Source: Mobula hypostoma (lineage: Eukaryota). From it: 64,000 nucleotides of DNA. A program made the translations under genes and the position numbers. Positions within the stretch are counted from its first letter, which is position 1. Every line of letters begins with the position of its first letter. The notes below the pieces were generated by a model, which was not told the origin of the DNA, did no database searches, and saw only the letters and a list, made by a program, of their open reading frames with translations. Shown here piece after piece: positions 1 through 64,000 of the stretch. The stretch is from positions 119,910,001 through 119,974,000 of the forward strand of contig NC_086097.1 in the NCBI RefSeq assembly GCF_963921235.1, given 5' to 3'.

Positions 1-429
1 AGACCTGCTCTCAGTAGTACACAGCTGGCCCTGAGAGGTTCAAGATGCTGAATTGCTGTATCGGCATGCCAAGGATCTAATCTATTCCATGCTGTGTGGA
101 GCAATGTCATGCATAATGTACATATGCATCACCTGAATTAACAACCATCTGCTTGTGGATATCTGTTTTCAGCGAGTATCCACCCTTCTGTTTTTCAAAT
201 ATATCTGGCATGCTAGACAGTCACAAAATGAAGGTGTCATGAATTATGCCACGGTAGAAGCATGGACTTGCATAATCCACTCTGTCGGGCAGCAGATGGA
301 CAACCAAGGGGTGGAATCTTTCCTGTTGTGATACTCTTCCAATTGTAATGCACTTGGAAGAGCCTCATGGACTTAGTGAGTAGTTTTGTGCAATTTAGAG
401 AAATAGATCATCTTAGCAATGCAGTATTA

Positions 430-676
430 TTTTATTATTTAGAGATATAGCGTGGTAACAGGACCTTTGGTAACACTGCACAGTTACACCCATGTGATCA
501 ATTAACCTGATGACCTCTACATCTTTGGAGCATGGGAAGAAACTGGAGCACTTGGAGGAAATTCACGCGGTCACGTGGATGATATGCAAACTCCTCACAG
601 ACAGCAATGGGGATCTGAACCCAGGTTGCTGGCATTGTAATAGATTCACGCTAACCTCTACACTAAGGTGCTGCCC
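430..676 (-). mobile_element. tRNA-derived SINE, decayed
   Basis: Similar to copies at 41120-41372 and 54400-54700; minus strand shows a B-box-like GGTTCAGATCC and the shared core; T-rich tail on the left. Confidence 0.55.
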
Positions 677-1461
677 CAAAGACAAGTACGCTTAATTGAC
701 ATATCATTCTCTGGCAATTCAGAAGTTGAAGGATCAGAGACCTCCCTTTGAGCAGCAGTGTAGAACAATGTTATGTTATAAGCATCTCCATCACTATCCT
801 GGAATCCTGACAGCCACTGGATCTTGTCCTGGAGTTGAGAAATATTTCAAAGCAGAGATCTTAGAGAACATGCAGGCATTTCACATGCTGTTAAGCTACA
901 TAAAAGTGGGTTGCTTGCTAAAAGTCCCTTGGTAGGACAGGAACTCCCTCTGCCAGCAGGCTTTCCTGCTCTGCGCTCCTCCTGCCCACTCTCACAGCCA
1001 ATGTTCATACCAAAGGCTGGTGCTGAAGAGAAGACAGTGCTTTCAGCAGATGGTGCACAATTCCCTATTGACTTCAGGAATATTAAAGAACTATAGGAGC
1101 AACACTCAGTGGAAATTAATTAACAACTTGCTTACAGTATCTGATGATCTCTAAAAATGGCATATTCAGCCATGCAAGGCTAGCATCTCGCATTACCCAT
1201 GTTGTTAAGAACTAATTTAGCAGTAATGGTATTGAATCAGCATTGCATACTGGTTGAAACAGTTTGCCCACTGTTCACGATTTCTGGAGGGATAGGCATT
1301 ACATACTCCAATGCTTTTCCCAAAGGAGTGCCTGGTACAACCCCCGTGTATGCATGTATGATAGTTGGGACCAAATAATGTGTGATCTGAAAGTGGATAT
1401 TATGGTACAATCTCCTGGGACTATTAAATTAAGAGTTGACAAGACAGTAAACATAACTGCA

Positions 1462-2367
1462 ATGCAGATTCAGATTCATTTATCACGTGTACATCAAAGC
1501 ATACAGAGAAATGTGTTACTTGCATTAACAATAAACACAACCTAAAGTTGTGCTGGGCATCCTGCAAGTGTCACCACATATTTCAGTGACTACCAAAGCA
1601 TAGTCACAGTGCTCAGCAGAACAACATAAGTATCAACAACAACAACAATGACAGAACACAACAAAACAAAACAACAACGGCAAAACAAGCCCCTCTCTTC
1701 CCCTCCACATGCCTCTCCACCCACATACCCCAACAGGCCTTCAACCTCCGGTGCCTGGCCCAGAATCGCAGACATGAAGCCTCCGACTTCCTTACATGCC
1801 AACCCAATGGCTTTAACAATTGAGTGTTGACATCTGGACTTGCCGACTTCATCCTTTGACGTTCAGTATTGACCCTAGGACTTGGCGATCAGATCAGAAC
1901 TCTGAACAGAAGGCCCCAAATTCCTGACTTGCATAGACCTCCAACCCCAGGACTTACCTATCTGAAGCCTGCTGTCTGCACAGACCTCCAATCCTTGTAC
2001 TCGCTAACCTGGGAGGGGTTGCTGACCGAGGGAAGGGGATCAGCAGCCCTCATGCACAGGGCCGTTAACCTCAGTCGCTGACTACAGGGATCGCTGGTCT
2101 TCGTTCTCAGTGCCTGCTATGCTGCCATCTTTCCATCGGTATGGCTGGCATTCAATCTTGGAGTACTCTGACCTGGACTCCAACCATCAGCTCTGTTCCC
2201 TGAATCTTCAATAATATCCCCAATCACTAATTCCCATTTATCTGTGTCCTTAATCCCAAACCTAACCCCTAACTCCCACACTGTCCCCAAAACCATCCCA
2301 ACAAACCTAAAATACAAGTAAATCTGGACCACACCCTTAACAGCCATCATTGCTCAATGCCATCTTG
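1462..2367 (-). mobile_element. Non-autonomous LINE-tailed element (Rex1-like tail)
   Basis: Tail 'attcagattcatttatcac' like the Rex1-type 3' ends here; minus-strand AAGATGGC motifs near 2125 and 2360; no coding homology seen. Confidence 0.4.
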
Positions 2368-2710
2368 ACGATCTTGACTTACTGTAGGATACAGTTGAAT
2401 TGATGGTATTGGCTTAAAGGTTTAAAACAATGAGAAGTGCAACTTTGCTTTCTGTTTAACCACTTCCCAGACATTTCCACATTTTTCTTCCACTTTACCT
2501 TTTGCTGCAAGTTATTTATGGGAGAGAAAGTGGGATTTATGGTCAACCACCATTCATATTAAATCATTGGTGCGGCATTTTAAAATCCGCTCTCATCTGG
2601 CTCTGTCGCAATGGATGGTGACAAATGCCTGCATTAATGCTCACAGTCACACACTTTGTAACGGGGATGCTGTATTGCTGCACCATGTAATGGTAATTTA
2701 TGTGTGTTTA

Positions 2711-3050
2711 TAAGACCATAAGACATAGGAACAGATTTCGACCATTCAGCCCATCGGGTCTGCTCCACTTTTCCACTATGGCTGATTTATTATCTCCCTC
2801 AACCCCATCTAAACTGATCCTGTATTGTACTGAGACAATACATCCTTTGCACTAAATCAGTTTCTTCTCAAGGCAGCTCCTTCCATTTATAAGACCATAG
2901 ACCTAAGACATAGGAGCAGAATCAGGCCATTTGGCCCTTCGAGTCTTTTCCGCCATTCCATTCTAGCTGATTTATTATTCCTCTGAACTTTACTATTCCT
3001 CCATTCTTCTGCCTTCTCCCCATGACCTTCGACACCCTGACTAATCTATC
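2711..3050 (-). mobile_element. Two CR1 3'-tail fragments (2711-2812, 2889-3050)
   Basis: 'taagaccataagacataggagcaga...ggccattcagccc' tail shared with the CR1 ends at 9066 and 35917. Confidence 0.7.
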
Positions 3051-3599
3051 AGGTTCAAGCCGAAGGTCAAGCTTAATGTCATTCAACCAAACACCCGTAC
3101 ACAGCTGAATGAAACATTCTTCCTCTCTGGAAAGTTTCAAAACGCAATACATTTAGTTGCACACAGCTCAGTTATGATCCAGCTCATACGGTCACAAAAT
3201 AATATAAGCACACATTCCTGAATGGCATGGCCTGAGGATTGACAAGTTGACATAAAGTTGAGCTGCATGTTTCTATAAGGTTGCGGAATGTTTCTGGCAC
3301 TATTGTAATAAACAAAACAGAAGTATAAATATGTAAAACAACAGCAATAAGAGGTGACAAGTGACCAGTGTAGGATGAGAGTGTATCAGTGAGTTGGGAG
3401 TTGAGGGTGGGTGGTTGGTCGTGCATTCACATAGGGTATACGTGTGTCCCAGGTGTCAGCAGGGCTCTTATGCTGAGGGGAAAGGGATTGTGGGAAGGGT
3501 GTAAGGGGTCTTTGACAATGCTGGAGGCCCTGTGTATGCAGCACTTTCGATAGATATCATGAATTCCGATGATGTATAAACATTCTGATGATGTATTAA

Positions 3600-4255
3600 G
3601 CGGGAGGAGAAGTCGGCGGCGTGATGCAGCTCGCAGTGGCCACTCCAGTGGTGATGTCTGTTATTTGTCAGGTTGGGTGCCGTGCACAATCCTGATTTGA
3701 TGGAGACGGATGTGAGAGCACGGAGGAACATCTGGTGAAACTTCGTTTGCTTCGCTCCTGCTGCTACTGTGTGGTCTAGAATCTCCGGAGGGGAAGGGCC
3801 CGAGTCCTTGGCTTTGCTTGTTGCTCGGCGGCCAGGGCGGGATCGAAGTGCTCGGCAGAGGATGGTGCTCGGAGAGGCTGCGTCGGAGGCTGAAGTTTTC
3901 GGACGGACTCAGAGTCCGCTGCTGTCGGGTGCTTCCAATGGTGCTGCATCAGCAAGTTGGCGGCGCTTGGAGGTTCATGGCAGGGAGAGTTTCTTCCTTC
4001 TGCCACCTGCATGAGATGATGAGTCTATCGGGACTTTGAGACTTTTTTTTACCTTGCCCATGGTCTGCTCTTTATCAAATTATGGTTTTGTTTTGCACTG
4101 TTGTAACCATATATTATAATTATGTGGTTTTGTCAGATTTAGCCTTGGTTTGTCCTGTATTTTTTTGTGATATCATTCTGGAGGAACGTTGTATCATTTT
4201 TAATGCATGCATTTCTAAATGACAATAAATGAGGACTGGGAGTCCTCATAATCTA
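3600..4255 (+). mobile_element. ~650-bp non-autonomous retroelement, copy 1
   Basis: Near-collinear with 10406-11057 and 46413-47076; 3' end AATAAA + TGAGGAC/GTCCTCA hairpin + ATCTAA. Confidence 0.85.
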
Positions 4256-4261
4256 AAAAAA

Positions 4262-4455
4262 ACTTTCACTTTAAATATACCTAATGACTTGACCTCCACA
4301 TCCATCTATGGCACAGATAGGCCACTCTCTTGTCAAGGAAGTTCCTCCTCATCTTTGTACTGAAAGGACATCTTGTTATTCTGATGATGTGCCCGCTAAT
4401 CTTACACTCGCTCACTACAAGAAATATCCTCTCAACATCCACTCTATCTAAGCCC
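4262..4455 (-). mobile_element. CR1 ORF2 C-terminal fragment
   Basis: Minus translation GLDRVDVERIF...MRRNF, typical of the CR1 ORF2 end. Confidence 0.75.
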
Positions 4456-5446
4456 TCACTGAGAAAGCCACTTCCATCACTGAGCACCTTCCAACACCGA
4501 GTCAGTTCCCTCCATTCACTGAGGTAGCCTCTCCCCACACTGAGATGGTTCCTTTCCTACACTCTGACAACTCCTTCCTACACTGAGGTGACTTCTTCTC
4601 TCCACTGTGATGGCCCTTCCCTACAATGAGATGGTCCTTTCCCACATGGGATGGTTCCTTCCCATACTGCAACAGTTCGGAAACAGAATCAGGTTTATAT
4701 CACTGCATGTGTCGTGAAATTTGTTAACTTAGCAGCAGTGGTACAATGTAATACATGATAATGTAAAAAGAAATAAAAATAAATAAGTAAATCAATTAAC
4801 AGTAACAATGAGAAGAGGGCATGTCCTGGGTGATGGGGGTCCTCAATGGTGGACACCACCTTTCTGAGACACCGCTTCTTGAAGATGTCTTGGATACTAC
4901 GGAGTCTAATACCTAAGATGGAGCTGACTAATTTTGCAAATTCCTGCAGCTTCTTTCGGTCCTGTGCAGTTATCCCCCCACTACTCCCACCTCCCAATAC
5001 CAGACGGTGATGCAGTCTGTCAGAATGCTCTCCATTGTACATCAATGAACCTTTTTGAGTATTTTAGGTGACAAACCAAATCTCTTCAAACTCCCAATGA
5101 AATATAACTGCTGTCTTGCCTTATCTATAGCTGCATTGTTATGTTGGGACCAGGTTAGATCCTCAGAGATCTTGACATCCAGGGACTTGAAGTTGCTCAC
5201 TGTCTCCACTTCTGATCCCTCTATGAGGATTGGTTCATGTTTACTTATCTTATCCTTCCTAAAGTCTACAATTAGCTCTTTTGTTTTTCTGATGTTGAGT
5301 GCAAGGTTGTTACTGTGACACCTCTCAATCAGCTAGCATATCTCGCTCCTGTACACCCTCTCCCACACTAAAACAGCCTCTTTCCACATTGAGATGGTTC
5401 CCTTTCACACTGAGACAGTTCCTACTCTAAATGAGACAGTTCCTTC
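4456..5446. repeat. Degenerate ~22-bp minisatellite (CACACTGAGATGGTTCCTTTCC-like), split by a LINE
   Basis: About ten units at 4456-4679 and four at 5356-5446. Confidence 0.75.
4685..5357 (-). mobile_element. Rex1/Babar-type LINE 3' fragment
   Basis: Minus translation IEDPHHPGHALFSLL; tail AAACCTGATTCTG. Confidence 0.8.
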
Positions 5447-5907
5447 CGAGTAACCGCGTAACCGCTACTTCAAACAAGGAATGCATGTTTATCTCAGAAG
5501 ATTAATACCCATTAAAAAAGTTGTTTTTGTATGACAAGAAATATAATATGGCATTGATACTTTCAGGAAATGGGCAAAGCCCTGGGTGAGCGAGTCTGCT
5601 GGGGAAGTTGGAGGCCTGTTGTCTGTGAGTCCAAGGAAGGGTAGAGGCCTGGAGGTGGCCTGTCGTACGGCTGGAGGACTGTGTGTATGAGTGAGTGGGT
5701 GGGTAGATGGGAGGGAAGAAAGGGGCTTGTTTAGTTACTGCTGTTCCGCTGAACATTGTGGAAAAAGTATGTTGGTGCTAGAATATATGGCGACACTTGG
5801 AGGCTGCTCCAAACACATTGTTATTTGGATTTATTATTTATTTATTTTGAGAAATAGCACAGTAACAGGTCTTTCCAGCTTAATAAACCTGTGCTTCCCA
5901 GTTACAC

Positions 5908-6242
5908 ACATCAGAATCAGGTTTAATATCAACGGCATATGTCATGAAATCTGTTAATTTAGTGGCAGCGGTACAGTGCAATACATGATAATTGAGAGAA
6001 AAAGAAAATTGTGAATTACAGTAAGTATATAGCTAAATTAAAGAAGTAGTGCAAAAAATAGTGAGGTATTATTGTAGTGAGGTAGTGTTCACGGGTTCAA
6101 TGTCCATTCAGCAATCGGATGGCAGAGGGGAAGAAGCTGTTCTTGAATTGTTGAGTGTGTGCCTTCAGGCTTCTGTACCTCCTCCCTGATGGGAGCAATG
6201 AGAAGTGGATATGTCCTGACTGGTGCAGGTCCTTAATGACTA
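5908..6242 (-). mobile_element. Rex1-type LINE 3' end nested in a SINE remnant (~5835-6340)
   Basis: Same tail 'catcagaatcaggttt'; SINE core resumes at ~6243. Confidence 0.65.
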
Positions 6243-8059
6243 ATGTGACGAATTAACCAGTTAACCAGTATGTGTTTGGAATGTGGGAGGAAACCAGCGC
6301 ACCCAGAGAGAAGGCAGGTGGTCATGGGGAGAATGTGGACATGTACCTCAGTTTCATTCCACCTTCCAAATTGTATTGTGCTGGAGGTTAAAGCAAACAA
6401 TCCAATTCACCATTTGTTTTGAAGTACAGGTGATAAATAAATTAATCTGAATAAGAATATTATGCCTGGGTAGAAATTACCTTGAATAATGTAAATGTTC
6501 CAAAAAATACGAAGTTATCTGATTAGAAAATCATTTTGTGTTCCTTTGAGCTGTTGAAATATCCATCTGGTGCACCTCAGACCTAAATGTCACTTTAACT
6601 CAGTGATTGCTTGCAGTGTTCCCATCATGAAGAGATCCTGCTGATATTAGGAGAGACTCAGCTGGCTGCTGGTCTGTCCTCTGCCCCCACCCACCTCCCC
6701 ACCATGGCTGCAGGCAGCCGAGGTCAGGTTGTAATTGCTACAAGATTCACACTGCGCTGTTGTAGTGCCCCAGCACTGGAATGAAGCCCCATGCAGCCAG
6801 GTAATTGAATGCTGATTTGGTTCTGAGAAGGAATGATCAGCTTTTAATGAAATGGTTTCAATAGTTAAGCATAAATTCCAGTTCACCTTTGGGTGGTGGT
6901 TTGAGCTGAATAAAGACATTGAACCTGATCCTGAAACTGATGCTTAATTTCCGTTGACCTTCTGTTTTGGGTCATTTTAAACTCCCTGTTACATTTTTGG
7001 CCTGCATGTGGTATAAGGAATGTTTAATTAGGCAATGCACTAGACTGGGAATACTGGCTGGTTCTGTCCTCCCTGAAAGGTTAATAGGCCCGGCACAGAA
7101 GAAGGCTATTCACTCTAATATGCTTGTGTCAGTTCTTTCAAAGAGCTATCCAATTAGTCCCACATCTCTGCTCTTTTACCACAGCCAGGCACAATTTTTC
7201 ACTCCATCACTTATCTAATTTTGTTTTGAAAGTGATTTTTTTGTAATGTTACTAACTATACTCTACACATGGTTGACTTAAATGTGGAGCAGAATGACGT
7301 GAAAATGTGCTCAGTGGCTGATGTAAATCATTCTAAGTTTGCTTTAGAATTGCATCCGTTCATTTATTAAAAGCTCTTGGCATGTGTATTTCACAGTCCC
7401 TGCAAGTCAGGACCTCATCTGCTGAAAGTGTTGGTGTCTTCAGTGACTCTGCATGCAAGAGACTCATTATCAACAGCAAGGCAGTCTGGAAAGACTGTCC
7501 TCCCACTTAAGATGCCAAACGAATGAATGTTGCACAGAGAAGTGGAGGAGCTTGGCCATTTTCTGTGGATTTCTCACTGCGCTCACAGTGCATCCAAATT
7601 CAAAGTTCAAAGTAAATTGATTATCAAAGTACATATGTGTCACCATATACTCCCCTGAAATTTTCTCGCGGCATACACAGTAGATGGGCTTCACTGTTAT
7701 ATATCCATTACCTTTTGTAGGCTTTTCCGCTCATGGGCTTTGGCGCTTCCATACCAGGCTGTAATGCAACCAGTCAGTATATCAAATAAGCCTCACCAAT
7801 GACTTCCACAATCCGAGCAATTTCTTTAATTTTGCCCCCTGTGACCTAGTAATAAAGACCAACAACACTCTTTAAAGTTGCTTGCTGCCTCTGCACTTTT
7901 ATTACCTGAACCACTTGAATTAGTGGAACGAGTTCCCTCTGTGCATCAATATTTCCTAGCATGTTGAAGAGCAAAAAAGCTGAAGACCTAAAAATCTGAA
8001 AAAAAAGAAAATACTGGAGTACTCTGTTTGTATGAGACCTCAATCAGTGAGAACTGGTA

Positions 8060-8915
8060 GCATTTCCTCTTCAATGGGCATCAACAGAGGTGCCAGCTGA
8101 GTGCCCGCTCTATTCTCTACACACCACACACAGGACTGTGTGTGGCTAAGCAAAGCTCCAATGCCATCTGCATATTCACCAATGACACCACAGCTGTTGG
8201 AGAAATCTCAGATGGCAACGAGTTGGCTTACTGGAGCAAGGTAGGTCACTCATTTGAGTGGTGAGCAAAACCAAACTCTCGCTCATTGTCAGCAAAGCTA
8301 AAGATCTAATTCTTGATTTTGGGAAGAGGAAGGAGGGTGAACACACTCCAGTCTACATTGGGGGAATCAGCCATGGAGAAAGCTATCAGCTTTGAATTTC
8401 TGGGCATTGCCACATTTGATGAGCTGTCCTGGGTCCAGCACCAAGGTGCTATCATAAGAAAGGTGCTTTCTTTACTTTCTTAGGAGGTTAAAGAGGTTTG
8501 TCTTGTCATCAACCACTTTAACAAGCAGGCACTGCCTCAAGAAGGCAACATCTGCCAAAGATCCCCATCATCTAGACCATGTCACCTTTCTGCAGTGCCC
8601 ATCAGGAAGGAGATACCAAAACCTGAAGTCCCACATCACCAGGTTCAATAACAGCTACTTCCCTTCAACCATTCAGTTCTTGAACCAGCCAGAAAATCAC
8701 TACTCATTACTGTTTAGCTATGCTATGACCACTTTATACTAAAATAGATTATTTTGGTTCCAATCGTATTCTTGTAAAAATTCTGTATAATTTATGTTTT
8801 CCTTGTGAACGTTGATTATATAATGCTATGTGCCTGTGATGCTGCTGAAAGTGAGTTTTTCTTTGCATCTGTGTCTTCATGTATTTGTGCATATGGCAGT
8901 AAATTTGACCTTGAC
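8060..8915 (+). mobile_element. Rex1/Babar-type LINE, decayed RT and 3' end
   Basis: KDPHHLDH...PSGRRY...RFNNSYFP motif; TTTGACCTTGACTTTG tail. Confidence 0.75.
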
Positions 8916-10405
8916 TTTGCTGCCTGACCTATTCAGTATCGTCAACAAGGAAGTTGAGTATCCAGTTGCAAAGTGAGGCCCAGGTTTTGAAGTTTGAAGA
9001 TGAGTTTGGATGGAATAATTCTGATAAACACTGAAATGTAAACAATGAATCTCAGGTGTATATATAACCATAAGACCATAAGATATACGTAGGAGCAGAA
9101 TAAGGCCATTTGGCCCATCAAGCCTGCTCCGCGATTTCATAATGGTTGATCCGATTTTCCTTTCAGCCCCAATCTCCTGCCTTCTCCCTGCATCCCTTTA
9201 TGCACTGACCTATCAAGAATCTATCAACCTCTACCTGAAAAATACATAAAGACTTGGTCTCCACAGCAGCCTATGGCAAAGAATTCCACAGATTCACCAC
9301 TCTCTGGCTAAAGAAATTCCTTGTCATCTTCATCCTAAAAGGACACCCCTCTATTCTGAGGCTGTGTCGTTTGGTCTTAGACTCTTCCAACATAGGAAAC
9401 ATCTTCTCCACATCCACTCTATCAAGACCTTTCAACATTCGATCGATTTCAATAAGGTCACCCTTCATTCTTTTGAACCCGAGTGAATAAAGACCCAAGC
9501 CATAAAAATGCTCTTCATATGACAAGCTATTCAATCCTGGAATTACTTTCACGAATCTTCTTTGAACCCTCTCCAGATTCAGCACGTCCTTTCAAAGATA
9601 AGGAGCTAAAAACTGCTCATAATACTCCAAATGAGGCCTCACTAGTGCTTTTATAAAGCCTTAACATTACATCCTTGCTTTTATATTCTAAAACTCATGA
9701 AATGAATGCTAACATTGCATTACATTTGCCTTCCTTACCGCAGACTCACCCTGCAACCTAACCTTTAGGGAATCCTGCACAAGGACCCCCAAGCCCTTTT
9801 GCACCTCAGGTTTTTTGTATTTTCTCACTATTTCCTATAGCAAAGTGCATGACCATACACTTCCTGACACTGTATTCCATCTGCTATTTTTTTGCCCATT
9901 GTCTAATCTGTCTCAGTCCTTTTGTCGCCTCTCTACTTCTCCAAAACAACCTGCACCTCCACCTGTCCTCTTATCATCTGCAAACTTTGTAACAAAGTTA
10001 TCAATTCCATCATCCAAATCATTTCCATATAACGTAAAAAGAATCAGTCTCAACACAGATCCCTGTGGAACAGCACTAGTCTCCATTAGCAAACAAGAGA
10101 AGGCTCCCTCTATTCTCAGACTTTGCCTCCTGCCTATCAGCCACTTCTTTATCCATGCTAGAACCTTCCCTATAATACCATGGGCTCATAACTTGTTAAG
10201 CGGTCTCATGTGTGGCACCTTGTCAAAGGCCTCCTGAGAATCTAAATACACAACATTAACTGATTCTCCTTTGTTATCATGCTTGTCATTTCTTCAAATA
10301 ATTCCATCAGGTTTGTCAGACAAGGTTTTCCCTTGAGGAAACCATGTTGACTACAGCCTATTTTATCATGTGCCTCCAGATACCCTGAGACCTCATCCTT
10401 AATAA

Positions 10406-11057
10406 GGAGAGGAGAAGAAGATAGCGGCACAACTGCTCCAAAATGATATCGTATTTGTTAAGTAGGTACCATGCACAATCCTGATTTGATGGAGACAGAT
10501 GTGAGAAGCACGGAGGAACATCTGGAGGAACTTCTGAAATGCCCGCTTCGCTGCCGCCGCTACTATGCGATCGAGGATCTCTGGAGGGGAAGACCCCAAA
10601 TGCTCAGCTTTGCCTATTGTCTGTTGCCGGGGCTGGGGTCGAAGCGCTCGGCAGAGATGGTGCTCAGTGCTCAGTGTCGGAGGGCTGGTCAGAGGCTCAA
10701 AGTTTTCAGACGGACTCAAGAACCGGCCGTGGTCAGGTGTTTCCAGGGTGCTGCATCGGCAAGTTTGCGGCACTGGAAGCTCATGGCAGGGAGAGTTTTT
10801 CTTCCTTCAACCGTCTGCGTGAGATGATGGGACATCCGAGAGACTTTTTTTACCGTGCCCATGGTCTATTCTTTATCAAATTAAGGTATTGCTTTGCACT
10901 GCTGTAACTATATGTTACAATTATGTGGATTTTGTCAGTTTTTTTAGTCTTGGTTTGTCTTGTGTTTCTATGATATCATTCTGGAGGAACATTATATCAT
11001 TTCTCAATGCATGCATTACTAAATGACAATAAATGGGGACTGTGTGTCCTCATAATC
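10406..11057 (+). mobile_element. ~650-bp non-autonomous retroelement, copy 2, nested in CR1
   Basis: Interrupts CR1 ORF2; TAATAA duplicated at 10400-10405 and 11058-11063. Confidence 0.9.
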
Positions 11058-11469
11058 TAATAATTGACTCCAATATCTTCCCAACCACTGTGGTCAGACT
11101 AACTGGCCTATAATTTCCTTTCTTCTGCTTTTCCACTCTTCTTGAAGAGTGGAACGACATATACAATTTTCCAGTCTTCCAGAAGCATTCCAGAATCTCA
11201 TGATTCTTGAAAGATCATTACTAATACCTACACGATCTCTAAAACTACCTTTTTCAGAACCCTATGGTGTAAACCATTTGGTCCAAGTGACCTATCTAAC
11301 TTCAGATCTTTCAGTTTCCTAAGAACCTTCTCTCTAGTTATGGTAACTTCACACACTGCATGCCCCCTAACACCTGGAACTTCCACCATACTGCTAGTTT
11401 CTTCCACCGTGAAGACTGATGCAAAATACTTGTTGAGTTCATCCACCATTTCATTGTTCCTCATTATTA

Positions 11470-12190
11470 CCTGTCCTCGCCAGCACATAGCTTGGGTAGC
11501 AATCCTGGCGGTGCTGCCCTTTAACAGCCTTTAACACCCTGAACTCCTTAAGCAGAACCTCGTCACTCATCCTACCCATGTCATTGGTACCTACACGGGC
11601 CATGACTTCTGGCTTTTCCCCCTCAGAATGCTGAGGACTCGATCTGAGATATCCCAGACCCTGGCACCTGGGAGGCAACATATATAACTGGGAATCTCAT
11701 TCTTGCCCATACATCCTTCTATCCATTCCCCTAACTTACGAATCCCCTATCACCACAGCATGCCTCTTCTGCCCTCTTCCTTTCTGAGTCACAGAGGCAA
11801 ACTCTGTGCCAGATACCCGAACTTTGTGACTTCCCTCAGTTAGGTCATCTTCCCCAACAGTATCCGAAGTGATATAACTGTGGTTGAGGGGGATGGCCAC
11901 AGGGGTATGCTGCACTGGCTCCCTAACTCCTTTCCCCTTCCTGACTGTTACCCAGTTTCCTGTGTCCTGCACTTTGGGTTTAATTACCTCTCTATATGTC
12001 CCTGTATATCACCCCCTCAGCCTCACAAATGATCTGGAGTTCATCCAGTTCCAGTTCCAACTCATTAATACTGAATGTTAGAAGCTGTAGCTGGATGCAC
12101 TTCTCGCAGCTGTAGTCGTCAGGGGCACTGGAGGTCTCCCTGCCTTCCTACATCCCGCAAAAGGAGCATTCGACTATCCTGCCTGGCATC
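11470..12190 (-). pseudogene. CR1 ORF1 remnant with SGNH esterase motifs
   Basis: WVTVRKGKG, AVVIGDS and VGTND blocks in ORFs 11736-11972 and 11451-11681; frameshifted. Confidence 0.8.
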
Positions 12191-12384
12191 TCTACTGTCC
12201 TAGCTGAGCAGATATAAAGAAGGAAAGAAAATAAATGTAACCTAGAGCTTTTCTTTCCTTTGCTTATTTTGACTGAAGCTTCTCTTCATGAAAGCCTCAA
12301 AGACCACCACTCTTTGCTTTGTCCACTAGGATGACTGCCACGGTGCTTGCCACTGCCTTCCTTTAATTTACTCTTGCAAATTGC

Positions 12385-14560
12385 AAATATGTTCCTGTTG
12401 TCTAAATGGTCCAGAGCAAAGTGCCAGAGAAATTGCATCTGTTGTTGCCCTGTGTGGTGGCAGACAAATTGAAGTGGATACTGGTCATTTCTGAGGCAGG
12501 AGGTGATTCGCACCATAAAAGACGTCTCATAGCACTTCATTACGATTGATGTAAGCACTACCAGTTGGCTGTCAATGAGGCAGTTCACCACACTGGTAAA
12601 ATAGATGCCTTTTTCAAGCATGTTGACACCTGAAGCCAGAGGTTGGATATGTCCATAATTGCTCTAGCCAGTTGTTCTGATCATTGGAACTCAGCCCATT
12701 ATGCTGTCTAGACCTGATGCCTTTTGTTGATTCACCCCCTCAAAGGATGCTTGGGCATCAGCTTCAGCAACTGATATGACAGAGTTAATGGCTTTGCGGC
12801 CAAGGTTGTCAATGATATGAAGATAGGCGGCAGGGCAGCTAGTGTTAAGGAAGCAGGGACACTGCAGTAGGACTTAGACAGATTAGGAGAATGGACAAAG
12901 AAGTGGCAGATGTGACATAGTGTTGGGAAGTGTATGGACACGCACTTTGGTAGAAGGAACAAAAGCATAGACTATTTTCTAAATGAGGAGAAAATTCAAA
13001 ACTCCGAGGTGCAAAGACACTTGGGAGCCCTCCTCCAGGATTCACTAAAGGTTAACTTGTAGGTTGAGTCAGTGGTGAGGAAAGCAAATGCAAGTTAGCA
13101 TTCACTTTGAGAGAATGAGAATATAAAGGAAAGGATGTAATGCTGAGGTTTTATACGGCACTGGCGAGGCCTCACTTGGAGTATTGTGAGCAGGTTTGTG
13201 CCCCTTACCTAAGAAAGGAGGGTTCAGAGTAGGTTCACGAGGATGATTCTTGGAATGAAAAGATTATCATATGGGGACCCTGTTGACGCAGGAATTTAGA
13301 AGAATGCGGAGGGATCTCATTGAAACCTATTGAATGCTGGAAGGCCTAGATGATGTAGAGAGGATGTTTCTTATAGTGGGGGAGTCTAGGACCAGAGGGA
13401 ACAGCCTCAGAATAGAGGGGTATCCATTTAGAATGGACATGAGGTGTAATTTTTTTAGCCAGTGGTTGGTGAATCTGCAGAATTTGCTGGAACAGGTGGC
13501 TGTGGAGACCAGATCATTGGGGTTACTTGATATATTCTTGATTAGCCAGGGTATGAACAGTTATGAGGCAAATGGGGTTGAAAGGGAAATGGATCAGCCA
13601 TGATGAAATGGCAGAGCAGACACAATGGGCTGAATGGCTAATTCTGCTCTTACGATCCTATATTGCATGATTATTTGGAGATGTAGGGTTCATGTGAGTC
13701 TGTTATAATTCTCATATGGGTCATTGTCATTAATGCTCCCTGATTTCACCTTGTATAATATTGGCACAGATATTCAGCATCCATCTGTGATTCCATTTTC
13801 ATCTGAAATTGGCTTTTTGTACTCACAACGGCCTTCCGGAGGTCATACCTATATTTTTCATATTCCTCTGGGTCATCAGCCCTAAGTGCCACAGATGTAA
13901 CTCTTAGCAGGTTACGAAACTCCTGGCTCATCCAGAGCTTTGACTGGGGAAGACGCAGAATGATTTTGTGGGTACATATTCATTCAAGCGTGCCTTATAA
14001 AGTCAGTGACAACTGTGGCATATTCATTTAGTTCTGCTAACCCTTGAACATGTTCCAATCCAATAGAGCAAGGCAGTCCCGAAATTGCTCATCCACTTCT
14101 GCCATCCTGCTCTTCAAAGTCCTCTTCAACGGTGTCATGCTATTCACTCTCTGCTTCTATGCAGGAAGAAGCACAGCCTGGTGATTACGTTTAGCAAGGT
14201 GTGGGTGTGGGATGGGCTGACAGTCATCCTTGATAAAACATAAAACATAGAACTCTACAGCACATTACAGGCTCTTTAGCCCACAGTGTTGTGCTGACCA
14301 TGTAATCTACTCCAGTAACAGCTCCATGTACCTATCTAAGAGTCTCTTAAAAGACACTATTGTATCCACCTCCACCACCGTCACTGGTAGTGTATTCCAT
14401 GCCTGACTTATGCCTGACATTCCGGCTGTATCTATTTGCACGCACCTTAAAACTCTGCCGCTTGTGTTAGCCATTTCAGCCCTGGCTATCCACACGATCA
14501 ATGCCTCTCATTATTGATGGTGGTATAGCAGTGGCCAAGTGTGTTAAAGACCTCCAGGGT
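12385..14560 (-). mobile_element. Decayed Rex1/Babar-type LINE interrupted by two CR1 pieces
   Basis: LTSIVMKCYE, PLQF, YDLRKAV motifs; CR1 inserts at 12775-13660 and ~14235-14510. Confidence 0.7.
12775..13660 (+). mobile_element. CR1 ORF2 3' fragment
   Basis: ESRTRGNSLRI...FFSQWLVNL and CR1 3' UTR. Confidence 0.85.
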
Positions 14561-15469
14561 TGCAAAATAAATGTTTATGTTCTTTCATTCCCAGTTCCTT
14601 GGATATTTATTTCATATTTGTTGTGAGAACTATGAGATTAACAATCTTATGAACTAATTTTAGCTGCCTCTTGAAATTTCTGATATATGCATGCCTGAAC
14701 TATCTATTATATACATATTCTAACAATACTAGGAATGTCAAATGTAATTTTGCCTTCCTCAAACTGTGTCAGCTCTGGCTAGTCTTTTGACATTTTGTAC
14801 CCTATTAACGCCTTTAATCATAAACTGAACATTTGTCAACAACAGATATCAGACTAATTGATTTACAGTTCCCTTTCCTTTTCATCCCTTATTTCTTAAA
14901 ATACAGTCTAAGATCTCCTACCCTTTTAATTTTCAGGTTTCTACTTTATAAATTGGAGAGTTTTATAAGATTATCATGAATGCATTTGCTAATCCTCTAT
15001 CCACCTGTTTCAGAACATTGGGATTTGGTTAGCAGATCCATACAATTTGGATTTAGATCTTTAATTTCTTTAGAATTTTTATATGGTCTTAATTAACGTG
15101 TATTTCTCATTGATGAAAAGAACTTTGACTCCATTCCATTCCATTGCTGTTACTGTTATCCTATCCCCCACTCAGAGGAAGATGCTTGAGAATTGTTCAA
15201 TGGTTCTGCCATTTTTAATTTTGCATATTCATTTTATCCCTGACGTTGTCTCTTTTGGATCTATAATAACTTTAGATGCTGGCTTCATTAGTGCATAGTT
15301 ATAAATTGGAAAACTGGTTTAATATCTTCCAATTGTACTGAGATACAGTGATAAACTTTCATATGGGTCATGCAGATTAAATCATTACAACAGTCCATTG
15401 AGGTAGTACGAGGGAAAACAATAACAGAGTGCAGAATAAAGTGTTACAGAGAATGTGCAATACAGGTAC

Positions 15470-16093
15470 GCAATAATTGACAATAAACTGGGCTGGTCAA
15501 AGAACACTGAGGCTGTCTACAAGAAGGGTCAGTGCCGTCTCTATTTCCTGAGGAGACTGAGGTCCTTTAACATCTGCCGGACGATGCTGAGGATGTTCTA
15601 CGAGTCTGTGGTGGCCAGTGCGATCATGTTTGTTGTTATGTGCTGGGGCAGCAGGCTGAGGGTAGCAGACACCAACAGAACCAACAAACTCATTCGTAAG
15701 GCCAGTGATGTTGTGGGGATGGAACTGGACTCTCTGACGGTGGTGTCTGAAAAGAGGATGCTGTCCAAGTTGCATGCCATCTTGGTCAATGTCTCCCATC
15801 CACTACATAATGTACTGGTTGGGCACAGGAGTACATTCAGCCAGAGACTCATTCCACCGAGATGCAACACAGAGCATCATAGGAAGTCATTCCTGCCTGT
15901 GGCCATCAGACTTTACAACTCCTCCCTTGGAGGGTCAGACACCCTGAGCCAATAGGCAGGTCCTGGACTTATTTCCTGGCATAATTTACATATTACTATT
16001 TAATTATTTATGGTTTATTACTATGTAATTATTTATGGCGCAACTGTAACAAAAACCAATTTCCCCCGGATCAATAAAGTATGACTATGACTA
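15470..16093 (+). mobile_element. Young 5'-truncated Rex1/Babar LINE
   Basis: Uninterrupted ORF to 15955 (KKGQCRLYFLRRLRSFN...SHPLH...SFLPVAIRLYN), AATAAA and (TATGAC)n tail; sits inside an older minus-strand LINE tail. Confidence 0.9.
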
Positions 16094-16707
16094 TAAGCAG
16101 GAAGGTCACAACGAGGAAGATTATAAAATCAGGAGGCCATCTTATTGTACTAGAGAACCATTCAATACTCTTCTTATTATGGGATAGATGCTGTCTTTAA
16201 ACCTCCTAGTACATGTTTTAGACTGTTGAATCTTCTGCCACGTGAGAGGAGGGAGAAGGGAAAAAAACGAAGTGGGTAGGGTCTTTGATTATGCTCTCTG
16301 CTTTACTGAGGCAGTGTAGTGTAGACGGAGTTCATGGACAGATGAATTTATGGTCACTCTGCATATTTCTTGATAATGTGTTTGCATAATCCATCATCTC
16401 CCCCTTTATTATTTGTGGCTGCTTTATAAAACTCTAACAATCTTAAGGCTTACTATTTGGCAACAGCATAAGGTTCTTTTAATGTAAAGCTACCTGAACC
16501 TTTTCAATAATGCATGCATAATCACGCGTCCTATGAAGGTTCCATTTCTCAAAGAAATCTGCATTGACTGAGAATTTTCATTTTTTCTTTAAAAGGTTAC
16601 TGTTGTTTATCTCCTGGTAAACCATCTGAAGCAGTTACTCATTCTACCTCATCAACTTCCAACGCAAACACTCACTCCCAAGCCCAAATCACCTTCCCCG
16701 GCTCCAA

Positions 16708-17272
16708 ACAGAGGCCACTTTATTAAGTACCCCCTATACCTAATAAAATGGCTTGTGAGTGTATATTCATTGTCATCTGCTAGTGCAGCCCATAGACTTC
16801 AAGGTTTGATGTGATGTGCATTCAGAGGTGCTCTTCTACTCACCACCGTTGTAATGCATGGTTATTGAGTTACTGTGACCCTCCTATGAGCTTGAACCAC
16901 TCTGGCCATTGTCCTCTGATTTCTCTCTCATTAGCAAAGGCTTGTTTACCCACAGAACAGCTGATCACTGGAGGTTTTGTGTTTTTCACACCATTCTCTC
17001 TAAACTGTAGAGACAATTGTACATGTAAATTCCAGGAGGTCAGCTGTTTCTGAGTTAATCAGACCACCCTGTCTGGCACCAACAGTCAATCTGTCGTCAA
17101 ACTCACTTAGATCGCATTTCTTCCCCATTCTGATGTTTGGTCTGAACAACTATACCTCCTGATCATGGCAGCATGCTTTTACGGATTGAGTTGCAGCCAC
17201 ATAATTGGCTAATTAGATATTTGCTTTAACGAGCAGATGTACAGGTGTATCTAATAAAGTGGCCTTTGATTG
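16708..17272. mobile_element. Tc1/mariner-type non-autonomous element
   Basis: TIR-like GGCCACTTTATTA ... TAATAAAGTGGCC; homologous to 48214-48709 and 57711-58235. Confidence 0.75.
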
Positions 17273-18829
17273 TATATCTAGTGCTCGGAGATGCAATAGT
17301 ATTGAGAAGTCTAGTAGAACCTCTCCATGAATCTCACAGGAAGCTAACAGCTTTCCAGTTGAATGAACTGGTAGTTAAAGTATTCCCAAATCTTGTGACC
17401 TTTTCCTGCACTACAAGAAAGCTGAGTTTAAAGTTGACTCTTAATCTTTACATTAAATGAAAATGTCAGTTTACAGAGAGCACCAAATTGTATATTTGAT
17501 TCTGTCCCTTGCAAAATATCAATAACTAATTTTGTTAAAGTTTTTTGATGAAACAAAAACTTTACACCATCTCAAAAGTTTCTTCCTCCAGGCAGTTGAT
17601 CTGATCAAACATTCTAGTGAAACCTCCCCCACCCTTTCTATCTATTACCTTAGTCACAGCTTTGTGTTGTAAACCCTTTAAACCACTTTTTATAATGCTG
17701 TTTGCATCGTAAATATGTAATATTTTGTATTTATGCACAGTTTATTCCATATCCATACTTTAAACTCTAAGTTTACTTCTTATATAATTGTTTATACTTA
17801 TAATTGCTTAATGTTGCTGCTTTTGTTACATGTCATGCCAACACAGTACTGCAAATTCCTAATACATGTAAATGTATATGGCAAATGAAGTTGACCCTGA
17901 TCCTTGTGTCTTCAATACAATAATGAGAAGCATAGTATGTACATATGGTATGTACATAGCCAATTACCCAGCATATCCAATCTAATCTAATAATATCCTT
18001 CAAACCTATTCTCAGTTATACCAGAGTTTCCCAATCTGGCTGCACCAGAGGAAGGGCAATAATTATAAATGTGTTAAAGTTAATTAGCAAGTTCACAAAG
18101 AAAGTAAAAATAAATGAACATATTCACATTGCACAATCTGCTCGAGCTCCAGAATTGCTTGTAACCAATGGAAACACCCAGGTCATCCCATGATGTCATC
18201 AGATATTTATGAAGAGCATGCATTTTAGCAACACCAGCAGAGTTTTCTCTCAGAGGTTTGGAACTGCTGATCTACATGCTGTCCATGTTCTGGAAAGAGG
18301 AAATGAGCACAGTGCTGCATTAGGGAGGGATCAGTGCGTGAGTTAATTTAAATACAAGGTTATCATAGACTTTGAACCAGATCCAGAGAACATCAACAGA
18401 GGTGGGATATTAGCGAGTTGAAATTTCTAAGAAGATGGATGTGTGCACCTAATGTGTAGAGATGCTGAAAAATATTAAGAATAGAGATTTAATCTAAAGT
18501 GCTCTGGGAACAAAAGTCTGAAACTGACAACACTAGGGATGCAAGTTTTTGGCAATAAATCGAGTGAGAAAAGGGCTGAAGTGAAACTCAGTAGTCTTTC
18601 CAGTGGAATTGGAAGGGTTTGACTGTTGACCTTATGGTCTAGTATGGTGTTGAGGAAAGAACAGTACAATTCAGACAGGAACAATGATCACAGCAAGAGA
18701 GTGAATCATATTTGAAAATGAAAATGCCAACACTGATCTTATAAATGCTTAACCAAAGAAAATTGCAACTTCTTTGTGTTTCTAACATGACAACAGCAAC
18801 TGTACTTTAAAAATGCTCGCAATATAAGA

Positions 18830-19232
18830 GGCAGAGGCGAAGATAATTTTCTGGTAAGTTTCTTTCATTCCTTATCTAACAGCTAGACTACTAAGAATGG
18901 ATCCGGGGGTCAGGGGTGTGTTTTTCATGTCAGATGCGGCTGTTCTGGGAGACTTTCAGTCTCCCTGATAGCTATATCTGCATGAAGTGCATCCAGCTGA
19001 AGCTCATTACAGACCCTGTTAGGGAAATAGAGCTGTTACTGAAGAGCTTTTGGCTCACACAGGAGAATAAGGAGGTGATAGATAGGAGATGTAGTGAAGT
19101 AGGCACCTTTAAGTTGCAGAAGGCAGGTTGCTGAGTGACTATCAAGAGAGGGAAGGGAACAGGCAGCCAGAGTAGGACCCCTGCGGCCTTACCCCTCAAT
19201 AATAAGTGTACTGCTTTGGATACTGTTCGGGT
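18830..19232 (+). mobile_element. CR1 5'/ORF1 fragment
   Basis: CFSCQM...YICMKCIQL zinc-finger-like start, homologous to 11900-12190 (-). Confidence 0.7.
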
Positions 19233-20074
19233 GAGCAATTGCTGTGCCTTTGGCAATGGTCTTTCAAAGATTCATATTCCATTTATTATCAAAGAATGTA
19301 TAAATTATACATCTTTGTGATTTATTTATTTACTGGCAACCGCAAAGCAAGAAATGCAAAAGAACCCAATTAAAAAATAAAAGTCAATCCCCCAATGCGC
19401 ACACAGAAAGAGGAAAAAAAACACAAATCATTCAAACAATTGAAGGGAGTGACAAGAACAGCATTCTGAACCAAACTGAGTCCTTAGATCCAAATCCCCA
19501 GTGCAGTTCCGAGTGGGCTCAAAACTTCAGCATTCAGTTCATCATATTAGTGGGGCAAATCACAGCAAAGTTTGCAGACATGAAGCACAGCAGCTAATGT
19601 CAGTCCCACAGCCTTAGTGCCACAGAGAGAGGAGCCCCCAGCCTATTGAGACAGGCATTTAATTTGTACAAACAGCAGATTATGCTTCGCATTAGAAGCT
19701 GGGCTTCGCCACAGTGCATTGCTCCAGGCCTAGAACATGCTGGCCAGCTATTTGCTTCAGATCTAGATTTAGCTGCCGAAGAAGCTGTTCTCAACCTCTC
19801 CAAATTGACTTGGCACCTAGAGTGATCCACCCTCGCACCTGGGTTAGTTAGCTCAGCTCCAATAGCAAGGGTGTTGATTTTGGTTGCACTGGCAGGGCAC
19901 ATCTCTTGAATTTGCTTTGTTTTTACTCGCCTCTTCATTGTTTGCAGTGGTAGTTTACCACAATGTACGTCAAAAAAGTGTTAATAGTAATGCTTCTAAT
20001 CAAATTCCTTTGCTTTCAAACTACCAGTAAGCTGTTACATGCCTTCAGTAGCACCATCTTAAACCAGAAGACTC

Positions 20075-21090
20075 CCTTTGGTGCCTCAGTGCCTAAAAAA
20101 AGTAGGACCAGATGATTGGAGGATGGCAAATGTTTTTCCTTTGTTCAAGAAAGGAAGTAGGATTAATGCATGGAATTATAGAACAGTGGGTTTTCTTCAG
20201 TGGAGGACAAATTATTGCAGAGGTTTCATAGAATTTATGAGCTTTTGGAGCATTAGCGCAGTCTGATTCAATATATTCAGCATGGCTTTATGATGTGCAG
20301 GCCATGCTGCACAAGACCGATTGAATTCTTAGAGGATGTGACTAAGCACATTAATGAAGGTAGAGCAGTGGATGTGGTATCTATGGATATTAGTAAAGTG
20401 TTTGATAAAGCTCCCCATGATAGGCTCGTTCAGAAGATTAAGATGCATGGGATCCAGGGAATTTTGGCTGTGTGGATTCAAATTGGCCATAGAAGGTAGA
20501 GTGTGGTTGTAAATGGAATAGGACACATCTGGTGTATTGCATACGATTCTGGTTGCCCCACGACAGGAAGGATATTGAGGCTTTGGAGAGAGCGCAGAAG
20601 AGGTTTACCAGGATGCTGCCTGCTTTGGAGGGGATGTACTATCACAAGAGACAGGACAAACTTGTGTTGTTTTCTTTAGAACAGCAGAAACTGAGGGGAG
20701 ATCTGATAGAGGTTTATAAGATTATGAGGGGCATAGATAGAATAGACAGGGAATATCTTTTTCCCAAGGTAGAAAGGTCTACGGAGGGCATGCACTGAAG
20801 GTGAGAAGGGAGTCAGTTCAAAGGGGATGTGAAGGGTAAACTTTTAACTCAGAGAGTGGCGGATGCCTGGAATATGTTGTCTGGAAAGGTGGTAGAGGCA
20901 AATACATTAGAAGTTTTTAAGAGGTGTTTAGTTTGGCATATGAATACAAGGAAAACAGAGGGATATTGACATTCTGTAGGTAGGAGGGATTCATTTTCTG
21001 GTCTTTAAAAATTTACTTTTTAGCTGGTTCAGCACAACATCGTGGGCTGAAGGGCCTGTTTCTGTGCTGTACTCTTCTATGTTCTATGTC
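20075..21090 (+). mobile_element. CR1 ORF2 fragment with internal deletion and 3' end
   Basis: DWRMANVFPLFKKG, SKVFDKAPH, LERAQKRFTRMLP, LRGDLIEVYKI; (TTCTATG)n tail. Confidence 0.9.
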
Positions 21091-22134
21091 CTGCCTGGAG
21101 ACCTGTGACCAGTGGTGCTCTGCAAGGATCTAATCTGAGACCCGTCAGAGTTAGGTAATTGTTTACACTGAAAGTGGTGTTTGTATGGAACGCCTTGCCT
21201 GGGGTAATGGTAGAGGCAGATACAAGACCTCTTAGATAGGTACATAGATGATTTAAAAAATGGAGAGCTATGCAGGAGGTGTTAGTTAGATTGATTTTAA
21301 AGTTGGTTAGACTTCGTCCCAACACCATAGACTAAAGAACTTGGTAGTGTGCTGTAGTGTTCAAAGTTCTGCATTTGTTCTACGTACCATGATTCTTGGG
21401 AACATACTAAAGTTATGCAATGTGATACGCTTTTCAGAACTTCCTTTCTTTTTCTCTTTCCTTCCAGCAGACTTGACCTTCTGTCTCTGCCCTTTATCTT
21501 TCATTCCCAATGCTCCTCTCCCCTTAGGTTACATACTCTGCAACTAAAAACCACAATAAAGCTGACAAGTGAAAACTGCCCATCTCAACATCTGCTTCTT
21601 TAAAGGAACATCGAGATATTTTCTGATTATACCTCGGAGAAGCAGATTGCAATGTTTACTTATTTTGGGCACTTACCAATGCAAGCTGTCCTTTTAACAA
21701 ATCTGATGTACATACCAGAATAAATGCATTTACATCTAGCCAATAAAAAAACTCAGTTAACAATATTATTTCATGAAATGATGTGGGATAGCAATTAAAA
21801 GCAGGACATGGAATTGGAATTAAATCATAGCTAATCACCATTAATTTAATGATATAGATTCAACATCCAAGGTACACTACTACTATTGAGGAATAATTAG
21901 CTATGCATCACATTCACACCAGATGGTAGGTGAAGCTTTTAACCGGCAGATCCATCTGAATTGGATGCAATTGTCACTAGTATATTTCTTCACTTTATTA
22001 TGTTTTAGTTGCATTGGACATGAATGTAGCAATATAAAATATAGAACATTGTTGTAAATCATCACTCTCAATGGTATTAATAACGCTTGAGCAATTTACT
22101 GTACCTTGGTGAAAATTAACTTATGTAAAACAAC

Positions 22135-23195
22135 AGATTGCCTGACCTGCTGAGTTCCTCCAGCATTTTGTGTATGTTGCTTTGGATTTCCAGCATCTTG
22201 TTTTTACGTAAAGAAAACTGGCCTGTAAACAGGTGTGCCTTGCAGATCAATTATTTTAGATTTGCCTGCTCAATCTCCTCTACAGGTCAGTGATAAAATA
22301 ACTTATTAAAAAAACTTGCAGAAATCATAATACCTGAAAGACTGTTTACCAGGCTCCCTGTGCAAAACCACAATTATTCAGAAATGTTTGTTGTTGTTTG
22401 GAAATATTAGGAATTGTGAAACATTTTCCAACAATGTTTCCTGTGACATTTACAAAGGTAAATATTAAATAATAATATTAAATTCCTTCATCTATAACAA
22501 CTACAACCTTATCCTTAAGTACCTACTCTTTAATCCTTTCCATTGATGCTGTCTGACCTGCTGAGTTTCTCCAGGATTTTGCCTGTGTTACTCTAGATTT
22601 CTGGCATCTGCAGAATCTCTTTCGTTTAAAGTCATCTTTATTTTGTTCTATACAGATTACTGTGAATGAATAATAAAACATTTTCACAGTGCTGGCAGCA
22701 CAAGATTCTGTCATTCTGACTACAGAATATTGGAACTTCTTGCTCAGAAATTGCTTTTCTCTTATTTCTGGATGTGCTGAACTCTTACTGTATTCAGAGA
22801 TAATGTCAGTTCAATTCACCAATGAAAACAGGCAATTGGCCAGGAGGATATTTGAACCAGTGTTAGCATGATTCTGAGCCAGAAATGTATTAAAATTGGA
22901 CTTTTATGATTCCTGTACCATCACCTTGCATTTCTAAATATGCAGAGACTATTCCATTGTGTTTATAAATTGCATTGATTTATGCCAGAAAGGGCAGAAA
23001 TGAGCATTGTGTGAAAGGTGATGTTCCTTAGCAATGCAGGTCATCATAATTAAGCAATAAATGCTGACAAAGTGTCTTGGCCTGAAATGTCAACTCCTTA
23101 TTCCTTTCCACAGATACTGTCTGACTTTCTGAATTCCTCCAGCATATTGTGTGTTGCTCTAGATTTCCAGAATCAGCAAAATCTCTCGTGTTAAT
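22135..23195 (+). mobile_element. Three old Penelope-like 3'-end remnants (22135-22205, 22525-22626, 23063-23195)
   Basis: 'gacctgctgagttcctccagcattttgtgt...ttccagcatctgcag', related to the PLE tail at 54080-54137. Confidence 0.65.
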
Positions 23196-24994
23196 AGTTG
23201 CCGGAAAATAGTTGGAGGAAAAATGGGGAAACCTGATTCTGATTCTAATAACTCAACTTTAAAAGTGTAAATGTGATAAAAATTAATCAATCTAAAATTA
23301 ATTAATTTACACTGTTTTGAAACTTTTAAAACTTAAACAAAATGAGAACTAATATCATTACAAATCTAATAAAATAAAACATCCTCATTAGAAATATAGT
23401 ATTTCAGATTATATCCTAACAGTTCTTAAAATGCCAATTCAAAGTTCATAGTTGCCAATTTTTATTATGTGGGAGATCACATGCAGAGTTAAATATCCTT
23501 GCATAACTCAAATATAAAACAGGGCTACACAGGACCATTGTGGAATTCAGATCCTTGTTATTAATTCATATTCATATTCATTAGTTAATAATGCAAGGCA
23601 AGCAAAATGACAAGTACTGGGAGACAAAGAGTATATGATCTTGTAAAAAGACCTAGTCAATTAGAACATGTTGATATCTGTTCCTCAGACATTATGGGTT
23701 TCCTCTTTCTTCCTTTTGATGCAGAAGGAGGATATTCACAACATCAAAAAGGTTGAGAAGAAATCTGGCTGTAGTTTGGTTTGATCTGGCAAATGCGTAT
23801 GGTTCTGTTCCCCATGTCCTGACTGAGTTTGCGATGGAATTCCTATGGATTCCTGTTAAGGTGAGGAACTTTGTTATGCAGTACTACAATGGTTCCCGAT
23901 GAGGTTTTCCGCTCAGCAGTTTATAACTGGGTGGCAGAGCTTGGATGTTGGAATCCCAATGGGATGTGCAATTTCACCCATCCTTTTTGTGTTAGCCATG
24001 GAGGTCATTGTGACGGTTGCAGAATCAGTGGGACCAGGTGTCGCACTTGATGGCGGAGGGGAGTTACCACCAATAAGAGCGTTCATGGATGATCTTACCC
24101 TTTTGGGTCCCAGCACAGAGGCAGTGGAAAATGAATCTGGACTCAAGGAGCTAATGGATTGGAGAAGAATGAAGTTCAAGACCAGGAAGTCAAGGAGCCT
24201 TGTTCTTAGGAGAGGAAAGCTGGTTGACTTTCATTTCACCCTTTGTTGAGAGGAGATTCCATCCATTCAGGACCAACCAGTTAAGAGCCTCGGATGACGG
24301 TACACAGAGGAGCTGAGAGACACCAAGAGGGTTCAAGAGACAGGGGAACAGATCAGCAGAGGTCTGATGTCTGTTGACAAGTGTGGCTTGTCTGGCAAGT
24401 TGATGTTGTGGTGCTTGCAGTATGGACTGATGCCATGGATAGTGTGGCCACTAACTGTCTATGAAGTGGCAATGTCCCATGTTGAGGCAATGGAACAGAA
24501 GATCAACAAGTATGTGAAGAAGTGGCTTGGAGTACCGAGCAGCCTCACCAATGTTGCAATCCACAGTAGCCAGACGAAGCTTACCATCCCAGTGCAATCC
24601 CTTGTTGAAGAGGTCAAGGTAGCCAAGGTAGGATCATTCTTGATGCTTCGAGACTCAAAAGACCCTGTCATCAAGAACACCCAGCCAGATGTGAGATTAG
24701 GCAGTAAGTGGTCAATCCATGCAGCAGTTGATGAGGCAGAGTCTCATTGAAGCACAAGGAGACGGTTGGGGCTATCCTGCTAGGCTGCCAGGGACTTGGA
24801 TGGACAACCCACAGTGGTGGTCATCTTCTACAGGTAAGGAGCACTGTGAGCTTGTAACATAAGAAATACGAGAGGTAGAAGAGAAGAAGAGACCAGCTAA
24901 AACAGCTAAAACAGCTGGCCTGGCCAAACAAGGGGCTTGGACCTGGTGGGAAAGTGCTGAACAACGACATCTATCTTGGAATGATCTGTAGCAC

Positions 24995-25753
24995 ATGGAA
25001 TTGCTCCACATTTCTTTTTTATGCAGAGCAGCGTACGATCTGCTCCCAACACCTGCCAACCTCAGCACCTGGTATGAAGGTAAGACAGACAGGTGTGCTG
25101 CTTGTGGTGAGAAAGGAACACTTCAACATATTTCGAGTGCCTGCAGAGTCAATCTTTCCAGCAGCATGTACACTTGGAGACATAATAATGTTCTCAAAGT
25201 TGTAACAGAAGCGGTTGAGCAGAGAGTACTGCAGCACAACTTATCTCATGCCCCATGCTGCACAGAACGTCACATATCATTTGTGAAAGAAGGCTCCAAG
25301 TCGAGGGTGCACAGCACAGGCTCACGATCAAGCATACTTTCTTCAGCCAATGATTGGTGTGTCAAGGCCGACCTGGATAGGAAAGGCCGTTTCCCGGAGC
25401 AAATAGCTTTCACCACATTGCATCCAGATATAATCGTATGGTCTGGCACCAGTAGAGAAGTGGTTATTGGTGAACTCACAGTCACCTGGGAAGACAACAT
25501 CGATGAAGCCCATGAGCGCAAGTTAACCAAGTATGCAGAATTAAGATCAGAGTGCAGAGACAGAGGGTGGAAATTCTCATGCTATCCATTCGAAATAGGC
25601 TGCCGTGGGTTTATTGCGTTCACTCTCCAGAAGTGGCTGCGTGACCTTGGCTTCACTAGAAGAGAGATCAAGTCTACCAGCAGGGCTGTAGCTGAGGCAG
25701 CAGAGAAAGGATCAGCATGGGTGTGGACCAAGTATGTCCAGAGGGGCAGATAG
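24995..25753 (+). pseudogene. Zinc-knuckle and PD-(D/E)xK-type RLE domain of the Hero element
   Basis: Open 252-codon frame with CCHC, RHN, PD, E and K..KY motifs. Confidence 0.85.
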
Positions 25754-25875
25754 TCAAACAGTGTATACATATCTTTCAAACCCTTCAGTAGTTGCATAGA
25801 CACCTGAAGAGCAGACTATCTGTTGGATGGAAGTGACCAACAACTCTGATAGAGGCAGATGCCAAGTTTTTAAGC

Positions 25876-25994
25876 TCACCAGTGGGAGGTGGTGCTTTAG
25901 CACTGCTGGCCCACCACCTCGAGGGAGTCTTGATCATAAGCAGGCCGAAACTCCTGAAGACAGGTGGCAGATCAACTGATGATCCCACTGGTGA
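25876..25994 (+). ncRNA. Structured 3'-UTR RNA with hammerhead core motifs in permuted, pseudoknotted order (candidate ribozyme)
   Basis: Six complementary segment pairs plus GUC 25927-25929, GAAA 25947-25950 and CUGAUGA 25976-25982; activity untested. Confidence 0.55.
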
Positions 25995-28127
25995 TAGCAC
26001 AGGACAGTTAATATCTTAGTCCACGTGTATTTTTTAACTCAAGTATTTTTTTCTTAACTCTGGCATTCAGAACCATTCCAATAATCACATTTCTCCTTTT
26101 ATTTCCCTGTAATTTATTCCACAGACTCAATTCTTCAGCTATCTACCTACATTAGGGGAAAATATATTAACCAATTCACCTACGCACACTGTCCTGCAGC
26201 TGAGGAAAATATTGATCCCAGTACCTGGATTGAGAGGGAATAGGTCTAGCTTTCCAGATAAATAACTTAAAAATAAACTAAAACAAAGAAAATAATTAAT
26301 CAGAACATTAATGACAACTTCATCATCCATGTACAAGAAGAATAAAATAAGGGCTAAATCTCCCCTGAGCTTGCAAAATTCTTTAAAAGACTGAAAATTT
26401 TCCAAGGAGTTGGCCTTAACATATCTAAAGAAAATCTAATAGTATTTTTGAAAGGTAGTTGTTTTCTTGTTTGATTTAATTTGCTTCTGATTCGCATTCC
26501 TGTTCCAACATGTCGGTCCATGGCCTCCCCTCGTACTATCATTCACTACACGGGTCCAGTTGACATCAGTAGATCTAGCATTTCCAGACTCTCCTGGCTG
26601 TCAATACTACAAATTGCCTTTTAGAGTCTGGATGATCGACAAATTCATATTTCTGGTGGTGCAGAGCCCTAACAGCAACATCTAAAATATTCATTTCTTC
26701 CTTTGGACTTTGTCTTTCCATTCTTCCGCACTATTGAATAACAGTTTCAAGCTTATGCTGTAAATATGGGACAGTAACCCCTTTTCATTTGTCTCTTCTC
26801 TATTGCACCTATTCATAATCTATTCCTTAGTCCTCTCCTCCAAAGTTAAAAGCTCAAAGTAAGTTTATTATCAAGATATGTATACTATATACAACCTTGA
26901 GATTCATTTTTGTTGCAGGCACCCACAGGAAAATAAAACAAAAACTAATACACATCCAATATGCAAAAGAGGACAAATGGTGCAAAAATTTAAAAAAAAA
27001 CAAGTATAACTGAGAACATGAGCTGTGGAATTCCCGAAAGTGAGTCCACAGGCCGAGGAATCAGTTCAGCGCTGAGGTACGTGAAGCCATCCATGCTATT
27101 ACAGGAGACCGATGGTTATAGGGCAACAACTGTTCTTGAACTTGGTGGTTTGGGACTCAAGACTCCTGCACCTCCCGCCTGATGGTAGTGGTGAGAAGAG
27201 AGGGAGATGAGTTAAACAGGGGCAGGCGGGATGAGCTCTGGTGAGAGATTCTGAAATTCACAAACCTGTCAACCACATTCTGCCAGTGGGTACAGTGACC
27301 TGTCATTTTCTGCCCATCTAGTTTCTATAGGCTTTCTAGTCACTAATGTCTGTCTTGAAGTGAAAATCCCTGGCTAACTTCCCACTCTGCAGGAGCTGAA
27401 TTCTTTGCAATTCTTCTGTCACTATTAAGAGTTTCTCTTCACTATAACAAGACAGATGATGGGTGCTTTAACTTTATAGCTCTATTAAGATTATTGTTGT
27501 ACTTTCTACAGATACTATCTTTGCTTTTACCACTATTATAAATCACTTAACCAGTCCAAATCACTTTAAAACATTCACACTTAAAATCACTTTAACTATT
27601 ATCCGCTTCGTCTTAGATCTTCGTCTTAGCTGAATGTTACAGCATGGATCCATTCCTCAGATAGTTAGTCTAGCCAAACGTACTTCAAATTGACCTACTA
27701 TACTGACAACTCCTCTGACTGCAGTTCGGACTGCTGCTGTTGTTTTTTTTATCATTCCCTCTGTTCTTAATTCTCATTGTCCATTGCACCAAATGTGAAT
27801 TTGGCTATCTGATTGAACAGCCAGTCTTTGCTCACTTAATGGATTGTTAACAGGTTCACACCTACATCTTATAGCTTTTTTGTTATCTCGACACATAGGC
27901 CTCGGTTGTTGATTCATGTGGAAAATTGTGTGTTCTTTGGTAAAATCATAAAACTTCCATTTACAATGTCCTTCACACTGTAAAGTACTAAAGGAGGTGG
28001 GTATATTTATAGCACTCTAAAGATATTTGGGCAGGTATTTTAATAGAAAAATGTTAGTGGTATATGGCACAAATGTGGGTAACTGAGACTGCTGGACGTT
28101 AAAAAAAAGCTTAGCTTTACTGGTCAC

Positions 28128-29140
28128 ATCAGAATCAGAATCAGGTTTATTATCACTGACATACTGTATGTCATGAAGTTTGTTGTTTTGTGGCAGCAAT
28201 ACAGTGCAAAACATAACTATAAATTACAAAAAGAAAAAAAAGATATGTGTATATTTAATAAGTAAGTAGTGCAAAAAGAGGTCAAAACTAGTGAGGTAGT
28301 GTTCATGAGCTTATTGACCGTTCAGAAGTCTGATGGCGGAGGGGACGAAGCTAAATATTGAGTGCGTGTCTTCAGGCTACTATACCTCCTCTTTGATGGT
28401 AGTGATGGGCTGGGTGACGAGGGTCCTTAATGATGGATGTTGCCATTGTGAGGCATTGCCTTTTGGAACCTCCTCATTGCGAGGTCCGTGAGTGCTGCTG
28501 ATGGAGTTGGCAGAGTGTGCAACCCTCTGTAGCGTTTTCCAATCCTGTGCTATGGCCCCCTCCTTATCAGACAGTGGTGCAACCACTTAGAATGCTCTCC
28601 ACGGCACATTTGTAGAAATTTGCGAGAGTCCTTAGTGACATACCAAATCTCCTCAAACTCCTAATAAAATTTAGCCACTGTCGTGGCTTCTTCATACTTA
28701 CAACAATGTGTTGGTCCCAGGATAGACCTTCAGAGATGTTGACACCCAGGAACATGACAATGCTCACCCTTTCCAATGCTGTGTGTCCCCTTGACTCCCA
28801 CTTCCTGAGATCTACAATCGATTCCTTCATCTTACTGATGTTGAATGCAAGCTTTTTGTTTCCCTGCCACTCAGTCACCTGATCTACCTCAATCCTGCAT
28901 GCCTCCTCATCACCATCAGGGATGCTGCCGACAATAGTTAAGTCATCGGGAAGTTTATATATGGTGTCTGAACTGTGCTTAGCCACACCTTCATGGGTAT
29001 AAAGAGCGTAGAGCAGCGGGTTAAGCATGCATCCTAGAGATCACTGATGTTAATTGTCAGTGAGGAGATGTTATTTCTGATCCACACTGACTGTGGTCTC
29101 CCAACGAGGAAGTCAAAGGTCCATTTGCAGAGGGAGTATC
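28128..29140 (-). mobile_element. Rex1/Babar-type LINE 3' portion
   Basis: LNPLLYALYTH...YKLPDD...FLGVNISEGLSW; (ATTCTG)n tail. Confidence 0.85.
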
Positions 29141-29484
29141 AAAACATCGAAACATATGTGTCAATGACCAAGACAGTTTGGATGTGCTGGGGGAGCCCGC
29201 AAATGTTGCCATGCTTCCAATAAAAACATAGCATGCCCACAACATACCAACCTTAAAGTGTATTTGTTTCCAAAGTGGGAGGAATCCAGAGTACCCCGGA
29301 GGAAACCCATGCAGTCACAGAGAGAACAAGCAAACTCCTTATAGGTTGTGGCTGACTGGTGATCACTAGCGCCGCAAAGTGTCTGAGCCATTAACAAATT
29401 TGCAATCTGTTTATTTCTATTACTTTGACTTTGTGACACAAGCCCATACAACTCGACTTCTCTGCATGCACTCCTGAAAAATTT

Positions 29485-29719
29485 CAAAGTTGCTGGTGAA
29501 CGCAGCAGGCCAGGTAGCATCTCTAGGAAGAGGTACAGTCGATGTTTCGGGCCGAGACCCTTCATCAGGACTTCCTTCAGTTAGTCCTGACGAAGGGTCT
29601 CGGCCTGAAACGTCGACTGTACCTCTTCCTAGAGATGCTGCCTGGCCTGCTGTGTTCACCAACAACTTATATGTGTGTTGCTTGAATTTCCAGCATCTGC
29701 AGAATTCCTCGTGCTTGCA
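29485..29719. mobile_element. Palindromic Penelope-like insertion (two inverted 3' ends)
   Basis: Inverted arms; TSD CCTGAAAAATTT at 29473-29484 and 29720-29731. Confidence 0.9.
29582..29619 (+). ncRNA. Minimal type I hammerhead ribozyme (PLE-associated)
   Basis: TAGTC-CTGACGA-AGG(gtctcgg)CCT-GAAAC-GTC-GACTG; palindromic ACGU stem III. Confidence 0.85.
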
Positions 29720-29966
29720 CCTGAAAAATTTGTTTTCTCATTTAATCATGTATATCTAAATGGATAATATGCTGATACAACACACCCATAAGAGGAGAGT
29801 CTTAAGTATAAAAGTAATGGTGGACCTTACCCATAGCCTCTGTCAAGATTCAACGTTAGGAGGAAGTCTGAAGTGTCTTCTGCTGCTGACCTCATGTTTG
29901 AGTAAAAGGTATGTCGCTCTCTTAACATCATACAACTGTACAGGGAACATAGCTCAGGAAATATGC

Positions 29967-30183
29967 ACAAGAAATTCTGCAGATGTTGGAAATCCAGAGC
30001 AACATACACAAATTGCTAGAGGATCTCAGCAGGCCAGGCAACACCTTGGACAGGCATTAATAGTTGACATTTGGGCCGAGACCCTTCATCAGGACTGGCT
30101 CATCAGGATGAAATGTCTTTGCCTGTAAAGTCATCTGCATTCTTCTCCATACATGCTGCTGAGTTCCTTCAGCATTTTATGTG
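29967..30183. mobile_element. Older palindromic Penelope-like insertion
   Basis: Inverted decayed arms; degenerate TSD GCTCAGGAAATATGC (29952-29966) / GGTCAGTAAGTATGC (30184-30198). Confidence 0.65.
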
Positions 30184-30902
30184 GGTCAGTAAGTATGCTT
30201 CTTTTGTGACTGATCTTGATTTTCCCAGTTTGTATCAACACATCTCAATTTCTCTCAACAATACTTCGAAACAAGTGAGATAGCACAGGAGTGAAGAAGA
30301 AAACATGCCGGGTTCTCAAACATTTTTCACGAGGGTCAGCGGTTTAGTTTCGAGGATGGTGTACTTCAGAGGGAAAATTCATACTGGAACATTCCACTCT
30401 GGTAAAATATTAACTTTCAAAACATAATGCTTAAGGATACAGGGGCACTAAAAGAATCCACGGAATGTTACCCTGGTGCTAATTTAACATTCAGGTCATA
30501 AAGGATAATTGGTCAGATGGATGTAATTGAGCCGTGCAGGCTCACTTGGTTGGAGGAGGCTGCTACCATGCCATTTCTCTAATAAGGAAAAAAAATAACA
30601 GTACAGCCAAGGATCAGGCTCTTCACCCACGGTGTTAAGCAAACTAATAAAACTAATAATTAAATGCCTAACTAAACTAAATCTTTCTGCCGACACAATA
30701 TTCTTAACCCTCCATTCTCGGCACATTCATATGCCCATTGAAGAACTTGTTTAATGCTTCTGGCAGCTATCACCCCTGGCAGTGCATTCCAAACACCCAC
30801 CAATCTCAGTGGTAAAAAAAATTGCCCTTTCAATCTCCTTTCAATTCGCTGACTATCAGTTGGAATAGAAAATTACACCACTTCAGCTTACAGATTCTAA
30901 AT

Positions 30903-31221
30903 GGTTTTTTTGGTGTGTGCCTGTGTGCGTGCGCATCTGTATGTGTGCATCTGTGTGTCCGTGTGTGCGTCTGTGATTATGGATGTTTCATGGCTTTTTC
31001 CAAGGCGCAGGGTGAGAGAGAGAGACTGTGTGGCACGCCACTCCCCACACAGACATTTTCACAGTATTTTCCCTTTGTTTTACGAAGTCGAGTTGCGGTC
31101 TCGACACTCAACCCAGCATGGATGGAAAGCGTGCTCAGGGGCGGACCGACTAGTTTCAAACCCGGGAACCTCCACTCCTGGGTCCAGCGCCGATGTCGTT
31201 GCGCCAACAGCCGGCCCACAG
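30903..31221 (-). mobile_element. Young tRNA-headed SINE with 13-bp TSD
   Basis: TSD ACAGATTCTAAAT at 30890-30902 and 31222-31234; minus A-box TGGCGCAACG and B-box GGTTTGAAAC; CA-rich tail. Confidence 0.85.
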
Positions 31222-31307
31222 ACAGATTCTAAATTTCAAACCCATGAGTATTTTATCCAAAGCTGAAAATAATGCTAAGGCAAGGGAGAGCTACAAAGGC
31301 TTGAGGG

Positions 31308-31485
31308 AAGCAAAGTGGCACAGCTAGTTGAAGCACTACCTCATAGTGCTCGAGAGCCCTGTTCAATCGTGACCTCTGGTGATAACTGTGTTGTGTTTGT
31401 ATTTTCTCCCCATGACTCTGCATTTTCTCTAGGCTGTTCCAGTTTCCTCCTAAATCCCAGAGACATGCGGGTTGGCAGGTCGATT
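31308..31485 (+). mobile_element. tRNA-derived SINE head and core (V-SINE/HE1-like)
   Basis: A-box GTGGCACAGCTAG, B-box GTTCAATC, core 'gtgtttgtattttctccccatgac'. Confidence 0.6.
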
Positions 31486-31642
31486 AGCTTCTTCTCTCTT
31501 CCCTTCCAGTCCTGAAGAAGGGTCTTGGCCCAAAACATTGACTGTTTAATCCTCTCCATTGATGTGGCCTGCCCTGCTTTGTTTCTCCAGCATTTTGTGT
31601 GTGTTATTCTGGATTTTCAGCATCTGCAGAATCTCTTGTGTT
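31486..31642 (+). mobile_element. Penelope-like 3' end with decayed hammerhead
   Basis: CAGTCCTGAAGAAGGGTCTTGGCCCAAAACATTGACTG. Confidence 0.7.
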
Positions 31643-33034
31643 CATAAGTTTTCCCCTTGAGAGCAGGTGAGTGATACCTACAAGTCTCCATTGAATCTAG
31701 GGGATTCAAGAGGATGTAGCCAGATTTTTTAAAATGGCATTAATATAGGATTAACATCAGATAGGTAGTTGGTAATCAGTGTAGACACACTGAGGTGAAG
31801 TTTCTATGTTGCATGCTTTCATGACCGGGCCTCAGGATTTTGTAGAAATTGACATGTAGACATGGATTTGATGTTTAAAGTACATTTACTATTGAAGTAT
31901 GTATACATTATACAACCTTGAGATATGTCTCCTAACAGACAGCCAAAAAACAAAGAAATCCAAAAACAAACCTCATATATATGACAAAAAGGACTGTCTA
32001 GCATCCAAATGTGCAGAGAAAAAAATAATCATGTCCTAACAGAGATCAGCAGATTTCTGGAAGGATAGATGCCAAGGGATATTGAGTTAGTGCAGGAAAA
32101 TGGCACTGAGGTCAAAGTCCAGGCACGATCATGTTGAGTGGTGGAGCAGAAACAGAAGGCCAAGTGTCCTTTTTGTTTTAATTTTTTATGTCCTTCTGTA
32201 GAAATTTCCCCCAAATACTTTGAAAATGCTTGCAACAGTTTCAGAATCACAGAGTGTACTTCTGGATAAAAGAACTTTATCTAGAAATACACAAAATTAT
32301 CATTCTGGCTCCAATTCTCTGCTTGAAATAAAGGATAAAATTTGACTGAAAATTGTGGAAAGGCTTCAATTTTCAGGGAAAGATTGTCTAAAGAAAAAAA
32401 TGCTATCATGGAAGAACTTGGAGATAATTAAAGTGAGAACAGGCTAGGACGGGAATGGTCATTATATTCTGCCTGCTCCTCTTTTCCAAATTGACTTCTC
32501 TTCTACAAGCATTAAATTATTTATAATCTTTGGATTTCTCTTTTTTCTATTCTGCTTTGTAATTAAATATAAATGAACTTGTTTAATGATAAATGACACA
32601 CACCATTTAGTCTTGTAGTGGTAACATCTGAGAAAAGCTACTCTGACATTTTGCAGATCATTAGGAACTTGAACTAAGTGGCAGAAATAAACATGTGTCC
32701 CTCTCCATTCAGTTCTTCCCTCGTAGTCTACTCAATCAACCTGAAGAGAGATAAAATCGATATATCAAAAGTAATTGCAGCTCTGGGTGGAACTTGTTAA
32801 TTAGGGAATTAATTCTTGCATGATAAGCAGAGTATGAGAATATTGTTGATGGTCATCTAAAGCAATAAAAGATTTAGACTACAATGAATGAAAATATTAG
32901 TCCAAAATAATGAATGGACATTCACTTAAAATAGGCACTTGTGAAGAAACATTGAAATGAGTCAATACAAATCCAATCATTGAACGGAGCTTCAGTATAT
33001 CTGACTGGTATACACACATAACCTTTTGTTTTTA

Positions 33035-33205
33035 GTTTTTATTGTGGCACCTTCCCCCTTCCTTGTCACACCTGAAGAAGAGTCTCAGCCCAAAACATTG
33101 ACTATCTATTCATTTCCATAGGCGCTGTCTGACCTGCTGGGTTCCTCCAGAATTTTGTGCGTGTTGCTTTGGATTTCCAGCATCTGCAATCTTCCTTGTG
33201 TTTGT
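33035..33205 (+). mobile_element. Penelope-like 3' end with decayed hammerhead
   Basis: CCTGAAGAAGAGTCTCAGCCCAAAACATTGACT plus downstream tail. Confidence 0.7.
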
Positions 33206-33470
33206 ATTTTTTTGGCTGTTGGTTAGAATAAGTGGCAGGAAGCTAATTGTGCCTAATCCTCCTTTTTGAAATAATCTTTTCACACTCTTTTTATGCTTCA
33301 CTGGTTGAGTATTCATTGACCTGGAGAGCATTTATAGATTTAAGATGAGCTGCAAGGGGATTAGAGGGGATATAGTCATTCAGATGATGTCTATAGTTTG
33401 AAACACACCGCCTAAGAGGGTGGTGGAGAAAGAGATGCTCACGATTTCTGAGAACTATCCTGAAAAACAC

Positions 33471-34613
33471 TGTATATTAAAGAGAAATGGGAGAAAGAAG
33501 TGGGGTTGGTACTTTCAGAGGAGGCTTGGGGGAAAATCTGCAGCTTTCAATGGTCCTCGACTAATTCTTTGACTTGGAGAGAACATTGTTGGAAAAACAT
33601 TATAAGATACTTCAAGACCCCATATCAGGAAAAATATAAAGATACAAATGTGATGTGTTGGAGAAGGTGCGGCTCTAAGGAGGCAAATCATTTTCATATT
33701 TTCTGGGATTGCCCTAAATTAAGTCTATTTTGGGAAGGTATTCATAGAACATTAGTTAAGGTACTTAGGTCCCAGATACCTCTGAACTTTGAGACGCTCT
33801 ATTTGGGGCATGTATTGTTCCTTGAACAGAAGGAAGATATAAAGTTGCTGCAGGCCCTCTTAGCGGCAAGTAAGAAATCAATCACTAGAAAATGGCTAAA
33901 TCCAATACCACCTACATTAGAAGATTGGTACGAAATTATCTTGGAAATATTTAAAATGGAAAAGTTGACCTACTCCCTGAGAACTCAAAAAGAAACATTT
34001 TATCAAATCTGGAATAAATGGATTGAATATATAACCCCAATGCGAGCAGACTTTAGATGACTCTCCTAATGATTTATATTGCTCTTCTCATCAACACAGT
34101 AATATTGCTAACGTAAGCACCCCTAGTCTAAATGTTTGTTGTTTTTTTTTGGAAAATAGAGAATTAGCACAAGTAAAGGGAAAGATTTGGGAAAGGGATA
34201 AAAAAAAATGAAAAAATTAAGTAAATAAGTACATAGGGATTGGATAATTATGTCTGCGGGCAGGAACAAGCACGAACAAATTGGGATATAAACACCTACA
34301 ATGGTTGGTATATAGGCTTGTATGCAACATTTTGGACCAGTGGAAATGGTACAGAAGGGTTGTATGGAAACTATTATTACCATTTTTCTTAACAACTAAT
34401 TTCATTACTTAGCCTAATAGGTTAGATTTACCACAGTACATAATTATCTATTTAAATGTTTATTTTGCTTTTATATCATCTCAATGTGTACTTAAGAATG
34501 TATAAATAATTGTAGTTTTATACATATAAAAAAATGGAAAAGGTTATATGTGTGAAAAAAGTACGTGATAATTGTGAACTCCTTATCCAAATAAAAATAA
34601 AATTTAAAAAAAA
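33471..34613 (+). mobile_element. 5'-truncated L1-clade LINE
   Basis: Open ORF2 C-terminus (CWRRCG...HIFWDCPKL, IWNKW) to 34060; 3' UTR; A-rich tail; AAAACAC repeated at 33464-33470 and 34616-34622. Confidence 0.9.
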
Positions 34614-34779
34614 GGAAAACACGAAGCACTGAGGCAAAAGAGGCTATGGACCAAGTGCTGTAAATAGTAACAGAATAAAGGGGTACTTGATGGTTTGCAT
34701 GCATATGATGGGCCAAATGGCCTGCTTCAGTGCTGTATGAATTTTACCATTGCAGGCCACCAGTAGATAGACATTTACT

Positions 34780-35076
34780 TCCAATGGCATTGCAGCATTA
34801 AAACTCATTGCAAGATTAATGCCCCATCCTGATGATCAAGTGATTTGGAATTTTAAATATGCTATAAGGCACAATCGGAACATCAGGTATTTGAGTTGAT
34901 GACACAGTGTCCCACAACTGACCCCTTGATTGCCTTTTCATTGTGATCTCTCCCTTCAAGGGCATATGAGTGTGGTAACTATCTGAATGTATTGAAATTC
35001 TTTCATATTTAAGTGAGGGAATAGCTTTGACTTAACAGGTTAATTTGATCTTCCTTTCCAAGGATGCTGCTGTTTT
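34780..35076 (+). repeat. Copy A of an old local duplication (copy B 38757-39046)
   Basis: Collinear similarity from GCATTAAAACTCA to GTTAATTTGATCTTYCTTTCCAAGGAT. Confidence 0.8.
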
Positions 35077-35696
35077 AGAACATTGAACACTACAGGCCTT
35101 ATGGTCCATGACGTTGTACTGGCCTTTTACCCTACTCTGCAATCAATCTAACCCTCCCTCCTATATCGCCCTCCATTTTCTATCATTCATCTGCCTATCT
35201 AAGAGATTTTTAAATATCCCTAATGTACCTGCCTCTCCCACCACCCCAGGAAGGCTTTCCACACACTCACCACTCTGTGTAGAAGTCCTATATCTGATAT
35301 CCCCCCTATTGTTTCCTCCAATGAACTTAAAAATTAATCCCCCTCATACTAGTCATCTCACTGCTGGGACAAAACTCTCTGGCTATCTATTCAATCTATG
35401 CCTCTTATCATCTTGTACACTTATTAGATGGGAGGGGATGTAAAGAAGAAGTTACTCATTCAGATGGTGGCTATTGTTTGTAATGCACTGCCTAAGACAA
35501 TTTTGGAGGAGGAGATGCCCACAACATCTGAGAAGTATCCTGGTGAGCACTTGAATCAAAAAGATCAGCTATGGACCAGGTGCTCTGCAAAGATACTAGA
35601 ACGGATGGTTGAAATTGACATGATGGGCCAAATAGCCTGTTTTTGTGTTGTATGAACTTCACCAGAGCAGACCAGCAGTAGACAGATATTACAGCA

Positions 35697-38600
35697 TCAC
35701 ATGCAAAATGCTGGAGGAACTCAACAAGTCAGGCAGCATCTATGAAAATGAATAAACAGTTGAGGTTTCGGGCTGATACACTTCTTCAGGACTGAAAAGG
35801 GAGAGGGAAGGCACCAGAATAAAAAGGCAAGGAGAGAGGAAGGTGGATGGCTGGAAGGTGATAGGTGAAGCTAGGTAGATGGAAAAGGTCAAGGGTTGGA
35901 GAGGAAGGAATCTGAAAGACCATAAGATATAAGAGCAGAAGTAGGCCATTTAGCCCATTGAGACTGCTTTGCCATTCAATCCTGGGCTGATCCAATTCTT
36001 CCAGTTATCCCCATTCCCTTGCCTTCTCCCCATACCCTTTGATGCCTTGGCTAATCAAGAGCCTATCCATCTCTTCCTTAAATGCACCCAATGACTTGGG
36101 CTCCACAGCCGCTCGTGACAGCAAATTCCACAGTTTTACCACCCTCTGACTAAAATAATTTCTCCGCATTTCTGTTGTAAATGGGAGTCCTTCAATCGTG
36201 AAGTAGAGCCCTCTTGTCCTAGACTCCCCTACTATGGGAAATAACTTTGCCGTATCTAATCTGTTCAGGCCTTTAACATTCAGAATATTTCTATGATATC
36301 CCCCCTCATTCTCATGAACTCCAGGGAATACAACCCAAGATCTGCCAGACGTTCCTCATACGGTAACCCTCTCATTCCTGGAATCATTCCCGTGAACCTT
36401 CTCTGAACCCTCTCCAATGTCAGTATATCCTTTCTAAAATAAGGAGCCCAAAACTGCACACAATACTCTGTGTGGTCTCGTGAGTGCCTTATAGAGCCTC
36501 AACATCACATCCCTGCTCTTTTATTCTATTCTCTAGAAATGAATGCCAACATTGCATTCGCCTTCTTCACCATGGACTCAACCTGGAGGTTAACCTTTAG
36601 GGTATCCTGCACAAGGTCTCTCAAGTCCCCTTGCATCTCTGCATTTTGAATTCTCTCCCCATCTAAATAATAGTCCACCCATTTATTTCTTCCACCAAAG
36701 TGCATGACCATACATTTTCCGACATTGTATTTCATTTGCCACTTCTTTGCCCATTCCCCTAAACTATCTAGGTCTCTCTGCAGGTTCTCTGTTTCCTCCA
36801 CCTATCTTTGTTTCATCAGCAAATTTAGCCACAGATCCATTAATCCCATAATCCAAATCATTGACATACATCATAAAAAGCAGCTGTCCCAAAACCAACC
36901 ACTGTGGAAGTCCACTGGTAACTGACAGCCAGTCAGAGTAGGATCCTTTTATTCCCACATTCTGTTTTCTGCCGATCAATCAATGCTCCACCCATGCTAG
37001 TAATTCCCCTGTAATTCCATGGGCTGTTATCTTGCTAAGCAGCCTCATGTGCGGCACCTTGTCAAAGGCCTTCTGAAAATCCAAGAACACCACATCTACG
37101 ACATCTCCTTTGTCTACGCTGCTTGTAATTTCCTCAAAAAATTGCAGTAGGTTAGTCAGGCAGGATTTTCCTTTCAGGAAACCATGCTGGCTTTGGCCTA
37201 TATTGTCATGTGCCTCCAAGTATTCTGTAATCTCATCCCTAACAATCGATTCCAACAACTTCCCAACCATTGATGTCAGGCTAACAGGTCTATAGTTTCC
37301 TTTCTGCTTCCTCCCACACTTCTTAAATAGCGGAGTAACATTTGCAATTTTCCAGTCATCCAATACAATGCCAGAATCTAGCGATTCCTGAAAGATCATT
37401 GTTAATGCTCTCCCAAGGGTACATTCCATCAGGTCCAGGAGATTTATCCACCATCAGACTATTAAGCTTCCTGAACACCTTCTCAGTCATGATTTTCACT
37501 TCACAAACTTCACTTCCTTGACGCTCTTGAATGTCCAATATACTGCAGATATCTTCCACTATGAAGACTGATGCAAAATATGCATTCAGGTCCTCTGCCA
37601 TCTCTGTGTCTCTCATTACAGTATCTCCAGCATCATTTTCTATTGGTCCTATATCTACCCTCAACTCTCTTTTACCCTTTCTATACTTTAAAAAGCTTTT
37701 AATATCTTCTTTGATATTAGTCACCAGCTTTCTTTCATAATTAATCGTTTCCTTCCTAATGACCTTCTTAGTTGCCTTCTGCAAGTTTCTAAAAGCTTCC
37801 CTATCCTCTCTATTCCCACTAACTTTTGCTTCCTTGTATGCCCTCTCTTTTGCTTTTACCTTGTCTCTGACTTCACTTGTCAGCCACGTTAGTGTCCTTC
37901 TTCCATTCAAAACATTATTCTTATTTGGAATATATCTGTCTTGCACCTCCCTCATTTTTCACAGAAACTCCAGCCATTCCTGCTTTGCTATCCTTCCTGC
38001 TAGTGTCCCTTTCCAGTCAACCTTGGATGGTTCCCCTCTCATACCATCGTAATTTCCTTTATTCCACTGAAATACCAACACATTGGAATTTAGTTTCTCC
38101 TTCTCAAAATTCAAAGTGAACTCAATCATATTGTGATCACTGTTCCTTAAGGGTTCCTTAATCTTAAACTCTCTTATCACCTCCGGATCATTGCACAATA
38201 CCCAATCCAGCACAGCCAATCCCCTAGTGGGCTCAACAACAAGCTGTTTTGAAAAGCCATCCCTTAGACATTCTCTCTCTTGAGGTCCAGTACTGGCCTG
38301 GTTTTCCCAATCCACTTTCATGTTAAAGTTCCCAATGATTATCATGACATTGCCCTTCTGACATGCCTTTTCTATCTTCTGCTGTAGTTTGTAATCCACA
38401 TCCCGGCTGCTGTTTGGAGGCCTGAATACAACTGCCATTAGGGTCCTTTTACCCTTACCATTTCTTGACTCAACCAATAGAGACTCTATACCTTCCGATC
38501 CTATGTCATCCCTTGCTAATGATTTATTATTGTTTCTTATATACAAGAGATGAGAGTGGATCATTGAAGAAAGGGAAAGAGGGGAGTGTTAGGCAGGTGA

Positions 38601-38748
38601 GAAGAGGTAAAAAGTTAGAGTGGGGAAGAGATGAAAGGTGGGAGGGAGGATTTTTTTTTACCAGATATTCATTCCATCAAGTTGGCGGCTACCCAGACAG
38701 AATACAAGCTGTTGCTGCTACACCCTGAGGGTGGCCTCATCTTGACAT
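35697..38748 (-). mobile_element. Old Penelope-like 3' fragment split by a CR1 (pieces 35697-35916 and 38546-38748)
   Basis: Hammerhead remnant near 35757-35794; right piece matches the GIY-YIG end (ggctacccagacagaat). Confidence 0.7.
35917..38545 (-). mobile_element. CR1 LINE, 5'-truncated ORF2 (part of EN plus RT)
   Basis: GNFN, SDHNMIEF, WKIANVTPLFKK, NYRPVSLTS, DFQKAFDKVPH, KFADETK; CR1 tail at 35917. Confidence 0.95.
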
Positions 38749-39665
38749 AATAATATAATGGCATTAAAACTCACTGCAAAGTTAATGCCCCTTTCCAATG
38801 TTCAAATGGTTTGGAACTTTAACTGTGTTATAAGACACAAGGGGAAACAGCTGAAATCTTGTGCTGATGAAGCACTATCCAACAAGGGGTCCCTTGACTG
38901 CCTTTGTGCTCTCACTTTGCAAGTGAGTATTGTGTGATAACTATCTCAGTGCATTGAACTTGCTTCATACTTAACCATGAATGAAAGACTGAGGAAATAG
39001 CTTAAAAAGTTAATTTGATCTTTCTTTCCAAGGATTCTTCTGTTTTATTTATGAGGAATAGCATTTGTTCAATTTGTAAATTCCTATTTATTTCATTGCA
39101 AAAATCATACTTAAAAGTAATTTTTACACACTCTAGATTGAGGCTTTAAGACATTGGTTAGACCACATGTGGAGTATTGTGAGCTGTTTTGGAACTCTTA
39201 TCTAACAAAGGATGCACTGCCTTTGAAGGTGATCCAGATGATGTTTACGAGAATAATCTCGGGAAAGAAAGAGTTAACGTATGAGGAGCATTTGATGGCT
39301 CTGGGCCTGTACTCAATGAAAAGAATGAGGGGGATCTCATTGAAACCTATGAAATATTGAAAGGCCTAGACAGAGTGGTGTGGAGAGGATATTTCCAATA
39401 GTAAGAAAGTGGAGGGTCAGAGGGCATAGCCTCAGAATGAAAGGACATCCATTTAGAACAGAGATGAGGAGGAACAACTTCAGCCAGATGTTGATGAATC
39501 TGTGGAATTCATTGTCACAGATATCTGTGGAGGCCAAGTCATTTGGTATATTTAAAGTGGAGTTGGATTGTCTATTGATTAGTAATAGTGGCAAAGATTA
39601 TGGGAAAAAGGCAGGGGAATGGCATTGGGAGGGATAATACATCAGCCATAATCAAATAGAGTCAA

Positions 39666-40434
39666 GCAACACACACAATGCTGGTGGAATGCAGCAGGCC
39701 AGACAACATCCATAGGAAGAAGCACAATCGACATTTCGGTCTGAGACCCTTCGTCAGGACTAACTGAAAAAAGAGATAGTAAGAGATTTGAAAGTGGGAG
39801 GGGGAGGGTGAGATCAGAAATGATAGGAGAAGACAGGAAGGGGAGAGAGGGAGCTAAGAGCTGGAAAGTTGATTGGCAAAAGGGATACAAGGTTGGAGAA
39901 GAGAGAGGATCATGGGAGGGGAGGCCTAAGCAGAAAGAAAGGGGGAGGGGAGCACCAGAGGAATATGGAGAGCAGGCAAGCAGTTATAGTGAGAGGGACA
40001 AAGAGAGAGTGAAAAAAAGAGAAAAATAAATAAATAACGGATGGGGTACGAGGGGGAGGTGAGGCATTAGCGGAAGTTAGAGAAGTCAATGTTTATGCCA
40101 TCAGGTTGGAGGCTATCCAGACGGAATATAAGGTGTTCCTCGAACCTGAGTGTGGCTTCATCTTGACAGTAGAGGAGGCCATGGACAGATTTTCCAGCTC
40201 TTAGCTCTATCCCTCCCCCTCCTGTCTTCTCCTATCATTTTGGATGTCCCCCTCCCCTTCCCACTTTCAAATTTCTTACTATCTCTTCTTTCAGTTAGTC
40301 CTGACGAAGGGTCTCGACCTGAAACGTCGACTGTGCTCCTTCCTATGGATGCTGTCTGGCCTGCTGCGTTCCACCAGCATTTTGTGTGTGTTGCTTGAAT
40401 TTCTAGCATCTGCAGATTTCCTCGTGTTTGCGGT
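39666..40434. mobile_element. Inverted double-3'-end Penelope-like insertion
   Basis: Minus arm to ~40189 reaching the GIY-YIG end, plus arm ~40190-40434; TSD ATCAAAT(A/G)GAGTCAA at 39651-39665 and 40435-40449. Confidence 0.9.
40296..40333 (+). ncRNA. Minimal hammerhead ribozyme (PLE)
   Basis: TAGTC-CTGACGA-AGG..CCT-GAAACGTC-GACTG. Confidence 0.85.
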
Positions 40435-40614
40435 ATCAAATGGAGTCAACTCAATAAGCCAAATTGCTTAATTCTCCTCTTATGTCTTATGGTCACTTGT
40501 GCTAATTTCTGAATGAATCTGTGCCCAGAATGAGAATGATCCGTGCACTTTTGTGTTCAATTCAATACATTTTTTTCCGACAAAATATTTGTTTATCACG
40601 TCCTGTTATGGAAA

Positions 40615-40915
40615 TAGATTACCAGAAGAACAGACTCAAGGATGTCTTCTTGAAGAAATGCAGCATCCCTCCTGACGACTGGAAAGCTGCAGTGTCTAAC
40701 TGACCTGTGGAGCAGAATCTTTCACAATGCTATTGAGAAAGTCAAGATCGTGCAGCATGCACACTAAATCTCTCTGGAAATGGCAGAAGGTGCACACATC
40801 ACCTCATGGAAAACATACCCACCAGATGTCTGTTGCCCCATCTGTAGAGGAGGCTGCGATTCACAGATTGGCCTAATCAGCCACTTTCAAAACCCACAAA
40901 ACTGGACTGGAAGCA
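40615..40915 (+). mobile_element. RTE-clade LINE C-terminal remnant
   Basis: QKNRLKD...KKCSIPPDDW and CPIC...IGLISH motifs. Confidence 0.65.
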
Positions 40916-41119
40916 AAACCACCTTAAATTAGTTTTGTCTAAAAAGCAAAATGAGAAGAGAGTACAAATATGTGAAATATGAAATTAATAAAATATATTT
41001 GACTACTTAGTTATATTTATGTCTTAATGGGAGAATGCTGACAGAATATACTGCAACTTGTTCAAATGGCTCTTCATTTCCCCCAAAACATGGCAAAGTC
41101 AGCATTTATTTTTTTACAG

Positions 41120-41372
41120 CGTTGGGCAGGTTCTTCTCGCCCTACGAGCCACACTGCCCAGCAATCCCCCAGTTTAATCCTAGTCTAATCATGGGACAAT
41201 TTACAATGACTAACTGATCTACCAATTGGAACGTCTGTGGATTGTGCAAGGAAATCAGAGCACCCAAACAGTCACACGGCGAATGTACAAACTCCTTACA
41301 GGCAGCAGCGGGAATTGAACCCTTGACACTGTAAAGCATTGTGCTAACCACTACGCTGCCATACTGCCCCGG
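41120..41372 (-). mobile_element. tRNA-derived SINE
   Basis: Minus A-box GTAGCGTAGTGG, B-box GGTTCAATTCC, shared core. Confidence 0.75.
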
Positions 41373-41737
41373 TATACTGTCATATCCACTGACTGCCATT
41401 GACAGTGCTCAGATTGTGCTGGGAGCAGCCCACAAGAGTCACCATGCTTTGGCACCAACGTAGCATGCCCACAACTCATTGACATTAAGCAGACAGTATA
41501 CCTTTGGAATGTGGGATGGAACTAGTGCATCCAGAGGGCACCCATGCACTGAACCTACAAACTCATAACAGACAGAAGCATGAATTGAACCCCAGTCTTA
41601 CAGTAGGCACCGTAGTAGCATTATGCTCACCTCTGCACACGGGTGCGAGTCATAAGATGCAATATTATGTCTTGCAAGGTTGTTGAAAGGCCACTTACGC
41701 TATTGAATTAGTGGGACTACCCCAATAATTACATTCA

Positions 41738-41910
41738 ACACACACTAAATGCTGGAGGAACTCTGCAGGTCAGACAGCATCAATGGAGTGAAATAAACAG
41801 TAGATGTTTCAAGCCAAAAACCCATACCGGTCCTGAAGAATGGTCTCGGCTCAAACCATTACCACTGCTCAGTCCCTCCAGTGCTTTGTGTACACTGCTC
41901 TGCATTTCCA
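41738..41910. mobile_element. Old palindromic Penelope-like remnant
   Basis: Minus tail followed by plus CCTGAAGAATGGTCTCGGC and decayed tail; no clear TSD. Confidence 0.5.
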
Positions 41911-42689
41911 AGAGAAGCTTCTGCAGCTTTTCTTGACTGGTTTCCATTATCCACTGTGTTGTGTCTACCATTCTCTGCATTTCTCTGTATCGAAGCATGG
42001 GTGCATTTGTTGCATGAGCCAATGTTTAATCTGCTTCATTATTTGTTCTTTACAGACAATATTGACAGACACCAGGAAGTTGTTCTTTTTCCATCTCTTT
42101 TACATCCACCTGTGACAACAGATGGGGCCTCTGAATGGCACAACTCGGAAAGTGAACTATTCCTTCACTGCAGTGATGGCAGAGATTAGCTGCTCAAGTC
42201 TTCACAGAAGGACTCAAATGGGCATAATCTTCCCCCAGGCTAGAATGTTAACACTGAGCCAAGGCAGACAATTCATCAATTCAAACAAGAGAATTTCATC
42301 AAAAGAATATCACAATGAGTCATCCTTTCCATGTCCAGTGGTCTGAAAAAAGAAGAGACCTGTTTCACAATCTACACAAGGTCATTTGGACACTTGGCTA
42401 GAAATCTGAAATCGATTGATGAACATACTAGAAATATTTAGCAGGTAAGGCAGCTTCTGTGGAGGATGAAACACAGAGTTAATAATTCAGGTCAGTAAGC
42501 TTTCACTGGAGAAGTTTCTATGTGAAATTAGAGTTCAGTCGCTTTTGGAAAATAAAAGTGTAGGGTAATGTAATGGGTGCCAGATGACACATATTGTTCA
42601 TAAAAGGTACTGCTCTACAATATTCACAAACAGCGTCATTGAGTTGTTGTGTTCACTTTCGGACATGGTGTCTGATGTATGTGTAAGGT

Positions 42690-42886
42690 AAACAACAGGA
42701 ATTCTGCAGATGCTGGAAATTCAAGCAACACACATAAAAGTTGCTGGTGAACGCAGCAGGCCAGGCAGCATCTCTAGGAAGAGGTGCAGTCGACGTTTCA
42801 GGCCGAGACCCTTCGTCCTGACGACTGCACCTCTTCCTAGAGATGCTGCCTGGCCTGCTGCGTTCACCAGCAACTTTTATGTGTGT
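42690..42886. mobile_element. Palindromic Penelope-like insertion
   Basis: Near-perfect inverted arms; TSD TGTA(T/A)GTGTAAGGT at 42676-42689 and 42887-42900. Confidence 0.9.
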
Positions 42887-42924
42887 TGTAAGTGTAAGGT
42901 GACTGTTTTTGGTTTTGGTTTGTT

Positions 42925-43320
42925 TGTAATGGAAGGGCTGCAGCTTTTGTTAAGCACATAAAACAACTCACGCTCGTTTGTTTTCACAAAGTCCTACATT
43001 AGTGACCCCAATGCTCTCGGAAGATTCCAGAGTTACTCGATGACATGCTGTCCGAAGTAGCAGCTTTGAAGCTGCTGGAGTTATGGGAGCAGCATTCTAC
43101 CATGTGGTTTGCAGGGGTGGAAGCCCAGTTTGCACTGCGAGAAATCACTGCTGACAATACCAAATTTTACTACATCATAGCATCTCTAAGTAGTGTCACT
43201 GCAGGCAGAGTGGTGAGTGGACGCACCTGCACATGATAAATGTCACTCTGAAAACTCACCCATTACAGATGAATAGACTGTCTGATTCTGAGTGCACCAA
43301 ACACTTGCTGGCCTTGACCA
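42925..43320 (+). mobile_element. Gypsy-type remnant: LTR end, PBS-like site and gag N-terminus
   Basis: ...CTACA then TTAGTGACCCC (42999-43009); LKL...W...WFAGVEAQFALREITADNTKFYY. Confidence 0.65.
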
Positions 43321-43369
43321 CATATCCTTTATTAGATAGCAGGCTCCAAACAGAATATGCTGGTTATAA

Positions 43370-43772
43370 ACTACCATTGGACAGGCAGTACAGGAGCCAT
43401 CAGTCCCACACCACGGGGTTCAGGAACAATTATTACCCTACAACCATCAGGCTCCTGAACTAGGATGGATCATTTCATTCACCTCACCCTTGAAATGATT
43501 ACTGAACACTTCCTACGGACTCGCCTTCAGTGACGACTCATGTTCTCAGTATGTATGTATGTATGTATGTATTTATTTATTTATTTGTATTTGTATTTGC
43601 ATCGTTTGCCTTTGTTTGTAGGTTGGGTGCTTGTCAGTATTTTCTTGTGTGCAGTTTTCCACTGATTCTATTGCACTTCTCTGTGCTACAGTGAATGCCT
43701 GCAAAAAGATCTCAATATGTTGATACAAATGTACTTTGATAATAAATTGACCTTGAACTTGATTTGATTTGG
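43370..43772 (+). mobile_element. Rex1-type LINE 3' end with (TATG)n/(TATT)n microsatellite
   Basis: GFRNNYYPTTIRLLN; AATAAA and TTGA-repeat tail. Confidence 0.7.
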
Positions 43773-43984
43773 TTTGTGTAATCAGTATACAAGACATGAT
43801 TTTCGCTGTACCTTGGTACATCTGGCAATAAAAACAAAAATATCAGTTTGGCTGAATTCATGTTTCAAGTGGATCCTTCAGGTGATTGAAAGGTGCCGCA
43901 ATTCCTTTCCAATTTGTTTTCTTTTCATTACCGGCATAGACTGCTTAGAAATAGATTCATTTCTTGTCTGCTAAGTAAGGAAAC

Positions 43985-44524
43985 TGTCAGTACCTCCAGT
44001 TGAACTCTGTTTTTTTGTGTGTTTCCCCCGAGCCATTATTCTGTGTTTTTTTGTATTGCCGTGTGCTCCTGTCCCCGACCCTGTTCCAGTCCGGTCCCTG
44101 TGTCCCTGATCACTCTGCCCATCACCTGTTTCTCATTATTACCTGTATTGCTGCCACCTGTGTCTCATTGTGCTCCACCTATCATCTGCCTCTCTGTTTA
44201 TCGCTGTGTATTTTAGGCCTGTGTTTTGCCAGATTATGCCAATGAGTTTTCCTGAGCCTTTCCAGCATTCATATCTACACTATGTCCTTCTGAGTATTGA
44301 CCCTGCCTATTTGTTGACTCTGATTTTGCCTGTTTATCTTGATTGTTCTGGTTTTTGACGCTGCCTGTTTCCTGATCCTAATTTTTGGATTTCTCTGGAT
44401 TTTTTGATCTCCGCCTGAACTTTGACGCCGACTTTGTTTGCCCCTCTGGACTTGTTACTCAATAAATATTGAAGTGAGCACAGTGCTTGGTCTCAGATTA
44501 GGTCCCTGCTCCAGCGTCCTGACA
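43985..44524 (+). mobile_element. Solo LTR, 540 bp
   Basis: TGTCAG...CTGACA termini; AATAAA at 44461; GGAAAC duplicated at 43979-43984 and 44525-44530. Confidence 0.85.
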
Positions 44525-44584
44525 GGAAACTATGATCCATTTGATAGACTGTTTCAATCTGACAGGAAAGTGAGAGTAACTCAA

Positions 44585-44790
44585 ATAAACACACACAAAG
44601 CGCTGAATGAACTCTGCAGGTTGGGCAGCATCTATAGAAAAGAATAAACAGTTGATGGTTCAGGCTGAGACCCTTCTTCAGGACAAAGAAGGAAGGGGGA
44701 AGAAGCCAGAATAAAAAGGTGGGGGGGGGTGGAGAAAGAGGCTAGCTGGAAGGTGATAGGTGAATCTAGGTGAAGGGCTGGAGAAGAACT
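44585..44790 (-). mobile_element. Old Penelope-like 3' end
   Basis: Collinear with 35697-35916. Confidence 0.65.
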
Positions 44791-44951
44791 CAAGCCATAT
44801 GTTACAACAGTGGTCTGCAGAAAAGCATCTCTGAATACACAACACACCAAACCTTGAAGTGGATGGGCTACAGCAGGAGCAGACCACTAACATACACCCA
44901 GTGGCCACTCTTTTAGGGACAGGAGGTAGCTAATAAAGTGGCCACTGAGTG
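44791..44951. mobile_element. Tc1-type MITE terminal fragment
   Basis: CCAGTGGCCACT...TAATAAAGTGGCCACTGAGTG. Confidence 0.65.
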
Positions 44952-45059
44952 GAGGTAGGAACATCAAATTGTTTTTTCAAATGAGTAACAAGTGAATAGT
45001 GATATTTTGAAATATGGGGATTCCTCAGATTTTGTCTTGACCTATAGTCTCTTTATTGT

Positions 45060-45295
45060 TAGGTAAGTTTTTTACGCGGAGCGCGGTGAGTGTGTGGAAC
45101 GGGCTGCCGGAGATGGTGGTGGAGGCGGATAGATAGGGTCTTTTAAGAGACTCCTGGACAGGTACATGGATCTTAGAAAAATAGAGGGCTGTGGGTAACG
45201 CTAGGTAATTTCTAAACTAAGGGCATTTTCAGCACAGCTTTGTGGGCCGAAGGGCCTGTATTGTGCTGTAGGCTTTCTATGTTTCTATGTTTCTA
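45060..45295 (+). mobile_element. CR1 3' end
   Basis: GGGCCGAAGGGCC stem and (TTTCTATG)n tail. Confidence 0.8.
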
Positions 45296-46109
45296 AATTG
45301 TGGTTATTTCTAATTATGGTCAACCCTGTGTTATCCACTTGCATTTCTTTCACATCTGCACATTCTTAAAGTTTCAGTAATGTGTATTTGAACAGATAGC
45401 CACCTCAAATGAACAATAAAACCTCAGTTCATTAGTATAAAAATGCAATATCCAAATTTCTGAATTCCTCCCTACAAGATCAGAATGAGAAATGACCATG
45501 ATTTAATTCAAATCAGGAAACTAATTTTATTGTTAAGTGCCTCTCAAAGAAGGCAAATCTTTGGAAGAAGAATATATGAAGTTGAAAATTGACTGGTGTA
45601 TACCTTTTCAAATAAATTACTGCAGTTAACAGTCTCCATTCTTCAATTTGATTAATTTTCTTCAAAAAAAGGATAAATTTATTTGAACAAAACGACTGTG
45701 CTTTATTCGATGCTTGCAGGCACCCCTTACGTATAAAGATTCATGAAGTAATTTTTTTTTCAAATTTGTACAGACTTTTGAAGATATTCTGCGGTTTTTC
45801 AATTGTCCACCAAAGAAGGGAAAATATTAGCATCAAGTTTGATCTGATCTTTGTTCGTGTGCTTATTACAGGAAATTAATTCTTAAATGAATCTTCCTTT
45901 ACTCATATGGCAAGGTACTGTAATTTTCTTCAATGGACCATTCAAACTCAAATCTAAAATGAAGTGAAAAAGAATGATGTGCCTTTGAAAGTTGAACACT
46001 TTGCTCCTAAGCTTCTATACTTGGGCAGTTCTCATTTACTTGTGAACAAAATGATGAGATATGTAAGAAAACAGTCTCCTCTGTGATTCATACTTCCCTA
46101 TTCTTTGTT

Positions 46110-47235
46110 CATGAGAATGATCTCAGGAATGAAAGGGTTAATGCATGAGAAGCATTTACCAGCTTTGGACCTGTACTCGCTGGAGTTCAGTAGAATGATG
46201 AAGGATCTCATTGAAACCTATCACATGTTGGAAGGCCCAGATAGAGTGGATGTTTTGTCCAGTGGGTAAGTCTAAAACCAGAGGGCACAGCTTCAGGATA
46301 CAAGGACATCCCTTTGGAACAGAGATAAGGAGAAGTTTCTTTACTAGAGGGTGGTGAATCTGTGGAATTCATTTCCACAGACAGCTATAGAGGCCAAGTC
46401 ATTGGATATATTCTTTTTTTCAGATTATGAGGACACTTTGTCCTCGTTTATTGTCATTTAGTAATGCATGCATTAAGAAATGATACAATGTTCCTCCAGT
46501 ATGATATCACAGAAACACAAGATAGACCAAGACTAAAAAAACTGACAAAAACCACATAATTATAACATACAATTACAACAGTGCAAAGCAATATAGTAAT
46601 TTGATGAAGAACAGACCATGGGCATGGTAAAAAAAAAGTCTCAAAGTCTCGAAAGTCCCATCATCTCCCGCAGACGGTAAAAGGAAGAAAACTCTCCCTG
46701 CCATGAGCTTCCAGCACCGCAAACTTGCCGATGCAGCACCCTGGAAGCACCCGACCACAGCCGACTCTTTGAATCCGTCCAAAAACTTCGAGCCTCCGAC
46801 CAACCCTCCGACACCGAGCACCGAGCACCATCTCTGCCAAGCTCTTCGACCCCGGCCCCGGCCGCTAAGCACCAGGCAATGCCGAGAATTTGGGGCCTTC
46901 TCCTCCAGAGATTCTCGATCGCACAGTAGCAGCGGCAGCGAAGCGGGCATTTCAGAAGTTTCTGCAGATGTTCCTCCGTGCTTCTCACGTCTGTCTCCAT
47001 CAAATCAGGGTTGTGCATGGCATCCTACTTGATAAATACAGATATCATTCACCGGAGAGGCTGCACATGCTCCTCTTATTTAAAGAGGAGGTTGACAGAT
47101 TCTTGATTAGTAAGGGTGTTAAAGGTTATGGGCAGAAAGCAGGAGAAAGGGATTGATAATAATTCAGCCATGATGGAATGGCGGAACAGACTCAATGGAC
47201 CAAATGGCCTAATTCTGATCTTATGTCTTATAGTC
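46110..47235 (+). mobile_element. CR1 3' fragment with nested element
   Basis: 'ggatctcattgaaacc' block; CR1 resumes at 47077; TCTTATG tail. Confidence 0.85.
46413..47076 (-). mobile_element. ~650-bp non-autonomous retroelement, copy 3
   Basis: Reverse-complement homolog of 10406-11057; short TATT duplication. Confidence 0.9.
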
Positions 47236-47324
47236 TAATGATATTATGGTTTAGAATGCTAAACTAGCGCTAATAATTACTTTTAGGCATCATATGAGAT
47301 GGATTTCCAACAGAGAAGATATAA

Positions 47325-47700
47325 AGAATTATGAGGGGTATAGATAGAGTAAATTCAAGCAGACCTTATCCATTGAGGTTGGGTGAGATTAGAAATAGAA
47401 GCCAAGCACTTGGAGTGAATTGTGAAACGTTTATGGAGAACATCAGGAGAAACCTCTTCACCCAGTGTGTGATCAGAGTGTGGAATGAGCTGCTACAGTA
47501 TATGGTGAATGCAGGTTCAATTTCAACATTTAAGAAGACATTGGATAAGTACATGGATAGAAGAGGTATGCAGGGTTATGGTCTAGGTGCAGGTAGTTGA
47601 GACTAGGATGAATAATAATTTGGTGCAGCCTATTATTCAACTAGTTCAAAAGGCCTGTTTCTGTGCTGGAATGCTTTATGTCTCTCTGAGTCTATGACTT
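47325..47700 (+). mobile_element. CR1 3' fragment (different subfamily)
   Basis: MRGIDRVN...FTQCVIRVWNEL...FKKTLDKYM. Confidence 0.8.
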
Positions 47701-48213
47701 CCCCTTGCTAAGCTCTGGCCAATACATCCATGAAGCACTGGGGCATTAGCATGTGGAAAGTAATGAAGGTCTTTGCAACAGAGTTTGCACATTCTCCTTT
47801 TGTCTTTGTTGGTTTTCTCTGGATACACTGACTTTCTCCCAGGTGCCACAGATTTGCAGGATGACCAGTTAATTGGTCACCGTAATTGGTCACTGTAATT
47901 GTGTGTAAGTAAGTAGCAGAAACTTAGGATGGACTTGAGGAAACTGTGACAGCTTAGGTGCATTACAAACCTTAGGAGTAGTTTTCATTATTTGCTGAGT
48001 GCATTGAGCACTACCCCTTTAGTACAGACAGACTCAATCAGAGCATGGAAGTGGGTCACAAAATTGTACTCCTTTGAGAGGTATTAAATCAATTAACCAA
48101 ATGGTTAATTCTAACTGAATACACCAATAATGGTAATAAGGTAAGAGTATTAATACTCATGTGAATTTTGCAATTGTGAGTGAGTTAATTGTGCATTCCA
48201 GTCACAGCATGTA

Positions 48214-48709
48214 CATGCAATGGCTATTTTATTAGGTACCTCCTGGTCTTCTGCCACTGTAGGCCTTCCACTTCAAGGTTTGAGGTGTTGTGCATTCAGA
48301 GATACTCTTCTGCACATTACTGTTGTAACTTGTGGTTATTTGAGTTACTGTCACCTTCCTGCCAGCTTGGCCATTCACCTCTGACCTCTCTCATCACCTA
48401 GGATCCCAGAACTGCTGCTCAATGTATTTTTTGTTTATTTTTTGCACCACTCTCTGTAAACTCCAGAGTCTGTTATGAATATCCCAGGAGATCTGTAGAT
48501 TTTGAGATTCTCAAACTACCCCATCTGGTACCAACGGTCAAAGCCATTTAGATCTCATTTGTTCCCCATTCTGATGTTTGGTCTGAGCATCAACTGAACC
48601 TCTTGACCATGTGACCATATTTTTATGCATCAAACCACATGATTGGCTGATAGCTATTTGCATTAATGAGCAGGGGTACAGGTGTACCTAATAAATTGGC
48701 CACTGACTG
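48214..48709. mobile_element. Tc1/mariner-type non-autonomous element
   Basis: Degenerate TIRs flanked by TA on both sides. Confidence 0.75.
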
Positions 48710-50115
48710 TATATTCCACACTTTTCAATGCAGCATCACACTGATTCATATAAACTATTAAGTCTTAAGATATGTCCCTATTCTCAACCTACAATGAAGA
48801 AAATTAACAATTACTGCGTGGAATGAGATAACGATGCACTCCTTATCCAAAGTGATCATGTTTTCCCAGTTTGAGTTAATGTCTTCATTATCTTGCGTGT
48901 CCTTTTTCCTTTCTTAGCACTGGAACTAAATTAATTTCGCCTCTTCACGTTACCACAGAAAATGTTCACATCCAAGCCAACCAAGTTAATGAAATTCAGT
49001 CTGGTCTGTGGAATGTAAGTCCATCTGAGTATATGCTATGTTGCCGCTGAAAGCTTTGTGAAACTTTTGGGCTTCCCACAAGATTTGAATTAAAGTTCAG
49101 AGTATGTCACTATATACAGCACTGCCTTGAGTTTCTTATGGGCATTCACAGTGGATACAAAGAAACAATAGAGTCAATGAAAATCCACACGTGACAAAGA
49201 TGGAGAAACAACTAATGTACACATGACAACAAATGGTGCAGATACAAAAAAAAGAAAAAATTAATAAATTTATATGCAATAAACATTGAGAACATGGGTT
49301 GTAGAGTCTTTAAAAGTGAGTTCGTAGATTGTGGCATAAAATTGTTTAATCCATTTAAAAGCCCATTACTTTAAAGGAGATTACACGCTACATAGTGTGG
49401 CCATGGTACTTCAGAAGAAGTACACCAAGGTTTTTTTTATGAGCTGCTAGCAGAAGATCACAATGTATTGCCAGTGCCAGCATGGTGCCTATTTGACACA
49501 TATGATATATTACACTATGTGTACATGTGACAAATTAAACTAAGCTTTATGTTCTTCATCTTTATAAAAAAGTGGAATATCTAGTTTAAATATACTGTAT
49601 TTCTGGGCATGAGAATCTATCATATTGAAAGTGACTGGCTTATTGACTCCTTAATCATGCAGGGGTGATAACAGAACACTTTGTAAATGAAGCAAACAAG
49701 AGGAATTCTGCAGATGCTGGAAATTCAAGCAACACACATCAAAGTTGCTGGTGAACGCAGCAGGCCAGGCAGCATCTCTAGGAAGAGGTATAGTCGATGT
49801 TTCAGGCCGAGACCCTTCGTCAGGAAGAGTTAGTAAGAGATTTGAAAGTAGGAAGGGGAGGGGGAGATCCAAAATGATAGGAGAAGACAGGAGGGGGAGG
49901 GATGGAGCCAAGAGCTGGACAGGTGATTGGCAAAGGGGATATGAGAGGATCATGGGATAGGAGGCCCAGGGAGAAGGAAAAGTGGGGGGGGGGAATCCAG
50001 AGGATGGGAAAAGGGTATAGTCAGAGGGACAGAGGGAGAAAAAGAAGAGAGAGAGAGAGAGAAAGAATGTGTATAAAAATAAATAACGAATGGGGTACGA
50101 GGAGGAGGTGGGGCA

Positions 50116-52163
50116 TTAGCGGAAGTTAGAGTCAATGTTCATGCCATCAGGTTGGAGGCTACCCAGACGGAATATAAGGTGTTGTTCCTCCAACCTGAGT
50201 GTGGCTTCATCTTTACAGTAGAGGAGGCCGTGGATAGACATGTCTGAATGGGAATGGGATGTGGAATTAAAATGTGTGGCCACTGGGAGATCCTGCTTTT
50301 TCTGGCGGACAGAGCATAGGTGTTCAGCAAAATGGTCTCCCAGTCTGCATCGGGTCTTGCCAATATATAGAAGGCCACATCGGGAGCACCGGACGTAGTA
50401 TATCACCCCAGCCCACTCACAGGTGAAGTGTTGCCTCACCTGGAAGGACTGTCTGAGGCCCTGAATGGTGGTAAGGGAGGAAGTGTAAGGGCATGTGTAG
50501 CACTGGTTCCGCTTACAAGGATAAGTGCCTGGAGAGAGATCAGTGGGGAGGGATGGGGAGGACAAATGGACAAGGGAGTCACGTAGGGAACGATCCCTAC
50601 GGAAAGTGGGGGAGGAGGGAAAGATGTGCTTAGTGGTGGGATCCTGTTGGAGGTGGCGGAAGTTACGGAGAATAATATGTTGGACTTGGAGGCTGGTGGG
50701 GAGGTAAGTGAGGACCAGGGGAACCCTATTCCTAGTGGGGTGGCGGGAGGATGGAGTGAGAGCAGATGTGCATGAAATGGGGGAGATGCATTTGAGAGCA
50801 GAGTTGATGGTGGAGGAAGGGAAGCCCCTTTCTTTAAAAAATGGAGGACATCTCCCTCGTCCTGGAATGAAAAGCCTCATCCTGAGAACAGATGCGGCGG
50901 AGACGGAGGAATTGCGAGAAGGGGATGACATTTTTGCAAGAGACAGGGTGAGAAGAGGAATAGTCCAGATAGCTGTGAGAGTCAGTAGGCTTATAGTAGA
51001 CATCAGTGGATAAGCTGTCTCTAGAGATAGAGACAGAAAGATCTAGAAAGGGGAGGGAGGTGTCGGAAATGGACCAGGTAAACTTGAGGGCAGGGTGAAA
51101 GCTGGAGGCAAAGTTAATAAAGTCAACGAGCTCAGCACGCGTGCAGGAAGCAGCGCCAATGCAGTCGTCGATGTAGCGAAGGAAAAGTGGGGGACAGATA
51201 CCAGAATAGGTTCGGAACATAGATTGTTCCACAAAGCCAACAAAAAGGCAGGCATAGCTAGGACCCATACGGGTGCCCATAGCTACACCTTTAGCTTGGA
51301 GGAAGTGGGAGGAGCAAAAGGAGAAATTATTAAGAGTAAGGACTAATTCCGCTAGACGGAGCAGAGTGGTGGTAGAGGGGAACTGATTAGATCTGGAATC
51401 CAAAAAGAAGCGGAGAGCTTTGAGACCTTCCTGATGGGGGTTGGAAGTGTGTAGGGACTGGACATCCATGGTGAAAATAAAGCGGTGGGGGCCAGGGAAC
51501 TTAAAATCATCGAAAAGTTTAAGAGCGTGAGAAGTGTTACGAACATAGGTAGGAAGGGATAGAACAAGAGGGGATAAAACCATGTCGAGGTATGCAGGAA
51601 CGAGTTCGGTGGGGCAGGAGCAAGCTGAGACAATAGGTCTGCCAGGACATGCAAGTTTGTGGATCTTGGGTAGGAGGTAGAAACGGGAAGTTCGAGGTGT
51701 GGGAACTATAAGGTTGGTAGCAGTGGATGGGAGATCCCCTGAGCGGATAAAGTCGGTGATGGTGTGGGAGACAGTGGCCTGGTGCTCCTTAGTGGGGTCA
51801 CGATCGAGGGGTAAATAAGTGGAGGTATCCGCGAGTTGTCGCTGTGCCTCGGCAAGGTAGAGGTCAGTACACCAGAATACAACGTCACCCCCCTTATCGG
51901 CGGGTTTAATAGTAAGGTTAGGATTAGTGCGGTGGGTGTGGAGAGCAGAGCGTTCGGAAGGAGTGAGGTTGGAATGGGGACAAGGTGCGGTAAAGTCGAG
52001 ACGGTTGATGTCCCGTCGGCAGTTAGCAATAAAGAAAATCCAGAGCAGGCAGAAGACCAGAGCGGGGTGTCCATGAAGAAGAGGAGGGTTGAAGACAGGA
52101 GAAGGGGTCATCGGTGGGGGTGGAAGATTCCTTGCCGAAGAAGTAGGCTCGGAGACGGAGACG
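50116..52163 (-). pseudogene. PLE RT + GIY-YIG endonuclease, left arm (5'-truncated, frameshifted)
   Basis: KPADKG, FTMDVQSL, GVAMGTRMGPSYA, RYIDD; VIY...LYIGKT, GMN. Confidence 0.95.
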
Positions 52164-53758
52164 CACTTCCCGTTTCTACCTCCTACCCAAGATCCGCAAA
52201 ACTGCCTGTCCTGGCAGACCTATTGTCTCAGCTTGCTCCTGCCCCACTGAACTCATTTCTGCATAACTCGACATGGTTTTATCCCCCTTTGTTCTATCCC
52301 TTCCTACCTCTGTTCGTGAGACTTCTCACGCTCTTAAACTGTTCGATGATTTTAAGTTCCCTGGCCCCCACCGCTTTATTTTCACCATGGATGTCCAGTC
52401 CCTATATACTTCCATCCCCCATCAGAAAGGTCTCAAAGCTCTCTGCTTCTTTTTGGATTCCAGACCTAATCAGTTCCCCTCTACAACCACTCTGCTCCGT
52501 CTTGCGGAATTAGTCCTTACTCTTAATAATTTCTCCTTTGGCTCCTCCCACTTCTTCCAAGCTAAAGGTGTAGCTATGGGCACCCGTATGGGTCCTAGCT
52601 ATGCCTGCCTTTTTGTTGGCTTTGTGGAACAATCTATGTTCCGAACCTATTCTGGTATCTGTCCCCCACTTTTCCTTCGTTACATCAACGACTGCATTGG
52701 CGCTGCTTCCTGCATGCATGCTGAGCTCGTTGACTTTATTAACTTTCCCTCCAACTTTCACCTGGCCCTCAAGTTTACCTGGTCCATTTCCGACACCTCC
52801 CTCCCCTTTCTAGATCTTTCTGTCTCTATTTCTGGAGACAGCTTATCCACTGATGTCTACTATAAGCCTACTGACTCTCACAGCTATCTGGACTATTTCT
52901 CTTCGCACCCTGTCTCTTGCAAAAATACCATCCCCGTCTCGCAATTCCTCCGTCTCCGCCACATCTGTTCTCAGGATGAGGCTTTTCATCCCAGAACGAG
53001 GGAGATGTCCTCCTTTTTTTAAAGAAAGGGGCTTCCCTTCCTCCACCATCAACTCTGCTCTCAAACGCATCTCCCCCATTTCATGCACATCCGCTCTCAC
53101 TCCATCCTCCCGCCACCCCACTAGGAATAGGGTTCTCCTGGTCCTCACCGACCACCCCACCAGCCTCCGGGTCCAACATATTATTCTCCGTAACTTCTGC
53201 CACCTCCAACGGGATCCCACCACTAAGCACATCTTTCCCTCCCCGCCCCCTCCCCCCCCCCCGGCTCTCCGCAGGGATCGTTCCCTACGCGACTCCCTTG
53301 TCCATTCATCCCCCCCATCCCTCCCCACTGATCTCCCTCCTGGCAGTTATCCTTGTAAGCGGAACAAGTGTTACACATGCCCTTACACTTCCTCCCTTAC
53401 CACCATTCAGGGCTCCAGACAGTCCTTCCAGGTGAGGCAACACTTCACCTGTGAGTCGGCTGGTGTGATATACTGCGTCCGGTGCTCCCGATGTGGCCTT
53501 CTATATATTGGCGAGACCCGACGCAGACTGGGAGACCGCTTTGCTGAACATCTACGCTCTGTCCGCCAGAGAAAGCAGGATCTCCCAGTGGCCACACATT
53601 TTAATTCCACATCCCATTCCCATTCTGACATATCTATCCACGACCTCCTCTACTGTAAAGATGAAGTCACACTCAGGTTGGAAGTACAACACCTTATATT
53701 CCGTCTGGGTAGCCTCCAACCGGATGGCATGAACATTGGCTTCTCTAACTTCCGCTAA
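52162..53758 (+). pseudogene. PLE RT + GIY-YIG endonuclease, right arm (5'-truncated, frameshifted, YIND)
   Basis: Same motifs; VIYCVRCSRCGLLYIGETRR. Confidence 0.95.
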
Positions 53759-54039
53759 TGCCCCACCTCCCCCTTGTACCCCATCCATTATTTATTTTTA
53801 TACACACATTCTTTTTCTCTCTCTCCTTTTTCTCCCTCTGTCCCTCTGACTATACTCCTTGCCCATCCTCTGGTTCCCCTCCCACCTCCATCTTTCTCCC
53901 GGAACCTCCTGTCCCATGATCCTCTCATATCCCCTTTGCCAATCACCTGTCCATCCCTCCCCCTCCTGTCTTCTCCTATCATTTTCAATCTCCCCCTCCC
54001 CCTCCCACTTTCAAATCTCTTACTAACTCTTCCTTCAGT

Positions 54040-54077
54040 TAGTCCTGACGAAGAGTCTCGGCCTGAAACGTCGACTG
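54040..54077 (+). ncRNA. Minimal hammerhead ribozyme in the PLE 3' tail
   Basis: CTGACGA 54045-54051, GAAAC 54065-54069, GTC 54070-54072; stem II carries one substitution. Confidence 0.75.
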
Positions 54078-54399
54078 TACCTCTTCCTACAGATGCTGCC
54101 TGGCCTGCTGCGTTCACCAGCAACTTTGATGTGTGCTACTTTGTAAATGAGCTAACGTGGGTTTATGAATGAACACATTTGACAAACTTGCTGAGGTTCT
54201 TGGAATGTAAGTAGTAGAATAGATGAGGACAACCAGTAGATGGGATGTATTTCTATGCTTAGAGGCCTTATTTATAGATGGAGGGTGGTCATCAACGTTA
54301 AGGCAGATAGGATTGGGGCAAATATACAGACATGGTTAAATAAAACTTATTACTCGAAATAAAACAAAGAGTGAGAGTTAATAAATGCTTCTCATTTTG

Positions 54400-54700
54400 T
54401 AGCATGGTGCTTAGCAGTCAGTCAGCATAACCCTTCACGGCACCAGCTGTGAGGTGGGGGCTTCAATTCCTGCTGCTGTATTTAAGGAGTTTGTACAATC
54501 TCTCCATGACCGTGTGTGTTTCCTCTGGGTGCTCTGGTTTCCTCCTACATTGCATGTACAAATTAGTGTTCTAGTTAAGTTGGAGCATGCTATATAGGCA
54601 CTGGGAGCATGGCAACACTTGTAGTCTGCCCCAGCATGACCCCGATGCAAACAATGCATTTCACTATGTTTTAATTTACACGTGACAAATAAAACTAATT
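54400..54700 (+). mobile_element. tRNA-derived SINE
   Basis: B-box-like CTTCAATTCC, shared core, GTGACAAATAAA tail. Confidence 0.7.
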
Positions 54701-54890
54701 GCTTATTTTTATCTTAGCAAGCTGTGACTACTGGGGTACCACTGTGATTGGTGCTTGGGCTCTGGCTGTTCATGCTCAACACATGACAAACATATTAAGG
54801 ATGATTCCGATTGCAGGCTGCATGAATATAATCAACATCTTAATTTAACCTGGGAGAAAAATACACAAAGCACTCGTGCCTCAGAAAACA

Positions 54891-55507
54891 GATTGATATC
54901 ACCTGCTCCCTTAACACCACCTGTTTGATCAAGAAAACGCAGCAGCATTTCCACTTCCTAGGGAGACTGAGGTGAGTGAGGCTCCTCCTCACCACCTTAT
55001 TTCTTGCAAATTTTTCCAGGAGCACCATTGAGAGTGTCCAGACCAGCTGCATCAGTGTCTGGTACAGAGATTGTAAGGTAAAGATTGTGAGGATTGCTGA
55101 GAGGATCATCAGAGACACTTACCAGGAGCACTGCATACGCAGGGCCCTTAGTATTGTCTATCATACAGTAATCTCTTTGACCTCCTTCCATCAGGCAGAA
55201 GATACTATAGCATTAGGACAAGAACTGTTAGGATGGCAAACTGCTGCTACCCCGCAGCATAAGACTTCTGAACTTCTTGCCACCACCCAGGTCTCATCAC
55301 GCATGAAGTGCCAATTGTATTATACTGTTTATTTTTTAACTTGTGTCACAAATCTGCCTTATTTTTTGTTAATTTACTAGCTGTAATATTACTTATGTGT
55401 TTTGTGATTGAGATGTGTACCGTGTTGTGCACCTTGGTTTGGGGGAACATTGTGTCATTTGATGGTGTACATGTGTACAGCTGAATGACAATACACTTGA
55501 ACTTGAC
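54891..55507 (+). mobile_element. Rex1-type LINE 3' fragment
   Basis: TIESVQTSCISVWY; (CTTGAA)n tail. Confidence 0.75.
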
Positions 55508-56869
55508 ATAAACTATGCCGCTTTTTCCTGAACGGTTTCTGCACAGCGAAAAAGTATCCACTCTGAACAGATTCTCAGTAGAAATTCCTTGAGCATGGAA
55601 ATGAATCAAATCCTGGAGCTCAGTAATAACAGACACCTACTGAAGTGAATGACGGAGAATTAATCTATTGAAGGAAAATCAAATCACTTCAGCTCTTGCA
55701 CTAAGGGAGCAAAGAATACCGGCGTAACGATTTGATCATAAAACTTCTGCACACAAGTGCCCAGTAAATTTTTTGTGAAGGAATTGAATATGGCTATTGT
55801 AAAACTTCTTTTATAGTATGGACTCTGAAACTACTTGTAATCTGGAGTTTCATTTGAATCAATACTCCATACATTTTTAATGCTATAAACCTTTTTTTTT
55901 TGCTCTGCAAGATGAAATGAAAAAAACATTTGAGATTATTGCATAAAAAGAAGCTTCCTTCTGTAAGTCTTCAGGATCACAGCTAATGGTTGCAAAAGCT
56001 ATTGAAAGAAAATGAATATTTCAACTTCCTCACTATTTCCTCTGAGGCTGCTTCTTATTCCTTTGACACTGCAGTTTTATCCTCGAGAAAACTATATTAA
56101 AATGCTAGTTTATTGCACTAGTAATCTCGTCCACAAAAAGAATAGGGAAAAATATAAATATAACGGTGTGCCTTTGTATGTATTAATGGAGTACAATTCA
56201 AGATATTTTGGAAACCACAATGAGCATCATAATAAGTGCCTGACTATAGCCTGGAGTGTATGTGTTCTCGAATTAAGCCTCCCAGCATGAACTGCTTGAT
56301 GTAAAAAGTATGGTGTCATCACAGCAGGGTAATTCCAGATGAAGTTTTTGCAATTGTCTGCTCTGTGAATCCAACAGCAATGTCTTCATGATGTCACGCT
56401 GCAGAAGATATAGCATTTTTACTGTTACTTTGTTATTCTGTATACTTTTTTTCTCAATTGCACATTTGCTAGAAGTAATTAACTTGTTTTTTTTTTAAAT
56501 ATATGGACGGCATCATTTGGAGCCCCATTTAATATAGAGGCAAAATAGAGATGAGAAGGGATCTCATTGAAACCTACCAAATCTATATTGGAAGGCCTAG
56601 ATAGAGTGGATGTGGAGCGGATGCTTCCAATAGTGAGAGGGAAGTCTAGGAATAGAGGGCACAGTGTCAGAATACAAAGACAGAGACATTAGAACAGAAA
56701 TAAAGAGGAATATCTTTAGCCAGAGGGTGGTGAATATTTGTGGTCTGCCCACAACAATCCTCACTGATTTGGTTTGATGCAAAATAAGACATTTCACTGT
56801 ATATTTTGATGAGAATATGACAAATAAAGCTAATCTTTTGTATCTTTTAAGATGATCCTATTGACTGAG

Positions 56870-57490
56870 CATTTAAATAGAGTTGGATGTCCTCCTACTA
56901 ATACCCAATTGGTCGAGGACAACTAGGAATGTTGCATCCCAGTTGTCTACATGATGCGCAAGCCAGGGCAGTATGATATAGAAGGCAAACTGTTGCCCAT
57001 GGAGCAAGCTACCCGTCTCCATGTAGTTGATGAATCCACAGGAACAGCAGAGACCGATACATTTTGGCACCAGTGGCATAGTAGGAGGTGACAGCCAGCA
57101 TTGAGCTCAATATAGGACAGCCTTTAGGGAATCTAGCTCTGGATTTTTCCTCGGGGTTTACTCTGAAAACTTTCCCCATGAATGGGTATAGCCACAAAGC
57201 AGTGGAGGTTTGAGATCAGGGTTCTCTTTCTATTAAGTGAGCTGCCAACCATGGTTGATGAGCCCCATCTGCCCGAAGCAACTGATTTTAAGGCGCCTGT
57301 ATCCTGCCTTTCCCCCATTTTCTGTCAATAGAAACAGTTCCACCAGGCTGAGTAGCTAAGCACACATGAAGTTCAGGAGCGGGACTTGGTTGTCAGAAAA
57401 TATTTGAGGTGCATGCCTTTGGGAATATTTAATAGGTAGTGGGAGCTTACCTCCACTACCACCTCCTTGCTATAACAACCTTAAGGAGCC
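56870..57490 (-). mobile_element. Probable RTE-type LINE 5' region
   Basis: GC-richer segment resembling, from memory, RTE 5' UTRs; no coding motif seen. Confidence 0.35.
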
Positions 57491-57710
57491 CAAACACATC
57501 ACATAAGATAAATAAAACAAAAAGGAACAATTTTAATCTACGTTTATTACAATTGAAGCTCAGGGTTTTTTAGTTGAGAAGTGGGCACTTGTTCATTGTG
57601 CAGAAACAAATCAGGAAAAATAGGCATAGTTTCCGTCAAGCTGTTTTCTAATGCACCAGTGTTTTGTGTATTTCAATATTATATTGCAGATCAATTAAGA
57701 TTGTCAATTA

Positions 57711-58235
57711 CACTCATGGGCCTTTATGAGGTAACACCTATACCTGATAAAGTGGTGACTGAGTGTATGATCATAGTTTTCTGCTGCTGTAGCCCTTCCA
57801 CTTCAAGGTTTGATGGGTTGTGCATTCAGAAATGTGTTTCTGCAAACCACTGTTGAAACACATGGTCATTTGAGATGCTGTCACCCTCCTGTCTGTTTGA
57901 AATCTTCTCTTCCATCCGGAGTTTTCGCCCACAGATCTGCTGCTCACTGGATCTTTTTTTTTTTGTTTTTTTTTGTTTTTCACACCATTACCTGTAAACT
58001 TTAGAAACTGTTGTGCGTGAAAATCCCATGAGATCAGCAGTTTCTGAGCTACTCAAACCACACCGTTAGGCACCAACAAGCATTCCACGATCAAGGTCAC
58101 TTAGGTCACACTTCTTCTCCATTCTGATGTTTGGTCTGAACAACTGAACCTGTTGGCTACGTCTGCATGAGTTGTTGCCACATGATTGACTGATTAGGTA
58201 TTTGCATGTGTGTCAAATAAAGTGGCCATTGAGTG
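57711..58235. mobile_element. Tc1/mariner-type non-autonomous element
   Basis: TA|CACTCA...TGAGTG|TA termini. Confidence 0.8.
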
Positions 58236-58699
58236 TATATTTATGCAACATGCAATGAGAATGATCCTCATCCCATGTCTGAAAATTTGCTCCAACTTCA
58301 TCTGCTTTAACGTTGATAACCACCTTCCCGCATGGGACCTTAAAGAAAGCCTTTAAACACAGAAATCCACATCATCCAGTAGTTGCACAGCAATCTACAA
58401 TGCACATGAGAATGAATAAGATTCTGGTCGACCTTTTGAATGGATTGATAGGTTAAAGTAGGGTAAGAAATGTTTGAAGTTCAATTCCCATTTCTGCTGA
58501 GCTCGTTGGTAGTAGCAGAGCAGCAGATCAGGACTAAAATACAAGTTAGGTCACTACTCTGGTTTCTTATTCAGTGGTCCTTGCTGCTTATAGGAAATGA
58601 GAACAAGAACTGTCTAACTGCATTCTGAAATCAAACATGACTTGCTGCCAAAGTTTACTTCTGATACCTAGCCAGCTGCATCAGGTACCCGAGCTGTCA

Positions 58700-61120
58700 A
58701 GATCAAAATCAGAAGGTTTATTATCACTCTTTTGTGTGATTTGAAATTTGTTGCAAGATAGTGCAAGGACATAAAAATAACACACACTATAATATAAATG
58801 AACACTGCAAAATAACAGGAACGATGAGGTAATGTTCCTGGGACTGTGGACCATTCAGAAGTCTAATGCCAGAGGCGAAGAAGCCGTTTCTGAATTGTTG
58901 AGTGTGGGTCTTCAGCCTCACCGGGCATGGTGAGGATCCTTTGATGATTGTTGCTGCCTGCCTCTTGAAGATGGTGTGTTTTAAATGTGATGGGCCTGGC
59001 TGAGTCGACAACCCACTACAGCCTCGGGTAATCCTGCACATTGGAGCCAGAATGCTCTCTACTGTATATGTAGAGAAATTTGCAAGAGTGTTTGGTGACA
59101 TACCAAAACTCTTCAAACTTCTAGAGTGCTTGATATGCTTTCTTCACGATTGCATTGTGCTGTGCTCAGGACAGATCGGAGATATCGACATTCAGGAACT
59201 TAAAGCTGCTAACCTTTTCCATGCTTACCCCTTCAATGAGGACTGCTGCACACTCTCCTGACTTCCCTTTCCTGAAGTCCACAATCAGTTCTTGGGTCTT
59301 GCTGACATTGAATGCGAGCTTGTCTTTTGAGAGACCACTCAACCAGCCAATCTCGCACCTGCATATTTCCTTGTTGCCATTTGGGATTTTATCAACAACA
59401 ATAGTATCATCTGTGAATTTATAAATGGAGTTTGAGCTGTGCTTGTGAGAGTAGAGAGAGAAGATCAGTGAGCGAAACATGCATCCTCTGTGTTGATTGT
59501 AAAGTAGAGATGAGATTTCATCACAAATTCATACTGACTGAGGTCTCCTGATGAGGAAATCAAGGATCCATTTACAGAGAAGAAAACACAGGCCCGGGTT
59601 TAGAAGGTTGGTGATTAATACAGAGGGGATGATGGTATTGAATGTTGACCTGTAATTTTTGAACAGCAGCTTGACACAGATTTTACTGCAGTTTAGCTGC
59701 CCTTCTTGGGCACCAGTATGATTGCTGTCCTTTTGAAGCAGGTAAGATCAAACCATAGTAGTGAGAGATTGAAGTTGTTCTTGAACACTCCAGCCAATTG
59801 GTCAGCACAGGTTTTCAGATCCTAGCCAGGTACATCATCAAGGCCTGACATATTGCAGGAGTTCTCCACCTCGAAAAATGTTTTGACATTATCCTTCATG
59901 TCAGATCATAGGATCACCAGATGCTGTGGGGCTTGGTGTGGGTGTCATGTTATTCTCCACTGAGTGTGGGTTAGGGCATTGAGCTCACCAGGGTGTGAAG
60001 CATCACTGCCATTCATGGTTAGTTTTGTCCTGTAGCAAGTAATGGCCTGCAAACCTTATCATAGCTGTCATGCATTTGATTTTTCTCTAATTTCATAAAT
60101 AATTGCCTTTTCATTCTTCCAATGGCCATAGTTTGTACCTGGACTTCTGATAGGATTCTGGATCACCAATCTTGAATGCTACACATTTAGCACTCAACAC
60201 ACTGTGAATCTCCTAGTTCAACCAGGGCTTATGGTTTGACAGAATGTGGCAAGTTCTTGAAGACACACACTCACTCACACAGGTCTTTATGAAGTCTGTG
60301 ACAACTGTGGTATAGTCATCCAAAGATGAATCCCTGAATATGGTCCGACTAAAAGCAGTCCTATAAGTGCTCCTCTCTCTCCCTTCACCACATCTTCGTG
60401 GTGCACACCACTGGTGCTGCAGTCCTCAGGAGAAGTACAGCCAGGTGATTGGACTTTCCAAAGTGTGGTTGTGGGATGACACGGTCAGTGCTGTGGATGG
60501 CAGTGTACGTGTTGGTTTCCCTAGGTCTGCAAGTGGCATTTGGTGTTAGTTTGTCATATATATACTTCTTTAAGTAAACCTGGTTGAAGTCTCCCACAAT
60601 GAGCTGGAAAGTAACAAGGTCCTCTGTCTCATGACCTTGATTAGTGTTCACCTCCTCCAGCCTGATGTTGTGCAAGGGAGGAATGTACACAGCAACCATG
60701 ATGACAGCAGGAAATGCCCCGGCAGAGAGAACAGATGACACTTGACCACCAGATGCACCACGTCAGGGGAGCAGGGCTGAGTCGGAGCTATCACATCCAG
60801 GCCTTAATGAATTAACCATGAAGCAAACTCCACCGCCTCTACCTTTACCTGAGGCCACCGTCTGTCATGCAGTGATGGTGAAGCCCTCGGGCTGGAGCAC
60901 TATATCCAAAATGCTGCGGTGTGGGGGGAGTAATCCAGGGACACAACAGATTCTGATTTCCCTCTGGGATTGCAGTTTCGCTCCAATGTCTTCAGTTCTC
61001 TTTTCCAGAGACTGTACATTAGCCAGGCAGATGGTTGGAGGTGGGGAGGTTGTTATGGTGCCTGGCGCCTGTATTTCAGTGTCACCTGGAGTCCTCCCCA
61101 GCAGCCAGGTATCCTGAGAC
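58700..61120 (-). mobile_element. Decayed long Rex1/Babar LINE (EN + RT)
   Basis: ICLANVQSL, AVYIPP, VGDFNQ, PHFGKSNH, YKFTDDT, KTQELIVDFRK. Confidence 0.85.
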
Positions 61121-61539
61121 AATGGAGAACTTCCCTGAGCTACTGTCTGTTACACCCAAGCCCTGGGTGGCCTGGAGTCTCCACTCCGTCCTTTCTGATC
61201 ATCAGTAGCTCTTGTAAATCACTTGAAACAATGTTACATCAATCTCTGCATCTGTTGATCTCAACTTTTGTAAGTGGGGGTACTTCATGATTCCCTTGGA
61301 GATGCCAACAACACATTGACCCTGCCTGGTGCCATTTTGAGTTGTCACTATGTAAGACTACAAGACTATAAGACACTGGAGAAAAAATTAGGCCATGATG
61401 GCAACGGTGTCTCTTTGATACTGTTCGCAGTTAATTACATGGGAATGCATAGAGCAAGGTAAATACTAACTGAAGGTTCTTAAGTTGTTCTTATTATAGA
61501 CACCAAACATATCAGAATTTCATGAAAGCAGTAGCATAA

Positions 61540-62120
61540 AGACCACAAGACAATACGACATGGGAGCAGGGTTAGGCTGTTCAGCCCATCAAATCTGCTC
61601 TACCATTCAATCTTGGCCAATTTATTCAGAACCCCATTCAACCCCATTTCACCGGCCTTCTCCCTGTAAACATTTGACACCCTTACTAATTAAGAACACG
61701 TCAACAACCACTTTAAATATACCCAATGACTTAGCCTCCCCAGCTGTCTGCAGAAAAGAATTCCACAAACTCACTACAACAGGAATTCTGCAGATGCTGG
61801 AAATTCAAGCAACACACATCAAAGTTGCTGGTGAACGCAGAAGGCCAGGCAGCAACGTTGATGTGTGTTCCACAAACTCACTGCCCTCTAGCTAAAGAAA
61901 TTCTTCCTTACCTTTGTACTAAAGGGATGTCCTAATATTCAGAGCCTGTGCCTTCTGGTCGTAGACTCTCCCGCTATTGGAAACATCCTCTCCAGGTCCA
62001 CTCTGTTCAGGCCTTTCAATATTTGATGGGTTTTCAATGAGATCCACTCAAATTCTTCTAAGCTTCAGCAAGTACAGGCCCAAAGGTATCATATCCCTTT
62101 CGTTCCTGGATCATTCTCAA
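61540..62120 (-). mobile_element. CR1 3' fragment with nested mini-PLE
   Basis: CR1 tail and ORF2 end collinear with 9066-9550. Confidence 0.8.
61776..61867. mobile_element. Minimal (92-bp) inverted Penelope-like insertion
   Basis: TSD TTCCACAAACTCACT at 61761-61775 and 61868-61882; arms joined at CAGCA microhomology. Confidence 0.9.
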
Positions 62121-62806
62121 AAAGATGCCCATGTCCATCTTTTTACAGCCTATATACAGTCACATTAATTCCATTCAATCTTGTGGCAGCTCAAATGTTA
62201 ATAAAAATCATGGCAGTACATGTCTGAGATGTTAGGTAGATTACAGGGCTGAGATTCCATAAGGAATCTGTCAAAATACAGAGTTTCACCCTCCTTTAAA
62301 TCGCCCATTGAACAATGTTCCCTTGTTACAAGAGTACTGCTTAAGGTATAAAGAAAAGCTATAACTATTGCATTCTGAGCTAATTAAAGCTCTCAGTCAT
62401 GACAAGGGTTCAATCTTCACTAAACCTACTGGATACTACACTATGAACACATTTTTTAATGGTGAAAACATACAGTTTTAACAATAAAGAGCTGACAACA
62501 GCAAAAATCTATTGAGATCAATAGTATTTTTAGGCGGTTGGGAAAGAGCAGCAGTCCCTCGTGCTATTGAGTTAGGTAAGTGAGTGCAATGGGAAAAGAC
62601 CATAAAAGCTGCTTAATCTCCTCTACTGTATTTTGCTTTTGCTGTGGCTTTGTGCAGACTCCACTGAGAATGCCTGTCAGAGATGGACCAGTGCAAAAAA
62701 TAATATTATTACACCAAACCATCACTGCAGAATTTAAAAGACTCCAATCTGGAGAATGAATTTGTTGGCCTAGAAGACTATAAATTGAGGCCATCCAAGA
62801 CAATAA

Positions 62807-63718
62807 ATTCAGTGGTTAATTCACTCCTTACAAGTCTGCTGCAAACTGTATAAATGCTATGCCTGGACTGGTGTGATAATTTTATATACAGACTTTATGA
62901 GGTATCTCCCATACATGGTCTTCTGCTGCTGTAGTCCATCCACTTCAAGGGTTGACCTGTTGTGCATTCACAGATGCTCTGTGTACCACTGTTGTATGTG
63001 TGGTTAATTAAGTTACTGTCACCTTCCTATCAGTTTGAACCAATCTGTCCATTCTCCTCTGACCTCTCTCATTAACAAGATATTTTTTCCCACAGAACAG
63101 CCATTTATTGGATTTTTTTGTTGTTTTTTGCATCATTCTCAGTAAACTCTAGAGATTTGTATGTAAAAATCCCAGGAGTTTAGCAATTTTTATGATACTC
63201 AAACCACCTCTTCTGGCACCAAAAATCATTCCACAGTCAAAGTCACTCAGATCACATTTAGAAACATGGAAACATAGAAAACATACAGCGCAATACAGGC
63301 CCTTCGGTTCACAAAGCCGTGCCGAACATATCCCTACCTTAGAACTACCTAGGCTTTACCCATAGCCCTCTATTTTTCTAAGCTCCATGTAGCCATCCAG
63401 GAGTCTCTTAAAAGTCTGGCCTAGATAAGTATGCTCATATCCTATCAAGTCAAATGTAGCATTGTTTTAAAGAAATGAGCCCAAACAGTTAATGCTCTAT
63501 AGGAATCTTCTCTTATTTCACTTCAACACAATGGACAGAAGAATTTATATTTCCTTGAAAACAAAACCATCTTCTCTTAATAATATTCATTTCTTCCCCA
63601 AGATTCTGTTTGGACTGAACAACAACTTAACCTCATAACCCTGCCTGCATGGTTTTATGCATTGGCTTGCATCCATATGATTGGTTGATCAAATATTTAC
63701 TTTAACAAGCGGGTGTAG
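62807..63718. mobile_element. Tc1-type MITE interrupted by a CR1 tail (~63262-63415) and other sequence
   Basis: Internal sequence homologous to 48214-48709, resuming at ~63590. Confidence 0.65.
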
Positions 63719-64000
63719 CAATAATCCGAACACAAAGTGAAAATTCAGAATTCAAGGCAATCCAATGCTAAATATTTAGACCACCTATCTTGACTGTAAG
63801 ATTTAGGTAACTAGGTATGATGGCTCCAAACCTTGAACACTTGTAAAAGTGAACCTTGACAGTCTCATACTTTGTGTGTTTTAGTCCCTTATGTTTACAA
63901 CTATTGCTCTCATATAGTTTTAGCCAGGTCTCTGGTACTGCAGTCCTTTGCTGACTAATGCTATAAGTTGCCAATGCCAATTTTCATCTCTCCTCCAAAT

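Follow-up and report, generated by a model that had tools for sequence, protein, structure and literature searches.

Hammerhead ribozymes, their S-G-C block order and retroelements linked to ribozymes are already known. The closest described fold is type SGC, comprising the HRIMA-1 motif and its variants (Eckert 2023), which were shown to cleave, slowly, at 0.007-0.19 per minute (Table 1 of PMC10085705). In the accessible text of that paper, six permutations of the hammerhead blocks are considered, the blocks are assumed to be uninterruptible, the search patterns require CUGAnGA and the stem II strand together, and the link of stem III to the helix joining stems I and II is described as difficult to bring into line with the crystal structure. 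Among retroelements, Penelope-like elements carry hammerheads of type I (often minimal and acting as dimers) or type III, in GIY-YIG elements or in non-coding units, and a model with circular RNA was proposed for them (PMC4209133). The HDV-like ribozymes of R2 and other LINEs and the twister variants of RTE elements represent other ribozyme classes and are situated at the 5' end, where the RNA frees the element from the host transcript (accessible parts of PMC7761336 and PMC13580325).

The window analysed here, a stretch of 64,000 nucleotides from the genome of Mobula hypostoma, contains a putative hammerhead of related but distinct layout in the tail of a retrotransposon (Table 1). The retrotransposon copy is 5'-truncated and mutated, with broken reading frames; the full unit, as measured on locus L033, is ~3858 nt long. 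The C-terminal frame of the window copy carries a CCHC zinc knuckle and conserved PD/E/K-Y residues, which we take to mark a restriction-like endonuclease (RLE), while its zf-RVT match scores below the cut-off. Less truncated genomic copies encode the reverse transcriptase (RT) too, and the element has the composition of an RLE non-LTR retrotransposon, namely a single ORF that encodes RT, a CCHC knuckle and, at its C terminus, a restriction-like endonuclease, but no APE. The best solved relatives of P0008, a 66%-identical protein, are R2 proteins; among named proteins, those of lancelets, echinoderms and percid fish are the closest, and the suffixes of the reference names in PMC7650587 presumably stand for lancelet, sea urchin and pufferfish. 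Some protein relatives (P0022, P0024, P0027 and P0029) bear an N-terminal Ulp1-type protease domain. The window element probably belongs to the Hero clade, in which insertion is mostly non-specific according to the accessible part of PMC4640811. The insertion pattern observed here is of the same kind: ~1000 pattern matches are dispersed with unrelated flanks, and the only preference at the first flank base is for T (35/48). Target-site duplications of at least 7 nt were found in 5 of 40 cases vs 24 of 777 controls, two of them being clear, and are not a regular feature of the element. Elsewhere in the window, frames with weak GIY-YIG matches lie in opposite orientation at 50116-51042 (-) and 52814-53758 (+) and probably belong to Penelope-like elements, and a frame at 37959-38588 (-) matching an APE-type endonuclease-reverse transcriptase probably represents another LINE.

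Table 1 Coordinates of the retrotransposon copy and the predicted ribozyme domain in the window, and of conserved unit elements in other loci (window positions unless a locus is named)
Feature	Position	Strand	Basis
RLE non-LTR retrotransposon copy, 5'-truncated, mutated	23744..26040	+	BLAST against further copies in the genome
C-terminal open frame, CCHC zinc knuckle and restriction-like endonuclease region	24992..25753	+	
P1 5' strand, partner of 25983-94, closing the domain	25876..25887	+	
P2 hairpin, directly 3' of P1; length varies among families	25888..25907	+	
P3 5' strand, predicted hammerhead stem II strand; G25908 is G10.1	25908..25912	+	
P4 5' strand; P4 links the far ends of stems II and I	25914..25919	+	
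Predicted kink-turn, non-bulged strand (N-G-A)	25920..25922	+	signature in 23/24 aligned copies
Block S: stem III strand, U16.1 (25928), C17 (25929, predicted cut after it), stem I strand	25923..25935	+	
Block G: stem II 3' strand, GAAA (25947-50), stem III 3' strand	25942..25955	+	
Predicted kink-turn, bulged strand (3-nt bulge, then G-A-N)	25956..25961	+	
P4 3' strand	25962..25967	+	
Stem I 3' strand and CUGAUGA (C3-A9); P1, not stem II, comes after A9	25970..25982	+	
P1 3' strand	25983..25994	+	
Rest of tail up to the fixed 3' end, without poly(A)	25995..26040	+	
Unit-start motif, ~80 nt	L033 4608-4700; L191 2637; L192 2652; L199 276; L218 1855; L232 2934; L264 1780		
G-rich paired element	L033 4795-4850; L232 about 3070-3125; L264 about 1930-1975		

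The earlier note had placed six helices and three core motifs ~120 nt past the end of the ORF. All of them lie exactly where it put them, no base is shared between two helices, and the measured distance from the stop codon (25751-53) to the fold is 123 nt. In the window copy, P1 consists of 12/12 Watson-Crick pairs and P2 of 8 bp including 3 G-U, P3 has 4 bp, P4 and stem I have 6 bp each, and stem III has 5 bp, or 6 with G25923-U25955 added; the core letters are GUC (25927-29), GAAA (25947-50) and CUGAUGA (25976-82). P3 reaches 5 bp in most copies, with G at 25942 in 26 of 30, where the window copy has A. The folding stability of the region is above chance (z -3.4; 0/200 shuffles equally stable). 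A nested-only folding program, which cannot model pseudoknots, misses P3 and stem I (pair probability 0.0 and 0.02), and it assigns the hairpin 25886-94/25912-20 a pair probability of 0.48 vs 0.46 for P2. This hairpin, which the earlier note had named as the competitor of the fold, is not conserved: it attains at least 8 bp in 3 of 24 families, with a mean of 5.4 vs 5.1 across families.

These data raise the question of how far the fold extends among related elements. In the same genome, the core pattern gave 1043 matches vs 12 for the reversed control, and a second family type with different stems gave 160 vs 0; further families in this genome were sought by sequence patterns only. Outside it, 79 metagenome loci were chosen by protein similarity alone, the best 80 of 258 confirmed stretches being kept. 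With a six-helix descriptor and a score threshold of 70, the fold was found in 35 of the 62 loci (from these best 80 of 258) having at least 200 nt after the protein match, compared with 0/62 reverse complements, 0/1240 shuffles and 11/650 cross-family chimeras. The descriptor imposes the letters CUGAnGA and GAA; therefore, their invariance is not independent evidence. A covariance model built from 24 copies matched the fold in 60 of the 79 metagenome relatives (again from the best 80 of 258), where 22 of the matched loci had been part of its training set, and all 62 model matches in the relatives were on the same strand as the ORF. Among the 19 loci without a model match, three parse by the descriptor (L189, L198 and L222), nine end at most 150 nt past the protein match, and seven (L232, L233, L235, L237, L238, L243 and L262) have room to spare and gave neither a model match nor a descriptor parse. 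The fold is located ~0.56 and 1.6 kb past the ORF in L193 and L245, respectively, with the same core, and likewise further from the ORF in L246. In a tree of 75 endonuclease regions, it is present on both sides of the midpoint root. The similar motif that the earlier note mentioned for other families is indeed carried by the second family type and by metagenome relatives. The sister lineages of L232 (2845-2890) and L193 (1720-1845) have another paired element in common after the ORF; among them, L232/L233 are without the hammerhead fold, and in L193 the fold lies further downstream.

Covariation was analysed in A4, a sequence-only, structure-blind alignment of 24 copies, from which the divergent copies L187, L190, L197, L198, L204 and L222 were left out. 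The top 11 pairs by mutual information all fall within stems I and III, P3 and P4, 88% of the cells pair vs 35-43% in slid structures, and compensatory change on both sides was observed in 30 of 32 pairs, so that the covariation of the helices across families, on which the earlier note had made its case depend, is confirmed. P3, stem III and stem I, corresponding to the three stems of a hammerhead, are paired in 97-98% each. P4 is paired in 92%, all 4/4 of its pairs vary on both sides, and in three dimensions it would act as the far contact between stems I and II. P1 and P2 are paired in 74-78%, length variation blurring the alignment there. The final base of P2 (A4 column 48, window 25907) is a pyrimidine in almost every row and might instead pair with G12 (column 89, window 25947); this pairing would extend stem II into the core and may represent an off state.

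Chance pairing in a GC-rich UTR, to which the two helices missed by the nested-only program might seem to point, is refuted by the mutual information in A4, the covariation and the descriptor controls, and we consider it exceedingly improbable. Moreover, among viral loci with the same core letters (80 of 120 tested), there was no model match better than E 0.056, and no protein relative of the element was found in viral contigs. The core-pattern match at L056 was set aside as fortuitous, the covariance model giving no match there. Rfam gave no ribozyme family match in the window region or in 13 related loci.

Core statistics were obtained from 26 non-redundant copies, whose core reads C3 U4 G5 A6 N7 G8 A9, G12 A13 A14 A15.1 and U16.1 H17, as in hammerheads. 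Position 17 is C in 7 copies, A in 8 and U in 11, and never G, though the descriptor permitted G; likewise, 15.1-16.1 is A-U in 26/26, though any pair was permitted. All four bases occur at position 7, whereas 10.1 is G in 22/26 and 11.1 is C in 23/26. The C3-G8 pair is replaced by U3-A8 in L264 and the worn copy L238 and by U3-G8 in L191/L192, all in one clade; U3-A8 is a known compensated and active core variant (accessible part of PMC3088659). Judged from the aligned copies, this pattern of variation is that expected of hammerhead chemistry and not of a generic protein-binding stem. We conclude that the fold is very probably a self-cleaving hammerhead ribozyme, with predicted cleavage after C25929.

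A different use of the same structure would be a non-cutting 3' UTR dock for the reverse transcriptase or for a kink-turn protein, with hammerhead-like letters kept for folding. LINE recognition structures lie just before the priming site, and the fold is found 46-165 nt before it; the inserted copies, moreover, retain an intact site. However, the absence of G at position 17 and the exchange of C3-G8 for U3-A8 fit hammerhead chemistry, the core is unchanged in L193 and L245 despite the distance of the fold from the ORF, and the six helices covary jointly without using any base twice, so that there is no conflict among them. We regard a dock without cleavage as quite unlikely and the ribozyme as the preferred reading.

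The arrangement of the core can be compared with the described types. Its block order is S-G-C, and not the CGS, GSC or SCG, without core pseudoknots, of types I, II and III. The earlier note had called the order UH, GAAA, CUGAUGA a non-circular one, which is correct, and knew of no published description; the order by itself is not new, having been published as type SGC (accessible part of PMC10085705). The likeness to type SGC, as far as the accessible text of that paper describes it, includes the same core letters and the same four core helices, a short linker between stems I and II, and an extra helix (here P4) that links stems I and II at their far ends and is reached from stem III via a short linker. 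In type SGC, however, the stem II strand comes directly after CUGAnGA or after one U, whereas here it is located 5' of block S; A9 runs into P1, the P2 hairpin lies between P1 and stem II, and a predicted kink-turn joins stem III and P4. The SGC examples of Eckert et al. come from metatranscriptomes, while the copies studied here are animal retrotransposons with predicted cleavage.

The P1/P2/P3 junction that the earlier note saw in place of stem II is supported: it splits stem II in a conserved, covarying fold of the RLE retrotransposon tail. A direct 4-bp stem II, as an intact block C would have it, is possible in 3 of 26 copies (L231, L204 and L198), and such an SGC-style stem was rejected as not conserved; the upstream P3 strand forms stem II. 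From the sequence comparison, the chain appears opened between A9 and G10.1 and closed by the P1/P2 junction, which places it outside the six permutations of Eckert et al.; we infer that the fold corresponds to the SGC fold re-opened at A9-G10.1, where core, P1, P2 and stem II meet in a four-way junction. Natural hammerheads can accommodate a single additional base between A9 and G10.1 (accessible part of PMC3705267; PMC4209133), among them that of CChMVd, whose interruption is likewise at A9-G10.1 and consists of one bulged base, whereas here a two-helix junction would hold both chain ends. A backbone exit at A9, for which no precedent was found in the literature searched, could impair the core.

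Between stem III and P4, the standard kink-turn sequence signature is present in 23 of the 24 A4 rows, with U as the third bulge base in 17. The kink-turn consensus consists of a canonical helix, a 3-nt bulge and tandem G-A / A-G pairs. The six divergent copies outside A4 have other junctions instead. This predicted kink-turn sits exactly where Eckert et al. left open how stem III connects closely to the stem I-II helix.

A further question concerns the role of such a ribozyme in the life cycle of the element, on which the ends of the copies bear. The 3' end of the copies is fixed at 26040, lacks poly(A) and lies 110 nt past the predicted cut. Of 70 loci holding the unit's start, 67 run on seamlessly, by 8-1689 nt, into the unit's own 3' end, and this head-to-tail junction is near-invariant and without added bases. 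Three of the 70 stop at most 3 nt from the start, 37 extend 8-96 nt and 30 extend 161-1689 nt, with no end at 97-160 nt past the junction (this count leaves out L104, which gave no anchored alignment, L083, which represents the L153 locus again, and a second match in L135; L069 and L071, which share a boundary, are both included). The predicted cut site is passed by 30 of the 70 copies; none ends at it (0/70), and 0 copies start there with four mismatched bases before it. Stops 40-96 nt past the junction were recorded in 22/52 second-pass vs 3/70 first-pass cases over the same sequence (Fisher p 3e-7), and thus sequence alone is not the cause of the stops. Head-to-tail junctions were also found in the second family of the same genome (L160 and L177), the metagenome relatives L195, L199, L211, L218 and L264 assemble as closed loops, and in L206 ribozymes flank the ORF on both sides. 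In L135, the junction is passed twice, with an internally deleted unit between. A jump in RNA depth just after the cut site, seen in 3 of 4 runs presumed to be RNA, was set aside, since contigs cannot show ends and the shared loose ends at positions 1410 and 1447 of L074 indicate a single short insertion within a host transcript that is being expressed.

The end of the element 110 nt past the cut, together with the head-to-tail copies, shifts the likely job of the ribozyme from plain 3' processing to the supply of unit-length or circular templates. We lean towards self-cleavage into unit RNAs, their re-ligation to circles and more-than-unit reverse transcription. The wider proposition seems to us evenly balanced: that the hammerhead opened at A9-G10.1, with its kink-turn, is the standard ribozyme of most of a clade of R2-related animal retrotransposons and a reversible nick-and-seal switch making ~3.7-6 kb protein-coding circles out of read-through transcripts, copied by internal priming and rolling-circle reverse transcription. 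In the proposed mechanism, P1 and P2 would meet stem II and the core in the four-way junction, and the kink-turn would let stem III fold back onto P4, tying stems I and II. Copies whose upstream repeat exceeds ~165 nt would hold two complete ribozymes, which would cut a host read-through transcript into unit-length RNA. Because the cut lies mid-domain and P1, P3, P4 and stem III bridge both sides of it, the ends of the monomer could rebuild one ribozyme and be ligated, the circle being sealed either by a host ligase or through self-ligation of the ribozyme. The enzyme of the element would prime at the fixed internal site 26040, copy the circle across the sealed cut and often pass the priming point, which would yield head-to-tail copies with two ribozymes regenerated; it would stop more often after meeting its own cDNA. 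Templates may also include linear RNAs in which only the upstream ribozyme has cut. The circle route would explain the intact cut site, present in nearly all sampled copies long enough (67/70), as well as the variable terminal repeats and their renewal. Uncut linear templates explain intact cut sites equally well, and the seven relatives without the fold count against the circle reading.

An active ribozyme might instead make the 5' end only, the upstream copy freeing the RNA while the downstream one is slow or inactive, so that templates would be linear, sometimes uncut, and no circle would form. Second-pass ends fall inside the 110-nt cut product in 40 of 70 copies, the longest being 14 nt short of the cut; this ceiling at 96 nt, followed by the empty interval of 97-160 nt, fits linear RNA with a cut-site 5' end at least as well as circles. 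The competing hairpin in the window family is in line with a slow or inactive copy, as are the low rates of type-SGC ribozymes (accessible part of PMC10085705), and 5' processing is the described role of R2 and other LINE ribozymes (accessible part of PMC7761336). In addition, L069/L033 and L071/L335/L338 have ~9 kb of upstream flank in common at 93-96% identity, parting exactly at the 3' end of the element, which may reflect ectopic recombination or else the long 5' transduction of flanking sequence by a linear read-through RNA. Nevertheless, processing confined to the 5' end is unlikely in our view: no pile-up is observed at the cut site, long second-pass copies stop sooner than first-pass ones (17/30 vs 21/62 at 161-560 nt, p 0.045), and repeats reach 1689 nt although, in the absence of circles, an upstream repeat could become shorter but never longer from one generation to the next.

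Template jumping is known for R2 enzymes, and head-to-tail copies could also arise by such jumping, or by insertion beside an existing copy, in which case they would be uninformative on the job of the ribozyme. L206, where two ~70%-identical families are joined head-to-tail, speaks for this origin. A jump from a real RNA end should, however, leave many copies stopping there, whereas 3 of 70 stop at the junction, and the junction is near-invariant with no added bases; we consider this origin very unlikely and retain the circle route. As for L206 itself, a partial copy of one family (3-2147) is joined to a full unit (2200-5870), each with a ribozyme, and the 3' part of the full unit is only ~70% identical to the partial copy; the join may be a template switch, a recombination or an assembly chimera.

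Among the retroelement ribozymes mentioned at the outset, the Penelope-like case is similar in the position of the hammerhead near the 3' end, the head-to-tail copies of more than unit length and the proposed route of cutting, ligation and circle formation. It differs from the present case, in which a pseudoknotted, self-contained fold resides in an autonomous RLE element with R2 proteins as its closest solved relatives. As with the HDV-like and twister ribozymes, the RNA is predicted to free the element from the host transcript; unlike these, as the accessible parts of PMC7761336 and PMC13580325 describe them, it lies 110 nt ahead of the 3' end in the element and comes to stand on the 5' side solely through tandem repetition.

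We found no report of the split block C, the kink-turn, the animal RLE context or the head-to-tail architecture in Rfam or in the literature searched, which covered part of the Eckert supplement but neither Repbase Reports, bioRxiv supplements nor most subscription journals. The searches returned no papers that link Hero to hammerheads, that treat RLE elements together with hammerheads, circles and tandem copies, or that connect a kink-turn to a permuted hammerhead and a retrotransposon, and the accessible part of Forgia 2023 (PMC10162972) contains no such variant. If the proposed reading is true, the CUGAnGA block is separable from stem II; published search patterns exclude this arrangement, and a large set of genomic ribozymes would thus be invisible to them. 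Non-circularly permuted ribozymes would move from metatranscriptome contigs to animal genomes, with many covarying examples. It would also suggest a Hero-type life cycle without a promoter of its own, based on unit release, a circular or more-than-unit template and internal priming, in parallel with the Penelope proposal. An RNA that holds itself together while being cut and ligated, combined with an internally priming enzyme, would be useful for RNA circularisation and gene insertion.

The start of the unit, just past the junction, is marked by a conserved ~80-nt motif present in both families of the genome and in several relatives (Table 1); no Rfam match was obtained for it. In several relatives the ribozyme is succeeded by this motif, and in L232/L233, which are without the fold, it lies ~160 nt downstream of the ORF. 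The motif may serve to position priming or to start translation; past it in L033, the frame stays open for ~200 codons before the first Met. A second conserved element, G-rich and probably paired, is located ~200 nt into the unit, inside the open frame.

Follow-up and report, generated by a model that had tools for sequence, protein, structure and literature searches.

Strict pairing of long and short termini in head-to-head Penelope-like insertions suggests copying from both target cuts

How Penelope-like elements (PLEs) form inverted insertions that are tailed on one side has been called 'undefined' (PMC8557442), and five insertions, here A to E, in a 64-kb stretch of Mobula hypostoma DNA (the window) raise this question directly. 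The architecture itself is not new. It is in print for EN+ PLEs as the 'typical Penelope structure', in which an inverted 5'-truncated copy, a TSD and a one-sided 30-40-bp tail come together (Pen2a_Av, PMC3846280; PMC8557442, Fig. 2 legend; D. virilis Penelope, PMC2377424), and our insertions share its head-to-head copies within one TSD, the tail at one end, and a junction marked by short overlaps or palindromes. However, the tail has been described as 'optional' or 'often' one-sided, without counts, whereas here one long and one short terminus are joined in all clean cases. This strict pairing rule is what is new, and it suggests a possible answer to the origin of the layout, namely that the element begins copying at both target cuts.

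In each of the five insertions the same 3' end appears twice, first on the minus and then on the plus strand, as two arms that share sequence and stand head-to-head within a single TSD of 12-15 bp; the coordinates and TSDs proposed in the initial annotation all hold. In A, the 12-bp TSDs (29473..29484 and 29720..29731, 0 mismatches) enclose a short-ended arm of 88 nt (29485..29572, minus strand) and a long-ended, tailed arm of 149 nt (29571..29719, plus strand), which overlap by 2 nt at the centre. B lies between 15-bp TSDs with 1 mismatch (39651..39665 and 40435..40449); its short-ended arm (39666..40190, minus strand, 525 nt) extends ~320 nt more 5' than the long-ended arm (40191..40434, plus strand, 244 nt), the central junction is blunt, and both arms belong to one distinct subfamily. 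C is flanked by 14-bp TSDs, also with 1 mismatch (42676..42689 and 42887..42900), and pairs a long-ended arm of 128 nt (42690..42817, minus strand) with a short-ended arm of 72 nt (42815..42886, plus strand) that shows 0 mismatches to its partner over 65 positions. The largest insertion, D, has 13-bp TSDs without mismatch (49678..49690 and 54138..54150), a long-ended arm of ~2.47 kb (49691..52163, minus strand) and a short-ended arm of ~1.98 kb (52162..54137, plus strand), and its arms differ at 110 of 1944 aligned nt. E, finally, carries 15-bp TSDs with 0 mismatches (61761..61775 and 61868..61882) around a long-ended arm of 79 nt (61776..61854, minus strand) and a short-ended arm of 18 nt (61850..61867, plus strand), overlapping by 5 nt at the centre.

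One terminus is long and the other short in 5/5 insertions. By arithmetic on the alignment, long ends lie 11-18 nt past the anchor motif of the tail; short ends fall 37-49 nt before the long ones, in agreement with the ~30-50 nt first noted. The TSD scores of 11-15 compare with values of at most 8 in 60/60 random position pairs. At the short end, homology to the TSD amounts to 1, 4, 2, 0 and 2 nt in A to E (9 nt in sum; geometric null, P=0.002), matching the earlier count of four cases with 1-4 nt, and it is 0 in both scorable long ends of the window. Central junction overlaps, read by eye, are 2, 0, 3, 2 and 5 nt (P about 1e-4); B is blunt, and the earlier proposal that two cDNAs are joined is supported, often by way of microhomology. 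The smallest insertion measures 92 bp and the largest 4447 bp, the ~50-fold range initially reported; arm lengths are rank-correlated (rho 1.0, 1/120), and the arms of one insertion diverge by 0-11%.

Although all five insertions are real, they are not the window's full set: a profile search detected 15 loci with PLE ends, comprising A to E, two decayed double-armed loci that had been missed and eight one-armed loci (two extra matches at E>0.5 were left out, and a reversed-window control gave 1 match, E 0.9). Locus F (29966..30187), of an older family, combines a long minus-strand arm (29966-30101) with a short plus-strand arm (~30103-30187), and its TSD-like flanks (29952-29966 and 30184-30198) match at 12/15 positions, a score reached by 3/150 random pairs. 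Locus G (41735..41935) combines a short minus-strand arm (41735-41817) with a long plus-strand arm (~41827-41935); a TSD was sought there and not found. Both decayed loci are again long plus short, so that young (5/5) and decayed (2/2) pairs together give P=0.008 if end choice were 50:50. The eight older loci show one detectable arm each and lack a convincing TSD; a search for tiny partner arms beside them found none that convinced, the lone low p value being a CT-rich match.

By its sequence features, the element behind A to E is a Neptune-type PLE with a predicted minimal hammerhead motif in its end. Pfam matches are weak and below cut-off (RVT_1, E 0.001; GIY-YIG, E 0.001; two of four D frames), but 361 homologues of at least 808 aa, with a best identity of 60%, are annotated as RVT_1 and often GIY-YIG. 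Each of these homologues is a single ORF, about 900 aa long, whereas the window copies are 5'-truncated and frameshifted. Both D arms can be aligned across RT and nuclease, in the order RT then C-terminal GIY-YIG known from EN+ PLEs; the long arm holds a 5'-truncated RT, a CX4CxxC linker, a GIY-YIG domain with a CCHH motif, the 3' repeat and the tail, and the short arm contains the same domains. A T-run with a frameshift lies between the RT and nuclease frames of both arms (53014..53020, plus strand; 50836-50842, minus strand), at a motif that is uninterrupted in at least 90% of 30 aligned homologues. The CX2-5CxxC linker between RT and nuclease occurs in both D arms, in 102/120 homologues and in the second family described below; it is a feature of Neptune, common to Nematis and missing from Poseidon (PMC8557442). 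Its presence in D argues against the Penelope/Poseidon clade, which is marked by its absence, and given that Neptune and Poseidon are the PLEs reported from vertebrates, in the available part of a preprint (bioRxiv 10.64898/2026.07.22.740005), Neptune is favoured over Nematis. No full-length or tandem copy, with a direct pseudo-LTR upstream of the ORF, is present within the window.

The same rule governs an animal-type family from a second genome (G001), whose RT is 58% identical to that of the window family. Among 22 head-to-head pairs with both ends visible, 19 are long plus short, none is long plus long, two are unclear and one is short plus short; in this last pair the flank is mirrored over 686 nt and there is no TSD. 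Excluded from this count were C694 (no BLAST match), three C327 pieces (identical flanks, inside another repeat), C115, C184, C643 and C562 (5' part beyond the contig end), and C475, C555, C667, C716 and C728a (second arm or extra pieces, outer end not visible). The end positions of the 16 TSD-flanked pairs are bimodal (2135-2145 and 2075-2086), in line with the earlier expectation of non-random termini, with about 57 nt between the classes. Together with the five window insertions, same-type pairs number 0/21 among clean TSD-flanked pairs. Homology to the TSD exceeds chance in both classes: it totals 29 nt at short ends (null mean 9; 0/20000 permutations as high) and 26 nt at long ends (null mean 11; 6/20000), or 21 nt when the mismatched last base in 3/16 long ends is considered. 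C10b and C645 (no clear TSD) and C283 (microsatellite) are omitted from this comparison of the 19. A homology peculiar to the short end, considered as a candidate rule, is thereby rejected. The regularity emphasized in the initial annotation is not universal, since 4/20 cleanly TSD-flanked insertions of this family are single-armed, in either end class.

Several lines of evidence indicate a single source and a single event per insertion. The arms of A to E pair by sequence (4/120 pairings are as good), and in the second family diagnostic sites are concordant in 82 cases and discordant in 7, with at most 2 per pair (0/5000 shuffles). Differences between the D arms are spread evenly over codon positions (29/25/28; pN/pS 0.88), and an origin from two separately evolved active sources is rejected by the lack of a synonymous excess (p=0.33). 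The frameshift common to the D arms may be family-wide, and bases common to both arms would be expected just as much if two RNAs of a single locus, time-structured subfamilies or gene conversion had been at work. At the A site, contigs from two related species appear to span the locus with both arms absent, as expected from one event per TSD, and both A termini are found in a second species. The B site gives a hint: one contig of organism C can be placed starting at the right TSD, from its first base onward, with 21 letters left over.

Our preferred model is twin target-priming from two fixed start sites, for which one RNA is the simplest template, and we give this reading a probability of roughly one half. 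Its core, that both nicks prime with one start per site, is shared between models and appears quite probable. GIY-YIG domains would cut staggered nicks 12-15 bp apart, as judged from the TSDs, and both 3'-OH ends would prime reverse transcription, assisted by base-pairing to the RNA over 0-6 nt. One start at the downstream site, the tail end, would produce the long terminus, and the other, at a site ~40-57 nt upstream, the short terminus, with two alike never combined. Both reverse transcripts would proceed toward the RNA 5' end. With a single RNA, the polymerase that trails might halt short of the upstream site, resulting in non-overlapping arms as in L1 twin priming, or alternatively displace the leading cDNA, resulting in overlapping arms; on a tandem transcript, each start may use a different repeat copy. 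Many small insertions would run off at a common point, close to the hammerhead on its 5' side and probably where the transcript begins. In the second family, 17/38 arm 5' ends fall within 1975-1993, ~30 nt past a TATA-like word. Finally, the two cDNA 3' ends would be end-joined, by microhomology, bluntly or with short filler, and filled in; three young perfect palindromes (C85, C491, C227) centred on a 4-6-nt self-complementary word are compatible with annealing of two cDNA ends.

Fold-back is one competing explanation. If one cDNA or antisense template folded and were copied back, stopping before the tail, with later central deletions blurring the product, then arm identity, the one-sided tail and the coupled arm lengths of the window would all follow. 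Such self-priming is close to an idea in PMC3846280, self-priming or nuclease-mediated resolution being the published explanations of the typical Penelope structure. E, A and D fit directly, with a long arm reaching further 5' and 2-5 nt of central homology, and in the two window insertions that do not fit, B and C, the centre is altered. In the second family, however, the short arm extends further 5' in 9/19 pairs (long 5, equal 5) and 2/19 pairs have arms without common sequence, so that one arm is not a copy of the other and simple fold-back is rejected. C110, in which a 29-nt tailed arm faces a 1.37-kb short arm within a perfect 13-bp TSD, speaks against it as well, as do the TSD-flanked single arms of both end classes and the match of short ends to an in vitro initiation site (PMC11167929). 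We consider fold-back improbable. A tight general coupling of arm lengths is itself weakened by the second family (rho 0.47, p=0.04; 0.32, p=0.34 without hot-spot pairs).

Priming on two RNAs, in which two transcripts of one locus, possibly paired through their hammerheads, sit in a protein dimer, each nick uses its own RNA and asymmetry of the complex forces long plus short, is compatible with the whole observed anatomy and yields the kilobase overlaps of D and C485 without strand displacement. It gains from the dimer predicted for the Anolis element PAc (PMC11167929), from the proposal that minimal hammerheads act as dimers (PMC4209133) and from 'dual priming', a named and unproven L1 model in the part of PMC2837659 available. 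Taken alone, it leaves unexplained both the lack of same-kind pairs and the continuum to non-overlapping arms, and the arms never clearly derive from two subfamilies; we regard it as rather unlikely. The initial annotation had called for two copies of the 3' end; with arm overlaps of -29 (none) to 1142 nt in the second family, these are possible and not required, while its suggestion that both nicks prime is supported by the above-chance homology at both ends. Two sequential insertions, recombination of neighbours or an assembly artefact are largely refuted: a single TSD encloses both arms, the arms pair by subfamily and differ too much (0-11%) for assembly mirrors, and the A termini occur together in the second species and are apparently both missing from two others. 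This holds even though a PLE's own repeat can serve as its target (PMC11167929) and the second-family pair C15 resembles a mirror duplication or artefact.

Twin target-priming also has a biochemical parallel. PAc, a Poseidon element from Anolis, nicks and extends both strands in vitro and starts reverse transcription at two internal sites equal to its genomic ends (PMC11167929), and it shares the hammerhead in the repeat and the predicted dimer. It lacks the linker motif of the Neptune-type window family, and the main text of that study does not tie the two starts to inverted insertions and reports an absence of homology between start and target. As the start site did not differ between strands there, and the cleaved DNA showed no homology to the RNA where copying began, the strict pairing and the end homologies are not predicted by those data. 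Inverted partial repeats were named as known for PLEs in the initial annotation, which understated the precedent, as the one-sided tail was already described (PMC3846280, PMC8557442) and matches the in vitro starts. Our TSDs of 12-17 bp differ from the 8-10 bp of rotifer examples, and the end spacing is 37-49 nt in the window and about 57 nt in the second family. L1 twin priming, as far as the available portions of two sources describe it, combines poly(A) with a chance internal site and leaves duplications of median 22 bp (PMC2837659; bioRxiv 10.1101/2024.08.27.596794). Here, both starts are fixed and close together, overlaps reach kilobases and there is no poly(A); the insertions are thus not L1-type products, even if the process works alike. 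Overlap as such does not separate the two, since L1 arms overlap in 17% of 5'-inverted insertions in the accessible part of the latter preprint, and the contrast drawn initially becomes one of degree. The strand displacement that a single RNA would need, 2 kb in D and 1.1 kb in C485, is far above the L1 median.

The occurrence of one strict rule in two families 58% alike in RT, along with target homology at both ends, points to both-nick priming and against fold-back. For annotation, such palindromes represent single events rather than MITEs or microRNA hairpins, and their structure bears on how a telomerase-related RT finishes both ends of an insertion. More tentatively, and with some doubt, Neptune-type PLEs might integrate mainly by programmed twin priming, with a dimeric enzyme using both nicks and two hard-wired neighbouring sites, one RNA being read twice and the leading cDNA displaced, over up to kilobases, by the polymerase behind it. 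If so, the tail would be the footprint of two side-by-side polymerases, and priming of the second strand, which happens by chance in LINEs, would be the default route.

The putative hammerhead was recognized by eye against PMC4209133 in the long arm of A (29582..29619, plus strand; predicted cut after 29614). Like the minimal metazoan PLE hammerheads described there, it has the core boxes, an extra base ahead of helix II, a palindromic helix III, a short helix I and a location in the terminal repeat. In 14 window copies, 85% of cells are paired, compared with 17-44% when the pattern is slid, but there is no covariation. An Rfam search returned three weak matches, the hammerhead not among them, and folding of the 3'-end RNA (z -0.6 and -0.9) gave no support for special structure. 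Exact-pattern scans yielded 0 matches in viral contigs and 29 in metagenomes, none extending beyond 30 nt of the element and all taken as chance, and protein-based scans of viral contigs confirmed 0/5 and 0/43 candidates. Truncation as a mark of hammerhead cutting is rejected, because the hot spots are offset from the predicted cut by ~30 nt in the 5' direction; the one feature to touch that position is an internal deletion of 23 nt in the short arm of C, which ends at or beside it.

The five young Penelope-like (PLE) insertions, A to E, are borne out as initially annotated in coordinates, arms and target-site duplications (TSDs), each consisting of two head-to-head arms inside one TSD. The long end, that is, the arm terminus including the tail, lies on the right in insertions A (29485-29719; TSD 12 bp, no mismatch) and B (39666-40434; 15 bp, one mismatch), and on the left in C (42690-42886; 14 bp, one mismatch), D (49691-54137; 13 bp, no mismatch) and E (61776-61867; 15 bp, no mismatch). 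All 60 random position pairs scored below these TSDs. Every insertion combines one tailed terminus with one short end stopping upstream of the tail, the two being 37-49 nt apart. Homology between short end and TSD, initially reported for four cases, amounts to 1, 4, 2, 0 and 2 nt in A to E (P=0.002); both scorable long ends in the window show none. By eye, the arms overlap centrally by 2, 0, 3, 2 and 5 nt. Arm lengths in the window are coupled (rho 1.0, n=5; 0.89, n=7). In the short arm of insertion C, an internal deletion ends at most 3 nt from a predicted hammerhead cut (42822-42826).

Insertion D codes for a truncated reverse transcriptase (RT), after which comes a GIY-YIG domain bearing a CCHH motif, and for a CX4CxxC linker. 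Judged by the motif definitions of PMC8557442, the element belongs to the EN+ PLEs of Neptune or Nematis type and not to Poseidon, and host range favors Neptune (bioRxiv 10.64898/2026.07.22.740005). The common end carries a putative minimal hammerhead resembling that of PMC4209133, with cleavage predicted; across 14 window copies, 85% of cells keep its pairs (17-44% when slid), and these copies show no covariation.

A second family provided a test set. Scanning prokaryote genomes returned eight loci, seven of them in one record labeled as a bacterial MAG (G001), which evidently contains animal-type DNA, given a GC content of about 0.39, microsatellites and PLEs; host DNA has probably contaminated this public prokaryote genome. 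The record holds many animal-type contigs (L030-L036, L038-L113), with a young Neptune-like PLE family, whose RT is 58% identical to that of the window element (110/191 aligned residues) and whose linker is the same; its 3' end is unrelated, giving no profile match. The sample comprised 46 stretches around all matches of one DNA search and two patterns and is not exhaustive, 40 of the 97 candidates from the DNA search having been scored.

Terminus positions in G001 are bimodal, in keeping with the non-random ends initially proposed. Both outer ends can be seen in 22 head-to-head pairs: 19 of these are long+short and none is long+long, while two (C39, C205) are of uncertain class. The single short+short pair, C15 (L071, 4912-6672), lacks a TSD and has an exact 686-nt flank mirror; it is either an inverted duplication or an assembly artefact. 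TSDs of 16 pairs measure 12-17 bp (mode 13), and homology to the TSD is in excess at both end classes. One of 18 apparent singles turned out to have a tiny second arm, and clean TSDs of 13-15 bp flank four, of which three end long and one short; the others show an 8-bp match in one case and no TSD within 120 nt in twelve. Insertions with a clean TSD are thus double-armed in 16 of 20 cases. In C487 (L096, 4948-5163), a single long arm, 45 nt of unrelated filler separate the 5' end of the arm from a 14-bp TSD. A different inverted-arm element (L076, identical to L035, 181-2260), with 870-nt arms, a hammerhead-like motif near each end and a 12-bp TSD, adjoins the insertion in C110.

Two successive insertions, or an artefact, could in principle produce such pairs, and the initial annotation had looked to orthologous loci carrying one arm as the sign of the former. 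Contigs from four runs were compared with window positions 29150-43250; estimated distances are ~2% for organism B and ~6-8% for organisms C and D. At site A, organism B contigs enter both ends of the insertion by 24-28 nt. In organism D, a 440-nt contig matches the right flank over 264 letters, and at the left flank, at equal depth (15.1), a contig end at 29297 corresponds to exactly the remaining 176 letters; together these use up the contig and leave no space for an arm. In organism C, depth is 7.31 on both flanks. We infer from contig depths and ends that site A is empty in organisms C and D. By sequence, the true arm pairing falls within the best 4 of 120 (A to E) or 7 of 5040 (with the decayed pairs F and G), and only within the best 2 of 6 on A, C and D alone; in G001, 82 of 89 diagnostic comparisons are concordant between arms (matched by 0 of 5000 shuffles). 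Between the arms of insertion D, 110 of 1944 sites differ, with an even spread over codon positions, and both arms have a common frameshift at a motif uninterrupted in homologues, indicating that they were near-identical initially and decayed in place. A sequential or artefactual origin is highly improbable.

Target homology at both ends and perfect palindromes centered on self-complementary words are consistent with two cDNAs that would be primed separately and joined end to end. The lack of same-type pairs and a continuum from zero to full overlap make it simplest that both polymerases would act on one RNA, at two neighboring sites; we give twin priming on one RNA a probability of about 0.5, kilobase strand displacement being a real cost. 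The initial proposal of two template copies holds in that both arms would be separately primed and end-joined, while its second copy, as dual priming on two RNAs in an asymmetric dimer, is the less probable option and remains tentative. Fold-back of a single cDNA is unlikely: neither arm lies regularly inside the other, and two pairs have no common sequence, so a simple version fails unless deletions followed.

Arm overlap in G001 ranges from -29 to 1142 nt, and the arm reaching further 5' is the short-ended one in nine pairs, the long-ended one in five and neither in five. C110 (L076, 2805-4223) combines a 29-nt tailed arm with a 1.37-kb short-ended arm, without overlap, inside a perfect 13-bp TSD; here a PLE shows the geometry that twin priming classically has. 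At the centers, BLAST ends overlap by 2-7 nt in nine cases and by about 0 in three, and seven contain 3-25 extra nt, some copying nearby sequence. Of 38 arm 5' ends, 17 fall within a 19-nt interval immediately 5' of the hammerhead, about 30 nt past a TATA-like word; arms at window loci A, C, F and G likewise end around the 5' side of the hammerhead. Length coupling is weak in G001 (rho 0.47; 0.32 without hot-spot pairs).

The observation is real, and the window element is a Neptune-type PLE of textbook layout. PMC3846280 gives the name "typical Penelope structure" to an inverted repeat with a TSD in which one of the inverted ends has a tail, and suggests that it arises by self-priming; PMC8557442 depicts a tail that is frequently one-sided and regards the life cycle as undefined; and PMC2377424 and PMC3681739 report new Penelope copies with variable-size inverted repeats and transcripts that begin in the upstream repeat. 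PMC11167929 maps two internal starts, with both strands extended and a dimer predicted, although its main text does not tie the starts to inverted insertions. PMC2837659 and bioRxiv 10.1101/2024.08.27.596794 cover dual priming as well as twin priming by L1, the latter with duplications and correlated arms. The PLE literature searched yielded no statement that PLEs follow a strict long+short rule or use twin priming (the term "twin priming" was absent from the matches listed), and a search on sharks and PLEs found nothing relevant. What is of value is the pairing rule, counted in two distant families, and the experiment that follows from it.

A profile search found 15 PLE-end loci in the window: A to E, the decayed pairs F and G, and eight older loci with a single arm, none of which has a TSD that convinces. 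F and G are both long+short, with a TSD-like match (12/15) at F and none at G; double-armed loci thus make up 5/5 of the young versus 2/10 of the old. Seven older single arms lie at 22133-22198, 22513-22625, 23059-23192, 31492-31642, 33052-33202, 42422-42500 and 44578-44790, and in each run some 1000 contigs break off at 31642, where this older family has its long end. An older short-ended arm (35692-35910 and 38656-38748, minus strand) is seemingly split by a LINE insertion, with endonuclease and RT frames at 36980-38588 on the minus strand. At 29633-29708, organism D contigs (run X10) return from the tail into the repeat with four letters between, possibly a head-to-tail unit of ~80 nt or a misalignment. 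A small near-perfect hairpin (44890-44956), whose weak Rfam microRNA match lies far under the gathering score, is probably a repeat fragment. LINE fragments lie at 23860-25753 and 33464-34060: an RT whose C-terminal part is Cys-His-rich, and an L1-like C-terminus, the latter having far higher contig depth in organism A than in organisms C and D.
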